The notes beneath the pieces are model-generated. The model searched no databases. It had not been told where the DNA came from and worked only from the letters and a program-made list of their open reading frames with translations. The position numbers were made by a program, and so were the translations under genes. DNA of 64,000 nt from a virus, in IMG/VR virus record IMGVR_UViG_3300034198_017016, positions 7,595 to 71,594 of that record. One strand, given 5' to 3'. Of this stretch, positions 1-64,000 are shown piece by piece; the stretch's first letter is position 1; every line of letters starts with the position of its first letter.

Positions 1-28
1 AGACCATTGCCGATAATGGTTATATAAT

Positions 29-466
29 ATGGGTTATACGATAAATAAAAAACAATATAACGAATTTATTGATTATGCATTAAAGACAGGTTTTGATAAT
101 GAAGAATCTGCAAAATGGCAACTTAAAAATTTAATTAATTTATTTAATAAATTACCTGACACAATTAAATTATATCGTTTAGTTTTTTTAAGTAAAAAAA
201 GTGATTTAAGGAAAGAAGAGCTGGGTAGTCATTATGTTTTAAATAAAAGAACATTAATTCAGAATCACTATGATAAAATGTTATATAATTATTCTGAATT
301 TGAAAATTCTAAACCATACATGATGACTGTTGAGACATCAAAAAGTAAAATAGATTTTTACGAAACTATTAGAAATAATTTAGCATATCCTAACGAACAA
401 GAAATTACGTTAAAAGATAAAGGAAAAGGAATAAAACTTATATCTTTAGACAGTTTGGTTCGTTGA
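29..466 (+). CDS. hypothetical protein, possible ADP-ribosyltransferase-like fold
   Basis: 145 aa ORF; KLYR...LGSHY...PNEQEITL resembles the R-S-ExE arrangement of ART domains. Confidence 0.4.
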   Translation: MGYTINKKQYNEFIDYALKTGFDNEESAKWQLKNLINLFNKLPDTIKLYRLVFLSKKSDLRKEELGSHYVLNKRTLIQNHYDKMLYNYSEFENSKPYMMTVETSKSKIDFYETIRNNLAYPNEQEITLKDKGKGIKLISLDSLVR

Positions 467-3151
467 TTTTTTATTTAACATATAGTTAGGATCAACCTCT
501 ATACGATCCCAAAACTCGACCTCTGACTGTTCCATACTCATAACATCTCTCTCTAAATCATCTTGATCTTCAGGATCGTTAGGAATACCTGCAACTAATT
601 CCATTTGTTTTTCCGTAAAATATGTTCTTTCTTCGGGATCATTAATTAAAATTTTATCCCTTATTTCGGGGGAAAAACAAACTAATAAAGGTTCTATTCG
701 CTTATTAAACGCGTCAATATATTTTGTTATATTATAATTTATATTTTTAGTATTCTCAAGATTATCCTTATCAACCAATACACAATTAAAAATTAATTCA
801 GTTTGACCTGTCTCTTTATTTTTCTTTGATTGCACGTCACCGTGAGATTTTTTAGTCCCTGTATTTACGTAATAAACTATATCACCCAAATTAACTTTAA
901 CATTTTCTTTAATTAAAAGTTCCATATGTGCCTGTTTAGGTAATGGATTACCTTTGATGTTTACCTCTTTGGATCTTTCAATATAGTCTTCTATTGTCTG
1001 TTTGACTTTAGATTTAGAAGCAATTTTTATTAAAGAAATTTCTTTATTAAAAATCTTATCTATGTATTCATAATATAAATCTAAAAATTCCCTACCTTTA
1101 CCTTCTAATAGATGTCTAACTCCTGTGTCAATAAATTCTTCAATATAAACTGGTAGTTTATTTGATTTTAAAGTATTACCCACAATCTTCACCTCACCAT
1201 CAATTAAGTTCGCATAATTTTTACGGGCAAGATTAATTGTTGATTCGCAATATTCGTCAATATTAAGTTCCATCACACCTTTCATATAGAGTTCATTAAA
1301 CTCGGCAATGTCGGCAGGTACACCTGTCAGTACTTCACCTTTTTTATAATTCTTGTGAGTACCTTTGGCAGTATAACTATGAGAATCAATATCAATTGGC
1401 ATAATAAAGTTAAAACCGTCAGTATCACCTACAATAGGATCATAACCTTTATCCATAAAAAATTTAATCATTAGTCTTAGATATTGACGACCCGTACAAG
1501 TAATCATTTCACCAACGTCAGTATCACCCCAAGGATAAACATCAGGGGCAGAAACAGATCCGAAATTACTATTGTTTAGAATTTTTAATGGCAACTGCTT
1601 TCTATCGTATAATTTAGCCTTTTTATTATCACCTTTCTTTTTTGCCTCTTTCATTTTCTTCTTATAAAAGGCGCGACTATCAAAAATGTATTGTAGAAAC
1701 CCTTTTAACGCCTCTGTAATATCTACGTTAGGAAATACATTATGTGTTAACTGAATAGAAGGATAAAGTGAACCGTAGTCAAACTTAACAATCCTTTCAG
1801 AATAACCAAGTTTTATTAAACGAGATAGTCCACCAGTAAATTTACGTTTAGGTTGATACGATGGAATTGCCAATCCATTCTCATATGACCAACCAAGCAT
1901 CAATGTTTTCCACAATGCGGCAGTTCCCATAGTTGAAGTTCTTTGTAGAGTGGACGGAACAATTTTAGAAAGGAGAAATGTTGCTTGATTATAAATATAA
2001 TCAATCTGTTCAGTTTCCCACAAGTCATCTAAAAGATATCGAGTAACAAGATATTCCCCTGTCACAATATTTTCATTTTCATTTAATATTTCACTACCTT
2101 CACGCTTTCTATATTGACCATTACTATCGTCCAAAATAAATTCTTCCTGTGAATTCCAAAGACCGGCAATACTTTGATGAGAAATATATATACGATTTGT
2201 TTTTGCTATACGTTCAAATTTGGTGATGTATTTCAAACCTGTTTCTTTAATATTGGAGTTGATTGCCGCCGCTCTTCTAACTGCATGCCAAATATCCATA
2301 ATATTATAACCCCACATTACTGTTTGTTCATAATATTCCATTTCGGCGCCCATTTTAAGTGTGGCCTTCTTTCTTTTAAAATCTGAATCATATTTTAAAG
2401 TACTGGCAATCCTTTCTATTTGTTCACCATGAATTGCAGTTCTTTTAATGATAAAATCCCAGTCAAAGTTTTCTGAGTTATAACCACAAATAATAGCAGG
2501 TTTAAGATCGTCAATAATTTCAAATAAACGTTTAATTCCGTCTATTTCTTTATTTTCATTTTCTATTTTTATTACTTCTTCAAAACCTTTATTATCCTTA
2601 ACACCAATTTCAAAAATATATGAATTTTCAGGATAAAGTCCTGTGGTCTCAATATCAAATGTTAGACGATGAACTTCATCATAATCTTCCATTCCCTTAA
2701 ACAAACGTTTACCTGTCTGTATTAGATACTGCTCCGTAGTGCCAATAGTTAAAAATAAATCTCTATTATCACCCGGATTTAATCCCCCACGTTTAAAAAA
2801 CTCTAATAAACGGCTATAGGACTGTGTAGTATGAACTATGTAGATATATCCATTTTCTAAACGTTCTACAGTATCTCCATCCGAATCCTTATAAGTAAGT
2901 TCTTCAATTTCAATACCATACTCCCTCATTTTGGCATTTATTTCTTTGCGATTTCCCTTATAAAGTTGTCTATAATTAAATTTTTTCATCCACAAAAATG
3001 GTTTAAATTTATGTTTTTCAATAAATTTACCGTTTTTAGGATCATGTATAATCAAATGGACATAGTTATCCATATAAGTAGATTCTACACTTACAATATA
3101 TTTTTGAGGATCACTACCTTCAAGAAACAGTTCAAATACATTTTTATCCAT
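446..3151 (-). CDS. polB: family B DNA polymerase with 3'-5' exonuclease
   Basis: ExoI TFDIETTG, ExoII GYNSENFDW, region I FDYGSLYPS, KILNNSNFG, GDTDG; start moved to ATG at 3151 because the longer start overlaps a promoter element. Confidence 0.95.
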   Translation of the reverse strand: MDKNVFELFLEGSDPQKYIVSVESTYMDNYVHLIIHDPKNGKFIEKHKFKPFLWMKKFNYRQLYKGNRKEINAKMREYGIEIEELTYKDSDGDTVERLENGYIYIVHTTQSYSRLLEFFKRGGLNPGDNRDLFLTIGTTEQYLIQTGKRLFKGMEDYDEVHRLTFDIETTGLYPENSYIFEIGVKDNKGFEEVIKIENENKEIDGIKRLFEIIDDLKPAIICGYNSENFDWDFIIKRTAIHGEQIERIASTLKYDSDFKRKKATLKMGAEMEYYEQTVMWGYNIMDIWHAVRRAAAINSNIKETGLKYITKFERIAKTNRIYISHQSIAGLWNSQEEFILDDSNGQYRKREGSEILNENENIVTGEYLVTRYLLDDLWETEQIDYIYNQATFLLSKIVPSTLQRTSTMGTAALWKTLMLGWSYENGLAIPSYQPKRKFTGGLSRLIKLGYSERIVKFDYGSLYPSIQLTHNVFPNVDITEALKGFLQYIFDSRAFYKKKMKEAKKKGDNKKAKLYDRKQLPLKILNNSNFGSVSAPDVYPWGDTDVGEMITCTGRQYLRLMIKFFMDKGYDPIVGDTDGFNFIMPIDIDSHSYTAKGTHKNYKKGEVLTGVPADIAEFNELYMKGVMELNIDEYCESTINLARKNYANLIDGEVKIVGNTLKSNKLPVYIEEFIDTGVRHLLEGKGREFLDLYYEYIDKIFNKEISLIKIASKSKVKQTIEDYIERSKEVNIKGNPLPKQAHMELLIKENVKVNLGDIVYYVNTGTKKSHGDVQSKKNKETGQTELIFNCVLVDKDNLENTKNINYNITKYIDAFNKRIEPLLVCFSPEIRDKILINDPEERTYFTEKQMELVAGIPNDPEDQDDLERDVMSMEQSEVEFWDRIEVDPNYMLNKKSTNQTV

Positions 3152-3157
3152 ACAGGA

Positions 3158-3189
3158 CAAAGATACGTATAATTTTCAAAAAAAACAAA
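3158..3189 (-). promoter_or_regulatory. Bacteroidota-type housekeeping promoter for polB
   Basis: minus strand TTTG (3189-3186), 20 nt spacer, TATCTTTG (3165-3158); matches the -33 TTTG / -7 TAnnTTTG consensus. Confidence 0.75.
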
Positions 3190-3193
3190 TAGA

Positions 3194-3556
3194 TTAAATA
3201 ATATTGATATAGAGTTCTTCTCTAATTGGAGCTTTTAAAGTTCCTGTACCATCTAAAAAATCAATTTTAAATTCACCTACAAATCTACCAGTTTTATTGG
3301 TGTCAATTGATCTCCATTTATAAACAATATAATATTCTTCAGGTATAATGTCACCACAATCCGATAATTTTTTAACCAATTGGCAAGGTCTACAAGATAT
3401 TTTTTTAGTCCCATCTTTCTCATTTATCATCGTAAATGTAATATCCGCATTTTGTATTAATTCATGAAAATGGTGATAATCGTTACGACCATCTTGAATT
3501 AATTCCACTTTCAATAATGGAAGTTCACTATCTTTTTTTATATAAAAATTCATCAT
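3194..3556 (-). CDS. putative virion structural protein (BppU N-terminal-like Ig fold)
   Basis: FYIKKDSELPLL...YKWRSIDT..TGRFVGEFKIDF...P pattern typical of baseplate/fibre-associated phage proteins. Confidence 0.5.
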   Translation of the reverse strand: MMNFYIKKDSELPLLKVELIQDGRNDYHHFHELIQNADITFTMINEKDGTKKISCRPCQLVKKLSDCGDIIPEEYYIVYKWRSIDTNKTGRFVGEFKIDFLDGTGTLKAPIREELYINII

Positions 3557-3557
3557 A

Positions 3558-5120
3558 TCAATTATAAATATCTTTTTCCGCGTTATAGTTACAACGTATT
3601 TCAGTTACGTCTAATGGAATATCATATAATCTAAATTTTTGAATTCCACCAATAAATGTACCCGCAAAATATTGTTCTAATAATAAATTTTTGTCTTCAA
3701 GGTCAGGTCCGTTAAATGTTTTACTTTCTACTAAACCTTGAGTTCCGCCACCAATTGAGATATTGTATGGGACACCCTCTACTTTGTATTTTGATTCGTC
3801 AAAATCTCTAAATAAAACCTCATCAAAATTATGGACAACAAATTTTAAATATCCGTTAACAAAAAACAATAATTTCCCTTTTCTAAAATTAGGATATGGT
3901 GGATATTTCTCACTTTCAACACAATCTAATTTAGAATCTCTTTTAAAAACTATTGTTACGTGTGTCCATACGTTATCTTGAACCATTCCACTTATTGAAT
4001 ATTCTTCCACAATGCTAATACCAGAAACTGAAGTGCCAGTAATTGCCACACAACAATCTCTACAATTTGCTGTATAAACTATTTTTCTGTATCCTATAGA
4101 ACCATCATCCTTTATTCTAAAACCTAAATTATTATCGATTATATCGGCTTCAGGATCTTTATTATAAATTGTTATTGCACTAATTGATTGACATTCTGTT
4201 TTTGCAGTACTGACCGAAAAACCATTTATTTTTAAATAGTCACAACTACCATTACAACCCATAGAACCACAACCGCCACATGGGTCACCACAATCTCCAT
4301 ATACGTCGTATGGGTCAAAACAAGGTTTAGTGTCCCCTGTAACTACGTTTTGTGTTTTAGGTGAACAACTAGCACAACTACAATTATTGTATAAAAACGA
4401 ATTTTTATCTAATGGGTCATATACTCTAGGTATAGGTGTAATAGTTGTCAAACCATCACAAGTGGTATATCCACTTTCACCTGAAAATAAATTCCAAAAC
4501 TTATTTTCTGCACGAGCACCTAAATAAAAGAAAAATCCTTTATTATTAGGATATGTCTCATTTAACGTGCTTGAGTTAGTACAATTATCTCCTTTATTCA
4601 ACCAAAATTCTACAGTCCATCCAGATTCATTTCTTTTGGGTAAAACTTGATAATCAAATCCTTGTAACTTCCAAAAACCTTGAAAGAATCCTCCACATAA
4701 ATTTATAAAATTACCTGAAGAACCACTTAATAACGACCAATCATAATTAAATGTTTCACCCGAAACATTTTTTAAAAATAATCTACAATCACCACTAAGT
4801 ATATTAAGAGTTTCTCCTGTTATATTTGTAGTAAATCCATTATCTATTCCTGTAAGACCAATATCACATAACGTTAATCCGGATACAGGTAATATAGATT
4901 TGTCCCAACAATTTAAACTAAAAATTGTATTTCCTGAAATACAATTAGGATTATTAAAATCAAAATACGATATTAATGATGAACCCGATATTATTGAATT
5001 ACAATATAAAACTTCTTTGTTAAATAATCTTTCATCGTAACATAAAAATAAATCCCAATAATCACTATTGGTTAATTTTATATCTAAATTATTAAAATAA
5101 TAGTTTTTTATGTTACTCAT
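3558..5120 (-). CDS. Cys-rich putative virion protein with LamG/concanavalin-like segments
   Basis: GWTVEFWL, WTHVTIVF, LLFFVNG, FIGGIQKFRLYDIPL are LamG-like strands; probable start MSNIK at 5120, adjacent to the upstream stop. Confidence 0.6.
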   Translation of the reverse strand: MSNIKNYYFNNLDIKLTNSDYWDLFLCYDERLFNKEVLYCNSIISGSSLISYFDFNNPNCISGNTIFSLNCWDKSILPVSGLTLCDIGLTGIDNGFTTNITGETLNILSGDCRLFLKNVSGETFNYDWSLLSGSSGNFINLCGGFFQGFWKLQGFDYQVLPKRNESGWTVEFWLNKGDNCTNSSTLNETYPNNKGFFFYLGARAENKFWNLFSGESGYTTCDGLTTITPIPRVYDPLDKNSFLYNNCSCASCSPKTQNVVTGDTKPCFDPYDVYGDCGDPCGGCGSMGCNGSCDYLKINGFSVSTAKTECQSISAITIYNKDPEADIIDNNLGFRIKDDGSIGYRKIVYTANCRDCCVAITGTSVSGISIVEEYSISGMVQDNVWTHVTIVFKRDSKLDCVESEKYPPYPNFRKGKLLFFVNGYLKFVVHNFDEVLFRDFDESKYKVEGVPYNISIGGGTQGLVESKTFNGPDLEDKNLLLEQYFAGTFIGGIQKFRLYDIPLDVTEIRCNYNAEKDIYN

Positions 5121-5121
5121 T

Positions 5122-5835
5122 TTAGAATGAATTAAATTTACTTCTTCTCCATGTATTAGGTGAAACACATAAATACATGTAATCACCATCCCATATTATA
5201 TCACCAGTTGAACCTGAATAAGAAGATGAAGGAGGGGCAGATCCTTGTTTTATAGTTAATTTGTCTGTTTCTATTCTACCTTCGACTTTTAACCAAGTAG
5301 TACTACCGCTTTTCATATAATACCAATCGTAAGTTCTTGCAGATAAAGGTAAAACGTAATTTGTTGAACAAATTCCCGAAAAAGTACCACCACTTATCGG
5401 ACCAATATAACCAAAAACTACTACATTAAAATTAAATTCTACACCACTAAATGTTATATCAAAACTATTATTATCGACTAAAACAGTTTCTATTGGTACA
5501 AAATAGGACGATATAAAATCATATGGTCCGTAATAATTTTGATCAGTTATTATGGGTAAATTTGCAGTTATTGAACTATATATTACGGGTATATTGTAGT
5601 AAGTTGTAGATCCTGTAGTACCAGTAAAATTAAAAATTACACTTGTGGGTATTAAAGTTACATTAGTATAACCTGAGGTGTTATAATCCACCCCTTTTTT
5701 CAAATCGGAATAAGATTGACCTAAGATAGAATATTGTAAAGTGTTAATTGACCCCGAAAAGGTAGTTTCGGTGTTCTCGTTTTGTTTTATTTGACGATCA
5801 TTTGATAAATCTACCCTAGTTAAAAAAGTTTTCAC
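5122..5835 (-). CDS. putative virion fibre/decoration protein
   Basis: S/T/G-rich; C-terminal GDIIWDGDYMYLCVSPNTWRR motif typical of phage fibre proteins; GTG start; upstream TATTTAT. Confidence 0.55.
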   Translation of the reverse strand: MKTFLTRVDLSNDRQIKQNENTETTFSGSINTLQYSILGQSYSDLKKGVDYNTSGYTNVTLIPTSVIFNFTGTTGSTTYYNIPVIYSSITANLPIITDQNYYGPYDFISSYFVPIETVLVDNNSFDITFSGVEFNFNVVVFGYIGPISGGTFSGICSTNYVLPLSARTYDWYYMKSGSTTWLKVEGRIETDKLTIKQGSAPPSSSYSGSTGDIIWDGDYMYLCVSPNTWRRSKFNSF

Positions 5836-5847
5836 GATATTTGTTTA

Positions 5848-5890
5848 TTTTCTTAATAAATATGAAAGATAAATATATTTATTAAGAAAA
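5848..5890. promoter_or_regulatory. 16-bp perfect inverted repeat containing divergent TATTTAT motifs
   Basis: TTTTCTTAATAAATAT (5848-5863), 11 nt spacer, ATATTTATTAAGAAAA (5875-5890) between divergent genes. Confidence 0.7.
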
Positions 5891-5896
5891 ATTACA

Positions 5897-6589
5897 ATGC
5901 AAAAGAAAAAAATAGAGCATTTAATTTCTAAACATTTACCAAAAATGGGTAAAATGAAAACTCCAATAGGACTTTTAAAGTCATTGACTGAAAAAGTATC
6001 TAAAGATATTGGATTTGACGTAAGTTTAGATGAAGTAAAGAAATGCTTAAAAAATATGAAATTAAATGGGTTTTCAGGATTAGATGAATTTATTGACGAT
6101 AATGGATCTTTTATAAGTGGAGATTATAATCCTAATAAAAGAGAAACATTTGTAGGTATAAATAGACCTGAAACATCGAGAGAATTTGCAATGTTTACTG
6201 CACAGGGACCTAGATACTATTATACTCCACACTATGGTGCGTCAAAAATTTATACAAGAGAAAGTATTGCAGAAAACAAGATGAAAAGTATGATTGAAGA
6301 TTTGGTGAAAAACAAAACTTCAGATTATGATGTTATGTCAAAAGACATCTCACAAAATGATATGTCAACAAATATTATACCGGATCTATCTACATTAAAA
6401 AGTGAATATCAAAAACCAATTATTTCAAGAAAAGCTAAATATTTGGGAGATATGATGGAAAGAGAAGGTGTTAGTGGAGAAGAAATCGCAATAGTTATAA
6501 ACCATTTACTTTCTACAATAGATGTTGAAAAAATACCTTCAAATTATAAAAAAATATTAATTAACAAGATATTAAATGTCAAATTCTAA
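5897..6589 (+). CDS. hypothetical protein
   Basis: 230 aa ORF, first gene of a co-directional run after a TATTTAT motif. Confidence 0.7.
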   Translation: MQKKKIEHLISKHLPKMGKMKTPIGLLKSLTEKVSKDIGFDVSLDEVKKCLKNMKLNGFSGLDEFIDDNGSFISGDYNPNKRETFVGINRPETSREFAMFTAQGPRYYYTPHYGASKIYTRESIAENKMKSMIEDLVKNKTSDYDVMSKDISQNDMSTNIIPDLSTLKSEYQKPIISRKAKYLGDMMEREGVSGEEIAIVINHLLSTIDVEKIPSNYKKILINKILNVKF

Positions 6590-7007
6590 ATTAATGGGTA
6601 AAAAATTTGGTGTCCCACCTGAATTACAAGAATTTACAGGGGATGCCACTATTTCTTATTCGATGTTAAAAAAATTAAAAAATTTTTTTGATTATCATGA
6701 TGAAAAACATCCATTATATAATAAAAGAGGAGGTAAAAAAATGCACGAATTTATCGAATCTACTTTAAGTGGTCAAAGAAGAAAAGTTAAACTTAGTGGT
6801 GATTTAAAATCTGAATTTACTCCTGGCGAAAATGGACATAAAAAAACACATACTAAAGATAGACAAACTGTAAACCCTACCGCAAGTGGAGGTATACCTA
6901 AAGTTCATAAATCTACTACACATAAAAAATTATATAAAGGTGAAATGGTGTATGAGCAAGAAATAAAAAGAATACAAGAATTAATAACATATAAAAGTAT
7001 AATTTAA
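6576..7007 (+). CDS. hypothetical basic protein
   Basis: 143 aa, Lys/His-rich, overlaps the upstream stop; C-terminal YEQEIKRIQELI. Confidence 0.7.
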   Translation: MSNSKLMGKKFGVPPELQEFTGDATISYSMLKKLKNFFDYHDEKHPLYNKRGGKKMHEFIESTLSGQRRKVKLSGDLKSEFTPGENGHKKTHTKDRQTVNPTASGGIPKVHKSTTHKKLYKGEMVYEQEIKRIQELITYKSII

Positions 7008-7018
7008 AAATAAAAAAC

Positions 7019-7327
7019 ATGAAATCAAAATTATCACAAATTGCCGATGTGGCAAGAAAAGATTTGGAAGTAAAAAGTACCTATCAGTTTAATGGTAGCA
7101 ATAACTACTCTGCTAGACACCCTAACGCGTTAGCAAATCAAAGTGCACCTGATGACCCTAGTAATATTAAGGGTAAAGGAATTGAAGGACCAGTAGGTGC
7201 CGATGGAGCCGGTGGTCACTATGATATCTATGGTAATGGATTAGATATGGCTTCAGGTAGAATAGGGAATTTAGTAAAAAATCAATATACAAGAGATCAA
7301 CCTTATCCGTATACTAATATTCAATAA
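7019..7327 (+). CDS. hypothetical protein (possible virion protein)
   Basis: 102 aa, Gly/Asn-rich, higher-GC codons like highly expressed genes. Confidence 0.65.
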   Translation: MKSKLSQIADVARKDLEVKSTYQFNGSNNYSARHPNALANQSAPDDPSNIKGKGIEGPVGADGAGGHYDIYGNGLDMASGRIGNLVKNQYTRDQPYPYTNIQ

Positions 7328-7719
7328 TGAACCTTTACTCTATATTTTCCGAACTTATATTAGAGGCAGTAGGTAAACCTAGAATTGCCAAGGCGATAGA
7401 AAATCATGAAGTAGTGACAATTTACTACAAAGGTGATGATACTATTAATCCCGGTTTTAGAGATATTGAAGTTTATACTTTAGGTATTTCTAAGGCAGGA
7501 AATCCTGTAATAAGGGCTTGGCAAAGAAGAGGAGTTACTGACACTGAAGTGCCTGGTTGGAAAATTTTTAGAACCGATAAAATAACGTATTGGAAACCTA
7601 AAGAAGGTAAATTTTTTAGCAAACCAATATCGAGTAGAAAAAAAGGAGTACCTAAATTTAACCCAAATGGGGATAAAACTATGGCTAGAGTAGATAAAAT
7701 TGCAAAATTTAAAAAATAA
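7327..7719 (+). CDS. stand-alone WYL-domain protein
   Basis: AIENHEVVTIYY...RDIEVYTLG...IRAWQ...WKIFRTDKI fits the WYL (SH3-like) pattern; no HTH domain. Confidence 0.75.
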   Translation: MNLYSIFSELILEAVGKPRIAKAIENHEVVTIYYKGDDTINPGFRDIEVYTLGISKAGNPVIRAWQRRGVTDTEVPGWKIFRTDKITYWKPKEGKFFSKPISSRKKGVPKFNPNGDKTMARVDKIAKFKK

Positions 7720-7723
7720 TATT

Positions 7724-8308
7724 ATGGATGCAAATAAATTAAAAACAATTCTTTCTGGTGCAAGAGCAGTTATGCAAGCGGTAGATAGTGGTAATTACCA
7801 AAAAGGTAATATTGATCCCACAATGTTAAGTGCGGGTTCTGATTCAAATAATTTAACTGAAAATATCTCTTCAGAATATGAACAACCTGTTATGGTATCG
7901 CAACAAAATAAACAAATGCCATATAGAAATTTACATACAACAAAAATGCCAAAAGAAATTGTTCAAGCAATGATCGAAAATCCAATCCCAATTCCCGATA
8001 GTCCGTATCATACATTTGAATTAAATGAAGATTTTTTAAGTGAAATTAATCCCGAATCAGTAACTAAAAAACCGCAACAAAGAACAACAAATGCGGCACA
8101 AAGATTGGCTGAAAATAAAAGAAATTCGACAATTGGACTAACAGAAGATGAAGTTAGAAATATAGTTAGACAGGAAATGGAACAAATAATTTATGAATAT
8201 TTTGATAAAAGAGTGATTAAAGAAGATATTCAAATAAAAGTAGGAGATACCATTTTTTCGGGTAAATTAAGTCCTTTACCCAGTAAAAAAGTTGTAAGAA
8301 AAAAATAA
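7724..8308 (+). CDS. hypothetical protein
   Basis: ORF; ATG at 7724 preferred over the overlapping TTG start. Confidence 0.7.
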   Translation: MDANKLKTILSGARAVMQAVDSGNYQKGNIDPTMLSAGSDSNNLTENISSEYEQPVMVSQQNKQMPYRNLHTTKMPKEIVQAMIENPIPIPDSPYHTFELNEDFLSEINPESVTKKPQQRTTNAAQRLAENKRNSTIGLTEDEVRNIVRQEMEQIIYEYFDKRVIKEDIQIKVGDTIFSGKLSPLPSKKVVRKK

Positions 8309-8329
8309 AATTTTAATTATTTAATAAAT

Positions 8330-8352
8330 AAACCCCTAAATGGGGTTTTTTT
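8330..8352 (+). terminator. rho-independent terminator
   Basis: AAACCCC-TAAAT-GGGGTTT followed by a T run after the 5897-8308 run. Confidence 0.75.
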
Positions 8353-8428
8353 ATTTATACTATTCACTAATTAAAATATTTTGACTATTATTTTATTAAA
8401 TAATAATAAAAGAAAATAATAAAATGAA

Positions 8429-10126
8429 ATGTCAAAAGCAAAATACAAAATTCTTGTAGTTCCATCGGATCGTACAGGTGTAGGATTTTTTAGATCCACC
8501 AAACCACATATTAGATTACAAGAATTATATCCCGATCTTTTTCACGTAGATATAGATTATGAACCAAGATTAGACGACGATAATTACTTAAAACAATATG
8601 ACTTAATTCATTATCATAGAACTTTGGGTCCTTATGACAAAATCGAATTACTTTTAAATAAGTTAGATAGTTTTGGAATTAAAACTATAATGGATCTTGA
8701 TGATTATTGGAGTCCTGGCACACATCACCCCGCTTATCATTTAATTAAGAATTCAAATCTTGATAAAATGATTTTAGACAATATAAAATTAGCAAGATGG
8801 GTCGCTACTACTACTCCTGCCTTTGCGGATGAAATAAGAAAATATAATAAAAATGTAGTTATCCACCCAAACACAATAGATCCTGAAGAGGATCAATATA
8901 TAATAAGAGAAGTTGAAAAGAAAAATGAAAGAGTTAGAATTGGTTGGTTAGGTGGTAGTTGTTTTGACGATAAAACTGAAATTTTAACTGAAAATGGTTA
9001 CAAATTATTTTCACAATTACATGAAGATGAAAAAGTTTTGATGTTTGATCCTGAAAAAGATGAGTATAAATTTGTAAAACCAAGTGCACATATTAGAATA
9101 GAATTTGAAGGTAAATTAAATTGTGCAGTTACTGATGAGATTGATTACGCAGTTACCCCAAACCATAATATGGTAATTTTAAATAATGGTAAGTTAGAAT
9201 TAATTCCTTCAGAGAAATTATATGGCACTACATTTATAATACCTAAACGTCACAATATGAAAGAAACCATAAAACCTGAGGATCAAACACAAATTGACTA
9301 TAAAGGTTTGGTCTATTGTGTAGAAGTCCCAACACACATAATTTGTGTGAGAAGAAATGGGAAATCAATGCTTTGTGGAAATTCACATAAACACGATTTA
9401 GAAATACTAAGACAAAATGTAAAAAAACTACATGGCGATAAATTAACAGATCACGTTAGATTTTATTTATGTGGGTATGATTTGAGGGGTACTGTAACTA
9501 TGATTGATCCAAATACTAAGGAACAAAAACAAAGACCAATTCAACCAAAAGAATCGGTATGGTACGAATATGAACAAATGTTTACTGATAATTTTACTAC
9601 AGTAACTCCGGCATATAAAGAATGGTTACATAAATTTGAGAAAAATGGAATTTATGACACTACTAACGAACCATATGAAAGAGTTTGGACAAAACCAATT
9701 ACGACATATGCGACAAATTATAATAATTTTGATATTGCTCTTGCTCCACTTGAAGAAAATATTTTTAATAAAGTTAAGTCACAATTAAAAGTTATTGAAT
9801 CAGGGTTCTTTAAGAAAGCACTAATTGCCCAAAATTACGGTCCATATAAAATTGATTGTATAAATGCTTGGGAAAAAGGCAATTGGAACCCTAAAGGTAA
9901 CGCACTATTAGTCGATTCTGTTAAAAATCATAAAGAATGGTATGAACACATGAAAAGGTTAATAAAAAATCCTAATGCAGTGGTTGATTTGGGTGAAAAA
10001 TTATATGAAACTGTTAAAGATAGATATCATATCAATACTGTTACGCATCAAAGGAAAGATTTTTATATTGCATTAATTGAAAATGAAATAAATCATTATA
10101 AAAAACATCAACACGAGATGGCCTAA
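8429..10126 (+). CDS. GT-B (GT4-like) glycosyltransferase interrupted by an intein
   Basis: DLDDYW, RIGWLGGS/SHKHDL, DIALAPLEENIFNKVKSQLKVIE are phage GT motifs. Confidence 0.85.
   Translation: MSKAKYKILVVPSDRTGVGFFRSTKPHIRLQELYPDLFHVDIDYEPRLDDDNYLKQYDLIHYHRTLGPYDKIELLLNKLDSFGIKTIMDLDDYWSPGTHHPAYHLIKNSNLDKMILDNIKLARWVATTTPAFADEIRKYNKNVVIHPNTIDPEEDQYIIREVEKKNERVRIGWLGGSCFDDKTEILTENGYKLFSQLHEDEKVLMFDPEKDEYKFVKPSAHIRIEFEGKLNCAVTDEIDYAVTPNHNMVILNNGKLELIPSEKLYGTTFIIPKRHNMKETIKPEDQTQIDYKGLVYCVEVPTHIICVRRNGKSMLCGNSHKHDLEILRQNVKKLHGDKLTDHVRFYLCGYDLRGTVTMIDPNTKEQKQRPIQPKESVWYEYEQMFTDNFTTVTPAYKEWLHKFEKNGIYDTTNEPYERVWTKPITTYATNYNNFDIALAPLEENIFNKVKSQLKVIESGFFKKALIAQNYGPYKIDCINAWEKGNWNPKGNALLVDSVKNHKEWYEHMKRLIKNPNAVVDLGEKLYETVKDRYHINTVTHQRKDFYIALIENEINHYKKHQHEMA
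8960..9382 (+). mobile_element. 141-aa mini-intein (Hint domain, no homing endonuclease)
   Basis: begins CFDDKTEILT (block A), has VTPNH (block B), YKGLVYCVEVP (block F), ends CGN followed by +1 Ser. Confidence 0.9.
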
Positions 10127-10128
10127 AT

Positions 10129-10158
10129 AAAAGGGAAGATTTTTTTCTTCCCTTTTTT
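10129..10158 (+). terminator. rho-independent terminator
   Basis: AAAAGGGAAGA-loop-TCTTCCCTTTT plus T tail. Confidence 0.75.
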
Positions 10159-10202
10159 GTTTTTTAAATTTTTAAATAGTATCTTTATAAAAAAAATATA
10201 TT

Positions 10203-10850
10203 ATGAATATTGGACGTTTCTTATTTATTTCGGTAAATTCAAAACCTATCACATTTACATTCAAAGAGTTAAAAGAAGTAAATCCTGGACTTTCTTTGGT
10301 TTGGAAAAATTATTGTAATTACGTTAGTGGTCATTCTGCTATTGTGGGAGAAGATTCATATGAGATTTGTTGGATGGATAAAGCTATGAATGTGCCAGAA
10401 TTTTGTAAATTAGAAATGGTATGTTTAGGTTTTATGTCCGAAGGGAAATTGAAGACTAAAGAATTAAGAGGTGAGGAAGAAACAATATTGAAAGAATTAA
10501 ATAAAGTTTTGGATAAAGTTCAAAATAATGAATGGATTCTTTGTGGATGGAACATTAAGAATTACGATGTCCCTCTATTAAATAAACGTTTTATGATCAA
10601 TAGAATTAAACCACATCAAATCCTACCAAAATCAGATACTAAACCTTGGGAGATGAAACAATTATTTGATCTTAAAGAGTATTGGAATGGTATGGCGTCA
10701 AGAGGTATTAATTCTATAGATGCGCTATATTACTCTATTTGTGACGATAAAGATACTTCTATTATGGAAGGAATTGATGAAGAAATAAATGAGAGGAATA
10801 AAATTTTAAAAATGTATAAAATTATAAAAGAATTTTCAGATATAGAATAA
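10203..10850 (+). CDS. PolB-like 3'-5' exonuclease homolog, probably catalytically degenerate
   Basis: PEFCK, GWNIKNYDVPLL, KPWE motifs; the ExoI DxE position reads FISVNS. Confidence 0.7.
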   Translation: MNIGRFLFISVNSKPITFTFKELKEVNPGLSLVWKNYCNYVSGHSAIVGEDSYEICWMDKAMNVPEFCKLEMVCLGFMSEGKLKTKELRGEEETILKELNKVLDKVQNNEWILCGWNIKNYDVPLLNKRFMINRIKPHQILPKSDTKPWEMKQLFDLKEYWNGMASRGINSIDALYYSICDDKDTSIMEGIDEEINERNKILKMYKIIKEFSDIE

Positions 10851-10900
10851 TTATCTTTTCTTTTAATTGAAAAATTATTATATTTAAAAAAAATAAAAAT

Positions 10901-11479
10901 ATGTGGGAATCATATAATTACGAAGGTTTTAATCCCCAAGAAATGTTTAGTGGAAATACTACCCATACCGGAGAAGAGGGATTAAAATTTAATTTACAAG
11001 AAATTTTAAATAATGCAAAAATTATCATTAAATTTAAAAATAATTCCAATAACCCCGACCCCATATACGCCCATGAAGGTGATTCAGGGTTTGATTTACG
11101 GGCTTATATACCACTTGAAGATAACGTCACAAAAAGGACTATAATTATACCCCCTATGGGTAGAAAATTAATCTCAACAGGATTATTTTTTGAATTACCT
11201 GAAAGTTATGAGTTACAAATTAGAAGCAGATCAGGACTTGCGGTTAAACATGGTATAGGAGTATTAACGGGTACAGTTGATAATGCATATAGAGGTGAGG
11301 TACATGTTCTTTTGATTAACTTAGGAGATGAACCTTTTAAAATTGAAAATGGTGACAGAATTGCTCAGGGAATAATTGTACCAAGACTTTCAACTGAATT
11401 TGGTTTGTTAGTAAAAGTCGATAACATAAACGAAACTAAACGAGGAGATGGTGGTTTCGGTTCTACAGGTAAAAAATAA
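10901..11479 (+). CDS. dut: trimeric dUTPase
   Basis: SGFDL, RSRSGLA, GTVDNAYRGE, GDRIAQ, RGDGGFGSTG. Confidence 0.95.
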   Translation: MWESYNYEGFNPQEMFSGNTTHTGEEGLKFNLQEILNNAKIIIKFKNNSNNPDPIYAHEGDSGFDLRAYIPLEDNVTKRTIIIPPMGRKLISTGLFFELPESYELQIRSRSGLAVKHGIGVLTGTVDNAYRGEVHVLLINLGDEPFKIENGDRIAQGIIVPRLSTEFGLLVKVDNINETKRGDGGFGSTGKK

Positions 11480-11480
11480 T

Positions 11481-13037
11481 ATGATAACAGTAGTATATAG
11501 CACAAGAAAAGAAAATCCCGAATATCAAAAACATATTAAACAAACTATAGGTTTAAAAGATTTTGAAATTTTAGAATATACAAATGAAAGGCAATATTCA
11601 TTAACTGAACTTTATAATAAAGGGTTAAATGAATCATCAAACGATATTGTAATATTCATTCACGATGATTTATTATTTGAACAAGATTCTAAATGGGGTA
11701 AAAAAATAATTAAACATTTTAATAATTCTGATTTTGGTATTTTAGGTAAGGCGGGAACTACGTCTTTAACTCAAAGTGGAAGGTGGTGGGATGAAACACA
11801 TCTTATGGTTGGGTCAGTATATCATACCCAATATTACGAAGAAACTAAAAAAAGAGTTACTTGGGAAAGTAGGTATTCGGGATTATTTCATGATAAAATT
11901 ATTCCTGTTGTACTTGTAGATGGATTATTTATTGCAGTAAACAAAAAAAGAATTAAAAAAAATTTTGATGAAAACATAAAAGGTTTTCACCTTTACGATG
12001 TAGATTTTTCTATTGCAAATTATTTTGCAGGTGTTAAGATTGGGGTTATATTTGATTTTAAATTAACCCATAAATCTATTGGAATGACTAATGAAGAATG
12101 GGAGCAAAATAGAAAACAACTTGTTCAAAAATGGGCATTTTATACTGACGATCAAGGTAATAAAAAATTAGGACTACCTGTAAGTATTGAACCGAATAAA
12201 ATTGAATACGAAGAAGTTAAAGTTAAAATTAAGAATGAACCAAAAGTTGCGGTTATTATACCGACTAAATCTAAATTAGATATTCTTTTTAAATGTCTAG
12301 ATTCATTTAGGGAAAAATCTAAATACCAAAACTATAAAATATATATTGCAGATACTGGATCAAGTGATAATGAAATAATTTCAATACAAAATTATATTGA
12401 TAATCATAATTTTGAAAAATATGAGTTAATAAAATATGATTATTATAATTTTGCAAAAATTAATAACGATGTGGTTAATAATCATATTGAAAAAGATACC
12501 GAACTTTTACTATTCTGTAATAATGACATTGAATTAATTAATGATGCGTTATCTATAATGGTAGACCATTATCTTAAACATAAAAATGAAGTTGGTACAA
12601 TAGGTGCTAGATTACATTTTCCAAATCATAGTGTGCAACATGCCGGCGTAATAATTGGGATTAGAAAAGATAATTCTTTATTTTTATCTCATAGAGGGTT
12701 AAAATCTTACTATAATTATGAACCTAAAATGGTTTATAATGTATTTGGGTCAACCGGTGCTTTTTTAATGATACCTAAAATGCAATTTGAAAAAGTTAAT
12801 GGTTTTAATCAAAATTATAACGAATGTTTTGAAGATGTGGAATTAAATGTTAGACAAATTTTAAATGGAAAAATAAATATGTTTTGTGGGGACGCGGTTT
12901 GTATTCACTATGAAAGTCTCACTAGGGGGGAAGGAAAACAACAAAGAGAAACTAAAGATTTTAATGAAGTTTTAGTCCCTTTAATGAAAGATTGTTTAAA
13001 TAATGAAAAAATACGTAAACATTTAATATTAGGGTGA
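11481..13037 (+). CDS. two-domain GT-A (GT2-like) glycosyltransferase
   Basis: N-domain FIHDD, DGLFIA, GFHLYDVD; C-domain VIIPT, ADTGS, NNDIE, GARL, QHAG, EDVE. Confidence 0.9.
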   Translation: MITVVYSTRKENPEYQKHIKQTIGLKDFEILEYTNERQYSLTELYNKGLNESSNDIVIFIHDDLLFEQDSKWGKKIIKHFNNSDFGILGKAGTTSLTQSGRWWDETHLMVGSVYHTQYYEETKKRVTWESRYSGLFHDKIIPVVLVDGLFIAVNKKRIKKNFDENIKGFHLYDVDFSIANYFAGVKIGVIFDFKLTHKSIGMTNEEWEQNRKQLVQKWAFYTDDQGNKKLGLPVSIEPNKIEYEEVKVKIKNEPKVAVIIPTKSKLDILFKCLDSFREKSKYQNYKIYIADTGSSDNEIISIQNYIDNHNFEKYELIKYDYYNFAKINNDVVNNHIEKDTELLLFCNNDIELINDALSIMVDHYLKHKNEVGTIGARLHFPNHSVQHAGVIIGIRKDNSLFLSHRGLKSYYNYEPKMVYNVFGSTGAFLMIPKMQFEKVNGFNQNYNECFEDVELNVRQILNGKINMFCGDAVCIHYESLTRGEGKQQRETKDFNEVLVPLMKDCLNNEKIRKHLILG

Positions 13038-13804
13038 TGAAATTGGGTGTAAGTTATAATTTATTTGATGGTGAAGAATTACTTGAGGGATCTATAAGAC
13101 AAATTAGAGATCAAGTTGATTATATAAGTGTGGTCTATCAAACCATTTCTAATTTTGGTAACCCTTCTAATGTAGAACTTGTTAATTTTTTAAATAACTT
13201 AAAAAATGATGGTTTAGTTGATGAATTATTTGAATATACTCCGAGAGTAAATTCGGGTGGACATTCAAATGAAATAACCAAAAGAAATATAGGTTTATCT
13301 TTATCTGTTGGGTCAAAATGTACTCATCATATGTCTATGGATTCTGATGAATATTATTTACCTGAACAATTTAAATTTTTAAAAGAAGAAATGTTAAATG
13401 GAGATTATGATTCTTCATTTTGTCAAATGAAGACATATTATAAGTCTTGGGAATATCAATTAGATCCACCTGAAGATTATTATGTATCATTAATTTATAA
13501 ACTAAATCAATATAGTTTATATGAAATGGGTAAACCAAGTCCAGTATTGGTTGATCCGACTAGAAGAATGGAATCAGGTAAATATATAATTTTTAAAAGA
13601 GATGAAATTGAAATGCATCATGGTTCTTACATTAGAAATAATATAAAGACAAAATTAGAAAATAGTTCTGCATCAGTGAACTTTAAAAGTGACATAGAAA
13701 AAATAACAGAACATTATAACAATTGGGAATATCCTAACAAAGTATTGTGGGGTGGATTACCTAGTAAATTATTTAGTGTTAAAAAAATTAAAAATTTATT
13801 TTAA
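13034..13804 (+). CDS. putative GT-A glycosyltransferase
   Basis: KRNIGL...MSMDSDEYY DxD motif. Confidence 0.7.
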   Translation: MMKLGVSYNLFDGEELLEGSIRQIRDQVDYISVVYQTISNFGNPSNVELVNFLNNLKNDGLVDELFEYTPRVNSGGHSNEITKRNIGLSLSVGSKCTHHMSMDSDEYYLPEQFKFLKEEMLNGDYDSSFCQMKTYYKSWEYQLDPPEDYYVSLIYKLNQYSLYEMGKPSPVLVDPTRRMESGKYIIFKRDEIEMHHGSYIRNNIKTKLENSSASVNFKSDIEKITEHYNNWEYPNKVLWGGLPSKLFSVKKIKNLF

Positions 13805-13808
13805 AAAT

Positions 13809-14474
13809 ATGGAATTAAATGATATAATGATTAAATATGGGACAGATAAACAAAAAGTCCTACACAATTACGTTCAATTTTATGAAAAGTATTTTGAACC
13901 TATTAAAAATGAGAAATTAAAAATATTGGAAATTGGTATTTATCGTCCACCTGCTGGCAGTCCAAATTCTGTAGGTGCCTCATTAAAAACATGGAAAGAT
14001 TATTTTGTTAATTCTAAAATATATGGTGTTGATTTAGGTTTATTTGATGATGTTGACGATGGGAATATTAAAACAATACTTGCAGACCAAGAATTAAGAT
14101 ATGGTAATGATAGTGTTAAAGGACTTAATGAAGTAATAGAAAATTTTGGATCAGATTTTGATATTATTATAGATGATGGTGGTCATACAATGTTACAACA
14201 ACAAATAACTTTGGGTTTTATGTTTAAATATTTAAAAAGTGGTGGTCTATTCATTATAGAGGATTTACACACTTCTTATTTTGCCCCATTCGCTTATAAC
14301 AAAACAAATACTAATAACACAACATTGAATATGGTACAAAATTATATAAATAAAGGTACTATTATTAGTGACTTTATTACCCAAGAAGAGAATGAGTATT
14401 TGATATCTAATATAAAAGAAATGAAAATGTATAAGGGTAACCATTCTGAAATTGTTTTCATAGAAAAAAAATGA
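13809..14474 (+). CDS. class I SAM-dependent (sugar O-) methyltransferase
   Basis: YGTDK, ILEIGI, YGVD, DQ, FDIIIDDGGH, GGLFIIEDL (MycE/OleY-like pattern). Confidence 0.85.
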   Translation: MELNDIMIKYGTDKQKVLHNYVQFYEKYFEPIKNEKLKILEIGIYRPPAGSPNSVGASLKTWKDYFVNSKIYGVDLGLFDDVDDGNIKTILADQELRYGNDSVKGLNEVIENFGSDFDIIIDDGGHTMLQQQITLGFMFKYLKSGGLFIIEDLHTSYFAPFAYNKTNTNNTTLNMVQNYINKGTIISDFITQEENEYLISNIKEMKMYKGNHSEIVFIEKK

Positions 14475-15361
14475 AAAATTGTTTTATCATATCTTTTTTT
14501 CTTAATTCGGAAGAAAGTTTATTAATTTTAGAGGACATGTTATTAAGGTTATCTTCTAATTTTAATAATTCTACATTTATCATAGGTTTTAACCCATCAC
14601 CTTTTGTACCAAAGGCAATTCAATTACTTAACAAATATGAAGAAATAGAAATTTTATATGATGTGGTTGAAGATCATTTGGTTTGTAATTCTGATGCATC
14701 AGGGTTTCAAAGTGCTTTAAAAACTTTAAAAAATAGTAAACGTAGTTATGATTTGTATTGGTTTTTACATAGTAAAGCGGTAACTACAGGTAGACATGAA
14801 GAAAGAGAATACATGTTAAATGATTTTATTAATAATAAAACCGATATACAAAATCTTTTCTTTGAAAATAATTTTGTAGGTTCGTATGGCGATATGTTAA
14901 TTCACCTTGGCACCCTTAAAAAGGGTCATAAGTATTCGACACCTACAAATAGTGGTAATTATATGGATAATTTTTATAATTTTAAAATTAAATCTCCTTT
15001 GGAATATTTTTATGCTAAAACTTTTTATGTTATAAGGGGTGAGATTATTAATAACTTTATTAATATGTGTGATTTATCTTTTTTTAATGATAATTTAAAT
15101 ATTAATGGAACTTTATATGGGAAAATAACTGACAGATATTTTTTTGAGAGAGATTTTATAAGAATTGTAGATAAAATGGGATTTTTAGTTTTAGGGAGAG
15201 TGATATCTAACTATATAAGTGATAATAGATGGGGGTTTTTAACAACTAAAGAATCAAATGACATATATTTGGAAGAAGTTAGTATGTGGATAGATATTAA
15301 TAATCTAAATTTAGAAAAAGAAAAAATTTTAAATACTATAAAAAAATGGCAAAGAACGTAA
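14471..15361 (+). CDS. hypothetical, possibly rhamnan-synthesis/GT-like protein
   Basis: YWFLHSK and YFFER resemble RgpF-like motifs; lies within the glycan locus. Confidence 0.45.
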   Translation: MKNCFIISFFLNSEESLLILEDMLLRLSSNFNNSTFIIGFNPSPFVPKAIQLLNKYEEIEILYDVVEDHLVCNSDASGFQSALKTLKNSKRSYDLYWFLHSKAVTTGRHEEREYMLNDFINNKTDIQNLFFENNFVGSYGDMLIHLGTLKKGHKYSTPTNSGNYMDNFYNFKIKSPLEYFYAKTFYVIRGEIINNFINMCDLSFFNDNLNINGTLYGKITDRYFFERDFIRIVDKMGFLVLGRVISNYISDNRWGFLTTKESNDIYLEEVSMWIDINNLNLEKEKILNTIKKWQRT

Positions 15362-16413
15362 TAACAGTAACTGGTATTAGACCAGATTTCATAAGAATGT
15401 CTGAAATTTTTAAAAAATTAGATGAAAATTTTAATCATACATTAATACATAGTGGACAACATTTTGATAAATTGTTATCAGACGTTTTTTTTGAAGAATT
15501 AAACATTAGAAGACCTGATTATAATTTAGGTGTAGGCGGTGACAATAGAGAACATTTTCACCAAAACGCTGACTTATCCATTAAATTAATAGAGTTAATT
15601 CGTAACGAAAATTTAAATCCTGATATAATTTTATTTTTAGGGGACTCAAATTCTGTAACTTGTTCAGTACCATTAAAAAAAGAAGGTTATAAAATAGGTC
15701 ATGTAGAAGCGGGTATGCGTTCTTACGATAAAAGAATGTTAGAGGAAATAAATAGAGTAGTATGTGATCATTGTAGTGATATTTTATTTGTTTATCATGA
15801 AAATTATAAAGAAAAGGCTGTTAAAGAAAACATAGATCCTAATAGTATTTTTGTTGTTGGCAATACAATTGTAGAAATAGTTAAAAAATTTAAATTTAAT
15901 CAACCAAAAAGAGACGATTTAATTTTAGTGGATATCCATAGACCTGAAAATTTCAAGTACATTGAAAGAATGGAAAATATAATAGAGTATGCAAATTTAA
16001 TGGGTCAAAAATTTAAAAAACCAATCATTATGTTAGGGTTTAAAAGGACTTTAGATCATATAAAAAAATTTAATTTAAATTTAGGTAATATAAAAATTGT
16101 TGATTTGATGCCATATGGCGAATATATCCAAACTGTTTATAACAGTTCTTTTATAATTTCAGATTCAGGAACCGGTCAAGAAGAACCTGCAATATTAGAT
16201 ACACCTGTTATTGTACCTAGAGATTTTACTGAAAGACCCGAATCAATGGAAAATAATTGTTCTTTTATGATTAATGTTAATAAAAAAAATGATTTAAGTT
16301 GGACTTTATCGGAAAAATGGTTATCATTAGAATGTAAAAATAAAAATGTTGATTGGTTGGGTGATGGAAAAACTTCAGACAATGTAATTAATATATTAAA
16401 AAAAATATTATGA
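15346..16413 (+). CDS. UDP-N-acetylhexosamine 2-epimerase (WecB/FnlC/WbjD family)
   Basis: GIRPD, HSGQH, GD, HVEAGMRS, EEINR, VGN, HRPEN, SDSG, QEE, TERPE. Confidence 0.92.
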   Translation: MAKNVITVTGIRPDFIRMSEIFKKLDENFNHTLIHSGQHFDKLLSDVFFEELNIRRPDYNLGVGGDNREHFHQNADLSIKLIELIRNENLNPDIILFLGDSNSVTCSVPLKKEGYKIGHVEAGMRSYDKRMLEEINRVVCDHCSDILFVYHENYKEKAVKENIDPNSIFVVGNTIVEIVKKFKFNQPKRDDLILVDIHRPENFKYIERMENIIEYANLMGQKFKKPIIMLGFKRTLDHIKKFNLNLGNIKIVDLMPYGEYIQTVYNSSFIISDSGTGQEEPAILDTPVIVPRDFTERPESMENNCSFMINVNKKNDLSWTLSEKWLSLECKNKNVDWLGDGKTSDNVINILKKIL

Positions 16414-17201
16414 TATCAATTGTTTCGGCTTATCACAATAGAAAAAATTTACTTTTTAACACTTTAAAAAGTTTAGAAAATTCAAATTATAAAGATTTTG
16501 AATTTATTTTAGTGGATGATTGTAGTGATGATCAACATAGAGTTGAAGAATTTTGTGAATTATTCCCTTTTTTAAAAATTGTAAGATTAGAAAAAAAAGA
16601 TAAGTGGTATATAAATCCTTGTGCGGTTTTTAATAAAGGGTTTAAAGAAGTAAAAGGTGAAATAGTTATTATACAAAATCCTGAGTGTTTACACATTGGA
16701 GATGTTTTAAGTTTTGCCTCTAAAATCAAAGATGAAGAATATATTAGTTTTAGTTGTTATTCTATTAATAAAGAAAAAACTGAAAATTTAACTAATTTAA
16801 TTCATAATACCAATGATTTAAATAATGAATCATTATTAAAACTAATTCAACCTGAATACAAATCAGTTGGATCTGATGGTGATAATGGATGGTATAATCA
16901 CCCTGTAATGAGACCAGTTGGTTATCATTTTTGCTCTGCAATTACTACAAAAAATTTATATGATTTAGGTGGTTTTGATGAAAGGTATGCTATGGGTATT
17001 TCATATGATGACGACGAATTTTTAATTAGAATTAGAAAAAAAGGTTTAAAAATAAAAATAATTACACACCCGTTTGTAACACACCAATGGCATTATAGTG
17101 GTCATAATTATCAAAATATGAACATAAACGAATTAGTAAAAAAAAATAGGGATTTATTACAAATAACCATTAACCAACCTTCTTGGATTGCTAACAAATA
17201 A
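16410..17201 (+). CDS. GT2 family glycosyltransferase
   Basis: ISIV, LVDDCS, NKG, GGFDE, DDDE. Confidence 0.88.
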   Translation: MISIVSAYHNRKNLLFNTLKSLENSNYKDFEFILVDDCSDDQHRVEEFCELFPFLKIVRLEKKDKWYINPCAVFNKGFKEVKGEIVIIQNPECLHIGDVLSFASKIKDEEYISFSCYSINKEKTENLTNLIHNTNDLNNESLLKLIQPEYKSVGSDGDNGWYNHPVMRPVGYHFCSAITTKNLYDLGGFDERYAMGISYDDDEFLIRIRKKGLKIKIITHPFVTHQWHYSGHNYQNMNINELVKKNRDLLQITINQPSWIANK

Positions 17202-17214
17202 AAATATAAAAAAT

Positions 17215-17997
17215 ATGAAAGTATTCGATTGTTTTAAGTTTTTTAACGAATTAGAGTTATTAGAGCTACGATTAATGGAGTTAAATGATGTCGTAGACTA
17301 TTTTGTATTAGTTGAAGCTAATAAAACTCACACAGGGCTACCTAAAGAATATATTTTTGAAAATAATAAAATAAAATTTTCTAAATATATAGATAAAATA
17401 ATACACGTAAAAGTTGATGATTTACCACCATATTCTAAAGAAGATATATGGTCTGCGGAAAATTTCCAAAGAAATTGTATTATGAGGGGACTTATTGATG
17501 TTGCAGAAAATGGGGACAAAATTATTATTTCTGATATTGACGAAATTCCAAACACCGAAGTAATAAAAAATAATTTAAATAATCAAAACGTGGTAACATT
17601 TAGGCAAAAATTATACTATTATTATGTTAATTGTGAACAAAATTGTCATTGGGATGGACCTATAATGGCAACTTACGGGACTTTTAATAATCCGCAACAA
17701 TTAAGAAATGCTGCAAGGTCAGGTTTAAATGCGGTAAATAATGGTGGTTGGCATTATAGTTTTATGGGTGGAGCCGAAAGAGTTAAATTAAAAGTTGAAA
17801 GTATTGCAGAATCACATTATATTATCGATAATGTTGGTTCAGTAGAAGAAATTAAAAATAAAATGGAAAATCAAAAAGATTTGTGGAATAGAACTGAATC
17901 TTATGCACAAAAAAGAATAGTAGATATAACTAATAATAAACCTAAAATGATGGATAATTTTTTAGATAAATATCCTGATTTTTTTTATAAAACATAA
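17215..17997 (+). CDS. GT17-like N-acetylglucosaminyltransferase
   Basis: FDCF.FFNEL.LLELR..EL...VDYFVLVE, ENFQRN, SDIDEIP, GGWHYSF. Confidence 0.85.
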   Translation: MKVFDCFKFFNELELLELRLMELNDVVDYFVLVEANKTHTGLPKEYIFENNKIKFSKYIDKIIHVKVDDLPPYSKEDIWSAENFQRNCIMRGLIDVAENGDKIIISDIDEIPNTEVIKNNLNNQNVVTFRQKLYYYYVNCEQNCHWDGPIMATYGTFNNPQQLRNAARSGLNAVNNGGWHYSFMGGAERVKLKVESIAESHYIIDNVGSVEEIKNKMENQKDLWNRTESYAQKRIVDITNNKPKMMDNFLDKYPDFFYKT

Positions 17998-18003
17998 TTA
18001 ACT

Positions 18004-18966
18004 ATGAAGGGTAAAAAAATATTAATTATTGGTGGTACCGGTTCATTAGGTAACATGTTAATTAAAAAATATCAAGATACTAATGATATTTTGGTCTATA
18101 GTAGAAATGAACATAAACAAGTGACATTGGGATCGGAACCTTGGTTAAATAAAGATTCAGTTTCTTTTATGATAGGGGATATAAAAGATAGAGACTCTAT
18201 TTGGAATGCTATAGAAATTTATAAACCTGACGTTGTTATCAATACTGCCGCCTTAAAACATGTCACTGTTTGTCAAACAGATCCGTATGAGTCTGTTAAA
18301 GTTAACATAATAGGTCACCAAAATCTAATAGAAGTTTTAAAAAGATCTAAACATAAAGTAGAAACTTTAATTTTTATATCGACTGACAAAGCTTGTAAAC
18401 CTATTAATGTTTACGGTATGTGTAAGGCGATATCAGAAAATTTATATGTAGATTTTGCTAAAAAACAAGATGAAATAAAAGTTTGCTTAGTACGTTATGG
18501 TAATGTATTAAATTCAAATGGTTCTGTGATACCTTTATTTAAAAAATTATTGTCTGAACGCACCGAATACTTACCTATTACTGATAATAGAATGACTAGA
18601 TTTTTATTACCATTAGAGGACGCGATAAAATTAATAGATTGGACATACAATAACCCAAACTCGCACGGTAAAATTGCAGTACCTAAAGTGAAATCTTTTA
18701 AAATAACTGACATTGCTAAGGCATTGATAAAATCAACATATGGTACTGAAAACGCCATACCATTAAAAATTGTCGGTATTAGACCTGGTGAAAAATTGCA
18801 TGAAGAGATGATATCAGAAGAAGAATGGATGAAAACGGAAGAAGAAGAAAACTATTTAATAACAACAAAACATTTAACCGATGATATAAATAGTTACAAT
18901 TCATACGATTCGCTTATGTGTAGCGACGATGTTTATGATTTTTTAAAAATTAATAATATAATATAA
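18004..18966 (+). CDS. UDP-GlcNAc 4,6-dehydratase (FnlA/CapE/PseB-like)
   Basis: GGTGSLG, YSRNE, GDIKD, AALKHV, STDKA, YGMCK, RYGNV, MTRF, GIRPGEKLHE. Confidence 0.9.
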   Translation: MKGKKILIIGGTGSLGNMLIKKYQDTNDILVYSRNEHKQVTLGSEPWLNKDSVSFMIGDIKDRDSIWNAIEIYKPDVVINTAALKHVTVCQTDPYESVKVNIIGHQNLIEVLKRSKHKVETLIFISTDKACKPINVYGMCKAISENLYVDFAKKQDEIKVCLVRYGNVLNSNGSVIPLFKKLLSERTEYLPITDNRMTRFLLPLEDAIKLIDWTYNNPNSHGKIAVPKVKSFKITDIAKALIKSTYGTENAIPLKIVGIRPGEKLHEEMISEEEWMKTEEEENYLITTKHLTDDINSYNSYDSLMCSDDVYDFLKINNII

Positions 18967-18987
18967 TATATTTAGAAAAAAATAAAA

Positions 18988-19725
18988 ATGAAAATGAAAA
19001 AGAATATAGAAATTATTACATTAATTTATAAATCTGTAGATTATCTAAATTTAATGGTAAATCAGTTTAAAAGTGATTTAGTTAAATTAGATGGGTGGGA
19101 TGTCGGTGTTAGAATTGTGGCAAATGATGCGACAAAAGAAGTAATAGAAAATTTGGAAAAATCTGTCATTGAATATACAATTTATAACAACCCAAATCCT
19201 AATGAATACTACGTAAATAGAATGTATAAGGCATATAATCATTCTGTAGAAACAAGTAAATATGATAATGTTTGTTTGATAAATTCAGATATGATTTTTA
19301 GTAAGGATTGGTTATTTAATTTATTAAAACACCATGATGGTATAAATATACCTACATCTAGATTAGTCGAAAGTGGTAAAATGATGAGTGGTACTCATGG
19401 AATTTCTTATAACTGTGGTAGATCACCAAAACAAATTGATTTTAGTCTTTGGGAAAAATTTTCAGATCATATGAAAATAAATGAAGTACACGAAAAAGGA
19501 TTATTTATGCCTTGTGTTTTTGAGAAGAGTAGATTTATAGAAAGTGGTATGTATCCTGAAGGTAATATCTATAAAGATGGTATTGGAACTTTACATTCTC
19601 ACGGAGTTATCCAAAGCGGAGATGATTGGTATTTTAGAAAATTAGAAAAAGAATATAATATGAAACATATAACTGTATTTGATTCATTAGTGTATCATGT
19701 ACAAGAAGGAGAAAAAGACGAATAA
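18988..19725 (+). CDS. putative GT-A glycosyltransferase
   Basis: LINSDMIF, RLVESG, GDD, VYH motifs; locus context. Confidence 0.7.
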   Translation: MKMKKNIEIITLIYKSVDYLNLMVNQFKSDLVKLDGWDVGVRIVANDATKEVIENLEKSVIEYTIYNNPNPNEYYVNRMYKAYNHSVETSKYDNVCLINSDMIFSKDWLFNLLKHHDGINIPTSRLVESGKMMSGTHGISYNCGRSPKQIDFSLWEKFSDHMKINEVHEKGLFMPCVFEKSRFIESGMYPEGNIYKDGIGTLHSHGVIQSGDDWYFRKLEKEYNMKHITVFDSLVYHVQEGEKDE

Positions 19726-19741
19726 ATTAAATTAGGTTTTT

Positions 19742-20266
19742 ATGGAGATAGGAAATGATGTAGTTTTAGATTCTGACATAGTAATAAAATTAAAAAGTAA
19801 TTGTGTAATTGGTGATCATGTTGCGATAGATAAAGGATTTTATTGTACTACACATTTATCTATTGGGAATTATGTTCATGTTAGTCCTTATGTGACAATA
19901 ATAGGTGGTAAAAATGCTAGTTTTATATCTAAAGGTTTTAATAATATAATGGCAGGGGCTAGAATTATATGTGGATCTGATAGATTTGATGATAGTGGTT
20001 TATTTGGGTCAATGATCCCCCAAGAACTAAAAGGTAAACAAATTATTGAGCCTGTAATTATGGAAGAATTTTCAAATATAGGTACTAATTCTATAGTACT
20101 ACCAGGGTCTATATTAAGGAAAGGTGTACTATTAACTGCTGGTAGTTTGTTAATGGGTGATACTGAAGAATGGGGTGTTTATAAAGGAAATCCTGCAGTG
20201 TTAGTTAAAAAAATAGACCCCACTAAAATAATAAAAAATGCGAAAAACTTAGGTTATAACAAATAA
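19742..20266 (+). CDS. hexapeptide-repeat (LbetaH) acyltransferase
   Basis: IGNDVVL, IGDHVAI, IGNYVHV, IGTNSIVLPG, YKGNPA. Confidence 0.85.
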   Translation: MEIGNDVVLDSDIVIKLKSNCVIGDHVAIDKGFYCTTHLSIGNYVHVSPYVTIIGGKNASFISKGFNNIMAGARIICGSDRFDDSGLFGSMIPQELKGKQIIEPVIMEEFSNIGTNSIVLPGSILRKGVLLTAGSLLMGDTEEWGVYKGNPAVLVKKIDPTKIIKNAKNLGYNK

Positions 20267-20277
20267 ATAATAAATTT

Positions 20278-20892
20278 ATGAAACAAATTGACTTTACCAC
20301 TGTAACAGAATTTGAAAATGCCATAGCAAAATTTTATGGCGCCCCGTATGCAATTGCAGTAGATAGTTGTACACATGGTATTGAACTATGCCTGAGGTTT
20401 ATGGGTGAGAAAAAAATAAATGTTCCTAAAAGAACTTATTTATCCGTACCTTTTCTATCTGAAAAATTAGGTATAGAGAGGGAGTGGAGAGATGAAGAAT
20501 GGGAAGATTATTACACATTAAATTATGGAGATAAAAGAATAATTGACGCAGCCGTATTGTGGAGAAAAGATAGTTATATTGCAAATACCTTTATGTGTAT
20601 TAGTTTTCAATATCAAAAACATTTATCACTCGGTAGAGGGGGTGTTATATTAACAGATGACAAAGACGCGGCATTTAAATTAAAAAAAATGAGTTATGAT
20701 GGTAGATTACCTAATATATCATGGAGAGACCAAAATATAGATACAATTGGATATCATTATTATATGACACCTGAAACTGCTAAATTAGGTTTAAGTAAAT
20801 TAGATGATGCAATTAACACAACTCCTAAAAAATGGGTTTTTACCGATTGGCCTGATTTAACTCAAATGGACATTTTTAAAAATACGTTATGA
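20278..20892 (+). CDS. short DegT/DnrJ/EryC1/StrS-family sugar aminotransferase
   Basis: FE..IA..Y, AVDSCT, DAA, SFQYQKHL (PLP Lys), GRGG, GYHYYM; only 204 aa. Confidence 0.8.
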   Translation: MKQIDFTTVTEFENAIAKFYGAPYAIAVDSCTHGIELCLRFMGEKKINVPKRTYLSVPFLSEKLGIEREWRDEEWEDYYTLNYGDKRIIDAAVLWRKDSYIANTFMCISFQYQKHLSLGRGGVILTDDKDAAFKLKKMSYDGRLPNISWRDQNIDTIGYHYYMTPETAKLGLSKLDDAINTTPKKWVFTDWPDLTQMDIFKNTL

Positions 20893-21827
20893 AAAAAATT
20901 TTAATTTTTGGTGGTTTTGGATTTATGGGTAAAAATTTAAATAAAGTTTTTACTAACTCCGACTATGAAATTTACAATGAAAGTAGGTCAACAGGGTGTG
21001 ATATGATTGATTTAGAATCAGTCATATTAACTATTAAAAAAGTTAATCCTGATATTATCATTAACGCCGCGGCCCATGTAGGTAGTATTGACTATGTGAC
21101 AAAATATGCGGCAAATGTTGTCAGAGACAATTCTTTAATGTATTTAAACTTATATGAGGCAGTAAAACATGTTAATCCTAAAATAACAATCATTAACCCA
21201 ATCTCTAATTGTTCATATCCAGGGATTGTTGATATTCAAAATGAAATAGATTGGTGGAATGGTTCGATTCATACATCGGTTGAATCTTATGGCACACCTA
21301 AAAAATTAGGATTCATTGTTTCCGAATGCTATAAAAAACAGTTTGGAATTAAAACGGTTAATTTAATTATACCTAATTCCTACGGACCCGGAGATTATAC
21401 AGATCCAAACAAAACACATGCCATGAATGGTATTATTATAAGAATGTTAACGGCAAAAAATAATAATGATTCAGTATTCACCGTATGGGGGACAGGAACA
21501 CCTATACGAGAATGGATTTATATGGAGGATGTTGTCAATATTATTAAATTAATGATTGATAATGAAATGTATTCCACACTACCAAATCCCATTAATTTGG
21601 GACAAGAAGAAGGTATATCAATTATGAATACAGTTTTAATGGTACAAAAAATTTTAGATTATAAAATAGAGATAGTTTGTGACACTACAAAACAAGATGG
21701 TGCACCTATAAAAATTTTAGGAAAAAAATTATTTCAAAAATATTTCCCTAATTTTAAATTTACTTCATATGAAGAAGGTATTAAGAATACCATTGAGTAT
21801 TATACAAATATAATACCCTATTATTAA
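20889..21827 (+). CDS. GDP-L-fucose synthase-like epimerase/reductase
   Basis: GGFGFMG, AAHVGSI, CSYP, YGTPK, YGPGD, VWGTGTPIREWIY, DGAP. Confidence 0.85.
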   Translation: MKKILIFGGFGFMGKNLNKVFTNSDYEIYNESRSTGCDMIDLESVILTIKKVNPDIIINAAAHVGSIDYVTKYAANVVRDNSLMYLNLYEAVKHVNPKITIINPISNCSYPGIVDIQNEIDWWNGSIHTSVESYGTPKKLGFIVSECYKKQFGIKTVNLIIPNSYGPGDYTDPNKTHAMNGIIIRMLTAKNNNDSVFTVWGTGTPIREWIYMEDVVNIIKLMIDNEMYSTLPNPINLGQEEGISIMNTVLMVQKILDYKIEIVCDTTKQDGAPIKILGKKLFQKYFPNFKFTSYEEGIKNTIEYYTNIIPYY

Positions 21828-21852
21828 TAGTATAAATTATAAAATATATATT

Positions 21853-22797
21853 ATGAAAAAAATTTTTATTACGGGTGGTGCGGGTTATATAGGAACTACG
21901 TTAATTCCTATGTTATTAAATGAAGGTTATCAGATTACCGTATACGATTCGTTAATGTTTAATAATGGTGATAAATTATTACCATATATTAGTAACCCTA
22001 ATTTTACTTTTATAGAAGGAGATATACGAGATAGTATTTTACTATCTAATAAAATTAAAAATCATGATATTGTTATACATTTGGCTGCATTAGTCGGATT
22101 CCCTATTTGTAGAGAAAAGGGAGAAGTCGAATCTTACAATGTTAATGTGTTAGGTACTAATAATGTAGTCAATTCATTAACAAATGAACAATATTTATTG
22201 TTTGGATCAACTGGGTCAAATTACGGAGAAATTTTTGGCATATGTACTGAAGAAACAACTTTAAATCCCCTGTCAATTTACGGTAAAACAAAAACGGAGG
22301 CAGAAAAAATTGTATTGTCAAGAGATAATAGCATCGCATTTAGATTTGCGACCGCATTTGGGGTATCTCCTAGATTAAGGTTAGATTTATTAGTGAATGA
22401 TTTAACTTTTAAATCAATTAAAGAAGGATATGCGGTTATATATGAGTCACATTTTATGAGAACTTTTATTCACGTAAAAGATATCGCAAGAGTATTTTTA
22501 TTTGCGATAAAAAATATTGACATAATGAAAAATAATGTGTATAATGTAGGTTCAGACACAATGAATTATTCTAAAAGAGATATATGTGAAATCATTAAAT
22601 CTAAGATCCATAACACATATTTTAATTATGCCGATGTGGGAACAGATGCAGATAAAAGAAACTATATTGTTAGTTATGAAAAAATAAATAAATTAGGGTT
22701 TAATACGACTATTAGTTTAGAAGATGGCATAGATGAGTTAATTAAGGCAGTATCACTAATTAAAATTAATAATCCATATTATAACATTTTAAAGTAA
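21853..22797 (+). CDS. NAD-dependent sugar epimerase/dehydratase (SDR)
   Basis: TGGAGYIG, HLAALVG, YGKTK, RLRLDLLVN. Confidence 0.9.
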   Translation: MKKIFITGGAGYIGTTLIPMLLNEGYQITVYDSLMFNNGDKLLPYISNPNFTFIEGDIRDSILLSNKIKNHDIVIHLAALVGFPICREKGEVESYNVNVLGTNNVVNSLTNEQYLLFGSTGSNYGEIFGICTEETTLNPLSIYGKTKTEAEKIVLSRDNSIAFRFATAFGVSPRLRLDLLVNDLTFKSIKEGYAVIYESHFMRTFIHVKDIARVFLFAIKNIDIMKNNVYNVGSDTMNYSKRDICEIIKSKIHNTYFNYADVGTDADKRNYIVSYEKINKLGFNTTISLEDGIDELIKAVSLIKINNPYYNILK

Positions 22798-22807
22798 ATT
22801 ATATTAT

Positions 22808-23731
22808 ATGAAAAATAAAACAGGTTGGTTAGTTAATGATAGATTAACCGCAATACCAAACACAAGAACATTTTGGCACGATTTATTAGATTGGTTTCCT
22901 AATCTACAAGATAAGTGCGACGGATATACAGATTATTCTATATTACCAAATAAAATTGAATCTATTAAAGAACGACCTGATTATATAATCAGAAATGGTA
23001 GTTATTTTCGTAAACTTAATATTGACGTTCCAACATTTTGTTTAATTCAAGATACAATGAATAATCCAATGCAAACTGAAGTTATAAATTCATGCACGTG
23101 TGTTGTATTTGCTTCTAAACAAACTTATCATCTTTATAAAGATAGAATTAACCCCAAAAATGTGAGAGTAATTGAACAATCATCAGATTTTAATTTTTTT
23201 AAACCTATTAATGAAAGACATCCTGATGTTTTACCTAATTCAATTATTTTTATTGGTGATTCTTCTCATGAAAAAAAAGGTTTTCATAGAGTACAACATC
23301 TAATTGAAACGATGACTGACTTTAATTTTTGTTTAGTTATGAAAGATAATACTACTATTGATTCCATTCCATCTCACAATAGAAACCGAGTGCGTATATT
23401 TAATAGAGTTGATACGAATACCGTTAGACTTTTAATTAACTCATCAGTATGTGCCATTTGTACTTCGGGGAATGAAGAAGGACATTTTGCGGGGATAGAA
23501 ATAGGTGCCTGTGATATACCTATGGTGGCTAGACCTATGGGGTGTTATTTAGATAGGAAGGATGATAAAACTTGGGGATTAATTGCCAATGACGAAGATT
23601 TTCCTGAGACAATAAGATATGTCACTAATAATCGACATTTATTTAGTCCACGTAATTATTATTCAAAAGAATATACACTAGAAAGGTGTCGCGAAAAATG
23701 GACTAATTTAATAAATGAATTTGTTAATTAA
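22808..23731 (+). CDS. GT-B glycosyltransferase
   Basis: IFIGD...KKG, TS..E.......E.GACDIP (ExE-like GT4 motif). Confidence 0.7.
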   Translation: MKNKTGWLVNDRLTAIPNTRTFWHDLLDWFPNLQDKCDGYTDYSILPNKIESIKERPDYIIRNGSYFRKLNIDVPTFCLIQDTMNNPMQTEVINSCTCVVFASKQTYHLYKDRINPKNVRVIEQSSDFNFFKPINERHPDVLPNSIIFIGDSSHEKKGFHRVQHLIETMTDFNFCLVMKDNTTIDSIPSHNRNRVRIFNRVDTNTVRLLINSSVCAICTSGNEEGHFAGIEIGACDIPMVARPMGCYLDRKDDKTWGLIANDEDFPETIRYVTNNRHLFSPRNYYSKEYTLERCREKWTNLINEFVN

Positions 23732-23761
23732 ATTAAAACTAAAATAAAAATTTTTATTTAT

Positions 23762-24601
23762 ATGAAATTTACTGTAGAAATATTAACAGGATTATGTAAT
23801 GTTTTAAAATCATTTGTAACGGCATTAAGTATAGGTGATGCTAATGTCCTGCCTAGATTTGATGTTCATTTTGATGCTGATTATAATGAAATTTTGGATG
23901 ATAGTTTGATTTGCCACGGCCGTGAAGAATTTGGTACTTCATTTGTCACTGCAAGATTTTTAATTTTAAAATCAGAAGAATCAGAACAACCTGATTTAGT
24001 TAATGATACTAAAGCATGGGGAGACCACCCCAACATTAGAGAAAAAAGTATCGCTCACATGTTTTCAACGCACACAATTGATTGGTTTTTTGATAGAAAT
24101 CTTATATCAGATGTGGTCTATAATAGAATTCAAAGTGGAATTAAAAAAATTAAATGGAAAAATGAAGTGTTGTCCGAGGTAGAAAGAATTTCAAGAGAGT
24201 TTGAATATCCACTACTTTCGATACAGATAAGAACTTGGGCTCATAAATTTGATCCACCTAATTGTATAAATATTAGAGACGGAGTTCCAAGAGGATACAA
24301 CTTTGGGACGTATATGGAAGCAATTGAAAAATTCATACAAAGTGATACACCACCAAAAACCATTTTTCTTAGTGCCGATATTGATTCTGTTTTACCCGAA
24401 TATTTAGATTATTTAAAAAAATATAACATTAAAGTAGTTACATATACTCAACCAGAACACGTAACGCAAATGCAATATTCTGCGGCAAGTATGTTAATTG
24501 CTTCAAAATGTGATATGTTAGTTTGTAATCGTATCAGCACATTTGCAGAATGTATTTGGTGGTTTGGTGGGTGTAAAGCCACCACAATACCTCTTTTTTA
24601 A
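23762..24601 (+). CDS. putative fucosyltransferase-like (NodZ/O-FucT-fold) glycosyltransferase
   Basis: GLCNVL, SIQIRTW, IFLSAD, SKCD...STF...WWFGG. Confidence 0.6.
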   Translation: MKFTVEILTGLCNVLKSFVTALSIGDANVLPRFDVHFDADYNEILDDSLICHGREEFGTSFVTARFLILKSEESEQPDLVNDTKAWGDHPNIREKSIAHMFSTHTIDWFFDRNLISDVVYNRIQSGIKKIKWKNEVLSEVERISREFEYPLLSIQIRTWAHKFDPPNCINIRDGVPRGYNFGTYMEAIEKFIQSDTPPKTIFLSADIDSVLPEYLDYLKKYNIKVVTYTQPEHVTQMQYSAASMLIASKCDMLVCNRISTFAECIWWFGGCKATTIPLF

Positions 24602-24636
24602 AAAAAGTACAATAAATTAAATTAAAAAAAAATATT

Positions 24637-25164
24637 ATGAAAAAATTAGGTTATGCAGGTTCTAAATATAATCATTCAGATTTGATAACTGAATTGGTTA
24701 AACAACTTGATTGTAGTTCTTATCTAGAATTAGGGGTTTACGATGGGGTTACACTCTCTAAGGTTAAAAATTATGTAGACAGGTTAATATCAGTAGATAT
24801 TAAGGATATAAGAAAAGAAAAAATTGGGGAATTTTATTTAGACACTACTGACAATTTTTTTAAAAATTTTAACGATCAAGTAGATTTTATTTTTATTGAT
24901 GCAGATCATAGTTTTGAATCGGTTAAACGAGATTTTGAAAACTCTATAAAATTATTATCTCCGTTTGGTATGATTGTTTTACATGATACCGACCCAATTA
25001 CAAAAGAATATCTAGCACCTAATTATTGTAATGATTCGTATAAGATGGATGAATGGATTAGAAAAAATTATCATGATTTAGATATTATGACTTTACCTTT
25101 AACCGAGGCAGGATTATCGTTAATAAAAAGAAAAAATGATAACAGAGTAAATAAATTTATTTAA
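24637..25164 (+). CDS. class I SAM-dependent methyltransferase (Methyltransf_24-like)
   Basis: YLELGV, SVD, FIFIDADH, GMIVLHD. Confidence 0.85.
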   Translation: MKKLGYAGSKYNHSDLITELVKQLDCSSYLELGVYDGVTLSKVKNYVDRLISVDIKDIRKEKIGEFYLDTTDNFFKNFNDQVDFIFIDADHSFESVKRDFENSIKLLSPFGMIVLHDTDPITKEYLAPNYCNDSYKMDEWIRKNYHDLDIMTLPLTEAGLSLIKRKNDNRVNKFI

Positions 25165-25165
25165 A

Positions 25166-26125
25166 ATGAAAAAAAAAGTATTAGTAGTCGGTGGTGCAGG
25201 ATACATAGGTGGATTAACTTGTGATGTTTTATTATCAAAAGGATTTGAAGTTACGGTATATGACAATTTATTGTATGAGGATAGATTTTTAAAAAAAATA
25301 CCATTTATTTATGGTGATATTAGAGATACTGAGACACTATATGAAGTAACGAGAAATTTTGATGTAATTGTTTTATTAGCGGCATTAGTTGGTGACCCTG
25401 CATGTAGTGTAGATTATAGACTTACAGAAGAAATAAATTACACTGCAATTAAAAATTTGTGTGACGTTATTGGTTTAAATAAACATATAGTATTTATGTC
25501 CACATGTTCAGTTTATGGCGCACAAGATGGTATTTTAAACGAAGAAAGTAAAACTTCACCTTTATCTTCATACGCATCCACTAAATTAAAGGCAGAACAA
25601 CATATATTAGATTTGGGTGGTACAGTCTTTAGATTAGGGACAGTATTTGGTTTAGGTGATACATATTCAAGATTAAGAATGGATTTGGTTGTAAACGTTT
25701 TAACTATGAGGGCAATAAAAGAAGGTGAGATAACAATCAATGGCGGCAATCAATGGAGACCAATTATTTCAGTAAAAGATATCGCCGAATATATTACAGA
25801 AGCATGTGAAAAACAATATTCAGGAATTTTTATTTTATCTAAAGAAAATGTAATAATTAAAGAGTTAGGAGAAAAAATTGTTAGTTTAATACCTGGCACA
25901 AAAATTAAATATAACGAAATTGCATTTCAAGATGCTAGAAATTATAGAGTAGATAATAAAAAATCTTTAGAAACTTTTAGATATAAACCAGAAATAAGTG
26001 TAGAAGAAGAAGTACTTAAAATGGTTAAAATTTTTAAAGAAAAACGAGTTATTAATCCTGAAGATAAAATTTATCATAATGGAGCTTTTTTAAAAAATAA
26101 AAAAGAAAAAAATGAATTAGTATGA
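25166..26125 (+). CDS. NAD-dependent sugar epimerase/dehydratase (SDR), paralog of 21853..22797
   Basis: GGAGYIG, LAALVGDP, STCSVYG, YASTK, RLRMDLVVN, DARNY. Confidence 0.9.
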   Translation: MKKKVLVVGGAGYIGGLTCDVLLSKGFEVTVYDNLLYEDRFLKKIPFIYGDIRDTETLYEVTRNFDVIVLLAALVGDPACSVDYRLTEEINYTAIKNLCDVIGLNKHIVFMSTCSVYGAQDGILNEESKTSPLSSYASTKLKAEQHILDLGGTVFRLGTVFGLGDTYSRLRMDLVVNVLTMRAIKEGEITINGGNQWRPIISVKDIAEYITEACEKQYSGIFILSKENVIIKELGEKIVSLIPGTKIKYNEIAFQDARNYRVDNKKSLETFRYKPEISVEEEVLKMVKIFKEKRVINPEDKIYHNGAFLKNKKEKNELV

Positions 26126-26541
26126 TGGAAACAAAAATATTAAATGGTGGAATATCAATAGACGATAGAGGTTCAGTTAGATTTGTTAACGATTTTAATT
26201 TTGATGGGGTTAAAAGATTTTATCAAGTAGAAAATCATAGATGTGGATTTATTAGAGCATGGCATGGACATAAAAAAGAAGGTAAATATGTATATGTTTC
26301 TAGTGGTTCCGCGTTAATAGGTACTGTTAATATGGAAACAGAAGAAATTAAAAAATTTGTTTTGAGTGATAAATTACCTAAAATTTTATGGATACCTCCA
26401 GGATATTATAATGGATTTAAATCATTGGAGCAAAATACTAAAATATTGTTTTTTTCAACTTCAACAATAGAAGAAAGTATTGGAGATGATATTAGACAAG
26501 AATATAATAAATGGAATATTTGGGAAGAAGATTATAGATAA
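26122..26541 (+). CDS. RmlC-like cupin sugar epimerase
   Basis: DDRG, IRAWHGH, LWIPPG..NGF. Confidence 0.85.
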   Translation: MMETKILNGGISIDDRGSVRFVNDFNFDGVKRFYQVENHRCGFIRAWHGHKKEGKYVYVSSGSALIGTVNMETEEIKKFVLSDKLPKILWIPPGYYNGFKSLEQNTKILFFSTSTIEESIGDDIRQEYNKWNIWEEDYR

Positions 26542-26557
26542 AAAAAATAAAAAAATT

Positions 26558-27388
26558 ATGAAAATATATGTTTTAGGTTCTAACGGAATGTTAGGTAAAT
26601 ATGTAAGTACATTTCTTGTTGATTACTATAACGTAATTAAAATTACGAGGAATGAAATAGATGCATCAAACATTGATGAAGAAAATTTAAAAAACAAATT
26701 AATAAGATTAGGTTTAAAAGAAGGTGATGTGGTTATTAATTGTATCGGGACTATTAAACCTATGGTCGATATAATCGGTGATTTAAATACAATAAAAGTA
26801 AATTCTGTTTTCCCTAGAATTTTAGCCAATGTTTGTGAAAATTTAAGTGTTAAAATGATTCACCCAACAACCGATTGCGTATTTACGGGGATTAAAGGTT
26901 CTTACAATGAAAATGACGTGCACGACATTAGTGATGTGTATGGTAGAAGTAAATCATTAGGTGAACCGAACAACTGTACAGTTATTAGAACATCAATAAT
27001 AGGTGAAGAAGTTGGTCAGGGTAGATCTTTAGTTGAATGGGTAAAATCAAATAAAGGTAACAATATTTTTGGTTTTACTAATCACATATGGAACGGTGTA
27101 ACTTGTTTGCAATTTGGTAAAATATGTAAAAAAATAATTGATGAGAATCTTTTTTGGTACGGTATTAAACATCTACACTCAAACAATTTAAATAAAAATG
27201 AATTAGTGGGGACTATTAGTGATGTTTATGGTTTAAATATCACAATTACACCAAAAGAAACCCCAATAAAATGTGATAGAAGTTTATCGACAATATTCAT
27301 TGAAAATTTAGAAAAAATGGAGATTCCCGATTTAAAGACTCAAATAATTGAAATGAAAGAATTTTCAAAAAAATTATATAGCAATTAA
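26558..27388 (+). CDS. RmlD-like 4-keto-6-deoxysugar reductase
   Basis: GSNGMLG, INCIG, TDCVF.G, YGRSK..GE, IRTS. Confidence 0.88.
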   Translation: MKIYVLGSNGMLGKYVSTFLVDYYNVIKITRNEIDASNIDEENLKNKLIRLGLKEGDVVINCIGTIKPMVDIIGDLNTIKVNSVFPRILANVCENLSVKMIHPTTDCVFTGIKGSYNENDVHDISDVYGRSKSLGEPNNCTVIRTSIIGEEVGQGRSLVEWVKSNKGNNIFGFTNHIWNGVTCLQFGKICKKIIDENLFWYGIKHLHSNNLNKNELVGTISDVYGLNITITPKETPIKCDRSLSTIFIENLEKMEIPDLKTQIIEMKEFSKKLYSN

Positions 27389-27456
27389 AATCATTGAAAA
27401 TCAAATATAAAACTTTATAATTTAAATTTTTATCATATATAATATATTTATAATAT

Positions 27457-28263
27457 ATGAGTAAGAATAGACGCACCAAAAAGTTGTCTAAGGAGGAGCA
27501 GTTAGAAGTCGAAAAATTGATGGATAAACAGCTCACCGAGTATACGAATTCTTTAGAAAGTAATTCAATCCACAATCTACTAAAACAGATACATATTGAA
27601 ATTAAATGTAAATCTGAAAATCAAAAAAAACTTATCAATTCTATTAAAGAAAAAGAAGTCACTATTTGTGATGGTCTTGCCGGATGTGGTAAAACATTTT
27701 TAAGTTGTGCCGAAGCACTTAAACTACTTAAAAATCATTACCCTATTTACAAAAAAATTGTTATAGTTAAATCTGTGACCACTTTAAAAGATGAAGAATT
27801 AGGATACCTAAAAGGAGATTTATCAAGTAAGTTAGAACCTGTTATGTATTCTTTTACGGGTAACTTCAAAAAGTTAATTGGTACGGATTTATATGAAAAG
27901 TTGTCCGCCCAACACTTAATTGAAGAAATGCCAATTGCTTATTTAAGAGGTGTTACTTTATCTGATTGTATTGTGATCATTGATGAGACACAAAATATAT
28001 CAGTAGAAAATATGAGAACCATAATGACTCGTATTGGTGAAAACACTAAATACATTATATTGGGAGATATAAAACAAATTGACCTTAAAAACAAAAAGAA
28101 TAGTTCGTTAGAACGTATAATGACTAAGTTTGAAGAATATCCCGATTTTGGTATTGTAAGGTTAGGAAAAGAAGATATTGTTCGTCATAGATTAATTGCC
28201 ATGATTGATGAAGTATTTGATAGTATAGAAAAAGAAAATTTAGAAAACCAACCAAAAAAATAA
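27457..28263 (+). CDS. phoH: PhoH family ATPase
   Basis: GLAGCGKT, LGYLKG, AYLRG, IDETQN, TRIG, GD..QID, DIVRH. Confidence 0.93.
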   Translation: MSKNRRTKKLSKEEQLEVEKLMDKQLTEYTNSLESNSIHNLLKQIHIEIKCKSENQKKLINSIKEKEVTICDGLAGCGKTFLSCAEALKLLKNHYPIYKKIVIVKSVTTLKDEELGYLKGDLSSKLEPVMYSFTGNFKKLIGTDLYEKLSAQHLIEEMPIAYLRGVTLSDCIVIIDETQNISVENMRTIMTRIGENTKYIILGDIKQIDLKNKKNSSLERIMTKFEEYPDFGIVRLGKEDIVRHRLIAMIDEVFDSIEKENLENQPKK

Positions 28264-28305
28264 ATTTTTACTTTACTAATCTTATTTTTTTAATAGTTTT
28301 AATGT

Positions 28306-28899
28306 ATGATCATAGGAATATCTTTAGATGACGTACTTAGAGATTTTTTAGGTAAATTCAAATCCGTTTACAAAAAAGAATTTGATAAAGACCCAATTGA
28401 GCCAATCAATAGTTTAGATCTTTTAACTCATTTTCCGTTTGATACTGAATCTGAGTTGTATACTTTTTTATATGAAGATTTTAGTTTAGAATTATTTGGT
28501 CACGCAAATGAAAAATATAAAAATGCGGTAATTGACTTAAATAATTTGTATCTACAACATAAAGATAATCACGAATTTATTATAATATCAAAAGAAGTAG
28601 GAAACTCAATACCCGCAACTTTATTCTTTTTAAGTAAAACATCTTGTAAATTAAGAAACTATAGATTTGTTTCTAATAATGATTATGTTTGGGAATATTG
28701 TGACATAATGATTAGTGCAAACCCAAACATATTGATCAATAAACCTGAAAATAAAATTTCAATAAAAGTTAAATCTGAATATAATACTGACATAAAATCA
28801 GATTATGAAGTTGAAAAATTAAAAGATATATTAGAAAATAATATTCTTTCAAATGTATCAAATACTAAAATAATATCATTTACAAAAATAGACGAATGA
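28306..28899 (+). CDS. HAD-superfamily 5'(3')-deoxyribonucleotidase-like protein
   Basis: IGISLDDVLRDF start and YN near the C-terminus; first catalytic Asp replaced by Ser. Confidence 0.55.
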   Translation: MIIGISLDDVLRDFLGKFKSVYKKEFDKDPIEPINSLDLLTHFPFDTESELYTFLYEDFSLELFGHANEKYKNAVIDLNNLYLQHKDNHEFIIISKEVGNSIPATLFFLSKTSCKLRNYRFVSNNDYVWEYCDIMISANPNILINKPENKISIKVKSEYNTDIKSDYEVEKLKDILENNILSNVSNTKIISFTKIDE

Positions 28900-29219
28900 G
28901 AAATTACGAATATGATAAAACTTACTTAGAATTTGGTGGTGATTATTTATACATTGATTTTGATGAAGTAATTAACACAGTTAAATTAGAAGGCGTACCT
29001 CAAAAAGATGATGAAGGAAATGATTTACCTGCGGGGGTACTAACTATAGACGTTACTAAATGGGAATTAATTAATAAGATGATTGATACTATCTTGGATG
29101 AGGTAGGTGAAGAAGACCCAACTTTAGGTAAAAAAAATCTTGACAAATTATCAGTAAGTTTTAAACTTGCATATAATACACTATTAAATTATAATATCAT
29201 TAAAATTGTAGAAGAATGA
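28896..29219 (+). CDS. hypothetical protein
   Basis: 107 aa, ATGA-coupled to both neighbours. Confidence 0.75.
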   Translation: MRNYEYDKTYLEFGGDYLYIDFDEVINTVKLEGVPQKDDEGNDLPAGVLTIDVTKWELINKMIDTILDEVGEEDPTLGKKNLDKLSVSFKLAYNTLLNYNIIKIVEE

Positions 29220-30304
29220 CAAACGAAAGAAATCAACAAATTTTAGAAACACTAAAAAAAATAGAAAATAATGATTTTAATATCTATTTTTTTGTTTTGG
29301 ATTCCAAAGGAAATCCAATTGGAGAATTAACGTACATATATGAACACGCAAAAATTCTCAGAGAAAATGGATTTAACTCCATTATAGTAACCGAAAAGAA
29401 CGAATATACAGGAGTTGCTGATTGGTTAGGTGAGGAATATATGCAGATTCCACATATGTCAGTAGAATCACAAAATTTAAAAATAGGTCCTCAAGATTTT
29501 TTAATTATTCCTGAAATATTTGCCAATATAATGGATCAAACAAAACAATTCCCTTGTAAGAGAATTGTGTTTTCTCAGAGCTATGATTATATTTTAGAAA
29601 TTTTAAACATAGGTGCTAAATGGTCTGATTATGGAATTAAAGACTGTATTGCCACCACAGAAAAACAAAAACAATATATAAACGAATTGTTTAATAATAT
29701 AAATGTTGAAGTAGTACCTTTAGGTATTCCTGAATATTTTAAACCTACAGATAAATTACAAAAACCTGTAATATCTCTTTCTTGTAGAGACCCAAGAGAC
29801 ACCACAAAAATTGTAAAATCATTTTACTTGAAATATCCACAGTACAAATGGGTTACATTTAGAGATATGAAAGGTTTACCTAGAACTACATTTGCTCAAA
29901 CATTATCTGAGTCTTGTTTGGCAGTTTGGGTTGATCCAATCGCATCATTTGGTACATTTCCTATTGAGGCAATGAAATGTGGGGTACCTGTTATCGGTAG
30001 AGTACCACACATGATACCTGAATGGATGGAAGAATCTGGAGATCAAGGACAAGAAAAAATGTTAAAAGAAAATGGTATTTGGACTTATGATACTTTAAGA
30101 TTGCCCGATTTAATTGCAACTTTTATTAGACTTTGGTTGGAGGACAACATACCAACTGACGTTTATGAAAAAATGAAAGATACCCCTTCCAAATATACAA
30201 TGGAATCTATGAATTCATTAGTTTTAGATTATTACAAGAGACAAGTAAATGCTAGAATTGCCGAATTATCTACATCAATAACGACAGAAAAAACAAACGC
30301 ATAA
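29216..30304 (+). CDS. GT-B (GT4-like) glycosyltransferase
   Basis: IIPE, SFGTFPIEAMKCGVPVIG. Confidence 0.8.
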   Translation: MTNERNQQILETLKKIENNDFNIYFFVLDSKGNPIGELTYIYEHAKILRENGFNSIIVTEKNEYTGVADWLGEEYMQIPHMSVESQNLKIGPQDFLIIPEIFANIMDQTKQFPCKRIVFSQSYDYILEILNIGAKWSDYGIKDCIATTEKQKQYINELFNNINVEVVPLGIPEYFKPTDKLQKPVISLSCRDPRDTTKIVKSFYLKYPQYKWVTFRDMKGLPRTTFAQTLSESCLAVWVDPIASFGTFPIEAMKCGVPVIGRVPHMIPEWMEESGDQGQEKMLKENGIWTYDTLRLPDLIATFIRLWLEDNIPTDVYEKMKDTPSKYTMESMNSLVLDYYKRQVNARIAELSTSITTEKTNA

Positions 30305-30305
30305 T

Positions 30306-31100
30306 ATGAAAGATATTACAGTTATATTGCCGGTACACGAATTCGCTGAAGACACCACAAAATGGTTAAAAATGGCCATAAATAGTGTAAATACGCAAAC
30401 AGAACTTCCTGAAAAATTTATAATAGTTTATAATCCCGAAATTGAAAATGATATAAAATCTTCAATCGGAGACGAAGAAATTAGTAACATAAAAAATATA
30501 ATTACTTATCTCCCAAACACTACGGGTGAGTATGATTTTAGTAGTCAAATAAATTTTGCATCAGAACATGTAAGTACTGAATATTTTTCATTTATTGAAT
30601 TTGATGATGAGTATTCTAGAATTTGGTTTAAGAATGTTAAAAAATATATTAACACATATCCTGAAGTTGACTTATTTCTACCAATTGTAGTGGAGACTGA
30701 CCCAAATGGAAACTTTATTTCATTTACTAATGAAAGCGTTTGGGCAAAAGATTTTTCAGAAGAGATGGGAATTTTAGATAACAATACTTTATCTCGATAT
30801 GCTAATTTTAATTTTGACGGTATGGTGATAAAAACTAAAACTTTTGAAAAATTGGGGAGATTAAAACCATCAATTAAATTAACATTTATTTATGAATTTT
30901 TACTTAGATTAACTTTTAATGATACTAAAGTTATGGTAATTCCTAAATTAGGATATCGTCATAGTAATCAAAGAGCAGGATCTTTATTTGTAAAATATCA
31001 AACAACTCTTTCCCAAGACGAGGCGAGATTTTGGCTTAATTTGGCTAAGAAAGAATACTTCTTTAAAGAAGATAGAAAAATAATGTATGAACCGGTTTAA
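30306..31100 (+). CDS. GT2-like glycosyltransferase
   Basis: DITVILPV, AINSV..QT, EFDDE, YEFLLRL, YRH. Confidence 0.8.
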   Translation: MKDITVILPVHEFAEDTTKWLKMAINSVNTQTELPEKFIIVYNPEIENDIKSSIGDEEISNIKNIITYLPNTTGEYDFSSQINFASEHVSTEYFSFIEFDDEYSRIWFKNVKKYINTYPEVDLFLPIVVETDPNGNFISFTNESVWAKDFSEEMGILDNNTLSRYANFNFDGMVIKTKTFEKLGRLKPSIKLTFIYEFLLRLTFNDTKVMVIPKLGYRHSNQRAGSLFVKYQTTLSQDEARFWLNLAKKEYFFKEDRKIMYEPV

Positions 31101-31106
31101 CGTATT

Positions 31107-31856
31107 ATGTCCGCAAAAAAAGGAAGAAAAAAAAAATCGGAAAATGTAACTCCGCAGAACGGAATGTATTTTGGAGAAAGACAGGAACAGGCAGTGTTAA
31201 ACTATCTGACCTGTCTTAATCCATTAGAGAAAGAAAAAATATTCACTAGCGAACTAAAAAAACCTTTGGATAAAATGATCGAAAGTATCATAAGAAGGTA
31301 TAAATTGTACGTTAAAAATTATACTTTTGAAGATTTACATTCTGATACATTTTCATTTTTAATGACTAAAATAGAAAAATTTGACCCTGCCGCAAATAAA
31401 AAGGCTTATTCATATTTTGGTACGATAATAAAAAATTATTTATTGGGTAAAATATTAAAGCAGGATAAAGAGATGAAACAAAATTTATCCTACGAAGATA
31501 TATACATGAATATTGAGGAAAATGAAAAATATAGTTATTGCATAGACAAACCCGAAGGTTCTTATGATGAGTTTATCAGGGACATATCAACAAAAATTGA
31601 AGAGAAAATTAAAAATAATGCATTAAACGAAAATGAATTAAAAGTTGGTTATGCCTTAATTGATATCTTAAAAAATTGGGAAAGTATATTTGAAGATACC
31701 GCAGGAGTTAGTGATAAATTTAATAAAAATAAAGTTTTATCGCATATACGAGATTATACCCTTTTAAGTACCAAAGACATTAGGATTTCTATGAAAAAAT
31801 ATAAAGAAATTTATGGAAATTTAAAAATTTTTAAAATAGAAGAAGGTTTGTTATAA
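31107..31856 (+). CDS. phage late sigma factor (gp55-like)
   Basis: MYF....E.A, IEKFDP, KAYSYFGTIIKNYL resembles region 2 of T4-like late sigma factors. Confidence 0.7.
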   Translation: MSAKKGRKKKSENVTPQNGMYFGERQEQAVLNYLTCLNPLEKEKIFTSELKKPLDKMIESIIRRYKLYVKNYTFEDLHSDTFSFLMTKIEKFDPAANKKAYSYFGTIIKNYLLGKILKQDKEMKQNLSYEDIYMNIEENEKYSYCIDKPEGSYDEFIRDISTKIEEKIKNNALNENELKVGYALIDILKNWESIFEDTAGVSDKFNKNKVLSHIRDYTLLSTKDIRISMKKYKEIYGNLKIFKIEEGLL

Positions 31857-31889
31857 ATTACTCATTATCATATTTATAAATAAAAAACC

Positions 31890-32261
31890 ATGCCTAAACC
31901 AGCAAAAACTAAAATTAAATTAAATACTGATAGTTTTCAAACCCTCCTACAAGAAATCTATAATGATATATTGTCGGTACAAAAAAAGGCTAGATCGGAT
32001 ATGGAAGAAAGAAAATCTCTTCCTGTGAATACCACTACTGACGCATTTCAAATAGGAAAAGTTAATAATGAATCTTTAAAAATTATTGATTCATCTGTCG
32101 AAAAAAAGTTAGCATTGGCCAAACTACAATCTCAAATTTTTGCGAATGATAAAGAAACAAAAGAAGAGAATAAAGCAGGAATGACCGATGATGACAAAAA
32201 ATTAATTAGAGAATTAATTGAAAAACAAAAAAATAAAAATAATTCAGAATACGATATTTAA
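31890..32261 (+). CDS. hypothetical helical protein
   Basis: 123 aa; TATTTAT at 31871-31877. Confidence 0.7.
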   Translation: MPKPAKTKIKLNTDSFQTLLQEIYNDILSVQKKARSDMEERKSLPVNTTTDAFQIGKVNNESLKIIDSSVEKKLALAKLQSQIFANDKETKEENKAGMTDDDKKLIRELIEKQKNKNNSEYDI

Positions 32262-32263
32262 AA

Positions 32264-33694
32264 ATGGCAGGTGATGGACTTAAAAGACTTTTCGACAAAA
32301 TAAAGGGTAAAATTGATGCTTTACATGCCTCACGAAGAAACTCTGAAGACAAATTAAACGAAAAGAAATCTCGTTATAATGATAAAAAGGCTAGATTCTT
32401 AGAATTTATCGGAGAAATTATTGTCATTTTAGGTTTAGTTGAAGGTTTTATAAGAGAAGTAAATAATTTTTTGGCAAAAGGAAAAAAATACGAACCAAAA
32501 TTAAAAAAAATATTAATAGGTTGTTTTGAAACTAATATCGCATGTAATTTAGAAGACACTATACAACCGAATCAAGTTTATCCAATTGCCCCATATTTTA
32601 CATTAAATGTTGCCAAAATAGATTTTTTTGGTTTATTAAAAATTGATCCTAATTCAAGATCTGGTAGTATATTTTATGGTTTACCTTCCGACAATACCTT
32701 AAACAGGGCAATTAAAACTGCAATAGATAGTGGTAGTGTTCAAAATTGGGATAACATATTATGGGTTAAATATAATCCATCCACAAACTATGCAGATTTT
32801 TATGTAAATGCATCATATAGTAATAAACCTGTAAGTTCATTAATAACCGACATAGTTAATCGAATAAATTTAATTCCAAATTTTAGTATGTTGTTAAATT
32901 TATTTGATAATTTATATGGTTCTTTTTCAGTTTCAATACAACCTCAAAGAATTGACCCAAGAAGTTTAATAAATAAAGAAATTTTACAAAAATACATCGA
33001 AAAAATATTAGACGGTGGAGAAGATTTAGTAATTGATGATTCGTTCTTTAATTTTAAAAATGAAGAACTTTTTGATATAGAAAAGAAAACTCAAAATTTA
33101 AGTAATAATTTTTTAGAAATACTTTCGTGTAATAATGCGATATCTGTAGTAAAACCTGAAGATTTATACCCAATACTCGATCAAATTATTAATGCCGGTA
33201 CGTTTAACGAACAAATAAAAGTAATTGAGGCAGGTATGAGTACATTACAACTTGTCGCATCTCAAAACGTTACAAGAGTAGACTTTCCTAAATTTCAAAT
33301 AGAATTCTATTTCAATATTTTTAATCAATTAACTACTACGTTAACGGGATTTGTTTATTCGCCACAATTTTTAGTTATTATGATGATCTATTTTAGATTG
33401 GCCAATACAAATCCAACATCACCTGAACCAATTCTTTATACTGATTTTGTAGATTTTATAAAGAAAACTAGAAATATATTAATTTGTATAGTGTGGAACA
33501 TATTTAAATTTTTATTTTTATTAATAGTAATACCTATAATAATAAAACAATTAATATTTGATGTTAACGATGAAAAAGATAAGAGAAATAGAGAAAAATA
33601 TGAATTGTATTATGCCCAATATTTAACATTAAAAGGTGTTTACAACGCAGTTAAAAGTACTAAATTATTATCTGAAATAGCAACATCGGTATGA
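32264..33694 (+). CDS. hypothetical protein, putative tail/baseplate-associated
   Basis: 476 aa with hydrophobic helices; lies upstream of the gp5-like gene. Confidence 0.6.
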   Translation: MAGDGLKRLFDKIKGKIDALHASRRNSEDKLNEKKSRYNDKKARFLEFIGEIIVILGLVEGFIREVNNFLAKGKKYEPKLKKILIGCFETNIACNLEDTIQPNQVYPIAPYFTLNVAKIDFFGLLKIDPNSRSGSIFYGLPSDNTLNRAIKTAIDSGSVQNWDNILWVKYNPSTNYADFYVNASYSNKPVSSLITDIVNRINLIPNFSMLLNLFDNLYGSFSVSIQPQRIDPRSLINKEILQKYIEKILDGGEDLVIDDSFFNFKNEELFDIEKKTQNLSNNFLEILSCNNAISVVKPEDLYPILDQIINAGTFNEQIKVIEAGMSTLQLVASQNVTRVDFPKFQIEFYFNIFNQLTTTLTGFVYSPQFLVIMMIYFRLANTNPTSPEPILYTDFVDFIKKTRNILICIVWNIFKFLFLLIVIPIIIKQLIFDVNDEKDKRNREKYELYYAQYLTLKGVYNAVKSTKLLSEIATSV

Positions 33695-34110
33695 TAAGTT
33701 CGGTCTCAAATATAGAATTTGGTAAATTACCAATAAAGGACATACTAAAAAGTATAATAGGTGTATTCACTATTCCTGATGTACCACCACCACCTATCGA
33801 TCCTATTACAATATTAAGTAGTGCAAAGAACGTAGGTCTTTCACCAAGAAAAATTGCGTCTGAAATTATTGCCAGACAATCTGAAGCGGGTGCACCTTTT
33901 GGTCCTATGCCAAGTGGCGCTGACAATGTGGCAGAAAAAATGGAACTTATACGAGTTCAAGAAATTATTAAGGCATTACAACAAGACGCTAGAATAACTG
34001 TCAGTATTCCCGCAGGTCAATTAGTTAATGGAACTACAACTACCGTACCTCCAATACCTGTTGTAGGTTCAACTACGGCAATACATATCGCATACGCAGT
34101 AATACAATGA
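33691..34110 (+). CDS. hypothetical protein, putative baseplate-associated
   Basis: 139 aa, Pro-rich, translationally coupled. Confidence 0.6.
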   Translation: MISSVSNIEFGKLPIKDILKSIIGVFTIPDVPPPPIDPITILSSAKNVGLSPRKIASEIIARQSEAGAPFGPMPSGADNVAEKMELIRVQEIIKALQQDARITVSIPAGQLVNGTTTTVPPIPVVGSTTAIHIAYAVIQ

Positions 34111-34277
34111 GTTACGCTGATAAGACAAATAAGGAAATATTAACAGAGGTTAAACAAATGGAGATGGATCATCAAAATTTGAAAACTAAACTTATATCTT
34201 TACTTGATGAGTTAGAAGAAGTTGAAAAAAAATATTCAATAGCAATTAATGAATTAAAAAAGAGAGGAGTTAAATGA
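34107..34277 (+). CDS. small coiled-coil hypothetical protein (56 aa, absent from the ORF track)
   Basis: MSYADKTNKEIL...NELKKRGVK; ATGA overlaps with both flanking genes. Confidence 0.7.
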   Translation: MSYADKTNKEILTEVKQMEMDHQNLKTKLISLLDELEEVEKKYSIAINELKKRGVK

Positions 34278-35551
34278 GTAGTCAAGGAGGAATATATCAA
34301 CCAGGTAATAACACAGACCAAACATTAATCCATAAGGGATTAGTGGTGAGTGTGCCTGATGATCTAACCGGTTTTGCACCCATAAAATGTCGGGTAGAGG
34401 TAATTGATAGTATGATATACAATGATAATGATCTTTCCGATTGTTATTCATTGTTACCTAAACATTTAAACGTTTATCCTAAAAAAGGGGAATATGTCTA
34501 TATATTAACATTAAATAGTGATTATAATAAACAGATAAGATATTATTTAGGCCCTGTCATAGATGTTTATAAAAATTTAAATTTTAATCCTGACGATAAT
34601 GTCGAAACTAATGCACCAATACGTGCCGATATTAGACAACAACCTGATAAGGGTATATACCCAAAGAGAGAGTATATTTCTATACAAGGTAGAAATAATT
34701 CTGATATAGTGTTCAAAGAACAAGAAGTTTTATTGAGGGCAGGAAAATATGTAACAAATAGTCCATTAAAATTTAATTCATTAGATACCGCATACATCCA
34801 AATGAGATACGGTCAACCTGAATTGAAGGAAACTAATAGAACTGAAATTGTAAGAGAAGTAAAATTAATAACACCCGAAGGTTTTGCAAACGCAAATTTA
34901 ATATTCAGGGCAGTACTTACCGATCCTTATCAAGTTAATATAAGTTTTGAGGATAAAAATAATAAATTTTTTGGTAGAATTTTTAAAAATTTTGGTACGG
35001 AAGATGAGGCAATTGTTTTTATAAAACAAACATATATTAATTTACAAAAAAATGATAATAATACAAAATTGTTAATTTTAGATAATTTTGGTAGACAAAT
35101 AAACGTAGGTTCTTATGATTTTTCTAAATTTAAATATATTAACACGTCAATAGATAGACTTAAAACTTTTGATATAAATAAATTAACTGAAATTGTTGAA
35201 AAACCTACTACAATAAAAGTAACAGAAACTGTTTTTAATGATTCAAAAGGATCGGGAATCAATGTAGTAGGTAATAAAATAAATTTAATTTCTTACGGTA
35301 ATAAAAATAATTTTAAATTGTTAGATCCTGATGTAACAATAACTGCAGAACAACAATTAAAAATAAATACAGAATCACAACCAATCCCATATGGATATGT
35401 TTTAAACGACTTTTTAGGATTGGTTAAATCTTTTGTCGCCAATCACGTTCATGCGTATCACGGATTACCCCCTGATCCCGATCCAATAGTAAATCAAATA
35501 TTAAATTACGATTTAGAAACAATTTTAAATCAGAACGTAAGAACTGCGTAA
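34274..35551 (+). CDS. gp5-like baseplate hub/central spike
   Basis: N-terminal OB-fold pattern (IKCRV..LLPKH...PKKGEYV...YYLGP), IQGR.NSDI, C-terminal HVHAYH metal-binding apex. Confidence 0.65.
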   Translation: MSSQGGIYQPGNNTDQTLIHKGLVVSVPDDLTGFAPIKCRVEVIDSMIYNDNDLSDCYSLLPKHLNVYPKKGEYVYILTLNSDYNKQIRYYLGPVIDVYKNLNFNPDDNVETNAPIRADIRQQPDKGIYPKREYISIQGRNNSDIVFKEQEVLLRAGKYVTNSPLKFNSLDTAYIQMRYGQPELKETNRTEIVREVKLITPEGFANANLIFRAVLTDPYQVNISFEDKNNKFFGRIFKNFGTEDEAIVFIKQTYINLQKNDNNTKLLILDNFGRQINVGSYDFSKFKYINTSIDRLKTFDINKLTEIVEKPTTIKVTETVFNDSKGSGINVVGNKINLISYGNKNNFKLLDPDVTITAEQQLKINTESQPIPYGYVLNDFLGLVKSFVANHVHAYHGLPPDPDPIVNQILNYDLETILNQNVRTA

Positions 35552-35577
35552 GTTTGATATTTATTATTAAAAGAAAA

Positions 35578-36975
35578 ATGATATTTAAAACTTATTTTGA
35601 TAAAAATAATACAATAATTGAAGATCAATTTACTAATACGGGTCTAAATCCTATTACAGAATTAGTGTATGGGGGATTAAATAGTGGAAATACCTCAAAT
35701 ATATTTAGTAGATTTTTATGTCATTTTGATCTTTCTTATTTAATTTCACAGTACAATAGTGGAAATTTAGGTGACTTATCCCAAGTAACCCATAAAATAA
35801 AAATGTACAATAGTCAGGCATTTGAGGCAGACTTAAAAGGTAAACTGACGTTTGATAATAAAAGAAGGGCGTCTTCTTTTGATTTAAGGATATGGAAATT
35901 AGACAATCTTTGGGATGAAGGTAATGGATACGATTATTATTGTTATAATGTATTAAACGATATACAGTGTAAAAATTATAAAGAAACCTACTCAAATTGG
36001 TATTTTGCTCAAAATATGAATCCTTGGTCTATACCAGGAACTTCAGGAAATACCATATCCACCCAACACTTTGATCATGGGAACGAGAACTTAGAGTTAG
36101 ATATTACTTCCGCGATTAATGATATTATTACGGGAGGTAGTCAAAATTATGGTTTCGCAATTGGTTATACTTCAGATTTTGAAAATAAAGAAAGTGTTGA
36201 ATTAAATTATGTAGGATTCTTTACAAGACATACACAAACATATTTTGAACCATTCTTAGAAACTAATTACGAAAGTTATATATTAGATGATAGGAGTTTG
36301 TTTTTTACTGATAAATTAAATCGTCTATATCTTTATACTAATTTAGGTAATAAACCCACCAATTTAGACGTTAACCCCTCTGTGACAATTTTAGATAACG
36401 ATGGTAATGTTTTCTTATCAATACCATCGTCAGGTGTTACAAGACAATTTGAGGGGGTTTATTATGTAGAATTTACAGTACCTTCAGGTCTTTACACAGA
36501 TTGTTTTACTTTCCAAGACATATGGTCTAACATATCGATTAATGGTCAATCAAGACCTGACGTTACATTAGAATTCGCACTTAAAAAGAACGAAGAGTGG
36601 TTTAATTTTGGTGATAATGACGGAGAACCAAAACAATATGGTTTTTCAATGAGTGGTATAAAACGTGAAGAAAAAATTAAGAGAGGTGATATTCGCAAAG
36701 TTTTAGTATCTGCTAGAATTCCATACACTGTCGATAGGAAACAAGTTATAGATGGTTTAAAATATCGACTATATGTAAAACAAGGAACTGCAGAAATTAA
36801 TGTAATTGATTGGGATGACGTTAATAGAACAAACAATCAGAATTACTTCTTATTAGATACTTCATGGATGATACCTAACACGTATTACTTAGATTTAAAA
36901 TTGTATAGTAATCAAGAAGTAAGAGATTATCCTGAAATTATGAAATTTTACATTACTAACCAAATATACCAATAA
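35578..36975 (+). CDS. putative virion structural protein
   Basis: WDEGNG, LELDITS, FFTRHT.T.FEP.LE pattern seen in large-phage structural proteins; ATG at 35578 follows TATTTAT at 35558. Confidence 0.6.
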   Translation: MIFKTYFDKNNTIIEDQFTNTGLNPITELVYGGLNSGNTSNIFSRFLCHFDLSYLISQYNSGNLGDLSQVTHKIKMYNSQAFEADLKGKLTFDNKRRASSFDLRIWKLDNLWDEGNGYDYYCYNVLNDIQCKNYKETYSNWYFAQNMNPWSIPGTSGNTISTQHFDHGNENLELDITSAINDIITGGSQNYGFAIGYTSDFENKESVELNYVGFFTRHTQTYFEPFLETNYESYILDDRSLFFTDKLNRLYLYTNLGNKPTNLDVNPSVTILDNDGNVFLSIPSSGVTRQFEGVYYVEFTVPSGLYTDCFTFQDIWSNISINGQSRPDVTLEFALKKNEEWFNFGDNDGEPKQYGFSMSGIKREEKIKRGDIRKVLVSARIPYTVDRKQVIDGLKYRLYVKQGTAEINVIDWDDVNRTNNQNYFLLDTSWMIPNTYYLDLKLYSNQEVRDYPEIMKFYITNQIYQ

Positions 36976-37025
36976 AAGTTGACTATATAGGTTTTAATTA
37001 TTATGTTTAATAAAAATCAAATAAT

Positions 37026-37451
37026 ATGAAAAAAATACAAAATGGAGACACTGTAAGTGTCAACTACGTTGGTAGATTAGAAGACGGTACCGTTTTCGAT
37101 AGTTCTTTAGTTGAAGGTAGAGAACCTCTTAAAGTTACTTTGGGTAAAGGACAATTAATTAAAGGTTTTGAAAATGGATTGATTGAAATGTCCGTAGGTG
37201 ATAAAAAAACCATCGTACTTGATCCATCTGATGCATATGGTGAAATAATACCTGAAGCTATTATTGATGTTCCTCTTGAAAATCTACCCCCAAACATTGA
37301 GGTAGGACAAGCTTTACAAGGACAGGGACCTCAAGGACCTTTCATAGTGACTGTAGTAGAATTAAATGAAACTACCGCAAAACTTGATCATAACCATCCA
37401 ATGGCAGGTAAAAAATTAACCTTTGATTTGGAAATAGTTAGTGTTGACTAA
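37026..37451 (+). CDS. FKBP-type peptidyl-prolyl isomerase (SlyD/FkpB-like)
   Basis: YVGRLEDGTVFDSS, GQLIKGFE, AYG, DHNHPMAGKKLTF; no His-rich tail. Confidence 0.93.
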   Translation: MKKIQNGDTVSVNYVGRLEDGTVFDSSLVEGREPLKVTLGKGQLIKGFENGLIEMSVGDKKTIVLDPSDAYGEIIPEAIIDVPLENLPPNIEVGQALQGQGPQGPFIVTVVELNETTAKLDHNHPMAGKKLTFDLEIVSVD

Positions 37452-37457
37452 AATTTT

Positions 37458-37484
37458 AAACCCCTCGAATTCGAGGGGTTTTTT
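37458..37484. terminator. bidirectional terminator
   Basis: palindrome AAACCCCTCGAATTCGAGGGGTTT between convergent genes. Confidence 0.8.
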
Positions 37485-37968
37485 ATTTATTTAATATTTG
37501 TAAAAATTCTAACCAAGTCTCTAAATCATTTTCATTCCTACCTATATTTGCCGAATAACATGTTAATACCACATTATCTTTAGTATATCCTTTATTTCTA
37601 TCTAATCTATCTAATGAAGGTTGTTGTGGATGTTTCAATTTAGATGATGGTTTTAATGGTATTTTAAACCAATAACATAAACCATTTTGTTTTTTAAACA
37701 TATCGTCAATGTCTTGTACAGTTAAAGTATGTTCCACATCTCTTCGTTTTGAATCATGTAGTAACGTATTTTTCCAAAGTCTAACTCTCCGTTCTTTTTG
37801 TTTTTCTGATTCAATTTTCCTATATTCAGGACTTTCTCTATTTTTTTTCTTATTTATTTTATTCAAATTTAAAGTGCATTCTATACACCTTAATCCTCTC
37901 TGAGATTTATAAAATTGATCGATAGATTTTCTTATATTACAAATTTTGCAAGTTTTATGTATATCCAT
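37483..37968 (-). CDS. HNH-like endonuclease with N-terminal zinc finger
   Basis: CKIC...CIEC, QNGLCYW, SLDRLD..KGYTKDNVVLTC..AN; start MDIHK at 37968. Confidence 0.7.
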   Translation of the reverse strand: MDIHKTCKICNIRKSIDQFYKSQRGLRCIECTLNLNKINKKKNRESPEYRKIESEKQKERRVRLWKNTLLHDSKRRDVEHTLTVQDIDDMFKKQNGLCYWFKIPLKPSSKLKHPQQPSLDRLDRNKGYTKDNVVLTCYSANIGRNENDLETWLEFLQILNK

Positions 37969-38002
37969 ATTAATAAATATATGGATAAACATAAAAAAAA
38001 AA

Positions 38003-38245
38003 TTATTTTTTCTTCCATTTACCACCCTTACTCTTATAACGTTTTGCGGCAGCACCATTACAATAAGCGCTAGGACAGACTTTATACCTTGATCTCGCCC
38101 ATGCTAAACATTCTTTCCATAATTTTGGGTTAGTGGGAACATTTTTTTTCTTACCTTCGGATAATTCAAGTTCTTGGGATTCTTTTAAAATCTTGTTGAC
38201 AATCATTTCTAAATCACTTTCAGTTAATTTAATAATTTTTTTCAT
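38003..38245 (-). CDS. small basic phage protein with MKKIIKLTESDL leader
   Basis: 80 aa; C-terminal PSAYCNG...YKSKGGKW motif. Confidence 0.75.
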   Translation of the reverse strand: MKKIIKLTESDLEMIVNKILKESQELELSEGKKKNVPTNPKLWKECLAWARSRYKVCPSAYCNGAAAKRYKSKGGKWKKK

Positions 38246-38251
38246 AATATT

Positions 38252-38983
38252 TTAGTTTTTTTGTACAAAATTTATTACATATCTTTTATGGTTTCTCCCA
38301 AGATAATTTGAGAAAAATTGTTTATAATAAGGTACGATAGTTTTTGTAAATAATTCTATCATACCATCTATGGTAATATTTTTAAAATCACCCCACGGAT
38401 GAGGAATAATAATTTTTATATCTGACTCACGGAATAAATCAAAACGAAACTCCATAGTACTATTATCTATAAATTTAAAACTTACATAGAAATAACCACT
38501 ATTACTATAAACTTCATCATTGTCATCATCATGACATTGCGTTTCAAATGACGATCTTAACCCATCCATACTTGGATTTGGTTTAAAATTAAAAATATCT
38601 ATCCCACACCCATTAAAAAATGAAAATCGTAAATCATTTATTTGTGATATAAATTTATCGTTATGTAATATAAAATTTGATATCTCATACAAATTATACG
38701 ATCTTAACAAAATATATTGTTCTTCATTATTATAATAAGATTCTCTCCAAACATAATCATCAATTAAATTTTCGTAGTTGTACTTTAATATGTATAAAAA
38801 TTTATATATCTCATATAATGAAAATGTATTTCCAAACCTATTAAAAAGATATTTAAATAAATTTGCAAATGGCTCATTTTGATAATGTTTAAAATTTCTA
38901 TTTAAATCTTTATATAAAAAATATATAGTTTTTTTATCTCTATCAGAAAGAAACCCAAAGATACTAAAATTTAATTTTTCCAT
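38252..38983 (-). CDS. hypothetical protein
   Basis: aromatic-rich ORF; start MEKLN at 38983 next to the palindromic motif. Confidence 0.6.
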   Translation of the reverse strand: MEKLNFSIFGFLSDRDKKTIYFLYKDLNRNFKHYQNEPFANLFKYLFNRFGNTFSLYEIYKFLYILKYNYENLIDDYVWRESYYNNEEQYILLRSYNLYEISNFILHNDKFISQINDLRFSFFNGCGIDIFNFKPNPSMDGLRSSFETQCHDDDNDEVYSNSGYFYVSFKFIDNSTMEFRFDLFRESDIKIIIPHPWGDFKNITIDGMIELFTKTIVPYYKQFFSNYLGRNHKRYVINFVQKN

Positions 38984-38984
38984 G

Positions 38985-38998
38985 ATATTTATAAATAT
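38985..38998. promoter_or_regulatory. palindromic bidirectional late-promoter candidate
   Basis: ATATTTATAAATAT centred between CAT (38981-38983) and ATG (39000-39002). Confidence 0.65.
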
Positions 38999-38999
38999 T

Positions 39000-39395
39000 A
39001 TGGGTAAGATAAAAATTTTTATAGAACAAGGGTCAGATAATATGACTGATCGTTTCATTGAGTTACTCAAAGAATTCCTACCCTTTGCATCTAAATTTAT
39101 TGGAATTAAAAAACCGTTTAAATTACATTTGGTTCACTCTAAAGTACCCCAATTAAGAACGACAGGAGTTTATATTAATTCAGATAATGAAATGTGGGTA
39201 CGAGTTAAAAATAGACATCAAGTGGATCTTTTTAGAAGTATATGTCACGAAATGGTTCATCACAGACAAAATGAATTAAATATGTTACATAAAGGTTCAG
39301 GTGATGATGCATCCCCTGAAGAGGGTCAGGCAAATAGAATTGCAGGAATTGTAATGAGAAAATTCGGAAGAATGTATCCTGAAATATATGAATAA
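39000..39395 (+). CDS. small zincin-like metallopeptidase
   Basis: RSICHEMVHHRQ (HExxH) and downstream E..AN..AG. Confidence 0.7.
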   Translation: MGKIKIFIEQGSDNMTDRFIELLKEFLPFASKFIGIKKPFKLHLVHSKVPQLRTTGVYINSDNEMWVRVKNRHQVDLFRSICHEMVHHRQNELNMLHKGSGDDASPEEGQANRIAGIVMRKFGRMYPEIYE

Positions 39396-39415
39396 AAATA
39401 AAAAATTAACTAAAT

Positions 39416-40246
39416 ATGGGAAAATCTAGAAAACCAAGTAAAAGTAAAAAACCTACTAAGACTAAAAAAATTAATATTAAAATTAAACCAAAAAATAAGG
39501 CGTATTATGGGTGGACACCTGATACTCCTGACCATCGCGATTTAATGTTTTCTTTACCAAAGAAAATGAAAAAATTACCTGCTAAGGTAGATTTAAGAAT
39601 GGAAGAATTACCAATTTTCGATCAAGGTGCATTGGGTAGTTGTACTGCAAATGCTATCTCTTCTGCATTTGCGTTTAGTGTTCTTAAACAAAAAGAAGAA
39701 ACATTTTATGTACCATCACGTTTATTTATTTATTATAATGAGCGTTTAATGGAGGGTACTGTAAATCAAGATAGTGGTGCAATGTTAAGAGATGGTATTA
39801 AATCGGTTAATAAGGTTGGTGTTTGTACTGAAGATAGTTGGCCATATGTAATAACAAAATTTACTAATAAACCGACCGACCTTTGTTATAAAGAGGCTTC
39901 AGGAAATAAGGCAATAAAATATGAACGTTTGAGTCGATCACTTTATGATTTTAAATCGTGTTTAGCATCTGGTTTACCTTTTGTTGGCGGTTTTGCGGTA
40001 TATGAAAGTTTTGAATCTCGTGAAGTAAGTAAAACAGGTATGATGCCAATGCCCAAGAAAAACGAAAAATTTTATGGGGGGCACGCAATTTTAGTTATGG
40101 GTTATGATGATAGTATTGGTTGTTTTATCGTAAGAAATTCATGGGGAAAGAAATGGGGAGATAACGGTCATTTTTTTATGCCATATGAATATCTTTTGGA
40201 TAGAAATTTGTCAGATGACTTTTGGGTCATACAAAAAGTATCATAA
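39416..40246 (+). CDS. papain-like cysteine peptidase (C1 family)
   Basis: DQGALGSCTANA, GGHAIL, RNSWG; Lys-rich N-terminus. Confidence 0.92.
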   Translation: MGKSRKPSKSKKPTKTKKINIKIKPKNKAYYGWTPDTPDHRDLMFSLPKKMKKLPAKVDLRMEELPIFDQGALGSCTANAISSAFAFSVLKQKEETFYVPSRLFIYYNERLMEGTVNQDSGAMLRDGIKSVNKVGVCTEDSWPYVITKFTNKPTDLCYKEASGNKAIKYERLSRSLYDFKSCLASGLPFVGGFAVYESFESREVSKTGMMPMPKKNEKFYGGHAILVMGYDDSIGCFIVRNSWGKKWGDNGHFFMPYEYLLDRNLSDDFWVIQKVS

Positions 40247-40251
40247 AATAT

Positions 40252-40277
40252 AAAGGGGGTTTTAACCCCCTTTTTTT
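40252..40277. terminator. bidirectional terminator
   Basis: AAAGGGGGTT-TT-AACCCCCTTT between convergent genes. Confidence 0.8.
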
Positions 40278-41685
40278 ATTTATCCATTTGAAAATAATCG
40301 ACTATACTACCATTAGATCTAATATGATAGTATGTAAGTCTATCTCTACCACCCGTACCTATACCAGGTTCAATGTCAATAATTCCAGAACCCAAAAACT
40401 GACCTGTGTTACCATTTAAAAAATTAGTTGTAGGCAAACCTGTACTACAACACATTAGTCCACCATAAAGACCACTAACAGTATAATATCCCGTATTACC
40501 GTTGCCTTGAACAATATGAACTGCCCCATAGTAAGTATTAGTCTTAACATATGGAGATCCTGTTGCACTTGGAAAGGCCGCATTAGGTCCTCTACCATAA
40601 CTACCAACATACGGAGGCCAAACGTTTGTTGCGTTATTAAATGGTGTTGATGAATTTCCTGTATAATCATGAAAAAACCAAGTCCTGTAATAGTTATGGT
40701 CGTGACCATATAAAACTAAATCAACATCACCTTGATTTAAAATTGGTACAAATCTGTCTCTAAAATTTGTACCATATGGCTCCCCATTAGTATATGTAGA
40801 GTGTCCGGCATTACTAAAGGCGGGAAAATGACAAATTACTATTAACCATTTTTTTCTACCTGCCAATTTTTCTTTATTATAAAAATCAATTTCATTTATT
40901 AACCATCTCATCTGAAAAGAATTGGATGCAACGGTTTCCGAAGGATCGTCACTTGTTGAGGCATGGTACGCATCTAATGATATAAAATGTATATTACCGT
41001 AATCCCAAGAATAAAATCTAGGGTTAAATGGAGCAATTCCGCCTGATTCAGTATATCTTGAATATCCAAAATAGTTAAAACAAACACTATTTGACATTGG
41101 ATTAAAACTAGGATTTTGACCATAATCGTGATTACCTTGGGCAATTATTAAATTTGTATTTTGTAATAAATTTGTCCAATTATCAAAAAAACTAGCAGGG
41201 TATTCACCAATAGTCCCATTACTATAAGCATTATCCCCAATAGAGATAAACCCGTCTACTCTACCGTTACCATTAGGATATGTTGCGTCAAAATTATAAA
41301 AATTATTTAATAAGGTGGCGCTTGTGACAACTCCACCATCTGCCAATACCCAAAAACGTCTTTTTGCTGAATTATCACCAATTGAAGGTGCAGTCCAAAA
41401 AAATAAATTATTAGAGGCGGGAGTTAATGCGGCACCTATTGTACCTACGGTATAAAAATATTTAGTTAAAGGAGATAAACCACTAACTCTAACTTGATGT
41501 AAATATCTGGCTAAAGGACCATTTAATATGGGTGCGGTAGTACTCCTATATGATTGAGTTAAACTATTACTAGCAGTTCCAATTTTAACCTCACTACTAG
41601 AACTACTAGCTGCGTCGGTTGTCCAACAAATTAGAAGATCTCTTCTTGATGTGTTTATTATATAAGGTCCATCTAATAAAGCCAT
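40276..41685 (-). CDS. purple acid phosphatase-like metallophosphoesterase with N-terminal FN3 domain
   Basis: ADGG, GDNAY, GNHD, CHFP, GHDH; HQVRVSGLSPLTKYFYTVG. Confidence 0.88.
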   Translation of the reverse strand: MALLDGPYIINTSRRDLLICWTTDAASSSSSEVKIGTASNSLTQSYRSTTAPILNGPLARYLHQVRVSGLSPLTKYFYTVGTIGAALTPASNNLFFWTAPSIGDNSAKRRFWVLADGGVVTSATLLNNFYNFDATYPNGNGRVDGFISIGDNAYSNGTIGEYPASFFDNWTNLLQNTNLIIAQGNHDYGQNPSFNPMSNSVCFNYFGYSRYTESGGIAPFNPRFYSWDYGNIHFISLDAYHASTSDDPSETVASNSFQMRWLINEIDFYNKEKLAGRKKWLIVICHFPAFSNAGHSTYTNGEPYGTNFRDRFVPILNQGDVDLVLYGHDHNYYRTWFFHDYTGNSSTPFNNATNVWPPYVGSYGRGPNAAFPSATGSPYVKTNTYYGAVHIVQGNGNTGYYTVSGLYGGLMCCSTGLPTTNFLNGNTGQFLGSGIIDIEPGIGTGGRDRLTYYHIRSNGSIVDYFQMDK

Positions 41686-41717
41686 AATATTTCCTTTTTA
41701 TTTATAAATATCATAAT

Positions 41718-41752
41718 AAAAAAATAAGGGTGACCTTTTGGATCACCCTTAT
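41718..41752 (-). terminator. terminator after the major capsid gene
   Basis: ATAAGGGTGA-9nt-TCACCCTTAT stem with a T tract on the minus strand. Confidence 0.8.
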
Positions 41753-41774
41753 AATTTATTGACTATTTAAAGAA

Positions 41775-43583
41775 TTAACGTAATTCTCTAACATCAAATG
41801 TTACGATACCATCAACGTTGATCGCCGCATAGAAACGGTTGTTAACCATTTTCTTAGCGTAACGAGTCATAATACCTTTAACAGGTGCAAAGTTGAATGG
41901 ATTGTACATTGTAGGTGTCAATTGGAGAGGTACATACGGAGCGTAAATGTAACCGGTATCCAACAACGACTTACCTTTGTGACCGATAATGATCGAGCCA
42001 GCAGGTGCGTATGGATCACGATATACTGTGTAACGACCACCTAATGAACCAACTCTCTCAATACCCATGTTATACTGATCTTGTTCAGGAGCAGCATTAG
42101 ATACGTGGAAATACTCAAGGTCATCAAAAATTGCAGATACTTCAGAAGATACTACGATGAAGTTTGCACCACCACGTAATGTCGACTTGTGAATCTGAGC
42201 CGAAGCTTGGTTGATCTTTGTGATAAGAGTTTGATTCCACTCTTTTTGGGTATAAGGTGTAGCTGCGGTAGACACACGCTTCCAACCGTTATAATCCCAA
42301 CGTAATTGCCATGCCGCACCTTTACGTAAGTCACGTAAGATTTCACGATCGATTTCAGCCGCAACTTGTTCTGACAATAAAGCAGTTAATTCAGCCTCTG
42401 CATCGATATTATGGAATGCAGATACGTCTTGTGCAAGTTCAGGTGACCATGTTGCTCTCAATTTACGTTCTGTAACAGATACAACTACTTCATCAAGTTT
42501 GAAGGATACTTCACCCATTTCAGAAGATAATTCAAGAGTTGCATATTGTCTCCAAGTAACAACGAATGAACCACCAGAAAGTGTTGTGCTAGAAACTGCA
42601 CCTACATATCCATCGATTCTACCTGTGGTACAATCTACACATGCAGGGTGAGTCAAATCTAACTCGATATACATTTCACCACCTGCGGTACAAATGTCTT
42701 TAGAGTTATCATTGTAAGAAGAATAACCATAATCCGCAATACCACGACCATAACGTTGTGTTACTACGCGGAAAGGAACTGAACCTAAAGAGGCAACAAT
42801 TGCCTTACCATCAGGATCATTAATCGCACCGGCAGCTGCAGTTCTGTAAACGGTCAATGACGCTAAGAAAGCTTCAGTGTCCATTTCATTACCATCAGGA
42901 CCAGTTAAACGACCTTGGTTTGTTGTGCTGAAACCAGCAAGTTTTAAAATTACACTACGAACTGAATTGTCTGCTGCGAGAGGGAATCCACTGTTTGCAG
43001 TAACAAAGTTAGAACAATCAGAAGACCATACTACAGAAGTAGGTGTGTAAGTTACTAATGTAAATGCACCTTTAGAGTGATCATAAAGACCATCATTATA
43101 GAAAATGTCATAAAGGTTTTTACAGAACTCAGAGAATGTAGTATCTGTACAGTTAGTATTTACACAATTAGGTAAATTCTTTTTCGCAATAGATGTGTGT
43201 GTACCAGCAGTTGCATTACCATAAGCATCGTAACCACCAACTTCTCTCTGAGAAGTAACAGGTACGAAGTAAAATAATTTACCGATAGGCATGTTAAGTG
43301 CTTGTACCGATACGATATCGTTAGCTAACAATTTAGAGAAAACACGTCTTACGATTGGGAATACTACGGTTTCAAATGCACCTGAAGAAGTTGCAGTTGT
43401 AGATTCATTCAAAAGTACAGAAGCTGTGTTTTCATAAAGTTGAGCGATGTTTTCTTTCAAGTGTCCGTTAAGACCTTTCAAGAATCCTAATTGATCCCAT
43501 TTTGCAATGGTTTTTTGGCGTATTTGGCGGAGGTGCTCAAGACCTATGTTACCAACTTCACCAGAGTTAATTAAATTTCCCAT
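41775..43583 (-). CDS. major capsid protein (T4 gp23-like)
   Basis: PIVRRVF, DIVSVQ, RKLRATWSPELAQD, IDAEAEL...EIDREI, GYIYAPYVPL, GIMTRY. Confidence 0.95.
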   Translation of the reverse strand: MGNLINSGEVGNIGLEHLRQIRQKTIAKWDQLGFLKGLNGHLKENIAQLYENTASVLLNESTTATSSGAFETVVFPIVRRVFSKLLANDIVSVQALNMPIGKLFYFVPVTSQREVGGYDAYGNATAGTHTSIAKKNLPNCVNTNCTDTTFSEFCKNLYDIFYNDGLYDHSKGAFTLVTYTPTSVVWSSDCSNFVTANSGFPLAADNSVRSVILKLAGFSTTNQGRLTGPDGNEMDTEAFLASLTVYRTAAAGAINDPDGKAIVASLGSVPFRVVTQRYGRGIADYGYSSYNDNSKDICTAGGEMYIELDLTHPACVDCTTGRIDGYVGAVSSTTLSGGSFVVTWRQYATLELSSEMGEVSFKLDEVVVSVTERKLRATWSPELAQDVSAFHNIDAEAELTALLSEQVAAEIDREILRDLRKGAAWQLRWDYNGWKRVSTAATPYTQKEWNQTLITKINQASAQIHKSTLRGGANFIVVSSEVSAIFDDLEYFHVSNAAPEQDQYNMGIERVGSLGGRYTVYRDPYAPAGSIIIGHKGKSLLDTGYIYAPYVPLQLTPTMYNPFNFAPVKGIMTRYAKKMVNNRFYAAINVDGIVTFDVRELR

Positions 43584-43613
43584 GTTATTTTTTTATTTTT
43601 TAGGAATTTGTTA

Positions 43614-45080
43614 TTATTTTCTATTATCTAATTTATCCATCAAATCGTGGATCTTAGATATTTGAGGATCTACATATACCTTAGACTCAATCAAAGTATC
43701 AGAAGAACCTTTGGTCAAAGACTCATTGATTTTCTTTTCAACTTTTTCAGAGATAGGTTTTCTATCCTTCAATTCATTCGTTATTGTTTTGTAAAGGCGC
43801 TTAGATTCTTTAAGTGTAACTGCCTCCTCATCAAATCTTTTCATAATTGCAGTTTTTTCTGTTTTTGTTGTTGCATGTTCCATGAACAATTTAACTGCAT
43901 GTGTTAAATTTGAATTGAATAAAGCAATTTCGCTTAATTTATCACGAAATACTTTTAACGCATCTTTTGTTTGTGAATATTTGTCTTTTAATTCTTTGTA
44001 CTCTTTAATTACTTTTTTGTACTCAGATTTAACTGACTCATCCATACGGCTAGATGGATAATTTTGGGGATGTATAGCAACTTTACGACGATCTGCCATA
44101 GTTCTTCTAGTACCTTCGTCATGACCTTTCCACATTCCTTCATCTGAATCTTCTTCAGAATCAAATTCATCTTCTTCAGAGTCAAATTCATCTTCTTCAG
44201 AATCATCATACTCACTACCAACATGCTTAGGTTTAGGCATATCTTCAATTTGACTGATTAAATCATCATAATCGTCGTCATCGTCATCGTCAAAAGTAAT
44301 TTCGTAAATTGGTTCTTGACTTTCATCTTCTTGCCAACCACACTCATCACATTTTGACTCATCTTCGTCACCATATGACATAGATTCATCTTCATCGTCT
44401 TCCATGTACTTTTTCATTTCATCGTAAGACATAGATTCATCTTCATCATCAGTATGATTCATCATCTCATCATAAGACATGGTTTCATCCTCATCTTCAT
44501 AACCCATCGATTCATCCATTTTAATCATGTACTCGGCACCGGTTTTTTTATCTTTTAGATCGACATTATTACCTGTTTTTACAACTTCGATCTCATCATT
44601 ATCGCTCATCTTTTTAAATACAGAGATTAACTCATGATCAGATGCACTTGTCATATCAACAACTTCGGTGTCATCAGTTTCAGGTTCTTCAGTAGAAAGA
44701 TCCATTTCCATGTCTTCCATACCTTCCATACCTTCTTCACCTGATTCTTCCTCAGATTCTTCAGATTCTTCCTCAGATTCTTCAGATTCTTCCTCAGATT
44801 CTTCACCTGATTCTTCACCTGATTCTTCTTCAGAATCTTCCATTTGTTCATCCATAACCATAGTACTTGATTCGTCTTCAGATGATTCCATCTGACTTTC
44901 TTCTTCAAGCTCTTCTTCCTCGTTAGCCGACTCATCTCCTTCATAAAGGGACGCTTTCACCATCTCATCAATGTCTTGCTTCATAGTTGCTGCAAGTATT
45001 TCTTTTGAGTTTCTTTTTAAGGCTTCTTCGAGTTGTTTTGCTTCCAAAAGAGCTTCTTCTACAATCGATTTTTTTGCCAT
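43614..45080 (-). CDS. prohead core scaffold protein (gp22-like)
   Basis: very acidic, coiled-coil C-terminus, lies between protease and MCP. Confidence 0.8.
   Translation of the reverse strand: MAKKSIVEEALLEAKQLEEALKRNSKEILAATMKQDIDEMVKASLYEGDESANEEEELEEESQMESSEDESSTMVMDEQMEDSEEESGEESGEESEEESEESEEESEESEEESGEEGMEGMEDMEMDLSTEEPETDDTEVVDMTSASDHELISVFKKMSDNDEIEVVKTGNNVDLKDKKTGAEYMIKMDESMGYEDEDETMSYDEMMNHTDDEDESMSYDEMKKYMEDDEDESMSYGDEDESKCDECGWQEDESQEPIYEITFDDDDDDDYDDLISQIEDMPKPKHVGSEYDDSEEDEFDSEEDEFDSEEDSDEGMWKGHDEGTRRTMADRRKVAIHPQNYPSSRMDESVKSEYKKVIKEYKELKDKYSQTKDALKVFRDKLSEIALFNSNLTHAVKLFMEHATTKTEKTAIMKRFDEEAVTLKESKRLYKTITNELKDRKPISEKVEKKINESLTKGSSDTLIESKVYVDPQISKIHDLMDKLDNRK
44743..44829. 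repeat. intragenic tandem repeat in the scaffold gene
   Basis: three perfect copies of GATTCTTCCTCAGATTCTTCA (44743-44805) then 12-bp CCTGATTCTTCA units, encoding EES/EESG runs. Confidence 0.85.
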
Positions 45081-45216
45081 TTTTTTAATTTTTAATTTTT
45101 TATTTATTATTAAATTATTTTAACTCACCTATAGTGAGGTTCTTACGAATAAATATATTGAAAAATGCGAAAATTTAGATTTTTAAAATAAAAAACTTTA
45201 TTTTTTGTGAAAAAAG

Positions 45217-45927
45217 TTATATTATACCAAGAAAAGAATCTAAACTATTTTTTAAATCTTTGTTTTCAATTAAATTTTGTTTTTTTATTGTACCTTCCAT
45301 AAAAGGTCTAGCCTCTTCTTCACTATTGAAAATATACGAACCAGGTGTACTTGGTTGGGTAACTACATCCCAACAAATTAAATCAAAATCAGGTTGTACT
45401 ATATTTTTACCATCTTTCTTTTCTAAAGACCCAACTCCTCTTGATGAAACACCTATTCTAATTCCTTTTCTAAGTAAATTTGCAATTCTATCTCCCTTAG
45501 AAGAAGCAATACCATAATTAACAAAACCGGGTGTCATTATAATTTCAATTTTACCCATTAAGGTATTACCATCCCACCACATTTCTTTTATCTCATGAGA
45601 TACATCATCAACGGTAATTATAGACGTTTCGGGGTGATCGGATACTCCAATACCTCTTCGTTCTTTAATTGCCTGTTCATATTTTTTTGCCTCTCTTTTT
45701 AATATTTCTTCAGGATATATTCTACCATTCCTATTTTCTACATTACATTTTTGTAAAACTGCAATTAAAATTAAAGGTTCTTCAATAATTGCACTACCCG
45801 AACCTAATTTTTGCATTTCAGAAACAAATTTTTTATTTTCTTTTGGTTCTATATATCCCGCATCTTGTTCAATCATCATCCCATACCCTATTTGACCGGG
45901 TAATAATAATTTGATTTTATCTAACAT
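45217..45927 (-). CDS. prohead protease (T4 gp21-like)
   Basis: NRNGRIYP, DHP, VSH, GVSSRGVGS, WDVV..PSTP. Confidence 0.93.
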   Translation of the reverse strand: MLDKIKLLLPGQIGYGMMIEQDAGYIEPKENKKFVSEMQKLGSGSAIIEEPLILIAVLQKCNVENRNGRIYPEEILKREAKKYEQAIKERRGIGVSDHPETSIITVDDVSHEIKEMWWDGNTLMGKIEIIMTPGFVNYGIASSKGDRIANLLRKGIRIGVSSRGVGSLEKKDGKNIVQPDFDLICWDVVTQPSTPGSYIFNSEEEARPFMEGTIKKQNLIENKDLKNSLDSFLGII

Positions 45928-45989
45928 ATGTTAAGTTTTTTAATAAATATAAGCATTAATTAAAATATTTATTATTTAAACTAAACACC

Positions 45990-47102
45990 ATGAAAAAACT
46001 AGCAAAAAGAAAAATTATACTTAACTTAGGAATTATTGGACTTTTAGGATTAATTTGTTTATTTTTAATACAGTGCAATAAAAATGATGATATAATACAA
46101 AATGATATTAATAATACCGTTACAGAAATTAATAATATGCAAACGTCAGATGATAAAATAATGAATCCTGGTCCCGATCCATTATTTGTTGATTATGACG
46201 AAAATGATGGTCGTACTAATTTAAGAGTTGGTAATCCTTTTGTAGTTAAAGCAGGATCTGCTTGGGAAAGGTATATGTATATTGATAAGACAGATACTAT
46301 ATACTCAAACACTACTGCAACAAAAAGATTGGCAAAGTACTTAAAAAAGTATGGTTTTACTGGTGTTTATTTATATAGTACTTCAGGTATTTTATCATCG
46401 ACATCAAATTACACTAACTTTTCAAATTTTATAAAAACATTAAGTGATAGTGGAATTGTTTATAAGTCCGTAGTAAGTGGAAGTGCAACCGCATTTCAAA
46501 GCACGGGTAATGTAACAAAATATAATATTTCTCAAACCGATTCTTATAGAAAAATTAATAGAGCGAATCTTGAACTTGAATGGTGGAATAATGCCTCTTC
46601 TTGGAGTACTTGGAATACCATCAATCAACAAGTCGATGCAGGAACAATTTCTGATAATGATTTTTATGAAGGATGGTATTTAAATATGGGAGGTACAATA
46701 GATACCGTAGCTGCGAGAGACCAAGTAAGATATTCTAACAGAATCTTGTTACACGATTATGTTAATGGTATTCCTACTTATTCTTACGCAAATGCAAAAT
46801 CCTCTGGCGCGACGGGCGGCAGATTGGATATAATAGCAATGGGAGCTAGACAATCAAATAAAATGATAGATCTTTACATCATCATTTCTTCTGAGAACAC
46901 CGCATGGGGTGCTGCCAATACCTTTACAGGTCCGGCACTTGCATCTGCATCATCTCAGTCTAACCCCTATGAATATATAGAGACACAAGCCTATAATAAC
47001 ATATATGGGGGTATGACAACGTTTCAGAAGCAATGGATAAGATTCCGAGGCTTTGTGTGGTTTACTAAACGTTTCTGTTATGCTGCGATTCCCCCGCAAT
47101 AA
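45990..47102 (+). CDS. putative lipoprotein with glycoside-hydrolase-like barrel
   Basis: basic N-terminus, hydrophobic stretch, LIQC then NKNDD; NLELEWW, ILLHDY. Confidence 0.5.
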   Translation: MKKLAKRKIILNLGIIGLLGLICLFLIQCNKNDDIIQNDINNTVTEINNMQTSDDKIMNPGPDPLFVDYDENDGRTNLRVGNPFVVKAGSAWERYMYIDKTDTIYSNTTATKRLAKYLKKYGFTGVYLYSTSGILSSTSNYTNFSNFIKTLSDSGIVYKSVVSGSATAFQSTGNVTKYNISQTDSYRKINRANLELEWWNNASSWSTWNTINQQVDAGTISDNDFYEGWYLNMGGTIDTVAARDQVRYSNRILLHDYVNGIPTYSYANAKSSGATGGRLDIIAMGARQSNKMIDLYIIISSENTAWGAANTFTGPALASASSQSNPYEYIETQAYNNIYGGMTTFQKQWIRFRGFVWFTKRFCYAAIPPQ

Positions 47103-47115
47103 TAACAAATAACAA

Positions 47116-47374
47116 ATGAAAAAATTAAAAGTTATTTTTAGTACAATTAAATTGTTTGCATTAGTAGTATCAACATTTCTACTTTCAAACAATGTGAACG
47201 CGCAAGGGCCAAGATCAACAAGGCCATCTATTACCTCGATAAGTCCAACGTCAGGACCTGAAGGTACATTAGTGACAATTGACGGTTTAAATTTTACCAC
47301 TCAATCAACTTATTATATATAGATATAATAAAAATGGTGAACCACAAGTTCGTAAAATTGTAAAAATAGATTAA
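47116..47374 (+). pseudogene. internally deleted secreted protein (signal peptide, partial IPT/TIG, out-of-frame C-terminal tail)
   Basis: signal peptide ending VNA-Q; PSITSISPTSGPEGTLVTIDGLNF stops at 47322; the +1 frame reads NQLIIYRYNKNGEPQVRKIVKID to 47374. Confidence 0.6.
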
Positions 47375-47393
47375 TAAAAAAATGGTTATAAAT

Positions 47394-47422
47394 AAAAATG
47401 GGGATCATTGATCCCCATTTTT
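47394..47422. terminator. bidirectional terminator
   Basis: AAAAATGGGGATCA-T-TGATCCCCATTTTT. Confidence 0.8.
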
Positions 47423-47848
47423 TGTTTTATTAAATTCAAATAATGAATCTTCATTGAACACATCTTTTATTAAATTATTTGAAATGTTTTTAAAATAATT
47501 TAATACATGTTCAGATCTAATAGGTAATTTAATTTCGTTTTGAAACATTGTAACTTCACAAAACATAAAACTTTTTTTACTTGTTGATATTCCTGAAGAT
47601 CTTAAATCTAAATCAACTATTGTTCTAAAGGGATCAAATATTGAACTATCCCCCTCATCAAATATTCGTTGTTTTATTCTTTTTCTTAAATTAGAAACTA
47701 TTCTTTCGTAATTGTCTTCTTCTTTTTTTGGTCTTGTCCAAGACGAAATTGTTAGAAAAATTGATTTAGGATCTTTATTGTCTATCGTACCTATTTTTAT
47801 TAAAAATCTATCATCTTCTTGTAATAAAATTTCTTTGCCTCTACTCAT
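47405..47848 (-). CDS. hypothetical protein
   Basis: ORF; likely start MSRGK at 47848. Confidence 0.7.
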   Translation of the reverse strand: MSRGKEILLQEDDRFLIKIGTIDNKDPKSIFLTISSWTRPKKEEDNYERIVSNLRKRIKQRIFDEGDSSIFDPFRTIVDLDLRSSGISTSKKSFMFCEVTMFQNEIKLPIRSEHVLNYFKNISNNLIKDVFNEDSLFEFNKTKNGDQ

Positions 47849-47900
47849 ATAATGTAAAATATAATACAATTATACGATAAACTACAAGATTTGTCAAATT

Positions 47901-48431
47901 TTAAGATAACAATTTATCTATGAAGGTTGTTAGTTTTTTTTTGATTAAACTTAGTTTTGATGTTGCGGGATCACTACCACTAATTACTTCTAAATTTTCT
48001 AAAACAGAAATCAAATATTCTAAATTTACGTAAACATATAAGGCACCATGTAACCAAGAAAAAAGAGCGTAAGCCATCAAAGATGTTATATCAGTTTTAC
48101 CGTGATATTCATTTTTAACACTATTGATAATGAATATTAAAGATACCCAAACTAATAATTTTAAACCAAATCTACTAAATCTTTTAGACTCTATTGGTAT
48201 ATTTTTAATTTTAGAAGCACTTATTCCTGTAATAAATTCCATTAAAACTAAAAGACCAAAAGATATTAAAGTTAAATATTGTAAACCGGTAAGTCTTTCA
48301 ATTACTGCAGTAATTAATGCAACTGGTATAGTTAATATAGTTAAATTATGGTGTATAGTAGATGTATAAAAATCTTCTATTCCATGATACCCAAAATTGG
48401 TTACAATGTAATTACAAAAATTTTTGATCAT
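47901..48431 (-). CDS. putative holin (toxin-secretion/phage holin family)
   Basis: about 3 TM helices; EFITGI.AS...IES.R..R..LK and EYLISVLENL motifs. Confidence 0.75.
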   Translation of the reverse strand: MIKNFCNYIVTNFGYHGIEDFYTSTIHHNLTILTIPVALITAVIERLTGLQYLTLISFGLLVLMEFITGISASKIKNIPIESKRFSRFGLKLLVWVSLIFIINSVKNEYHGKTDITSLMAYALFSWLHGALYVYVNLEYLISVLENLEVISGSDPATSKLSLIKKKLTTFIDKLLS

Positions 48432-49201
48432 AAGTTATTTTTCAATTCAACTAACTTGGTCAAATCTTCAATATAAGTGTCTTTTTTAAATGACATATCC
48501 AATAACCTTTCTTTTGTTTGGAGTAGTTTGTCTTTAAGTTCTAAATCGTTTGACGATTCTTTTAACTTATTATTGACTGATTCAATGCACTCTTTTAGTG
48601 TTGAATTAAATAACTCAGTTCTTTCTTCTTCACTTCCGTTTAGTGAAACTTTAATTAATTTTTTTGTATTTTCATCTAATTCAGAATATTTTGAATTAAA
48701 TTTGTTTACCATTAAATTTGACAATACGTTGGTTGGAAGGGCAATAGTACTCTCCTCACTTTTTTCTTCAGAACTTTCATTAACCAAAGTTTTTCTTAAT
48801 TTTATTATGGACTCTGTTATTTTATTTAAATTTTTAGAACTCTTATCTAAATTTAAAATACCCTCAAACAAAGAAACTTTTTCATTATCACACTCAATTA
48901 AAGAATAACCATTTTCATTAAGATTAAGAATCAAATCACTATGAATATCATTTAAATCAGTTCTATTAAAACTTTTAATAATATCTATATTACCCTCAAT
49001 GAATATTTGAGAATCTAATTCATTGGTAAATGAAGAATTTTGTATTGATGTATAACATTCAAACTCTTCTTTTAAAATTTTAGACTCTTTTAATTTAGAA
49101 ATGTAGTATTCAAATACCTTTTTCTTTTTATCATTTTTACTTGAAAATGATTCTAAATAGATTTTGTTGTAAGTTTCTTTTATCGACCCAAAATTGTACA
49201 T
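48428..49201 (-). CDS. hypothetical head-region protein
   Basis: 257 aa, helical, NKFNSKYSEL; lies downstream of portal. Confidence 0.7.
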   Translation of the reverse strand: MYNFGSIKETYNKIYLESFSSKNDKKKKVFEYYISKLKESKILKEEFECYTSIQNSSFTNELDSQIFIEGNIDIIKSFNRTDLNDIHSDLILNLNENGYSLIECDNEKVSLFEGILNLDKSSKNLNKITESIIKLRKTLVNESSEEKSEESTIALPTNVLSNLMVNKFNSKYSELDENTKKLIKVSLNGSEEERTELFNSTLKECIESVNNKLKESSNDLELKDKLLQTKERLLDMSFKKDTYIEDLTKLVELKNNL

Positions 49202-49249
49202 AATGATTTTTTATTATAAATATCGATAAATTTTGATTTATTTAAAAAA

Positions 49250-51148
49250 TTATTCATCAATAAAGTTATCTATATCCGACAATAAATCTTGAATTTTATT
49301 GGATATTTTATGTTCTTTATCTTCTATCTTATCCTCTAATTTTTCTGATAATGTGGGAGTAGGGTTATATGTTTCTAATAATCTATCGTAATAAATTTTA
49401 TTATATTTTTCTTTTTTCTTTAGAAAATCATTTTTATATTCTAAAAGTAAATTTTCTTTGTTTTCTATAGATTCTGCGGTTGGAGGTGGTGCCCCACCCG
49501 CTTCAGGTGCACCACCAGGTGCTCCACCGGGAGCTCCACCTGCCTCAGGTGCCCCTCCAGTTTCAGGTGCCCCTTCTCCGGTAGATTTACTACCTATTTC
49601 ACCATAAATTTTATCAACTTTGTTGAATATACCCGTAGTTTTAATAACTTCTGCAGTATTTGCAAGTTCTGCCGCCGCAGCTTTTTCAATTCTTTGTTGT
49701 TCAAGATCCAACCTAATCTCATCGTCAGACATACTAAGAATTTCTTTCTTAGCCCTAGTCATAGACATTGGACTAAATCCATTACCCGCATCTGCTACAC
49801 AATCTTTAAACAAAGTGATTTTTTGTTGTAAATGTTCAATTTTTAACATCTCTGCCTGTGTAGATGGATTATTTAACGTTAGTGTAAAGTTTTCTAACTC
49901 ATCCTCCAAACCAAGAATAAATAAATGTATAATAGCGATTTTATTTAGTTCTTGTAACATTGCCTGTTGGATTCGATTTATAGTTCTTGCAAAACGAATG
50001 TCTTGTAAAGCTAAATTTTTACCTTCACCTACCGCCTCTTCAAATCCCAAAAATGTTTTAGGTACACGAATTGCGGTGAACATTTTCTTTTGTAAATACT
50101 CAATATCTTGGATTTCAGAAAGGTTCTGAGCACCAGGTAATGTGTCAATTGGATTGGGGGCACCTGTATCTCTGACAGGTATAAAGTAATCTTGATCCTG
50201 TGCGATTTGATTATATCTCAAATCCATTTGACCTGTTTTAGAATCAACCAATGGAGTTCTTTTAAATTTATTCGCAACTTGATTTACGTAAGGTTCAATA
50301 TCCTTATCATCCAAGTTACCAACATAGATTTTAAAAACACGTCTTTCAGGTGCTCTTGTAACACGATAAATTAACATGGCATCTTCCGCCAACATTAATT
50401 GTTTATAGATTCTTCTTGCTTTTTCTAACATAGAAACACCATAAGGTAATCTTCTATCGTCAGTTAATAATCTAAAATGTGCAATTTGCCAAGATTTAAA
50501 TTCATATTCCTTACTTTTCCAAATAAATTTAAGATCCTGTGGTTTAGGTTCTACATCAGTACTTTGTCTTTGTTTTATGGCAGAATATAAATCACCCTCC
50601 CAACGCTCAATTTCAATATTTGGTAATTGTTTTGCTGAAAGTACACCTTTTTCTTCATCAATATTTAGATAAATAAAATTGTCCCCATACTTGCAAGTGT
50701 TTCTTGTCCACATAGGGAGTGAAGTGTGGATATTAAGGTTGTTGTAGAATAAATTTTCAAGTTCTTTTTTAACTCTTTCACTTTCTGAATAAATGTTTAA
50801 AATTTTACCTTTGTTATTAACTGTGCAGGATTCTTCCATCATTATATCTAGTGCAGCACTTAATTCAGGATAGAATTCCATAGATTCAAAATCTGTATAT
50901 GCGGCAATACGAGTGGTCTCATAAAATACTGCCTGTTGATACATTTCAGAATCAACCTTCAACCACTGATTATGTAAATACAATGACTGTTGTTTTTGAA
51001 GTTTTTCTAACTCATACTCTTCTTTACTTTGAGTTTTTAGTATTTCTCTCGTATCGAAATTATATTGAGTGGTTTGTTTAAGTTGGGGTTGTGGATCCCT
51101 AAAAATGTTACCTAAACGTTGCCAAATTGTTAAATTTTGTTGTGCCAT
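49250..51148 (-). CDS. portal protein (T4 gp20-like)
   Basis: HFRL, PYGVS.LE, EDAMLIYR..RAPERRVF.I.VGN, DYFIPVR, IDTLPG, DIRF.RTI.RIQ. Confidence 0.95.
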   Translation of the reverse strand: MAQQNLTIWQRLGNIFRDPQPQLKQTTQYNFDTREILKTQSKEEYELEKLQKQQSLYLHNQWLKVDSEMYQQAVFYETTRIAAYTDFESMEFYPELSAALDIMMEESCTVNNKGKILNIYSESERVKKELENLFYNNLNIHTSLPMWTRNTCKYGDNFIYLNIDEEKGVLSAKQLPNIEIERWEGDLYSAIKQRQSTDVEPKPQDLKFIWKSKEYEFKSWQIAHFRLLTDDRRLPYGVSMLEKARRIYKQLMLAEDAMLIYRVTRAPERRVFKIYVGNLDDKDIEPYVNQVANKFKRTPLVDSKTGQMDLRYNQIAQDQDYFIPVRDTGAPNPIDTLPGAQNLSEIQDIEYLQKKMFTAIRVPKTFLGFEEAVGEGKNLALQDIRFARTINRIQQAMLQELNKIAIIHLFILGLEDELENFTLTLNNPSTQAEMLKIEHLQQKITLFKDCVADAGNGFSPMSMTRAKKEILSMSDDEIRLDLEQQRIEKAAAAELANTAEVIKTTGIFNKVDKIYGEIGSKSTGEGAPETGGAPEAGGAPGGAPGGAPEAGGAPPPTAESIENKENLLLEYKNDFLKKKEKYNKIYYDRLLETYNPTPTLSEKLEDKIEDKEHKISNKIQDLLSDIDNFIDE

Positions 51149-51208
51149 TACAGTTTATACTTTATTAGTAAATATAATTCAAAATTTTAAATTTTAAACA
51201 TTATTTTA

Positions 51209-52963
51209 TTATCTACTACCACCAAATAACCACCCATATTGTTGATAATCATTAGGTAAGTTACTTCTTTCGTTTATTTGGGGTGGGGGTAAAGTAGATT
51301 GATTATTTTCTTTGGTTTGAATAAATGTACCCGAATTAGTAGGGGTAGAAGAAACCCAACTACCTAACATAGCCCTTGTTTGATTATTAGCTTTTTCTAA
51401 ATTTTTAAATGAATGTTGTAAAACAAATAAACACATCGCAATTGACATTATACAATCATCGTGATAACCTTTCATGTGATCAGGTCTACCATTTATGTAA
51501 ATAAATGTTTTCATTTCTGAAATAACCCTGTGAGATCTGACTTTAAATTCACCCGTTCTTACAACTTTTTCAAATTCAGCGACCATATTTAGTCGATATG
51601 CACCTACGTTAAAACCTGGTATTTTATTTTCATTTGATTTAAATTTACTTATATCTTTTCTATTGGATAATATCCTACTCCTTGGGTCATCAAAGTGTAA
51701 AAATTTATATTCCATTTCCATTAATTTTAAAACGGTAGTTACTCCCATACCACCTGTTATATCAACAACTGTGTACGAATTGTATCTATTACCATATTCA
51801 AAAACTAATTCGGCAAGTAAATCAGGTTGTATTTTTCCTGTCCACTCCAAAACCTGTTCCATAGTATCCGTGTTGATAATTTCAATTACAGAAAAATCCT
51901 CGGAGTCTCCTCTTGATACGTCAACACCCATTATATATTTTTGACCATTTATTGGTTCTTCCCAAATCCAACATTCCTCACCCGCACCTTCAAATCTTAT
52001 CGGAAATTTAACATTTTCTTTTTCTTGATATTCTATATGTTCTTCATCAATTACATTACCACCAGACCCAATGAAAGAACAATCTAATTCTTGTGCAATT
52101 AATTTCAAATTTCCATTATAGTTAGAACACATTTCTTCATACCACTCAGAAGTAGGTTTATAACCATCATCGATCATTTTTTTATAACTTTCAATGGTAA
52201 AGTCTTTTTCAATTTTTTCTTTTTCACCGTCTTTCAACCATCGTAAACCCTTATTGTATCTTGGATCTTCATACCAAAACATTTCAATAACTTTAAATTT
52301 ATTTTTACCTGTTCTTGCATTATCGTAAACTTTATAATATAAAGGATCTAACCCATTGGGTGTTGAGTTAAGTATAATTTTACCGCCAGTACTCATAGCA
52401 GCAAGTGCGGCACCAAAAGTTTCAGCACCATCATCAATGTGGGCAGCTTCATCCATCACTAACATTGTGGGAGTATATCCACGTAATGCATCTTTAGAAG
52501 TTGCAAGTGCCTTTAGTTGACATCTGTTTGGTAATATTAAGTGTTTTTTAGAATCAGTTAAATAAATTGTTTTTGTTGGATCGTCGACATATTCTTGACC
52601 CCATACCCACCTCGGTATTTGATTTAAAAATTCTTTTACTTTTTGTAAAAATTCTTGTGCAGTTTCTTGTTTGTTTGCTAAAATAAGAATTTTTTCGGGT
52701 TTTTCAGGATCACCATGAAAAGAAACTTTAATAGTAAAAAAGGCGGCAAGTGTAGTAGACATACCGGCCTGTCTATATTTAGAAACTAAATTATATCTAT
52801 TTTTTTCAAATGATAGTATGGACTCTATTTGTCTTGGAAACAATTTGAATGGTACATATTTTTCTTGCGTTTGGTCAAAAGTTTCTAAATAAGTTGCAAT
52901 TGCATATGGGATGTCAACTAAACATTTGGCAAATTCATGTAATTGTTCTGCTTTTGATATCAT
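51209..52963 (-). CDS. terL: terminase large subunit (T4 gp17-like)
   Basis: KYRQAGMST, LVMDEAA, STPNG, QELDCSF, GVDVSRG, HDDCIMS. Confidence 0.95.
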   Translation of the reverse strand: MISKAEQLHEFAKCLVDIPYAIATYLETFDQTQEKYVPFKLFPRQIESILSFEKNRYNLVSKYRQAGMSTTLAAFFTIKVSFHGDPEKPEKILILANKQETAQEFLQKVKEFLNQIPRWVWGQEYVDDPTKTIYLTDSKKHLILPNRCQLKALATSKDALRGYTPTMLVMDEAAHIDDGAETFGAALAAMSTGGKIILNSTPNGLDPLYYKVYDNARTGKNKFKVIEMFWYEDPRYNKGLRWLKDGEKEKIEKDFTIESYKKMIDDGYKPTSEWYEEMCSNYNGNLKLIAQELDCSFIGSGGNVIDEEHIEYQEKENVKFPIRFEGAGEECWIWEEPINGQKYIMGVDVSRGDSEDFSVIEIINTDTMEQVLEWTGKIQPDLLAELVFEYGNRYNSYTVVDITGGMGVTTVLKLMEMEYKFLHFDDPRSRILSNRKDISKFKSNENKIPGFNVGAYRLNMVAEFEKVVRTGEFKVRSHRVISEMKTFIYINGRPDHMKGYHDDCIMSIAMCLFVLQHSFKNLEKANNQTRAMLGSWVSSTPTNSGTFIQTKENNQSTLPPPQINERSNLPNDYQQYGWLFGGSR

Positions 52964-52979
52964 AATTTCAATATAAACA

Positions 52980-53007
52980 AAAAATGGGATATTTCTATCC
53001 CATTTTT
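52980..53007. terminator. terminator-like hairpin upstream of terL
   Basis: AAAAATGGGATA-TTTC-TATCCCATTTTT. Confidence 0.7.
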
Positions 53008-53025
53008 AAATAAATTATTTAATTT

Positions 53026-54297
53026 TTATAAATTATCTTCGTTAGGATTTCTCGGTTTTAACATATCTCTAATTTGTCTCATAAAGTCATCTTCCACTTC
53101 TTTAGAACTTTTTTCTTTTTCTGCCTTTTTTCTTTCATATTCGGATTGATCATACTTGTCGGCTACGATATCCTGTTTTATTTCTCCCGCTAATTTGGCC
53201 AATTCTCTTTTACCTTTTTGTGTACCTCCCAATAATTCTTTCATAAATGAATTAAATTCATTAGTTGGCATTTTTATTATTTCTTGATAAAGATAATGTT
53301 TAACATCCCAAGAGCTCTCATCAATCGACTCTAAAAATTTTTCCCAAATGCCAGGACCCAATCTTAAATCCCAATTCTCACCCATAACAAAATCAGTTTT
53401 ACTTAAAACATATTCTCTGACTTTTGGATTTTCTGGTAATGAAGGTAGAGACATAACTTCCATAACACCTTTAATTAATTCATGTACTACTACAGGAAAT
53501 ATTAAACCTTCGCCACGCACATAATGTTTTTTTTCTTTTGACTCTTCCTCAGTTTCTTCTCTAGGATCTTTTTCATCGCCAGTAACTCCGGTAGTAACTT
53601 TACCTACCTTAGTTTGTTCTATCACTTGTCTTATGGTATCATCATCAATCATCCAATACTGATAATCACCAATTGACATTACTAAACCATATAAATTAAT
53701 TAACCTTGGATCAATTCTATTTAATTCCGATTCAACCAAATGAAACATATAGTGTCCTTTTTTAGAAGCACCTTGTATCATTGCATTAACTAAACGTCTT
53801 TTTTTGACTTCACCTTCAACACCTTCCATATCCTCAACATCTTCAGGTTCGTATTCATCTTCAGGCTCATCTATTTTCATGTCCCCAATATCAGGAGTTT
53901 CACCCATTTCAGGTATTAAATCAATCTCATCTTTTAATCCAAACTCTTTCTTAACTAATTTAATTGCAATTTTTTCTAATTCTTCTTTATGTTCTTTTTC
54001 GATTGATAAAACAGTTTTTAGTGCATTTAATGCTTGCATTAAAACTCCTTGATCTATTGTTTCTTTACCACTATATCTTTTTACTTTACTCACAACATCT
54101 TGAAATCTTTGCGACGCAAGTTTTTCTTCAAAACTTTGACCACCAGTAGTAGGTGGAAATGCGGGATGACCACCTAAACTATGTGATCCTGTAGATAATG
54201 ATCTTTCCAAGCTAGGGTGCATTCTTTCGGGATGTTGTGGATCATAACTAACTGCCCTTTCATTTAAAAATTCTTTTTTTGTTAATATTTTTTTCAT
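53026..54297 (-). CDS. hypothetical acidic protein
   Basis: 423 aa; leader MKKILTKKEFLNE. Confidence 0.75.
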   Translation of the reverse strand: MKKILTKKEFLNERAVSYDPQHPERMHPSLERSLSTGSHSLGGHPAFPPTTGGQSFEEKLASQRFQDVVSKVKRYSGKETIDQGVLMQALNALKTVLSIEKEHKEELEKIAIKLVKKEFGLKDEIDLIPEMGETPDIGDMKIDEPEDEYEPEDVEDMEGVEGEVKKRRLVNAMIQGASKKGHYMFHLVESELNRIDPRLINLYGLVMSIGDYQYWMIDDDTIRQVIEQTKVGKVTTGVTGDEKDPREETEEESKEKKHYVRGEGLIFPVVVHELIKGVMEVMSLPSLPENPKVREYVLSKTDFVMGENWDLRLGPGIWEKFLESIDESSWDVKHYLYQEIIKMPTNEFNSFMKELLGGTQKGKRELAKLAGEIKQDIVADKYDQSEYERKKAEKEKSSKEVEDDFMRQIRDMLKPRNPNEDNL

Positions 54298-54830
54298 TTT
54301 AGTTTAGATACAAATTGTTTAAAATTTCCTTTTTTTATTTTTGGGTTTACTTCAGAATCCATAATTATTCTTTCTATATACTCTTCTAATTTTTGTAAAT
54401 CTTCATCCATTCTATATTGTTTTTTAACATCCATCACACATTTTTCATATTTTTCCATATCCTCTCTACCAACAGAAGATGTACATATCGCCCAAGGATT
54501 TTTTTTCTTTTTAGAAATTTTTTTATTTTTAGTCTCGTCAGTATTAACATTTAGTTGGTAAACACCAGGTTTTAATGTTTTAGGATCTACAGGTACTTGT
54601 GGAGTTTGTTTAGTATATTTGCCGTCTCTTTTACTTAAATTTATGTTTATTGGGGCAGTTTGTTCATTTAAAATTTTAACAAATTTCTTTGCATAAATTT
54701 TTAATGATTCTTCCATAGTCATATCATATCCACACTCATCACAAACTTTAATATCTTTTTCCAAAATGTGACCACAATTAGAACATTCCTTTTTATCTAT
54801 TAAAAGTTTTTCTTTATTTTTCTTTTTCAT
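54294..54830 (-). CDS. hypothetical protein with zinc ribbon
   Basis: CSNC...CDEC; NPWAICTSSVG...YEKCV. Confidence 0.7.
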   Translation of the reverse strand: MKKKNKEKLLIDKKECSNCGHILEKDIKVCDECGYDMTMEESLKIYAKKFVKILNEQTAPININLSKRDGKYTKQTPQVPVDPKTLKPGVYQLNVNTDETKNKKISKKKKNPWAICTSSVGREDMEKYEKCVMDVKKQYRMDEDLQKLEEYIERIIMDSEVNPKIKKGNFKQFVSKLK

Positions 54831-55129
54831 TTTTTTAATCCTTTTAAAGTCTTAGCTAAGTTTATTTTTCTAAGTTTAAGTAAATCTCCTTTAGGTAATC
54901 CTTGAATACCTTTCTTTTTTGGATCTTTATCTTTCTTTTTTAACTTAGACATTTCTTTATCTAAATCAGATTTGTCAATTTTTTCTTTTTCACTTTTACC
55001 CATTGATTTTTTTAAAGAGCCGGGTTTTTTAATTGCCTTTTGAATCCATTTTTCACTTTTAGTTTCATTAACAATTTTTTCTATCATACTAATCAATTCT
55101 GATTCAGTTAATCTAATCGTTTTTTTCAT
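54827..55129 (-). CDS. small basic phage protein with MKKTIRLTESEL leader
   Basis: KWIQKAIKKPGSL...LAKTL motif. Confidence 0.75.
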   Translation of the reverse strand: MKKTIRLTESELISMIEKIVNETKSEKWIQKAIKKPGSLKKSMGKSEKEKIDKSDLDKEMSKLKKKDKDPKKKGIQGLPKGDLLKLRKINLAKTLKGLKK

Positions 55130-55530
55130 TTTATATTTTTTTCATAATTATTATTATAATTTATAATTAAATCTTTGGCATACAATTTAGACTCAACATC
55201 TTTTATTTCATCTCCAAAATGAAAATATAATCTTTCTTCAGGATATTCTTCGTAACCTTCAATATTTTCCCAAGACATAGAAATTAAACCATCTACTGCG
55301 TCCCAAAAAGAAAAACTTGTACTATTTTGTATTAAATCAAAATTAATTGTAGTGATCAATGTTCCTACTTTGTTAATTAGTTCTTTATTAGGTGGAGAAG
55401 GCATACCATTTGCCGGATAAGAATCCCAATCCTCACCATCTACATCTTCAGTAGAATTGGAAAAGATGAACTCGTATATGAATTCATCTTGCCAATTTTT
55501 ACCTATTTTATTTATAAATACTAATTTCAT
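55126..55530 (-). CDS. hypothetical protein
   Basis: 134 aa, ATGA-coupled. Confidence 0.7.
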   Translation of the reverse strand: MKLVFINKIGKNWQDEFIYEFIFSNSTEDVDGEDWDSYPANGMPSPPNKELINKVGTLITTINFDLIQNSTSFSFWDAVDGLISMSWENIEGYEEYPEERLYFHFGDEIKDVESKLYAKDLIINYNNNYEKNIK

Positions 55531-57137
55531 TTTTTGACTCTATACTTTTTTATGATGCTCTCAAAAGTTAAATCTTTCTCATTAACACCCATTTTTTTTC
55601 CTGCCTTTGGTTGTGGATATTTGTCCGGTATTGGAGGGTTAAAAGGATTTTGTCTTCTTGGTGTTGGGGGACTTAATGGCTCATCAACATTTGGTTCCAT
55701 AACATCGGGTTCTGTTGTGTATGGCTCGGTGATATCAGGATCACTATGATTTCCTTTACCATAAACTTCTTTTGTAAATAATTCCATAATGTCCATTTCA
55801 TCCATACCACCTAAATTTTCATCTTTACTGCTATGAAATTTTATATCGTCAGAATTTGCCTTTTTAGATCTAACTCTTTTGATCGCGTCTGATATTCTTT
55901 TTTTACGTTCTAATTCTTTATCTTCACTTTCATCGGAATCCATTTTATTGGCTAAATAACCACCCAATGCAGCACCAGCCGCTCTTGCCGCTAAACCTTG
56001 CCATTGTTCATCAGAGGATCCTTTTTTCTTTCTTGATCTTAACATTCTAAAATCTTCACTGTCCAATTTACCATTTTTATTAAGATCTAAATTTTTTTGA
56101 CCACCAATTAATTTTTCATCCATATCAATCTCATATTTTTTAAATCTCAAAGGACTGTGAGATTTTGAGTGACTATGAATAGTATCTTCATCAAAGCCAC
56201 CTCTAATCTTTTCAAAATTAAAAGGTTTTTTTAATTTGGTCATTCCATAATATTCATCCATCTCATATGATTCTTTCATCATAGATTCCATTCCTTTTTT
56301 CTTTTTGAATTTTCTGATGACATCCATTCTATCTTTTTTATCCATTTTATCAACGTGTAACGCCGATATAATAGAATTTATTACATATTTTTCTAATTTA
56401 GGGTCAACTTCAGACAACTCTCTTAATTTTTGACCCAATCTACCTGTAAGTTTTTGTATGTATTTTTTAGGATCTTCCTCATCGTCAACATCAATGTCAT
56501 CATCAACATCCTCTTCACCACCGGGCAATTCTTCACCACCAGGTAATCCTTCTGCTTCAGGTGCAGTATCTGTGCCACCCATCTCACCACTATCAGGAGA
56601 CGATGGTACATCTTCTACTGAAGGGATTTCAGGGCTCGATGAAGGTTCGGGACTTGGTTCAGGCATTGTTGGCTCTTCACTAGATTCTGCACTATCCGAT
56701 GGAACTTTTAATTTATATTTTTTTTCCTTCATACCAGTTTCTTCATTTGAAGAATCTTCTGTATCTACACTATCTTGCTCAAATAAATTATAACCACCTT
56801 TAATTCCATACAATTCGTTTAATTGTTGAAATTTCATATTTAAATGTTTTAAAGCCTCTTCATATGAAGGATAAGATTCACTCATTTTATTTTTTATCCC
56901 ACCAATATAATCTAATTCAGAAACTTTAAATTCTGATTTATCAGTAGTTTTAATAAAATATTTATGATTTTCTCTAATAATTGTATAAACTAAACCATTA
57001 GGTGCTTTTTTAATAAATTCTAAAGAAGCATTTATCACTGATTCATTGATTGGAGTTAATTTATCCATTAATTCTAATGTACGATTAAAAACTTCTCTAC
57101 CTTTTAAGGTTTTTGGATTAATGTTTTGATTATTCAT
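55527..57137 (-). CDS. hypothetical acidic/Pro-rich protein with EF-hand-like loop
   Basis: DLNKNGKLDSED loop; low-complexity PEPS/GGEE segments. Confidence 0.7.
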   Translation of the reverse strand: MNNQNINPKTLKGREVFNRTLELMDKLTPINESVINASLEFIKKAPNGLVYTIIRENHKYFIKTTDKSEFKVSELDYIGGIKNKMSESYPSYEEALKHLNMKFQQLNELYGIKGGYNLFEQDSVDTEDSSNEETGMKEKKYKLKVPSDSAESSEEPTMPEPSPEPSSSPEIPSVEDVPSSPDSGEMGGTDTAPEAEGLPGGEELPGGEEDVDDDIDVDDEEDPKKYIQKLTGRLGQKLRELSEVDPKLEKYVINSIISALHVDKMDKKDRMDVIRKFKKKKGMESMMKESYEMDEYYGMTKLKKPFNFEKIRGGFDEDTIHSHSKSHSPLRFKKYEIDMDEKLIGGQKNLDLNKNGKLDSEDFRMLRSRKKKGSSDEQWQGLAARAAGAALGGYLANKMDSDESEDKELERKKRISDAIKRVRSKKANSDDIKFHSSKDENLGGMDEMDIMELFTKEVYGKGNHSDPDITEPYTTEPDVMEPNVDEPLSPPTPRRQNPFNPPIPDKYPQPKAGKKMGVNEKDLTFESIIKKYRVKK

Positions 57138-57153
57138 GATTTTTATATTTTTT

Positions 57154-57333
57154 TTAATTATATGGTGGATATTTTGTTACAGGTTTCCCTGTAATTATAC
57201 TTACTGTTTGTGTCCCCGCAGTCCCTCCTAATTGAATTGTTCCATCACAAATATTAGGACAGGGACCCGATAATTCGACTAACAAAGCCAAAAGATCGGT
57301 AGTAGATCCAGTTATTTTACCTGTTGCTGCCAT
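57154..57333 (-). CDS. 59-aa Gly/Thr-rich protein (absent from the ORF track)
   Basis: MAATGKITGSTTDLLALLVELSGPCPNICDG...KYPPYN; fills the gap; TATTTAT upstream at 57353-57359. Confidence 0.65.
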   Translation of the reverse strand: MAATGKITGSTTDLLALLVELSGPCPNICDGTIQLGGTAGTQTVSIITGKPVTKYPPYN

Positions 57334-57387
57334 TTATTTTTAGTTTTTCTAAATAAATATTAAGAAATGTTTAAAAAAATAAAGATA

Positions 57388-58149
57388 TTACAAACTAAAT
57401 GCTTTGTCATAAGCCTTCGTTTGTAAGTCATAAAGTTTTTCAATATAACCTGTTCTTCGTAAAACTTTAAATATTAAATTTTCTTTTGAAAACTCCCCTT
57501 TAGATTCTAAACCCTCTTGACGCATATTTTTTATTTTTTCCTTTATTCTATCAATTTTTTTAACTAAATAACTATAATAACCCTTTTCGTAAAAAGATTC
57601 TAAACTATCAATTAAGTTCATAAAATCAGAAGCCTTTTTCTTTATAAATTCTTTATCCTCAATTTTTTGATCTTTACTTGGTTTGATTAACCATTTATTA
57701 TGTAAAATAGAATATACTCCCGTTGAAAAATGTTTTTCTTTTCTATCTTGAAGATAAACTTCCACATTATACCCCAATATTTTAACATCATGTTCATCAT
57801 TCCAAGTAGCTTTTTTCGAATTAAAGAAACCCTTTACCAACTCTTCATTTTTATCTACCTCAACAAAATCTAAAACGATGTGTAAATCAATATCAGAAAA
57901 ATTAGACCAATTATAGTTGGCTAAACTACCTGTAAAAATTATATCTTTTATGTCGACAAAATCCAAATCCAAAGAGTCATAAAAATCGTCAGCCAAAACC
58001 AACAATCTTTGTCTTATTTTTGGTTTTAAAACGTAAATACCGTCTTTAATAAACCAAATTTTAGGATCTAAATGGTCTTTAATCTTAAAAGAAGACAAAT
58101 CTACATCTTCAGGATTTAATATTTCATCTAAATTTATATCGCGAATCAT
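57388..58149 (-). CDS. Pol-beta superfamily nucleotidyltransferase
   Basis: FTGSLANYNWSNFSDIDLH (GS..DxD), VEVYLQD; start MIRDI at 58149. Confidence 0.8.
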   Translation of the reverse strand: MIRDINLDEILNPEDVDLSSFKIKDHLDPKIWFIKDGIYVLKPKIRQRLLVLADDFYDSLDLDFVDIKDIIFTGSLANYNWSNFSDIDLHIVLDFVEVDKNEELVKGFFNSKKATWNDEHDVKILGYNVEVYLQDRKEKHFSTGVYSILHNKWLIKPSKDQKIEDKEFIKKKASDFMNLIDSLESFYEKGYYSYLVKKIDRIKEKIKNMRQEGLESKGEFSKENLIFKVLRRTGYIEKLYDLQTKAYDKAFSL

Positions 58150-58150
58150 A

Positions 58151-58164
58151 ATATTTATAAATAT
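58151..58164. promoter_or_regulatory. palindromic bidirectional late-promoter candidate
   Basis: ATATTTATAAATAT between CAT (58147-58149) and ATG (58163-58165). Confidence 0.65.
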
Positions 58165-58906
58165 GATTAAATTTGAAAATTTACTTAAAGAAATGGCAAT
58201 AAATGAAACCGAAGAGATTTCAAAGGCCAAGAAACTATTAAAAGATACGTTAGATTATCTAGAAGATAAAGATAAAATTTTATTTATTACCACATCAAAT
58301 AGATGGTCAGGTGATAACGAAATACCTAAATCCACTCAATTGGCACAATATTTGAAAAGTGAATTGGGTGATAAGGTTACTATTTTAGATGCTAGTAAAT
58401 TAAAAATTTATAATTGTGAGGGTAATGTATCGACTAAAGATGGTAATAAGTGCGGTTTAAAAGAATCTGTATTAAAGGATAAAAAGAAAAATCCTTCAGG
58501 ATACCATAGGTGTTGGGCTTCATTAAATCATAAAGATGATGAACTATGGAAAATTTCAAAAGAACTATTTGAATCTGATGCAATTATATTTTTTGTTTCA
58601 ATCAGATGGGGTCAAACCAACGCTTTTTACCAAAAATTGATTGAAAGATTAGATTGGATAGAAAATAGACATACCACTTTAGGTGAAAATAACGTAATTA
58701 AAGACATTGATGCCGGTATAGTTGCAGTAGGTCAGAATTGGAATGGTGAAAATGTAATAGAAACCCAAAAACAAGTTTATAAATTTTATGGTTTTAATGT
58801 CCCTAAAGAACTTTCATGGAATTGGCAGTATACTAGCAATGTAAATGACGAAACTCAAAAATCCTACAAAAAGGCTAGTAAAGATTTTGAAAAAATTATA
58901 AAATAA
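58163..58906 (+). CDS. flavodoxin-like / NADPH-dependent FMN reductase family protein
   Basis: ILFITTSNR, IYNCEG..S, C...C, DDEL, ESDAIIF...IRWG, KLIERL. Confidence 0.75.
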   Translation: MIKFENLLKEMAINETEEISKAKKLLKDTLDYLEDKDKILFITTSNRWSGDNEIPKSTQLAQYLKSELGDKVTILDASKLKIYNCEGNVSTKDGNKCGLKESVLKDKKKNPSGYHRCWASLNHKDDELWKISKELFESDAIIFFVSIRWGQTNAFYQKLIERLDWIENRHTTLGENNVIKDIDAGIVAVGQNWNGENVIETQKQVYKFYGFNVPKELSWNWQYTSNVNDETQKSYKKASKDFEKIIK

Positions 58907-58907
58907 A

Positions 58908-58939
58908 TTTGTATATCTTAATTCTATTTTATATCTTTG
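58908..58939 (+). promoter_or_regulatory. Bacteroidota-type housekeeping promoter for lemA
   Basis: TTTG (58908-58911), 20 nt, TATCTTTG (58932-58939). Confidence 0.75.
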
Positions 58940-58964
58940 TAGTGTTAATCTAAAAAAACAAAAA

Positions 58965-59420
58965 ATGGGAATTTTAATTATTATTGCACTGATTTTTGGT
59001 TGGTATGTTATAAAGACATATAACAATGTTAAACCTTTAGATATATCGGTAAGTGAGTCCGAATCTAACATTCGCATTATACTTAAAAAACGAGAAGTTA
59101 TTTTGGATAAACTTAACGATGTAGTCAATTCATATTCAAAATATGAAAAAAACATTGTCGAAAAACTATCTGATGACATGAAATCCAACCCAAACTCCAC
59201 CATAAATCTTAATAGGTTATACGACGCATATCCCGAATTAAAATTAAATGAAACTTTTTCGGATCTAGTTGAAAGACTGTATCGCATTGAAACTGAACGT
59301 CAAGGGACTATAGAATATTATAATAGTAGAGTTAGATATTATAACGAGGCAGTAACTTCATTTCCTGCAATTATTGCCTGTTCAGTAATATCGTTTAAAG
59401 AAAAATCATTTTTTATTTAA
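58965..59420 (+). CDS. lemA: LemA family protein
   Basis: N-terminal TM helix, YN, AYPELK.NE.F, YYN..V..YN....FP. Confidence 0.85.
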   Translation: MGILIIIALIFGWYVIKTYNNVKPLDISVSESESNIRIILKKREVILDKLNDVVNSYSKYEKNIVEKLSDDMKSNPNSTINLNRLYDAYPELKLNETFSDLVERLYRIETERQGTIEYYNSRVRYYNEAVTSFPAIIACSVISFKEKSFFI

Positions 59421-59439
59421 TTAAAACATATTTATCTAT

Positions 59440-59595
59440 ATGAGAACATTTGGTTTATACCTAAATAATGGTAACGATGAAATGATAAATAAAATTGAGT
59501 GTTCGGACATTCACGAGGCACAACAAATTTTTTGTCAATTAAAAAATTTACCATTATATGAATTATTAATAATATTTTGTATTAGAGAACTATAA
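59440..59595 (+). CDS. 51-aa hypothetical protein (absent from the ORF track)
   Basis: MRTFGLYLNNG...IFCIREL; TATTTAT 4 nt upstream; stop 2 nt before the next ATG. Confidence 0.6.
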   Translation: MRTFGLYLNNGNDEMINKIECSDIHEAQQIFCQLKNLPLYELLIIFCIREL

Positions 59596-59597
59596 AA

Positions 59598-59993
59598 ATG
59601 AAAAAAAATGAATTAAGTAAATTAATAAGTAGAAAAAAAATCTTAAAAGAATCTTTAGACATAATTAATGAAGTTAGGTCTAGTATGGATGAAATTGGAG
59701 GATTTGATAATCCCGAATTAATGTCCCAGTATCATGGAAATTATTTTGACGATTTGACTAAATTATTTAATCATTTTGATGAACTATCAGATCCTTTGAT
59801 GACATATATGTCACAATCGGCGATTGGTAATGAAATGGGTGATAGTAAAAAAATTTTAGAACATTACTATAATTTTATGTCCGCTTACTTAAATTACTTA
59901 GAAAAGTTAAATTCTAAGAAAGTTGTTAAAGTTAAGAAAAGTCCATTTGATGGACAAGGTAGTGGTTTTAGTATGAACGAAAATAAACGATAA
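59598..59993 (+). CDS. hypothetical protein
   Basis: 131 aa; leader with ILKE and IINE. Confidence 0.7.
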   Translation: MKKNELSKLISRKKILKESLDIINEVRSSMDEIGGFDNPELMSQYHGNYFDDLTKLFNHFDELSDPLMTYMSQSAIGNEMGDSKKILEHYYNFMSAYLNYLEKLNSKKVVKVKKSPFDGQGSGFSMNENKR

Positions 59994-59995
59994 GA

Positions 59996-62452
59996 TTATT
60001 CTTTTACAATAATCTTATCGCTTTCTTTGTCTACTGTTAATTCAATTATTTCACCTTCTTTTATAGTGCCTTTTAATATTTCTTCTGCAATAACATCTTC
60101 GATATATTTTTGAATACATCTATTTAAAGGTCTTGCACCAAACTTATCATCATATCCTTTTTCTGATAAGAAATCTTTAACATTCTTATTGAATTTAATT
60201 TTATAACCAATTTCATTTATACGTTTTTCGATATTAACTAACTCTAAATCTACTATCTTTTTAAGATCCTTTTCATTTAATGAATTAAATATGATTATGT
60301 CGTCTAAACGATTTATAAATTCGGGTGCAAATTTCTTTTTAAGTTCTTTATCTATTACACTTTTTCTTTCCAATTCTAAACTCTCTGTTTTAGCCTTAGT
60401 TTGAAAACCTACACCTGCCCCAAAATCTTGTAATTGTCTGATCCCAATATTAGATGTCAAAATAATAAGGCAGTTTTTAAAATTTATTTTTCTACCTAAA
60501 CTATCGGTCATATGACCTTCATCTAACATTTGTAATAATAAATTAAATACATCAGGATGTGCCTTTTCTATTTCATCAAACAATACTACCGAATATGGTC
60601 TTCTTCTTACTTTCTCAGTTAATTGTCCACCATCTTCATGACCAACATAACCCGGAGGCGAACCAATTAATCTACTTACATTAAATTTTTCTTGGAACTC
60701 TGACATATCAATTCTTATTAAAGATTCTTCAGAACCAAAAACATGATCAGCTAAGGTTTTTGCCAAAAATGTTTTACCAACACCCGTTGGACCTAAAAAT
60801 AAAAATGTTGCCATTGGTTTATTGGGATTTTTAATCCCAACCCGACTTCTTCTAAGTGCTTTGGCAATTTTTTCAATTGCTTCTGTTTGACCAATTACTT
60901 TGTTGTCTAATATTTTTTCTAAATCTAAAAGTCTTTTGTTTTCTTTTAGAGATAATTTATTTAATGGTATTGATGTCATCATTGAAACAATTTCTGCAAT
61001 ATCGTCATCATCCACTAAAGATTTTCTTTTTGTTATGTCAATCTCCCAAAGTTTTTTCGCCTCTTCAAGATGTTCTTTTAACTGTTTTTCTTCATCTCTT
61101 AATTTCGCCGCCTCTTCATACTTTTGTGACTTAACAACATTAATTTTTTCTTCCTTAATTTTATTTAACCTATTTTCTATTTCGACAATTTCTTTAGAAG
61201 GTTTTAAATTTATTTGTGCCTTTGCGCCCGCCTCGTCTAAAATATCAATCGCCTTGTCAGGAAATTCACGATCAGTTATATATCTTTCGGCTAACCTTAC
61301 ACACTCTACTAAAGAATCTTCAGTATACTTAACTTTATGAAATTCTTCGTACTTATTTTTTATATTTTCTAATATGTGTAATGTTTCTTCTGCACTTGGC
61401 GGATTAACTAATACTTGTTGAAATCTACGAGTAAGTGCACCATCTTTTTCAATGTTAGTTCTAAACTCATCTAAGGTGGTTGCACCAATAACTTGTATTT
61501 CACCTCTTGATAATGCAGGTTTAAATATATTAGACGCATCCAAATTACCCTGACTATTACCCGCACCTACAATACTGTGTAATTCATCAATAAAAAGAAT
61601 CACATCTTTATTTGCGGTTAATTCATCTAAAATACCTTTCATTCTTTCCTCAAACTGACCTCTATATTTTGTACCTGCAACAACAGAAGACATATCTAAG
61701 GAAAAAATTCTTTTATTCAATAAAAATCTAGGTGCCTTCCCTTCTTTAATTTTTTGAGCCAACCCATCTACTAATGATGTCTTACCACCGCCAGGGGGAC
61801 CTATCAATACAGGATTATTTTTCTTTCTTCTACAAAGTATTTGTGCAACTCTTTGTATTTCTTTGTCTCTACCGATAATAGGGTCTAATTTTCCTTCCTC
61901 CGCCAATTTAGTAATGTCTTTTGAAAAATTGTCTAATATTGGAGTTTTGGATGAGGCACTAGAAGGTCTTTTATGTTTTGGTTTTGATTCTTCGTTTTCA
62001 TCATTTTCGTAAAAAGCCATATCTTTAATTTTTTGATAATTTTTTAATATTAGATCATAATGTAAACCATTATTTTCAAATGTATTTTTAATTGTGGGTA
62101 TATTTTTTATCGCCGATAAAATTAAATGTATGGGACCGATGAAATCATCTTTTAATTTATCACACTCTTCATCCGACTTAATTAATATTTTTTTTGTTTC
62201 TTCACTTAACGGAATTGTATTATAAATGTTTTCAACTCTAGGTGTTAAATTTTCTTTATTAATCCTCTCTAAGTCATTTAATATATTTTTAATTTTTATA
62301 TTAAATTTTTTAAATAATTTAGTTGTAAAATTTTCTTCTTTTAAAATTGATGTGATCAGATGTTCAGGTCTGATTTTCACATCGTTAAAGAATTTTGCTT
62401 CCTCATAACTTTGGTTAATAATTTTTTTAACTTGTGGTATTACTTTTCTCAT
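59996..62452 (-). CDS. clpC: ClpC/ClpB-family AAA+ chaperone
   Basis: Clp N repeats, GPPGGGKT, LFIDE, UVR-like YEEAAKLRD, GPTGVGKT, LFDEIEKAHP, GAGVGF loop. Confidence 0.92.
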   Translation of the reverse strand: MRKVIPQVKKIINQSYEEAKFFNDVKIRPEHLITSILKEENFTTKLFKKFNIKIKNILNDLERINKENLTPRVENIYNTIPLSEETKKILIKSDEECDKLKDDFIGPIHLILSAIKNIPTIKNTFENNGLHYDLILKNYQKIKDMAFYENDENEESKPKHKRPSSASSKTPILDNFSKDITKLAEEGKLDPIIGRDKEIQRVAQILCRRKKNNPVLIGPPGGGKTSLVDGLAQKIKEGKAPRFLLNKRIFSLDMSSVVAGTKYRGQFEERMKGILDELTANKDVILFIDELHSIVGAGNSQGNLDASNIFKPALSRGEIQVIGATTLDEFRTNIEKDGALTRRFQQVLVNPPSAEETLHILENIKNKYEEFHKVKYTEDSLVECVRLAERYITDREFPDKAIDILDEAGAKAQINLKPSKEIVEIENRLNKIKEEKINVVKSQKYEEAAKLRDEEKQLKEHLEEAKKLWEIDITKRKSLVDDDDIAEIVSMMTSIPLNKLSLKENKRLLDLEKILDNKVIGQTEAIEKIAKALRRSRVGIKNPNKPMATFLFLGPTGVGKTFLAKTLADHVFGSEESLIRIDMSEFQEKFNVSRLIGSPPGYVGHEDGGQLTEKVRRRPYSVVLFDEIEKAHPDVFNLLLQMLDEGHMTDSLGRKINFKNCLIILTSNIGIRQLQDFGAGVGFQTKAKTESLELERKSVIDKELKKKFAPEFINRLDDIIIFNSLNEKDLKKIVDLELVNIEKRINEIGYKIKFNKNVKDFLSEKGYDDKFGARPLNRCIQKYIEDVIAEEILKGTIKEGEIIELTVDKESDKIIVKE

Positions 62453-62562
62453 AATTAAATAATATTATATTTTACAGAAAAAACAAGTTTTTATATAAAT
62501 ATCTGACTATTCGTTGTCTTTATTGTTTTTATTTTTTATATTTATAAAAAAATAAAAAAATT

Positions 62563-62820
62563 ATGATACCAGGTGCACCAAAATACTCAAGAGTTGAAAT
62601 AGTATTTAAAGAAAATGCAGGCAATAGAATTTTAAATGAAATTATTAATTCATCAAAAGAACCTATAGAAATATTTGAAGATTGTGGAGTTATGATTACG
62701 GGAGATTTTCTTTTAATAATTTTGGATAATGTAAGTGAAACTCCCGAATCAATTAAATATACAAAAACGCATATATTTCCTTTAACTCAAATTGAATATT
62801 ATAAAATTTTTAATTTCTAA
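62563..62820 (+). CDS. hypothetical protein
   Basis: 85 aa ORF; TATTTAT at 62539-62545. Confidence 0.65.
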   Translation: MIPGAPKYSRVEIVFKENAGNRILNEIINSSKEPIEIFEDCGVMITGDFLLIILDNVSETPESIKYTKTHIFPLTQIEYYKIFNF

Positions 62821-62824
62821 TACT

Positions 62825-63121
62825 ATGTTACTACAAAGCATTCAAGATCAAGAGGGTAAAATATCGAGTCTATATGATTCGTCAAATGTTATAGCATCAA
62901 AATACGACCCCAAAGAAAGAAAATTCGTTATCATATTTGGTGGTGGGGGTCAATATTTATATGAAAATGTCACAAAACACACTTTTGATGAATTTCAAAA
63001 TTCAAAAAGTCAGGGAAGTGCCATTCATTCGATAATTAAAAAACATCACACAAAAAAAATTGGTAATGTCGATATTAGTGCAATTATTGAAGATATTGAA
63101 AGGTTAAAAAATGAAAAATAA
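62825..63121 (+). CDS. KTSC domain protein
   Basis: SSNVIASKYD....F..GGQYLYENV....F..S.SQG. Confidence 0.8.
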   Translation: MLLQSIQDQEGKISSLYDSSNVIASKYDPKERKFVIIFGGGGQYLYENVTKHTFDEFQNSKSQGSAIHSIIKKHHTKKIGNVDISAIIEDIERLKNEK

Positions 63122-64000
63122 AATTTTAATATTTTTTTTATTGTTTTTTTCAACGTTAACAAAAGGTCAAACATTGTACGTTGCTGACAGTATGGAAAAT
63201 CCTGCCTCTTGGAGAGGAGTTTCTTCTATGGTTAATTCTATGTTTATTGGTGGGTTATCCTCATCAATCGATAACCCACCTAATTATCCAATGTATTCAT
63301 CATATGATAGTTGTTATATGATCAAAGGTACTGGAACGGGATCTTCAACTATCGAAAGAGATACATTTACATATTCAAATCTTCCCGTAGTACCCGGTAA
63401 AACTTACGAAATAAGATATAAAGTGGCGTCATTCGGATTAAATTATTCAGTACAAACTGCGGCTGGAGTAGATGGTGGGGATACTATTGAGTTTCAATTT
63501 AGGTTGGCTAATTCAACTTGGTTCAGAGATGCTCGAATTATAGGTAACAATAATTCAATGTGGAGTTTCGATGGAGCAATCGGTACAAATGTTAAACTCA
63601 ACATATTTAGAAATTCCGGTACCGTTCCCAATATCTATGTTAGTAATCCTACTAATCCAATTACTAATATGACTATACGATTAACCCCAGGAACATATTC
63701 GACAATTCAACTTAGATTTGTTACTGCAATAAACGGAAGCGGAGAAACATGGATGATAGATGATGTTGAAGTATGGGATGTTACTCCGGTTTTACCAATA
63801 GAATTAATCGAATTTAACGGTAAATACTATAATAGTGGGTTAAAATTATATTGGAGTACGGCATCTGAAATTAATAACGATTACTTTATCTTATATAAAT
63901 CATTCGATGGAACTAATTTCCAGGAAGTAACAAAAATCAAAGGTAGAGGTAACTCAAACACAATGGTCAAATATGAATATGTTGATCACGATTTATGTGA
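63111..64000 (+). CDS. secreted protein resembling Bacteroidota T9SS cargo (truncated by the window end)
   Basis: signal peptide MKNKILIFFLLFFSTLTKG-Q; LPIELIEFNG...LYWSTASEINNDYF...KSFDG.NF...GRGNS...YEYVD; open frame to the end. Confidence 0.8.
   Translation, partial: MKNKILIFFLLFFSTLTKGQTLYVADSMENPASWRGVSSMVNSMFIGGLSSSIDNPPNYPMYSSYDSCYMIKGTGTGSSTIERDTFTYSNLPVVPGKTYEIRYKVASFGLNYSVQTAAGVDGGDTIEFQFRLANSTWFRDARIIGNNNSMWSFDGAIGTNVKLNIFRNSGTVPNIYVSNPTNPITNMTIRLTPGTYSTIQLRFVTAINGSGETWMIDDVEVWDVTPVLPIELIEFNGKYYNSGLKLYWSTASEINNDYFILYKSFDGTNFQEVTKIKGRGNSNTMVKYEYVDHDLC

Follow-up and report, generated by a model that had tools for sequence, protein, structure and literature searches.

Investigating a stretch of 64,000 nucleotides of viral DNA (the window, which here always means this whole stretch), we found at 8429-31100 a glycan island, which we read, with the evidence about evenly poised, as a lineage-typical, cassette-swapping island of an uncultured, aquatic T4-like jumbo phage that decorates the phage's own proteins. 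The source contig is a 71.6-kb fragment, approximately 20% of the genome of this phage. A Pfam scan of the window detected Gp23 (5.2e-72), Portal_T4 (5.5e-78), Terminase_6N and Peptidase_S77; with its gp23 capsid protein, gp20 portal, T4-type terminase and prohead protease, the source phage has a T4-like myophage backbone, and the initial annotation rightly called the island phage-encoded. The capsid protein is 37-43% identical to those of the nearest deposited phages, and a ClpB chaperone gene is present. A syntenic relative, G001 (241 kb, 82% complete, 268 ORFs scanned), carries structural genes for sheath, gp19, gp25 and baseplate J (Pfam scan), a DnaJ gene, a tRNA-synt_2-like ORF and genes for SprB-repeat proteins, the latter presumably hinting at a Bacteroidota host. 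Roughly 20 glycosyltransferase (GT)-like genes are found in this relative, where a second GT island and an RXYLT1-like gene also occur.

The region 8429-31100 is tiled by 27 ORFs, all of them on the + strand as had been described, comprising 11 GT-like genes, two methyltransferases, one acetyltransferase, one shortened aminotransferase, seven nucleotide-sugar enzymes and five non-glycan genes:

8429-10126, + strand: GT-B-like GT, 565 aa (phrog_7162 'glycosyltransferase', 5e-38)
10203..11479, + strand: 3'-5' exonuclease (start 10203) and dUTPase (start 10901), both non-glycan (phrog_25228, 1.5e-21; PF00692, 7.7e-25)
11448..17997, + strand: left portion of main island, from double-domain GT to GT17-like gene
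11448-13037, + strand: double-domain GT (Glyco_tranf_2_5, 1.9e-24; Glycos_transf_2, 2.6e-11)
13034-13804, + strand: GT-A-like, a lead only (neighbouring Atlas cluster, 32% GT2)
13752-14474, + strand: methyltransferase (Pfam/phrog searches)
14471-15361, + strand: RgpF/WbsX-like GT (Atlas structure search, TM 0.64-0.66)
start 15346, + strand: WecB-like 2-epimerase, a nucleotide-sugar enzyme
16410-17201, + strand: GT2 (6.5e-13)
17188-17997, + strand: GT17-like (3.2e-29)
18004..22797, + strand: variable sugar cassette, PseB/FnlA-like dehydratase through 6vo6-like SDR
start 18004, + strand: PseB/FnlA-like 4,6-dehydratase, a nucleotide-sugar enzyme
18988-19725, + strand: GT-A fold protein (Foldseek: TarP, SpsA, glycogenin, GnT-I; E ~1e-5; model pLDDT 65)
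19742-20266, + strand: NeuD/PglD-type acetyltransferase of the variable cassette
20278-20892, + strand: DegT-like aminotransferase of the variable cassette, only 204 aa
starts 20889 and 21853, + strand: Fcl-like reductase and SDR most like PDB 6vo6, nucleotide-sugar enzymes
22808..27388, + strand: right portion of main island, from GT-B-like gene to RmlC/RmlD trio
22808-23731, + strand: GT1-like (GT-B-like) (Pfam, 0.003; phrog_2170, 4e-6)
23762-24601, + strand: FucT-like, a lead only (Pfam O-FucT, 0.19; PDB POFUT1, 0.042)
24637-25164, + strand: methyltransferase, Methyltransf_24 (Pfam/phrog searches)
starts 25166, 26122 and 26480, + strand: trio of SDR, RmlC-like cupin and RmlD-like reductase, nucleotide-sugar enzymes
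27457..29219, + strand: PhoH (start 27457; PF02562, 9.4e-58), NT5C-like HAD nucleotidase (start 28306) and 107-aa unknown (start 28896), all non-glycan
29216..31100, + strand: core GT pair (GT-B-like and GT2-like), directly before the sigma-like gene
29216-30304, + strand: GT1-like (GT-B-like), 362 aa (weak Pfam match, 0.0027)
30306-31100, + strand: GT2-like, 264 aa (Pfam, 2.6e-5, above cut-off)
31107-31856, + strand: sigma-like (gp55-like) gene bounding the island (Sigma70_r2, PF04542, 1.4e-6)

With several GTs next to nucleotide-sugar modifying enzymes, 22 of the 27 genes form a glycan cluster, and to this extent the initial annotation of a glycan system of ~22.7 kb stands; the five non-glycan genes went unmentioned there, and the nucleotide-metabolism genes cut the run into three parts. 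Of about 11 GT-like genes claimed, nine are supported by sequence or structure matches and two (13034-13804 and 23762-24601) have been reduced to leads, the fold model of the latter being unusable (pLDDT 47). The two methyltransferases, the acyltransferase and the seven nucleotide-sugar enzymes were all confirmed, and the aminotransferase is present as well, though short. The island was also said to end at a late sigma factor: the Sigma70_r2 match bears out the sigma-like gene, but its match to the 'late sigma' phrog_234 is only 2.8e-4.

The island is framed by dUTPase on one side and PhoH/sigma on the other, with no capsid or tail genes adjacent to it in the contig. The dUTPase gene overlaps the first gene of the main island at 11448-11479, and no strong terminator was found between the island and the exonuclease/dUTPase genes, while terminator-like hairpins at 8330-8348 and 10129-10156 stand on either side of GT 8429-10126. 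A candidate promoter motif, ATATTTAT, is located at 27444 ahead of the PhoH block; the candidate promoter motif preceding several structural genes is absent from the island. These surroundings of replication and nucleotide genes (PolB, exonuclease, dUTPase, PhoH, nucleotidase-like) would suit a glycan built on modified bases in the phage's DNA, where it would evade restriction, and phage GTs that attach varied glycans to DNA are known, as described for 5hmC glycans in part of Pyle et al. (bioRxiv 10.1101/2023.12.21.572611). Such hypermodification, however, depends either on a C5-methyltransferase working with a TET-type oxygenase or on a hydroxymethylase of the thymidylate-synthase type, and Pfam scans of the window and G001 detected no hydroxymethylase, C5-methyltransferase or TET-type oxygenase; the thymidylate-synthase family PF00303 was found in none of five records in a search whose control worked, and a Tet_JBP search gave no match, its control being likewise silent. 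DNA glycans have precedents such as the glucosyl-hmC of T4, and 11 GTs with deoxy- and amino-sugar pathways by far exceed these systems. They are also far above the one or two neighbouring GTs in the part of Pyle et al. concerned with such genes (bioRxiv 10.1101/2023.12.21.572611), and we regard DNA as a highly improbable target.

Judged from sequence comparison, the island consists of conserved ends (the intein-bearing GT on one side, the GT pair before the sigma-like gene on the other) and a variable middle. Its left part (11448..17997) shares 50-82% identity with loci L003-L013, and the SDR/RmlC/RmlD trio is 57-92% identical in relatives; matches to the genes starting at 18004, 20889 and 21853 reach only 23-35%, and L003-L013, which overlap the island, present a mosaic of identities. 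In the closest relative (L035), whose PhoH is 96% identical and whose PhoH block is 81-96% identical, the slot holds a wholly different cassette of eight unrelated ORFs, including two FkbM methyltransferases, a nucleotidyltransferase, a cupin and a RuBisCO-like protein. Gene content thus varies between otherwise syntenic relatives, and the core GT pair is conserved across the wider lineage: the GT-B-like gene is found in L003, L004, L005, L035, L037, L038 and L039 (34-80% identity), the GT2-like gene in L003 and L035-L039 (35-85%), and the copies in G001 are 41.5% and 44.8% identical. Among 50,697 deposited phage records, core GT 29216-30304 had no match.

The GT at 8429-10126 is interrupted by an insert of 141 aa (nt 8960-9382, residues 178-318), which in an alignment is missing from all four relatives of 404-439 aa. 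It begins with Cys, contains TPNH and ends in Gly-Asn followed by Ser; precise insertion, N-terminal Cys, a T-x-x-H block and a C-terminal Asn plus Ser/Thr/Cys are the marks of a class 1 mini-intein, as which the insert can be classified. Matches to solved inteins are weak (0.035 and 0.2), and the insert has no Pfam intein match.

Two further statements of the initial annotation, that the enzymes look soluble and that flippase, Wzy, Wzz, ligase and priming transferase are missing, withstood scrutiny. Convincing TM segments are lacking in all 27 proteins, the two marginal cases scoring 1.74 and 1.75, and no protein in the window has at least four hydrophobic segments. In Pfam scans the window had no match to the Bac_transf, Glycos_transf_4, Wzx, Wzy, Wzz or ligase families, contig bases 1-8100 had none to a lipid-carrier family, and the 268 G001 ORFs included no priming transferase, flippase, polymerase or ligase. 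Polyprenyl-phosphate priming GTs (PF02397 or PF00953) are absent from the window, the contig and these ORFs; PF02397 was found in none of five related records (G001-G005), the control search having worked, and the source phage's own record is covered for this family by Pfam scans only. Neither the window nor G001 has a Pfam match to a flippase, polymerase, chain-length regulator, ligase or ABC exporter. Lipid-carrier genes elsewhere had been named beforehand as what would speak against the proposal, and none were found in the rest of the contig or in G001. Classification as a Wzx/Wzy- or ABC-transporter-dependent O-antigen or capsule locus was considered and rejected, neither priming nor export genes being found in the window or among the 268 G001 ORFs. 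One orphan protein of G001 (405 aa, eight hydrophobic segments, no Pfam match, no homologue; not found in G002 or other fragments) may be a divergent Wzy- or flippase-like protein.

The phage GTs could also remodel the host envelope, extending or replacing an undecaprenyl-linked O-antigen, capsule or glycoprotein glycan by means of the host's priming transferase, flippase and ligase, which we consider rather unlikely; that the altered surface blocks superinfection or keeps progeny off debris is doubtful to the same degree. Host-surface modification is favoured in the passages on the analogous islands of cyanomyophages (PMC9602691) and pelagimyophages (PMC7029224). GTs whose substrates are lipid-linked intermediates normally have no TM segments and are usually soluble or peripheral, and the solubility of the island proteins therefore does not discriminate; as priming enzyme and flippase could be borrowed from the host, remodelling of its surface has to be weighed seriously. 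Furthermore, the nearest family names are of O-antigen/capsule type (WecB, PseB/FnlA, RmlC/RmlD, RgpF), and the island is apparently co-transcribed with early-type genes. On the other hand, neither the window nor the remaining contig nor the 268 ORFs of the 82%-complete relative yielded a membrane component for polysaccharide export; host flippase and ligase would have to tolerate many different swapped glycans; and in the relative, a gene of a polypeptide-glycosylation GT family stands among the fibre genes. With our confidence evenly divided, we favour glycosylation of phage proteins over host-envelope remodelling, and two adjacent genes are candidates for the acceptor:

5122-5835, - strand: fibre-like gene, candidate glycan acceptor, enriched in [ST][GA]xT
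3558-5120 or 3558-5189, - strand: fibre-like gene, candidate glycan acceptor, enriched in [ST][GA]xT

The motif occurs in this pair 7 and 9 times, against 0.6 and 0.5 expected (12- to 18-fold), and the two rank highest among the 3 of 68 window proteins with at least three copies. A fibre-like C-terminus matches the 'tail protein' phrog_17312 (2.9e-6), and a weak Laminin_G_3 match was also found. Successive copies in 3558-5189 lie some 20 residues apart (positions 85, 103, 124, 143), a spacing that could mark the motif as belonging to a structural repeat rather than as a sequon. A G001 homologue of a window fibre-like protein holds 14 copies (2.9 expected), and G001 overall 158 (80.8 expected), of which the ten top proteins account for 103 against about 23 expected; among these ten, six belong to the sheath, SprB-repeat or baseplate-to-fibre-run proteins, another two are homologous to the window pair, and the remaining, unassigned ones are a 733-aa protein and an 816-aa lactonase-like protein. 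Control motifs in G001 gave ratios of 0.97 to 1.16, and T4, serving as control, showed no enrichment (28 observed, 25.3 expected, 28 proteins). Inside the baseplate/tail-fibre run of G001 are a PF11397 gene (Skp1-type polypeptide GlcNAc-transferase family, 1.1e-68) and a gene of the HtrL/YibB family (HtrL_YibB), which we take to be a family of predicted glycosyltransferases. The fibre-like pair sits 3-5 kb upstream of the main island, which does not itself adjoin capsid or tail genes, and G001 has GTs within its fibre module. The motif enrichment, the GT-family genes in the fibre module and the swapping of the middle cassette between relatives lend indirect support to a glycan on the virion.

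Another soluble acceptor during infection, be it a protein of phage or host outside the virion or a glycoconjugate, free or small-molecule (decoy, signalling or storage glycan), would agree with enzymes that are all soluble and a carrier that is not encoded, with the position of the island away from capsid and tail genes in the contig, and with the translational coupling of the conserved 107-aa unknown gene to the core GT pair. We hold it to be unlikely: scans of the window and G001 detected no small-molecule scaffold genes (NRPS, PKS, lipid), and the hypervariability is of the kind expected of a surface under diversifying selection.

For glycosylation of phage proteins, the reading we prefer, the phage would take common host nucleotide sugars (UDP-GlcNAc, GDP- or dTDP-hexoses or heptoses), a supply assumed because the window has no sugar-1-phosphate nucleotidylyltransferase. 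Phage enzymes (4,6-dehydratase or C4-dehydrogenase, C3/C5 epimerase, C4 reductase, aminotransferase-like protein, N-acetyltransferase, 2-epimerase) would convert these sugars, and ~11 soluble GTs in the cytoplasm would attach them stepwise, with O-methylation, to an acceptor made by the phage. Fibres, sheath and other exposed proteins of the virion would be the likeliest acceptors, and each strain would gain a virion glycotype of its own. We infer the sugar products, the stepwise cytoplasmic assembly and the protein target. Weighing against this reading are the setting of the island among replication and nucleotide genes, its lack of the promoter motif preceding several structural genes, and the missing strong terminator towards exonuclease and dUTPase. 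In its most specific version, i.e. lipid-free cytoplasmic assembly of a complex oligosaccharide, methylated and N-acetylated, on fibre and sheath proteins at Ser/Thr-Gly/Ala-x-Thr, with cassette swaps changing the 'virion serotype', the proposal is tentative and leans towards the doubtful. If true, such swapping would be a viral counterpart of bacterial O-antigen switching. The island is also a source of many soluble, divergent sugar enzymes and GTs.

In giant viruses (chloroviruses, fibrils of Megavirinae), virion glycosylation clusters are known, the glycans of which have been chemically demonstrated on capsids or fibrils. The island resembles these in its virus-encoded nucleotide-sugar pathways, many soluble GTs and clade-specific cassettes, and the giant-virus scale initially attributed to it agrees with the GT-like genes counted in the window (11) and in G001 (roughly 20); giant viruses have eukaryotic hosts, and the glycan of the phage island is predicted from its genes. 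Atlas neighbours of 14471-15361 include Nucleocytoviricota clusters. If the sugars reach the particle, tailed phages, like giant viruses, would produce complex, strain-specific glycan coats with enzymes of their own, which would matter for host recognition, escape from grazers and defences, and the diversification of abundant water phages. Freeman et al. are said to have described, in 2023, virion O-glycosylation in Che8-type mycobacteriophages, a system reportedly comprising 1-3 GTs. Its glycan sites are the C-termini of capsid and tail-tube subunits, according to a passage of PMC12619734. Common to both are soluble GTs encoded by the phage and proposed to modify its structural proteins with no lipid carrier involved, but the island has 11 GT-like genes plus sugar pathways, and its glycan is a predicted one. 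'Moraphages' are presented in PMC12619734 as aquatic jumbo phages reaching 307 kb, with Bacteroidota as their predicted hosts and four GT orthogroups in their core genome; compared by description, they share with our phages the aquatic jumbo type and chaperone genes, but unlike G001 they are reported there to lack tRNA synthetases, and a glycan island is not described for them in the section 12 passage and section 13 of that paper. Closest are the clusters for LPS/cell-wall synthesis and modification in cyanomyophages (S-SCSM1 with 13 such genes, P-SSM2, S-SSM7; a passage of PMC9602691) and, in pelagimyophages, a hypervariable host recognition cluster rich in GTs (a passage of PMC7029224); going by these passages, the phenomenon is already known. 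Five Synechococcus phages match the GT17-like gene at 31%. The source phage belongs to a more distant lineage, its island ends are conserved GTs, and in contrast to the pelagimyophage cluster the island lies outside the tail-fibre region. The T4-like aquatic myophage backbone, the content varying between relatives, a function assigned by prediction and the many GTs with GDP-/dTDP-sugar enzymes (Gmd, Fcl, O-FucT-like, RmlB-type) nevertheless correspond to what these passages describe (PMC9602691, PMC7029224), and at present the island is one more example of a type described in marine T4-like phages.

The glycan island (8429-31100) is tiled by 27 ORFs that all lie on the same strand, and the initial annotation's estimate of about 11 glycosyltransferase (GT)-like genes is borne out: 11 were counted from family searches, two Atlas look-ups and one usable fold, nine of them supported and two (13034-13804 and 23762-24601) being leads only. 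In a profile search against PDB sequences, the ORFs starting at 18988 and 8429 gave no match and 13034 gave PPR matches only, which are spurious; 23762 gave a marginal POFUT1 match, and its fold model has a pLDDT of 47. The other glycan genes are also as first described: two methyltransferases, one hexapeptide N-acetyltransferase, one DegT-like protein and seven nucleotide-sugar enzymes (a WecB-like 2-epimerase, a PseB/FnlA-like 4,6-dehydratase, an Fcl-like reductase, two 6vo6-matching SDRs, an RmlC-like cupin and an RmlD-like reductase). The remaining five ORFs fall outside the glycan set: a 3'-5' exonuclease, a dUTPase, PhoH, an NT5C-like protein and a 107-aa unknown.

No sugar enzyme of the island reached an NCBIfam equivalog cut-off, and the sugar products therefore cannot be named. 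The solved structures that match them best are 6vo6 (1.8e-80 and 4e-44), RmlC and GDP-perosamine synthetase, 6vo6 presumably being the C. jejuni GDP-heptose C4-dehydrogenase Cj1427. Taken by homology, the sugar modules suggest that a 4-keto intermediate would be made, epimerised and then reduced or aminated, on GDP- or dTDP-linked sugars. The pathway of Cj1427 is described in the available text of PMC10680097. A search of bacterial genomes with the PseB-like gene was uninformative as to donor or host, returning only three matches of 30-32% (Burkholderiales and Nitrosospira MAGs). The DegT-family aminotransferase-like protein (window 20278-20892; L045:3567-4190 in the syntenic relative G001) is only 204-207 aa long and 73% identical between the two relatives; it retains the SF..K lysine, as its alignment to GDP-perosamine synthetase shows, but has no C-terminal domain and is missing about 40 residues from the centre. 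In G001, its gene adjoins those of a GDP-mannose 4,6-dehydratase and an acetyltransferase, a grouping that recalls the N-acetyl-perosamine route.

The source record is a linear viral sequence of 71,594 bases, of which the window represents bases 7595-71594; CheckV estimates its completeness at about 20%, suggesting a full genome of about 350 kb. GC content in the window is 25-37%, mostly about 28%, and a tRNA scan of it found no genes. Family searches identified the following phage genes:

41775-43583, minus strand, gp23-type major capsid gene
minus strand, prohead protease, T4-type portal and large terminase genes
in the window, family-B DNA polymerase (PolB) and ClpB-like chaperone genes

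The closest deposited capsids (Microcystis phage Mel-JY01, an uncultured 484-kb phage and Flavobacterium phage immuto) are 37-43% identical. Candidate hosts of the lineage are Flavobacteriia-like Bacteroidota. Unusual cargo in the window (39416-41685, 59996-62452) comprises a papain-like protease, a purple-acid-phosphatase-like gene, which adjoins the capsid gene within the GC-richest stretch, and the ClpB-like chaperone, which is full; cargo of G001 (L041:11908-13695, L043:14756-15040) includes a PPK2-lysozyme fusion, ribosomal protein S21, DnaJ and superoxide dismutase.

Relatives were gathered with a GT17-like query (32 viral contigs) and a sigma-like query (5 viral contigs), and the synteny comparison proposed in the initial annotation, made as an identity matrix, revealed conserved ends and a mosaic middle. 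The left end is the GT at 8429-10126 (46-51% identical in relatives), into which, directly after the motif GWLGGS, a 141-aa mini-intein is inserted (8960-9382; first residue Cys, TPNH inside, Gly-Asn at the end, followed by Ser). This element is missing in all four homologues and accounts for the partial matches of the GT to ribonucleotide-reductase and PhoH phrogs. The right block consists of PhoH, the NT5C-like gene, the 107-aa unknown, the core GT pair (29216-30304 and 30306-31100) and the sigma-like gene (31107-31856); it is complete or mostly so in the relatives' loci L003, L004/L005, L035, L037 and L038, and present in parts only in L036 and L039. Among 50,697 phage records, no cultured relative carrying the core GT was found. 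Between these ends, the GT at 22808-23731 is 89-90% identical in L004-L009, its adjacent genes being 30-75% identical or absent. The flanking genes of L035, the locus of the closest relative, are 81-96% identical to those of the window, and none of its eight ORFs upstream of PhoH has a window homologue; Pfam matches were obtained for five of these (two FkbM methyltransferases, a sugar nucleotidyltransferase, a cupin and a RuBisCO-like protein) and for none of the other three. The RuBisCO large-chain-like protein (L035:3966-5147; PF00016, 4.6e-33) sits between the cupin and an FkbM methyltransferase of this alternative cassette. L013 has in addition a sugar C-methyltransferase, a GT92-like protein and a UDP-glucose dehydrogenase, and in G001 a GDP-mannose 4,6-dehydratase takes the place of the Fcl-like gene.

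The enzymes had been described as soluble and the locus as devoid of lipid-carrier genes, and both statements hold. In a hydropathy scan, none of the 27 island proteins showed a convincing membrane segment, and no protein of the whole window reached four hydrophobic segments. Two strong membrane segments are present in a 476-aa protein without a family (32264-33694; 67% conserved in L035), whose gene is the second one downstream of the sigma-like gene, the first being a 123-aa ORF (31890-32261). Priming transferase, flippase, polymerase, chain-length regulator, ligase and ABC exporter families are absent from the window, from the other 7.6 kb of the contig and from the 268 ORFs of G001 (240,759 bases, 82% complete), which has 45 of 69 window proteins in common at E <=1e-5 (capsid 58% and PolB 45% identical). 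A six-frame search for PF02397 was negative in all five related records (G001-G005), its control being positive in 10 of 14 known genomes. As a caveat to this absence, G001 encodes a 405-aa orphan (L050:8215-9432) that contains eight hydrophobic segments and has no Pfam match, no homologue in a search of 5.8 billion proteins and no counterpart in the lineage's other fragments.

As to where the sugars go, phage DNA bases are an unlikely acceptor, since a thymidylate-synthase-type hydroxymethylase was found in none of the five records and Pfam scans gave no C5-methyltransferase or TET-type gene; a dedicated Tet_JBP search had no match, with its control silent too. Remodelling of the host envelope by the island sugars is still a tenable alternative, as soluble GTs could use host lipid-linked intermediates, and analogous cyanophage and pelagimyophage islands are read in this way in the available text of PMC9602691 and PMC7029224.

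Three indirect lines lead us to favour phage proteins as the glycan acceptor. The baseplate/fibre gene run of G001 holds a gene of the Skp1-type GlcNAc-transferase family PF11397 (1.1e-68), of which, to our knowledge, every characterised member glycosylates polypeptides, together with an HtrL/YibB-family gene. Outside this run, G001 has a second, 11-kb GT/methyltransferase island with GT1+FkbM+DegT-fragment fusions, and an RXYLT1-like gene:

L049:9128-14147, GT genes of the fibre module
L052:7309-18276, second island
L053:14825-15700, RXYLT1-like gene

The motif [ST][GA]xT occurs in at least three copies in 3 of 68 window proteins, and the top two are the products of neighbouring fibre-like genes a short distance upstream of the island:

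3558-5120 (or to 5189), minus strand, fibre-like gene
5122-5835, minus strand, fibre-like gene

Observed copies in these two proteins are 9 against 0.5 expected and 7 against 0.6, and the C-terminus of one matches a 'tail protein' family. Across G001 the motif was observed 158 times (80.8 expected), 103 of these (about 23 expected) in the top ten proteins (six sheath, SprB-repeat or baseplate-to-fibre-run proteins, two homologues of window proteins and two unassigned) and 55 (about 58 expected) in the other 258; control motifs gave observed/expected ratios of 0.97 to 1.16. It is not a common trait of T4-type structural proteins, as 28 T4 proteins contained 28 copies (25.3 expected). Some window copies stand in an N-x-S/T-G context, but an N-glycan sequon was rejected, N.[ST]G being depleted in G001 (33 observed, 46.6 expected). 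In one fibre-like protein the copies are spaced about 20 residues apart, and there the recurrence could reflect a structural repeat rather than a sequon. The middle cassette is swapped wholesale, as expected for an exposed surface under selection.

Terminator-like hairpins flank the first GT on both sides (8330-8348 and 10129-10156), and the next strong one on the same strand lies at 37458-37481; the main island, which starts at 11448, therefore seems to share a transcript with the exonuclease and dUTPase genes. A candidate promoter element of the phage is the octamer ATATTTAT: of its 29 copies in the window, 15 fall in the non-coding 6% and 13 precede a start codon on their own strand within 60 nt, at distances of 12-50 nt. 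Its sites include 5863, 5875, 27444, 31870, 41711, 45950, 45965, 49223 and 62538, and it precedes the prohead protease, 48428, 40276, PhoH (motif at 27444), 31890 and both fibre-like genes. The main island holds three copies (12880, 22191, 24273), and none of them stands before a gene start. The T4 late-promoter word TATAAATA is contained in three of the 13 gene-start copies; it was itself dismissed as the promoter, only 3 of its 28 copies lying upstream of a start codon. A sigma-70 promoter scan was likewise set aside, its hit numbers not exceeding those for shuffled sequence (140 vs 147; 103 vs 109).

Among the main texts searched, none reports an experiment on what such an island glycosylates in a jumbo or T4-like phage. 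Large aquatic T4-like phages with GT-rich, variable 'LPS' islands have already been published (PMC9602691, PMC7029224). In the available text of PMC12619734, four GT orthogroups belong to the core genome of the 'moraphages', aquatic jumbo phages of Bacteroidota, and no glycan island is mentioned. Particular to the present island are its location, with replication genes on one side and the sigma-like gene on the other, its conserved GT ends, the intein and its scale.
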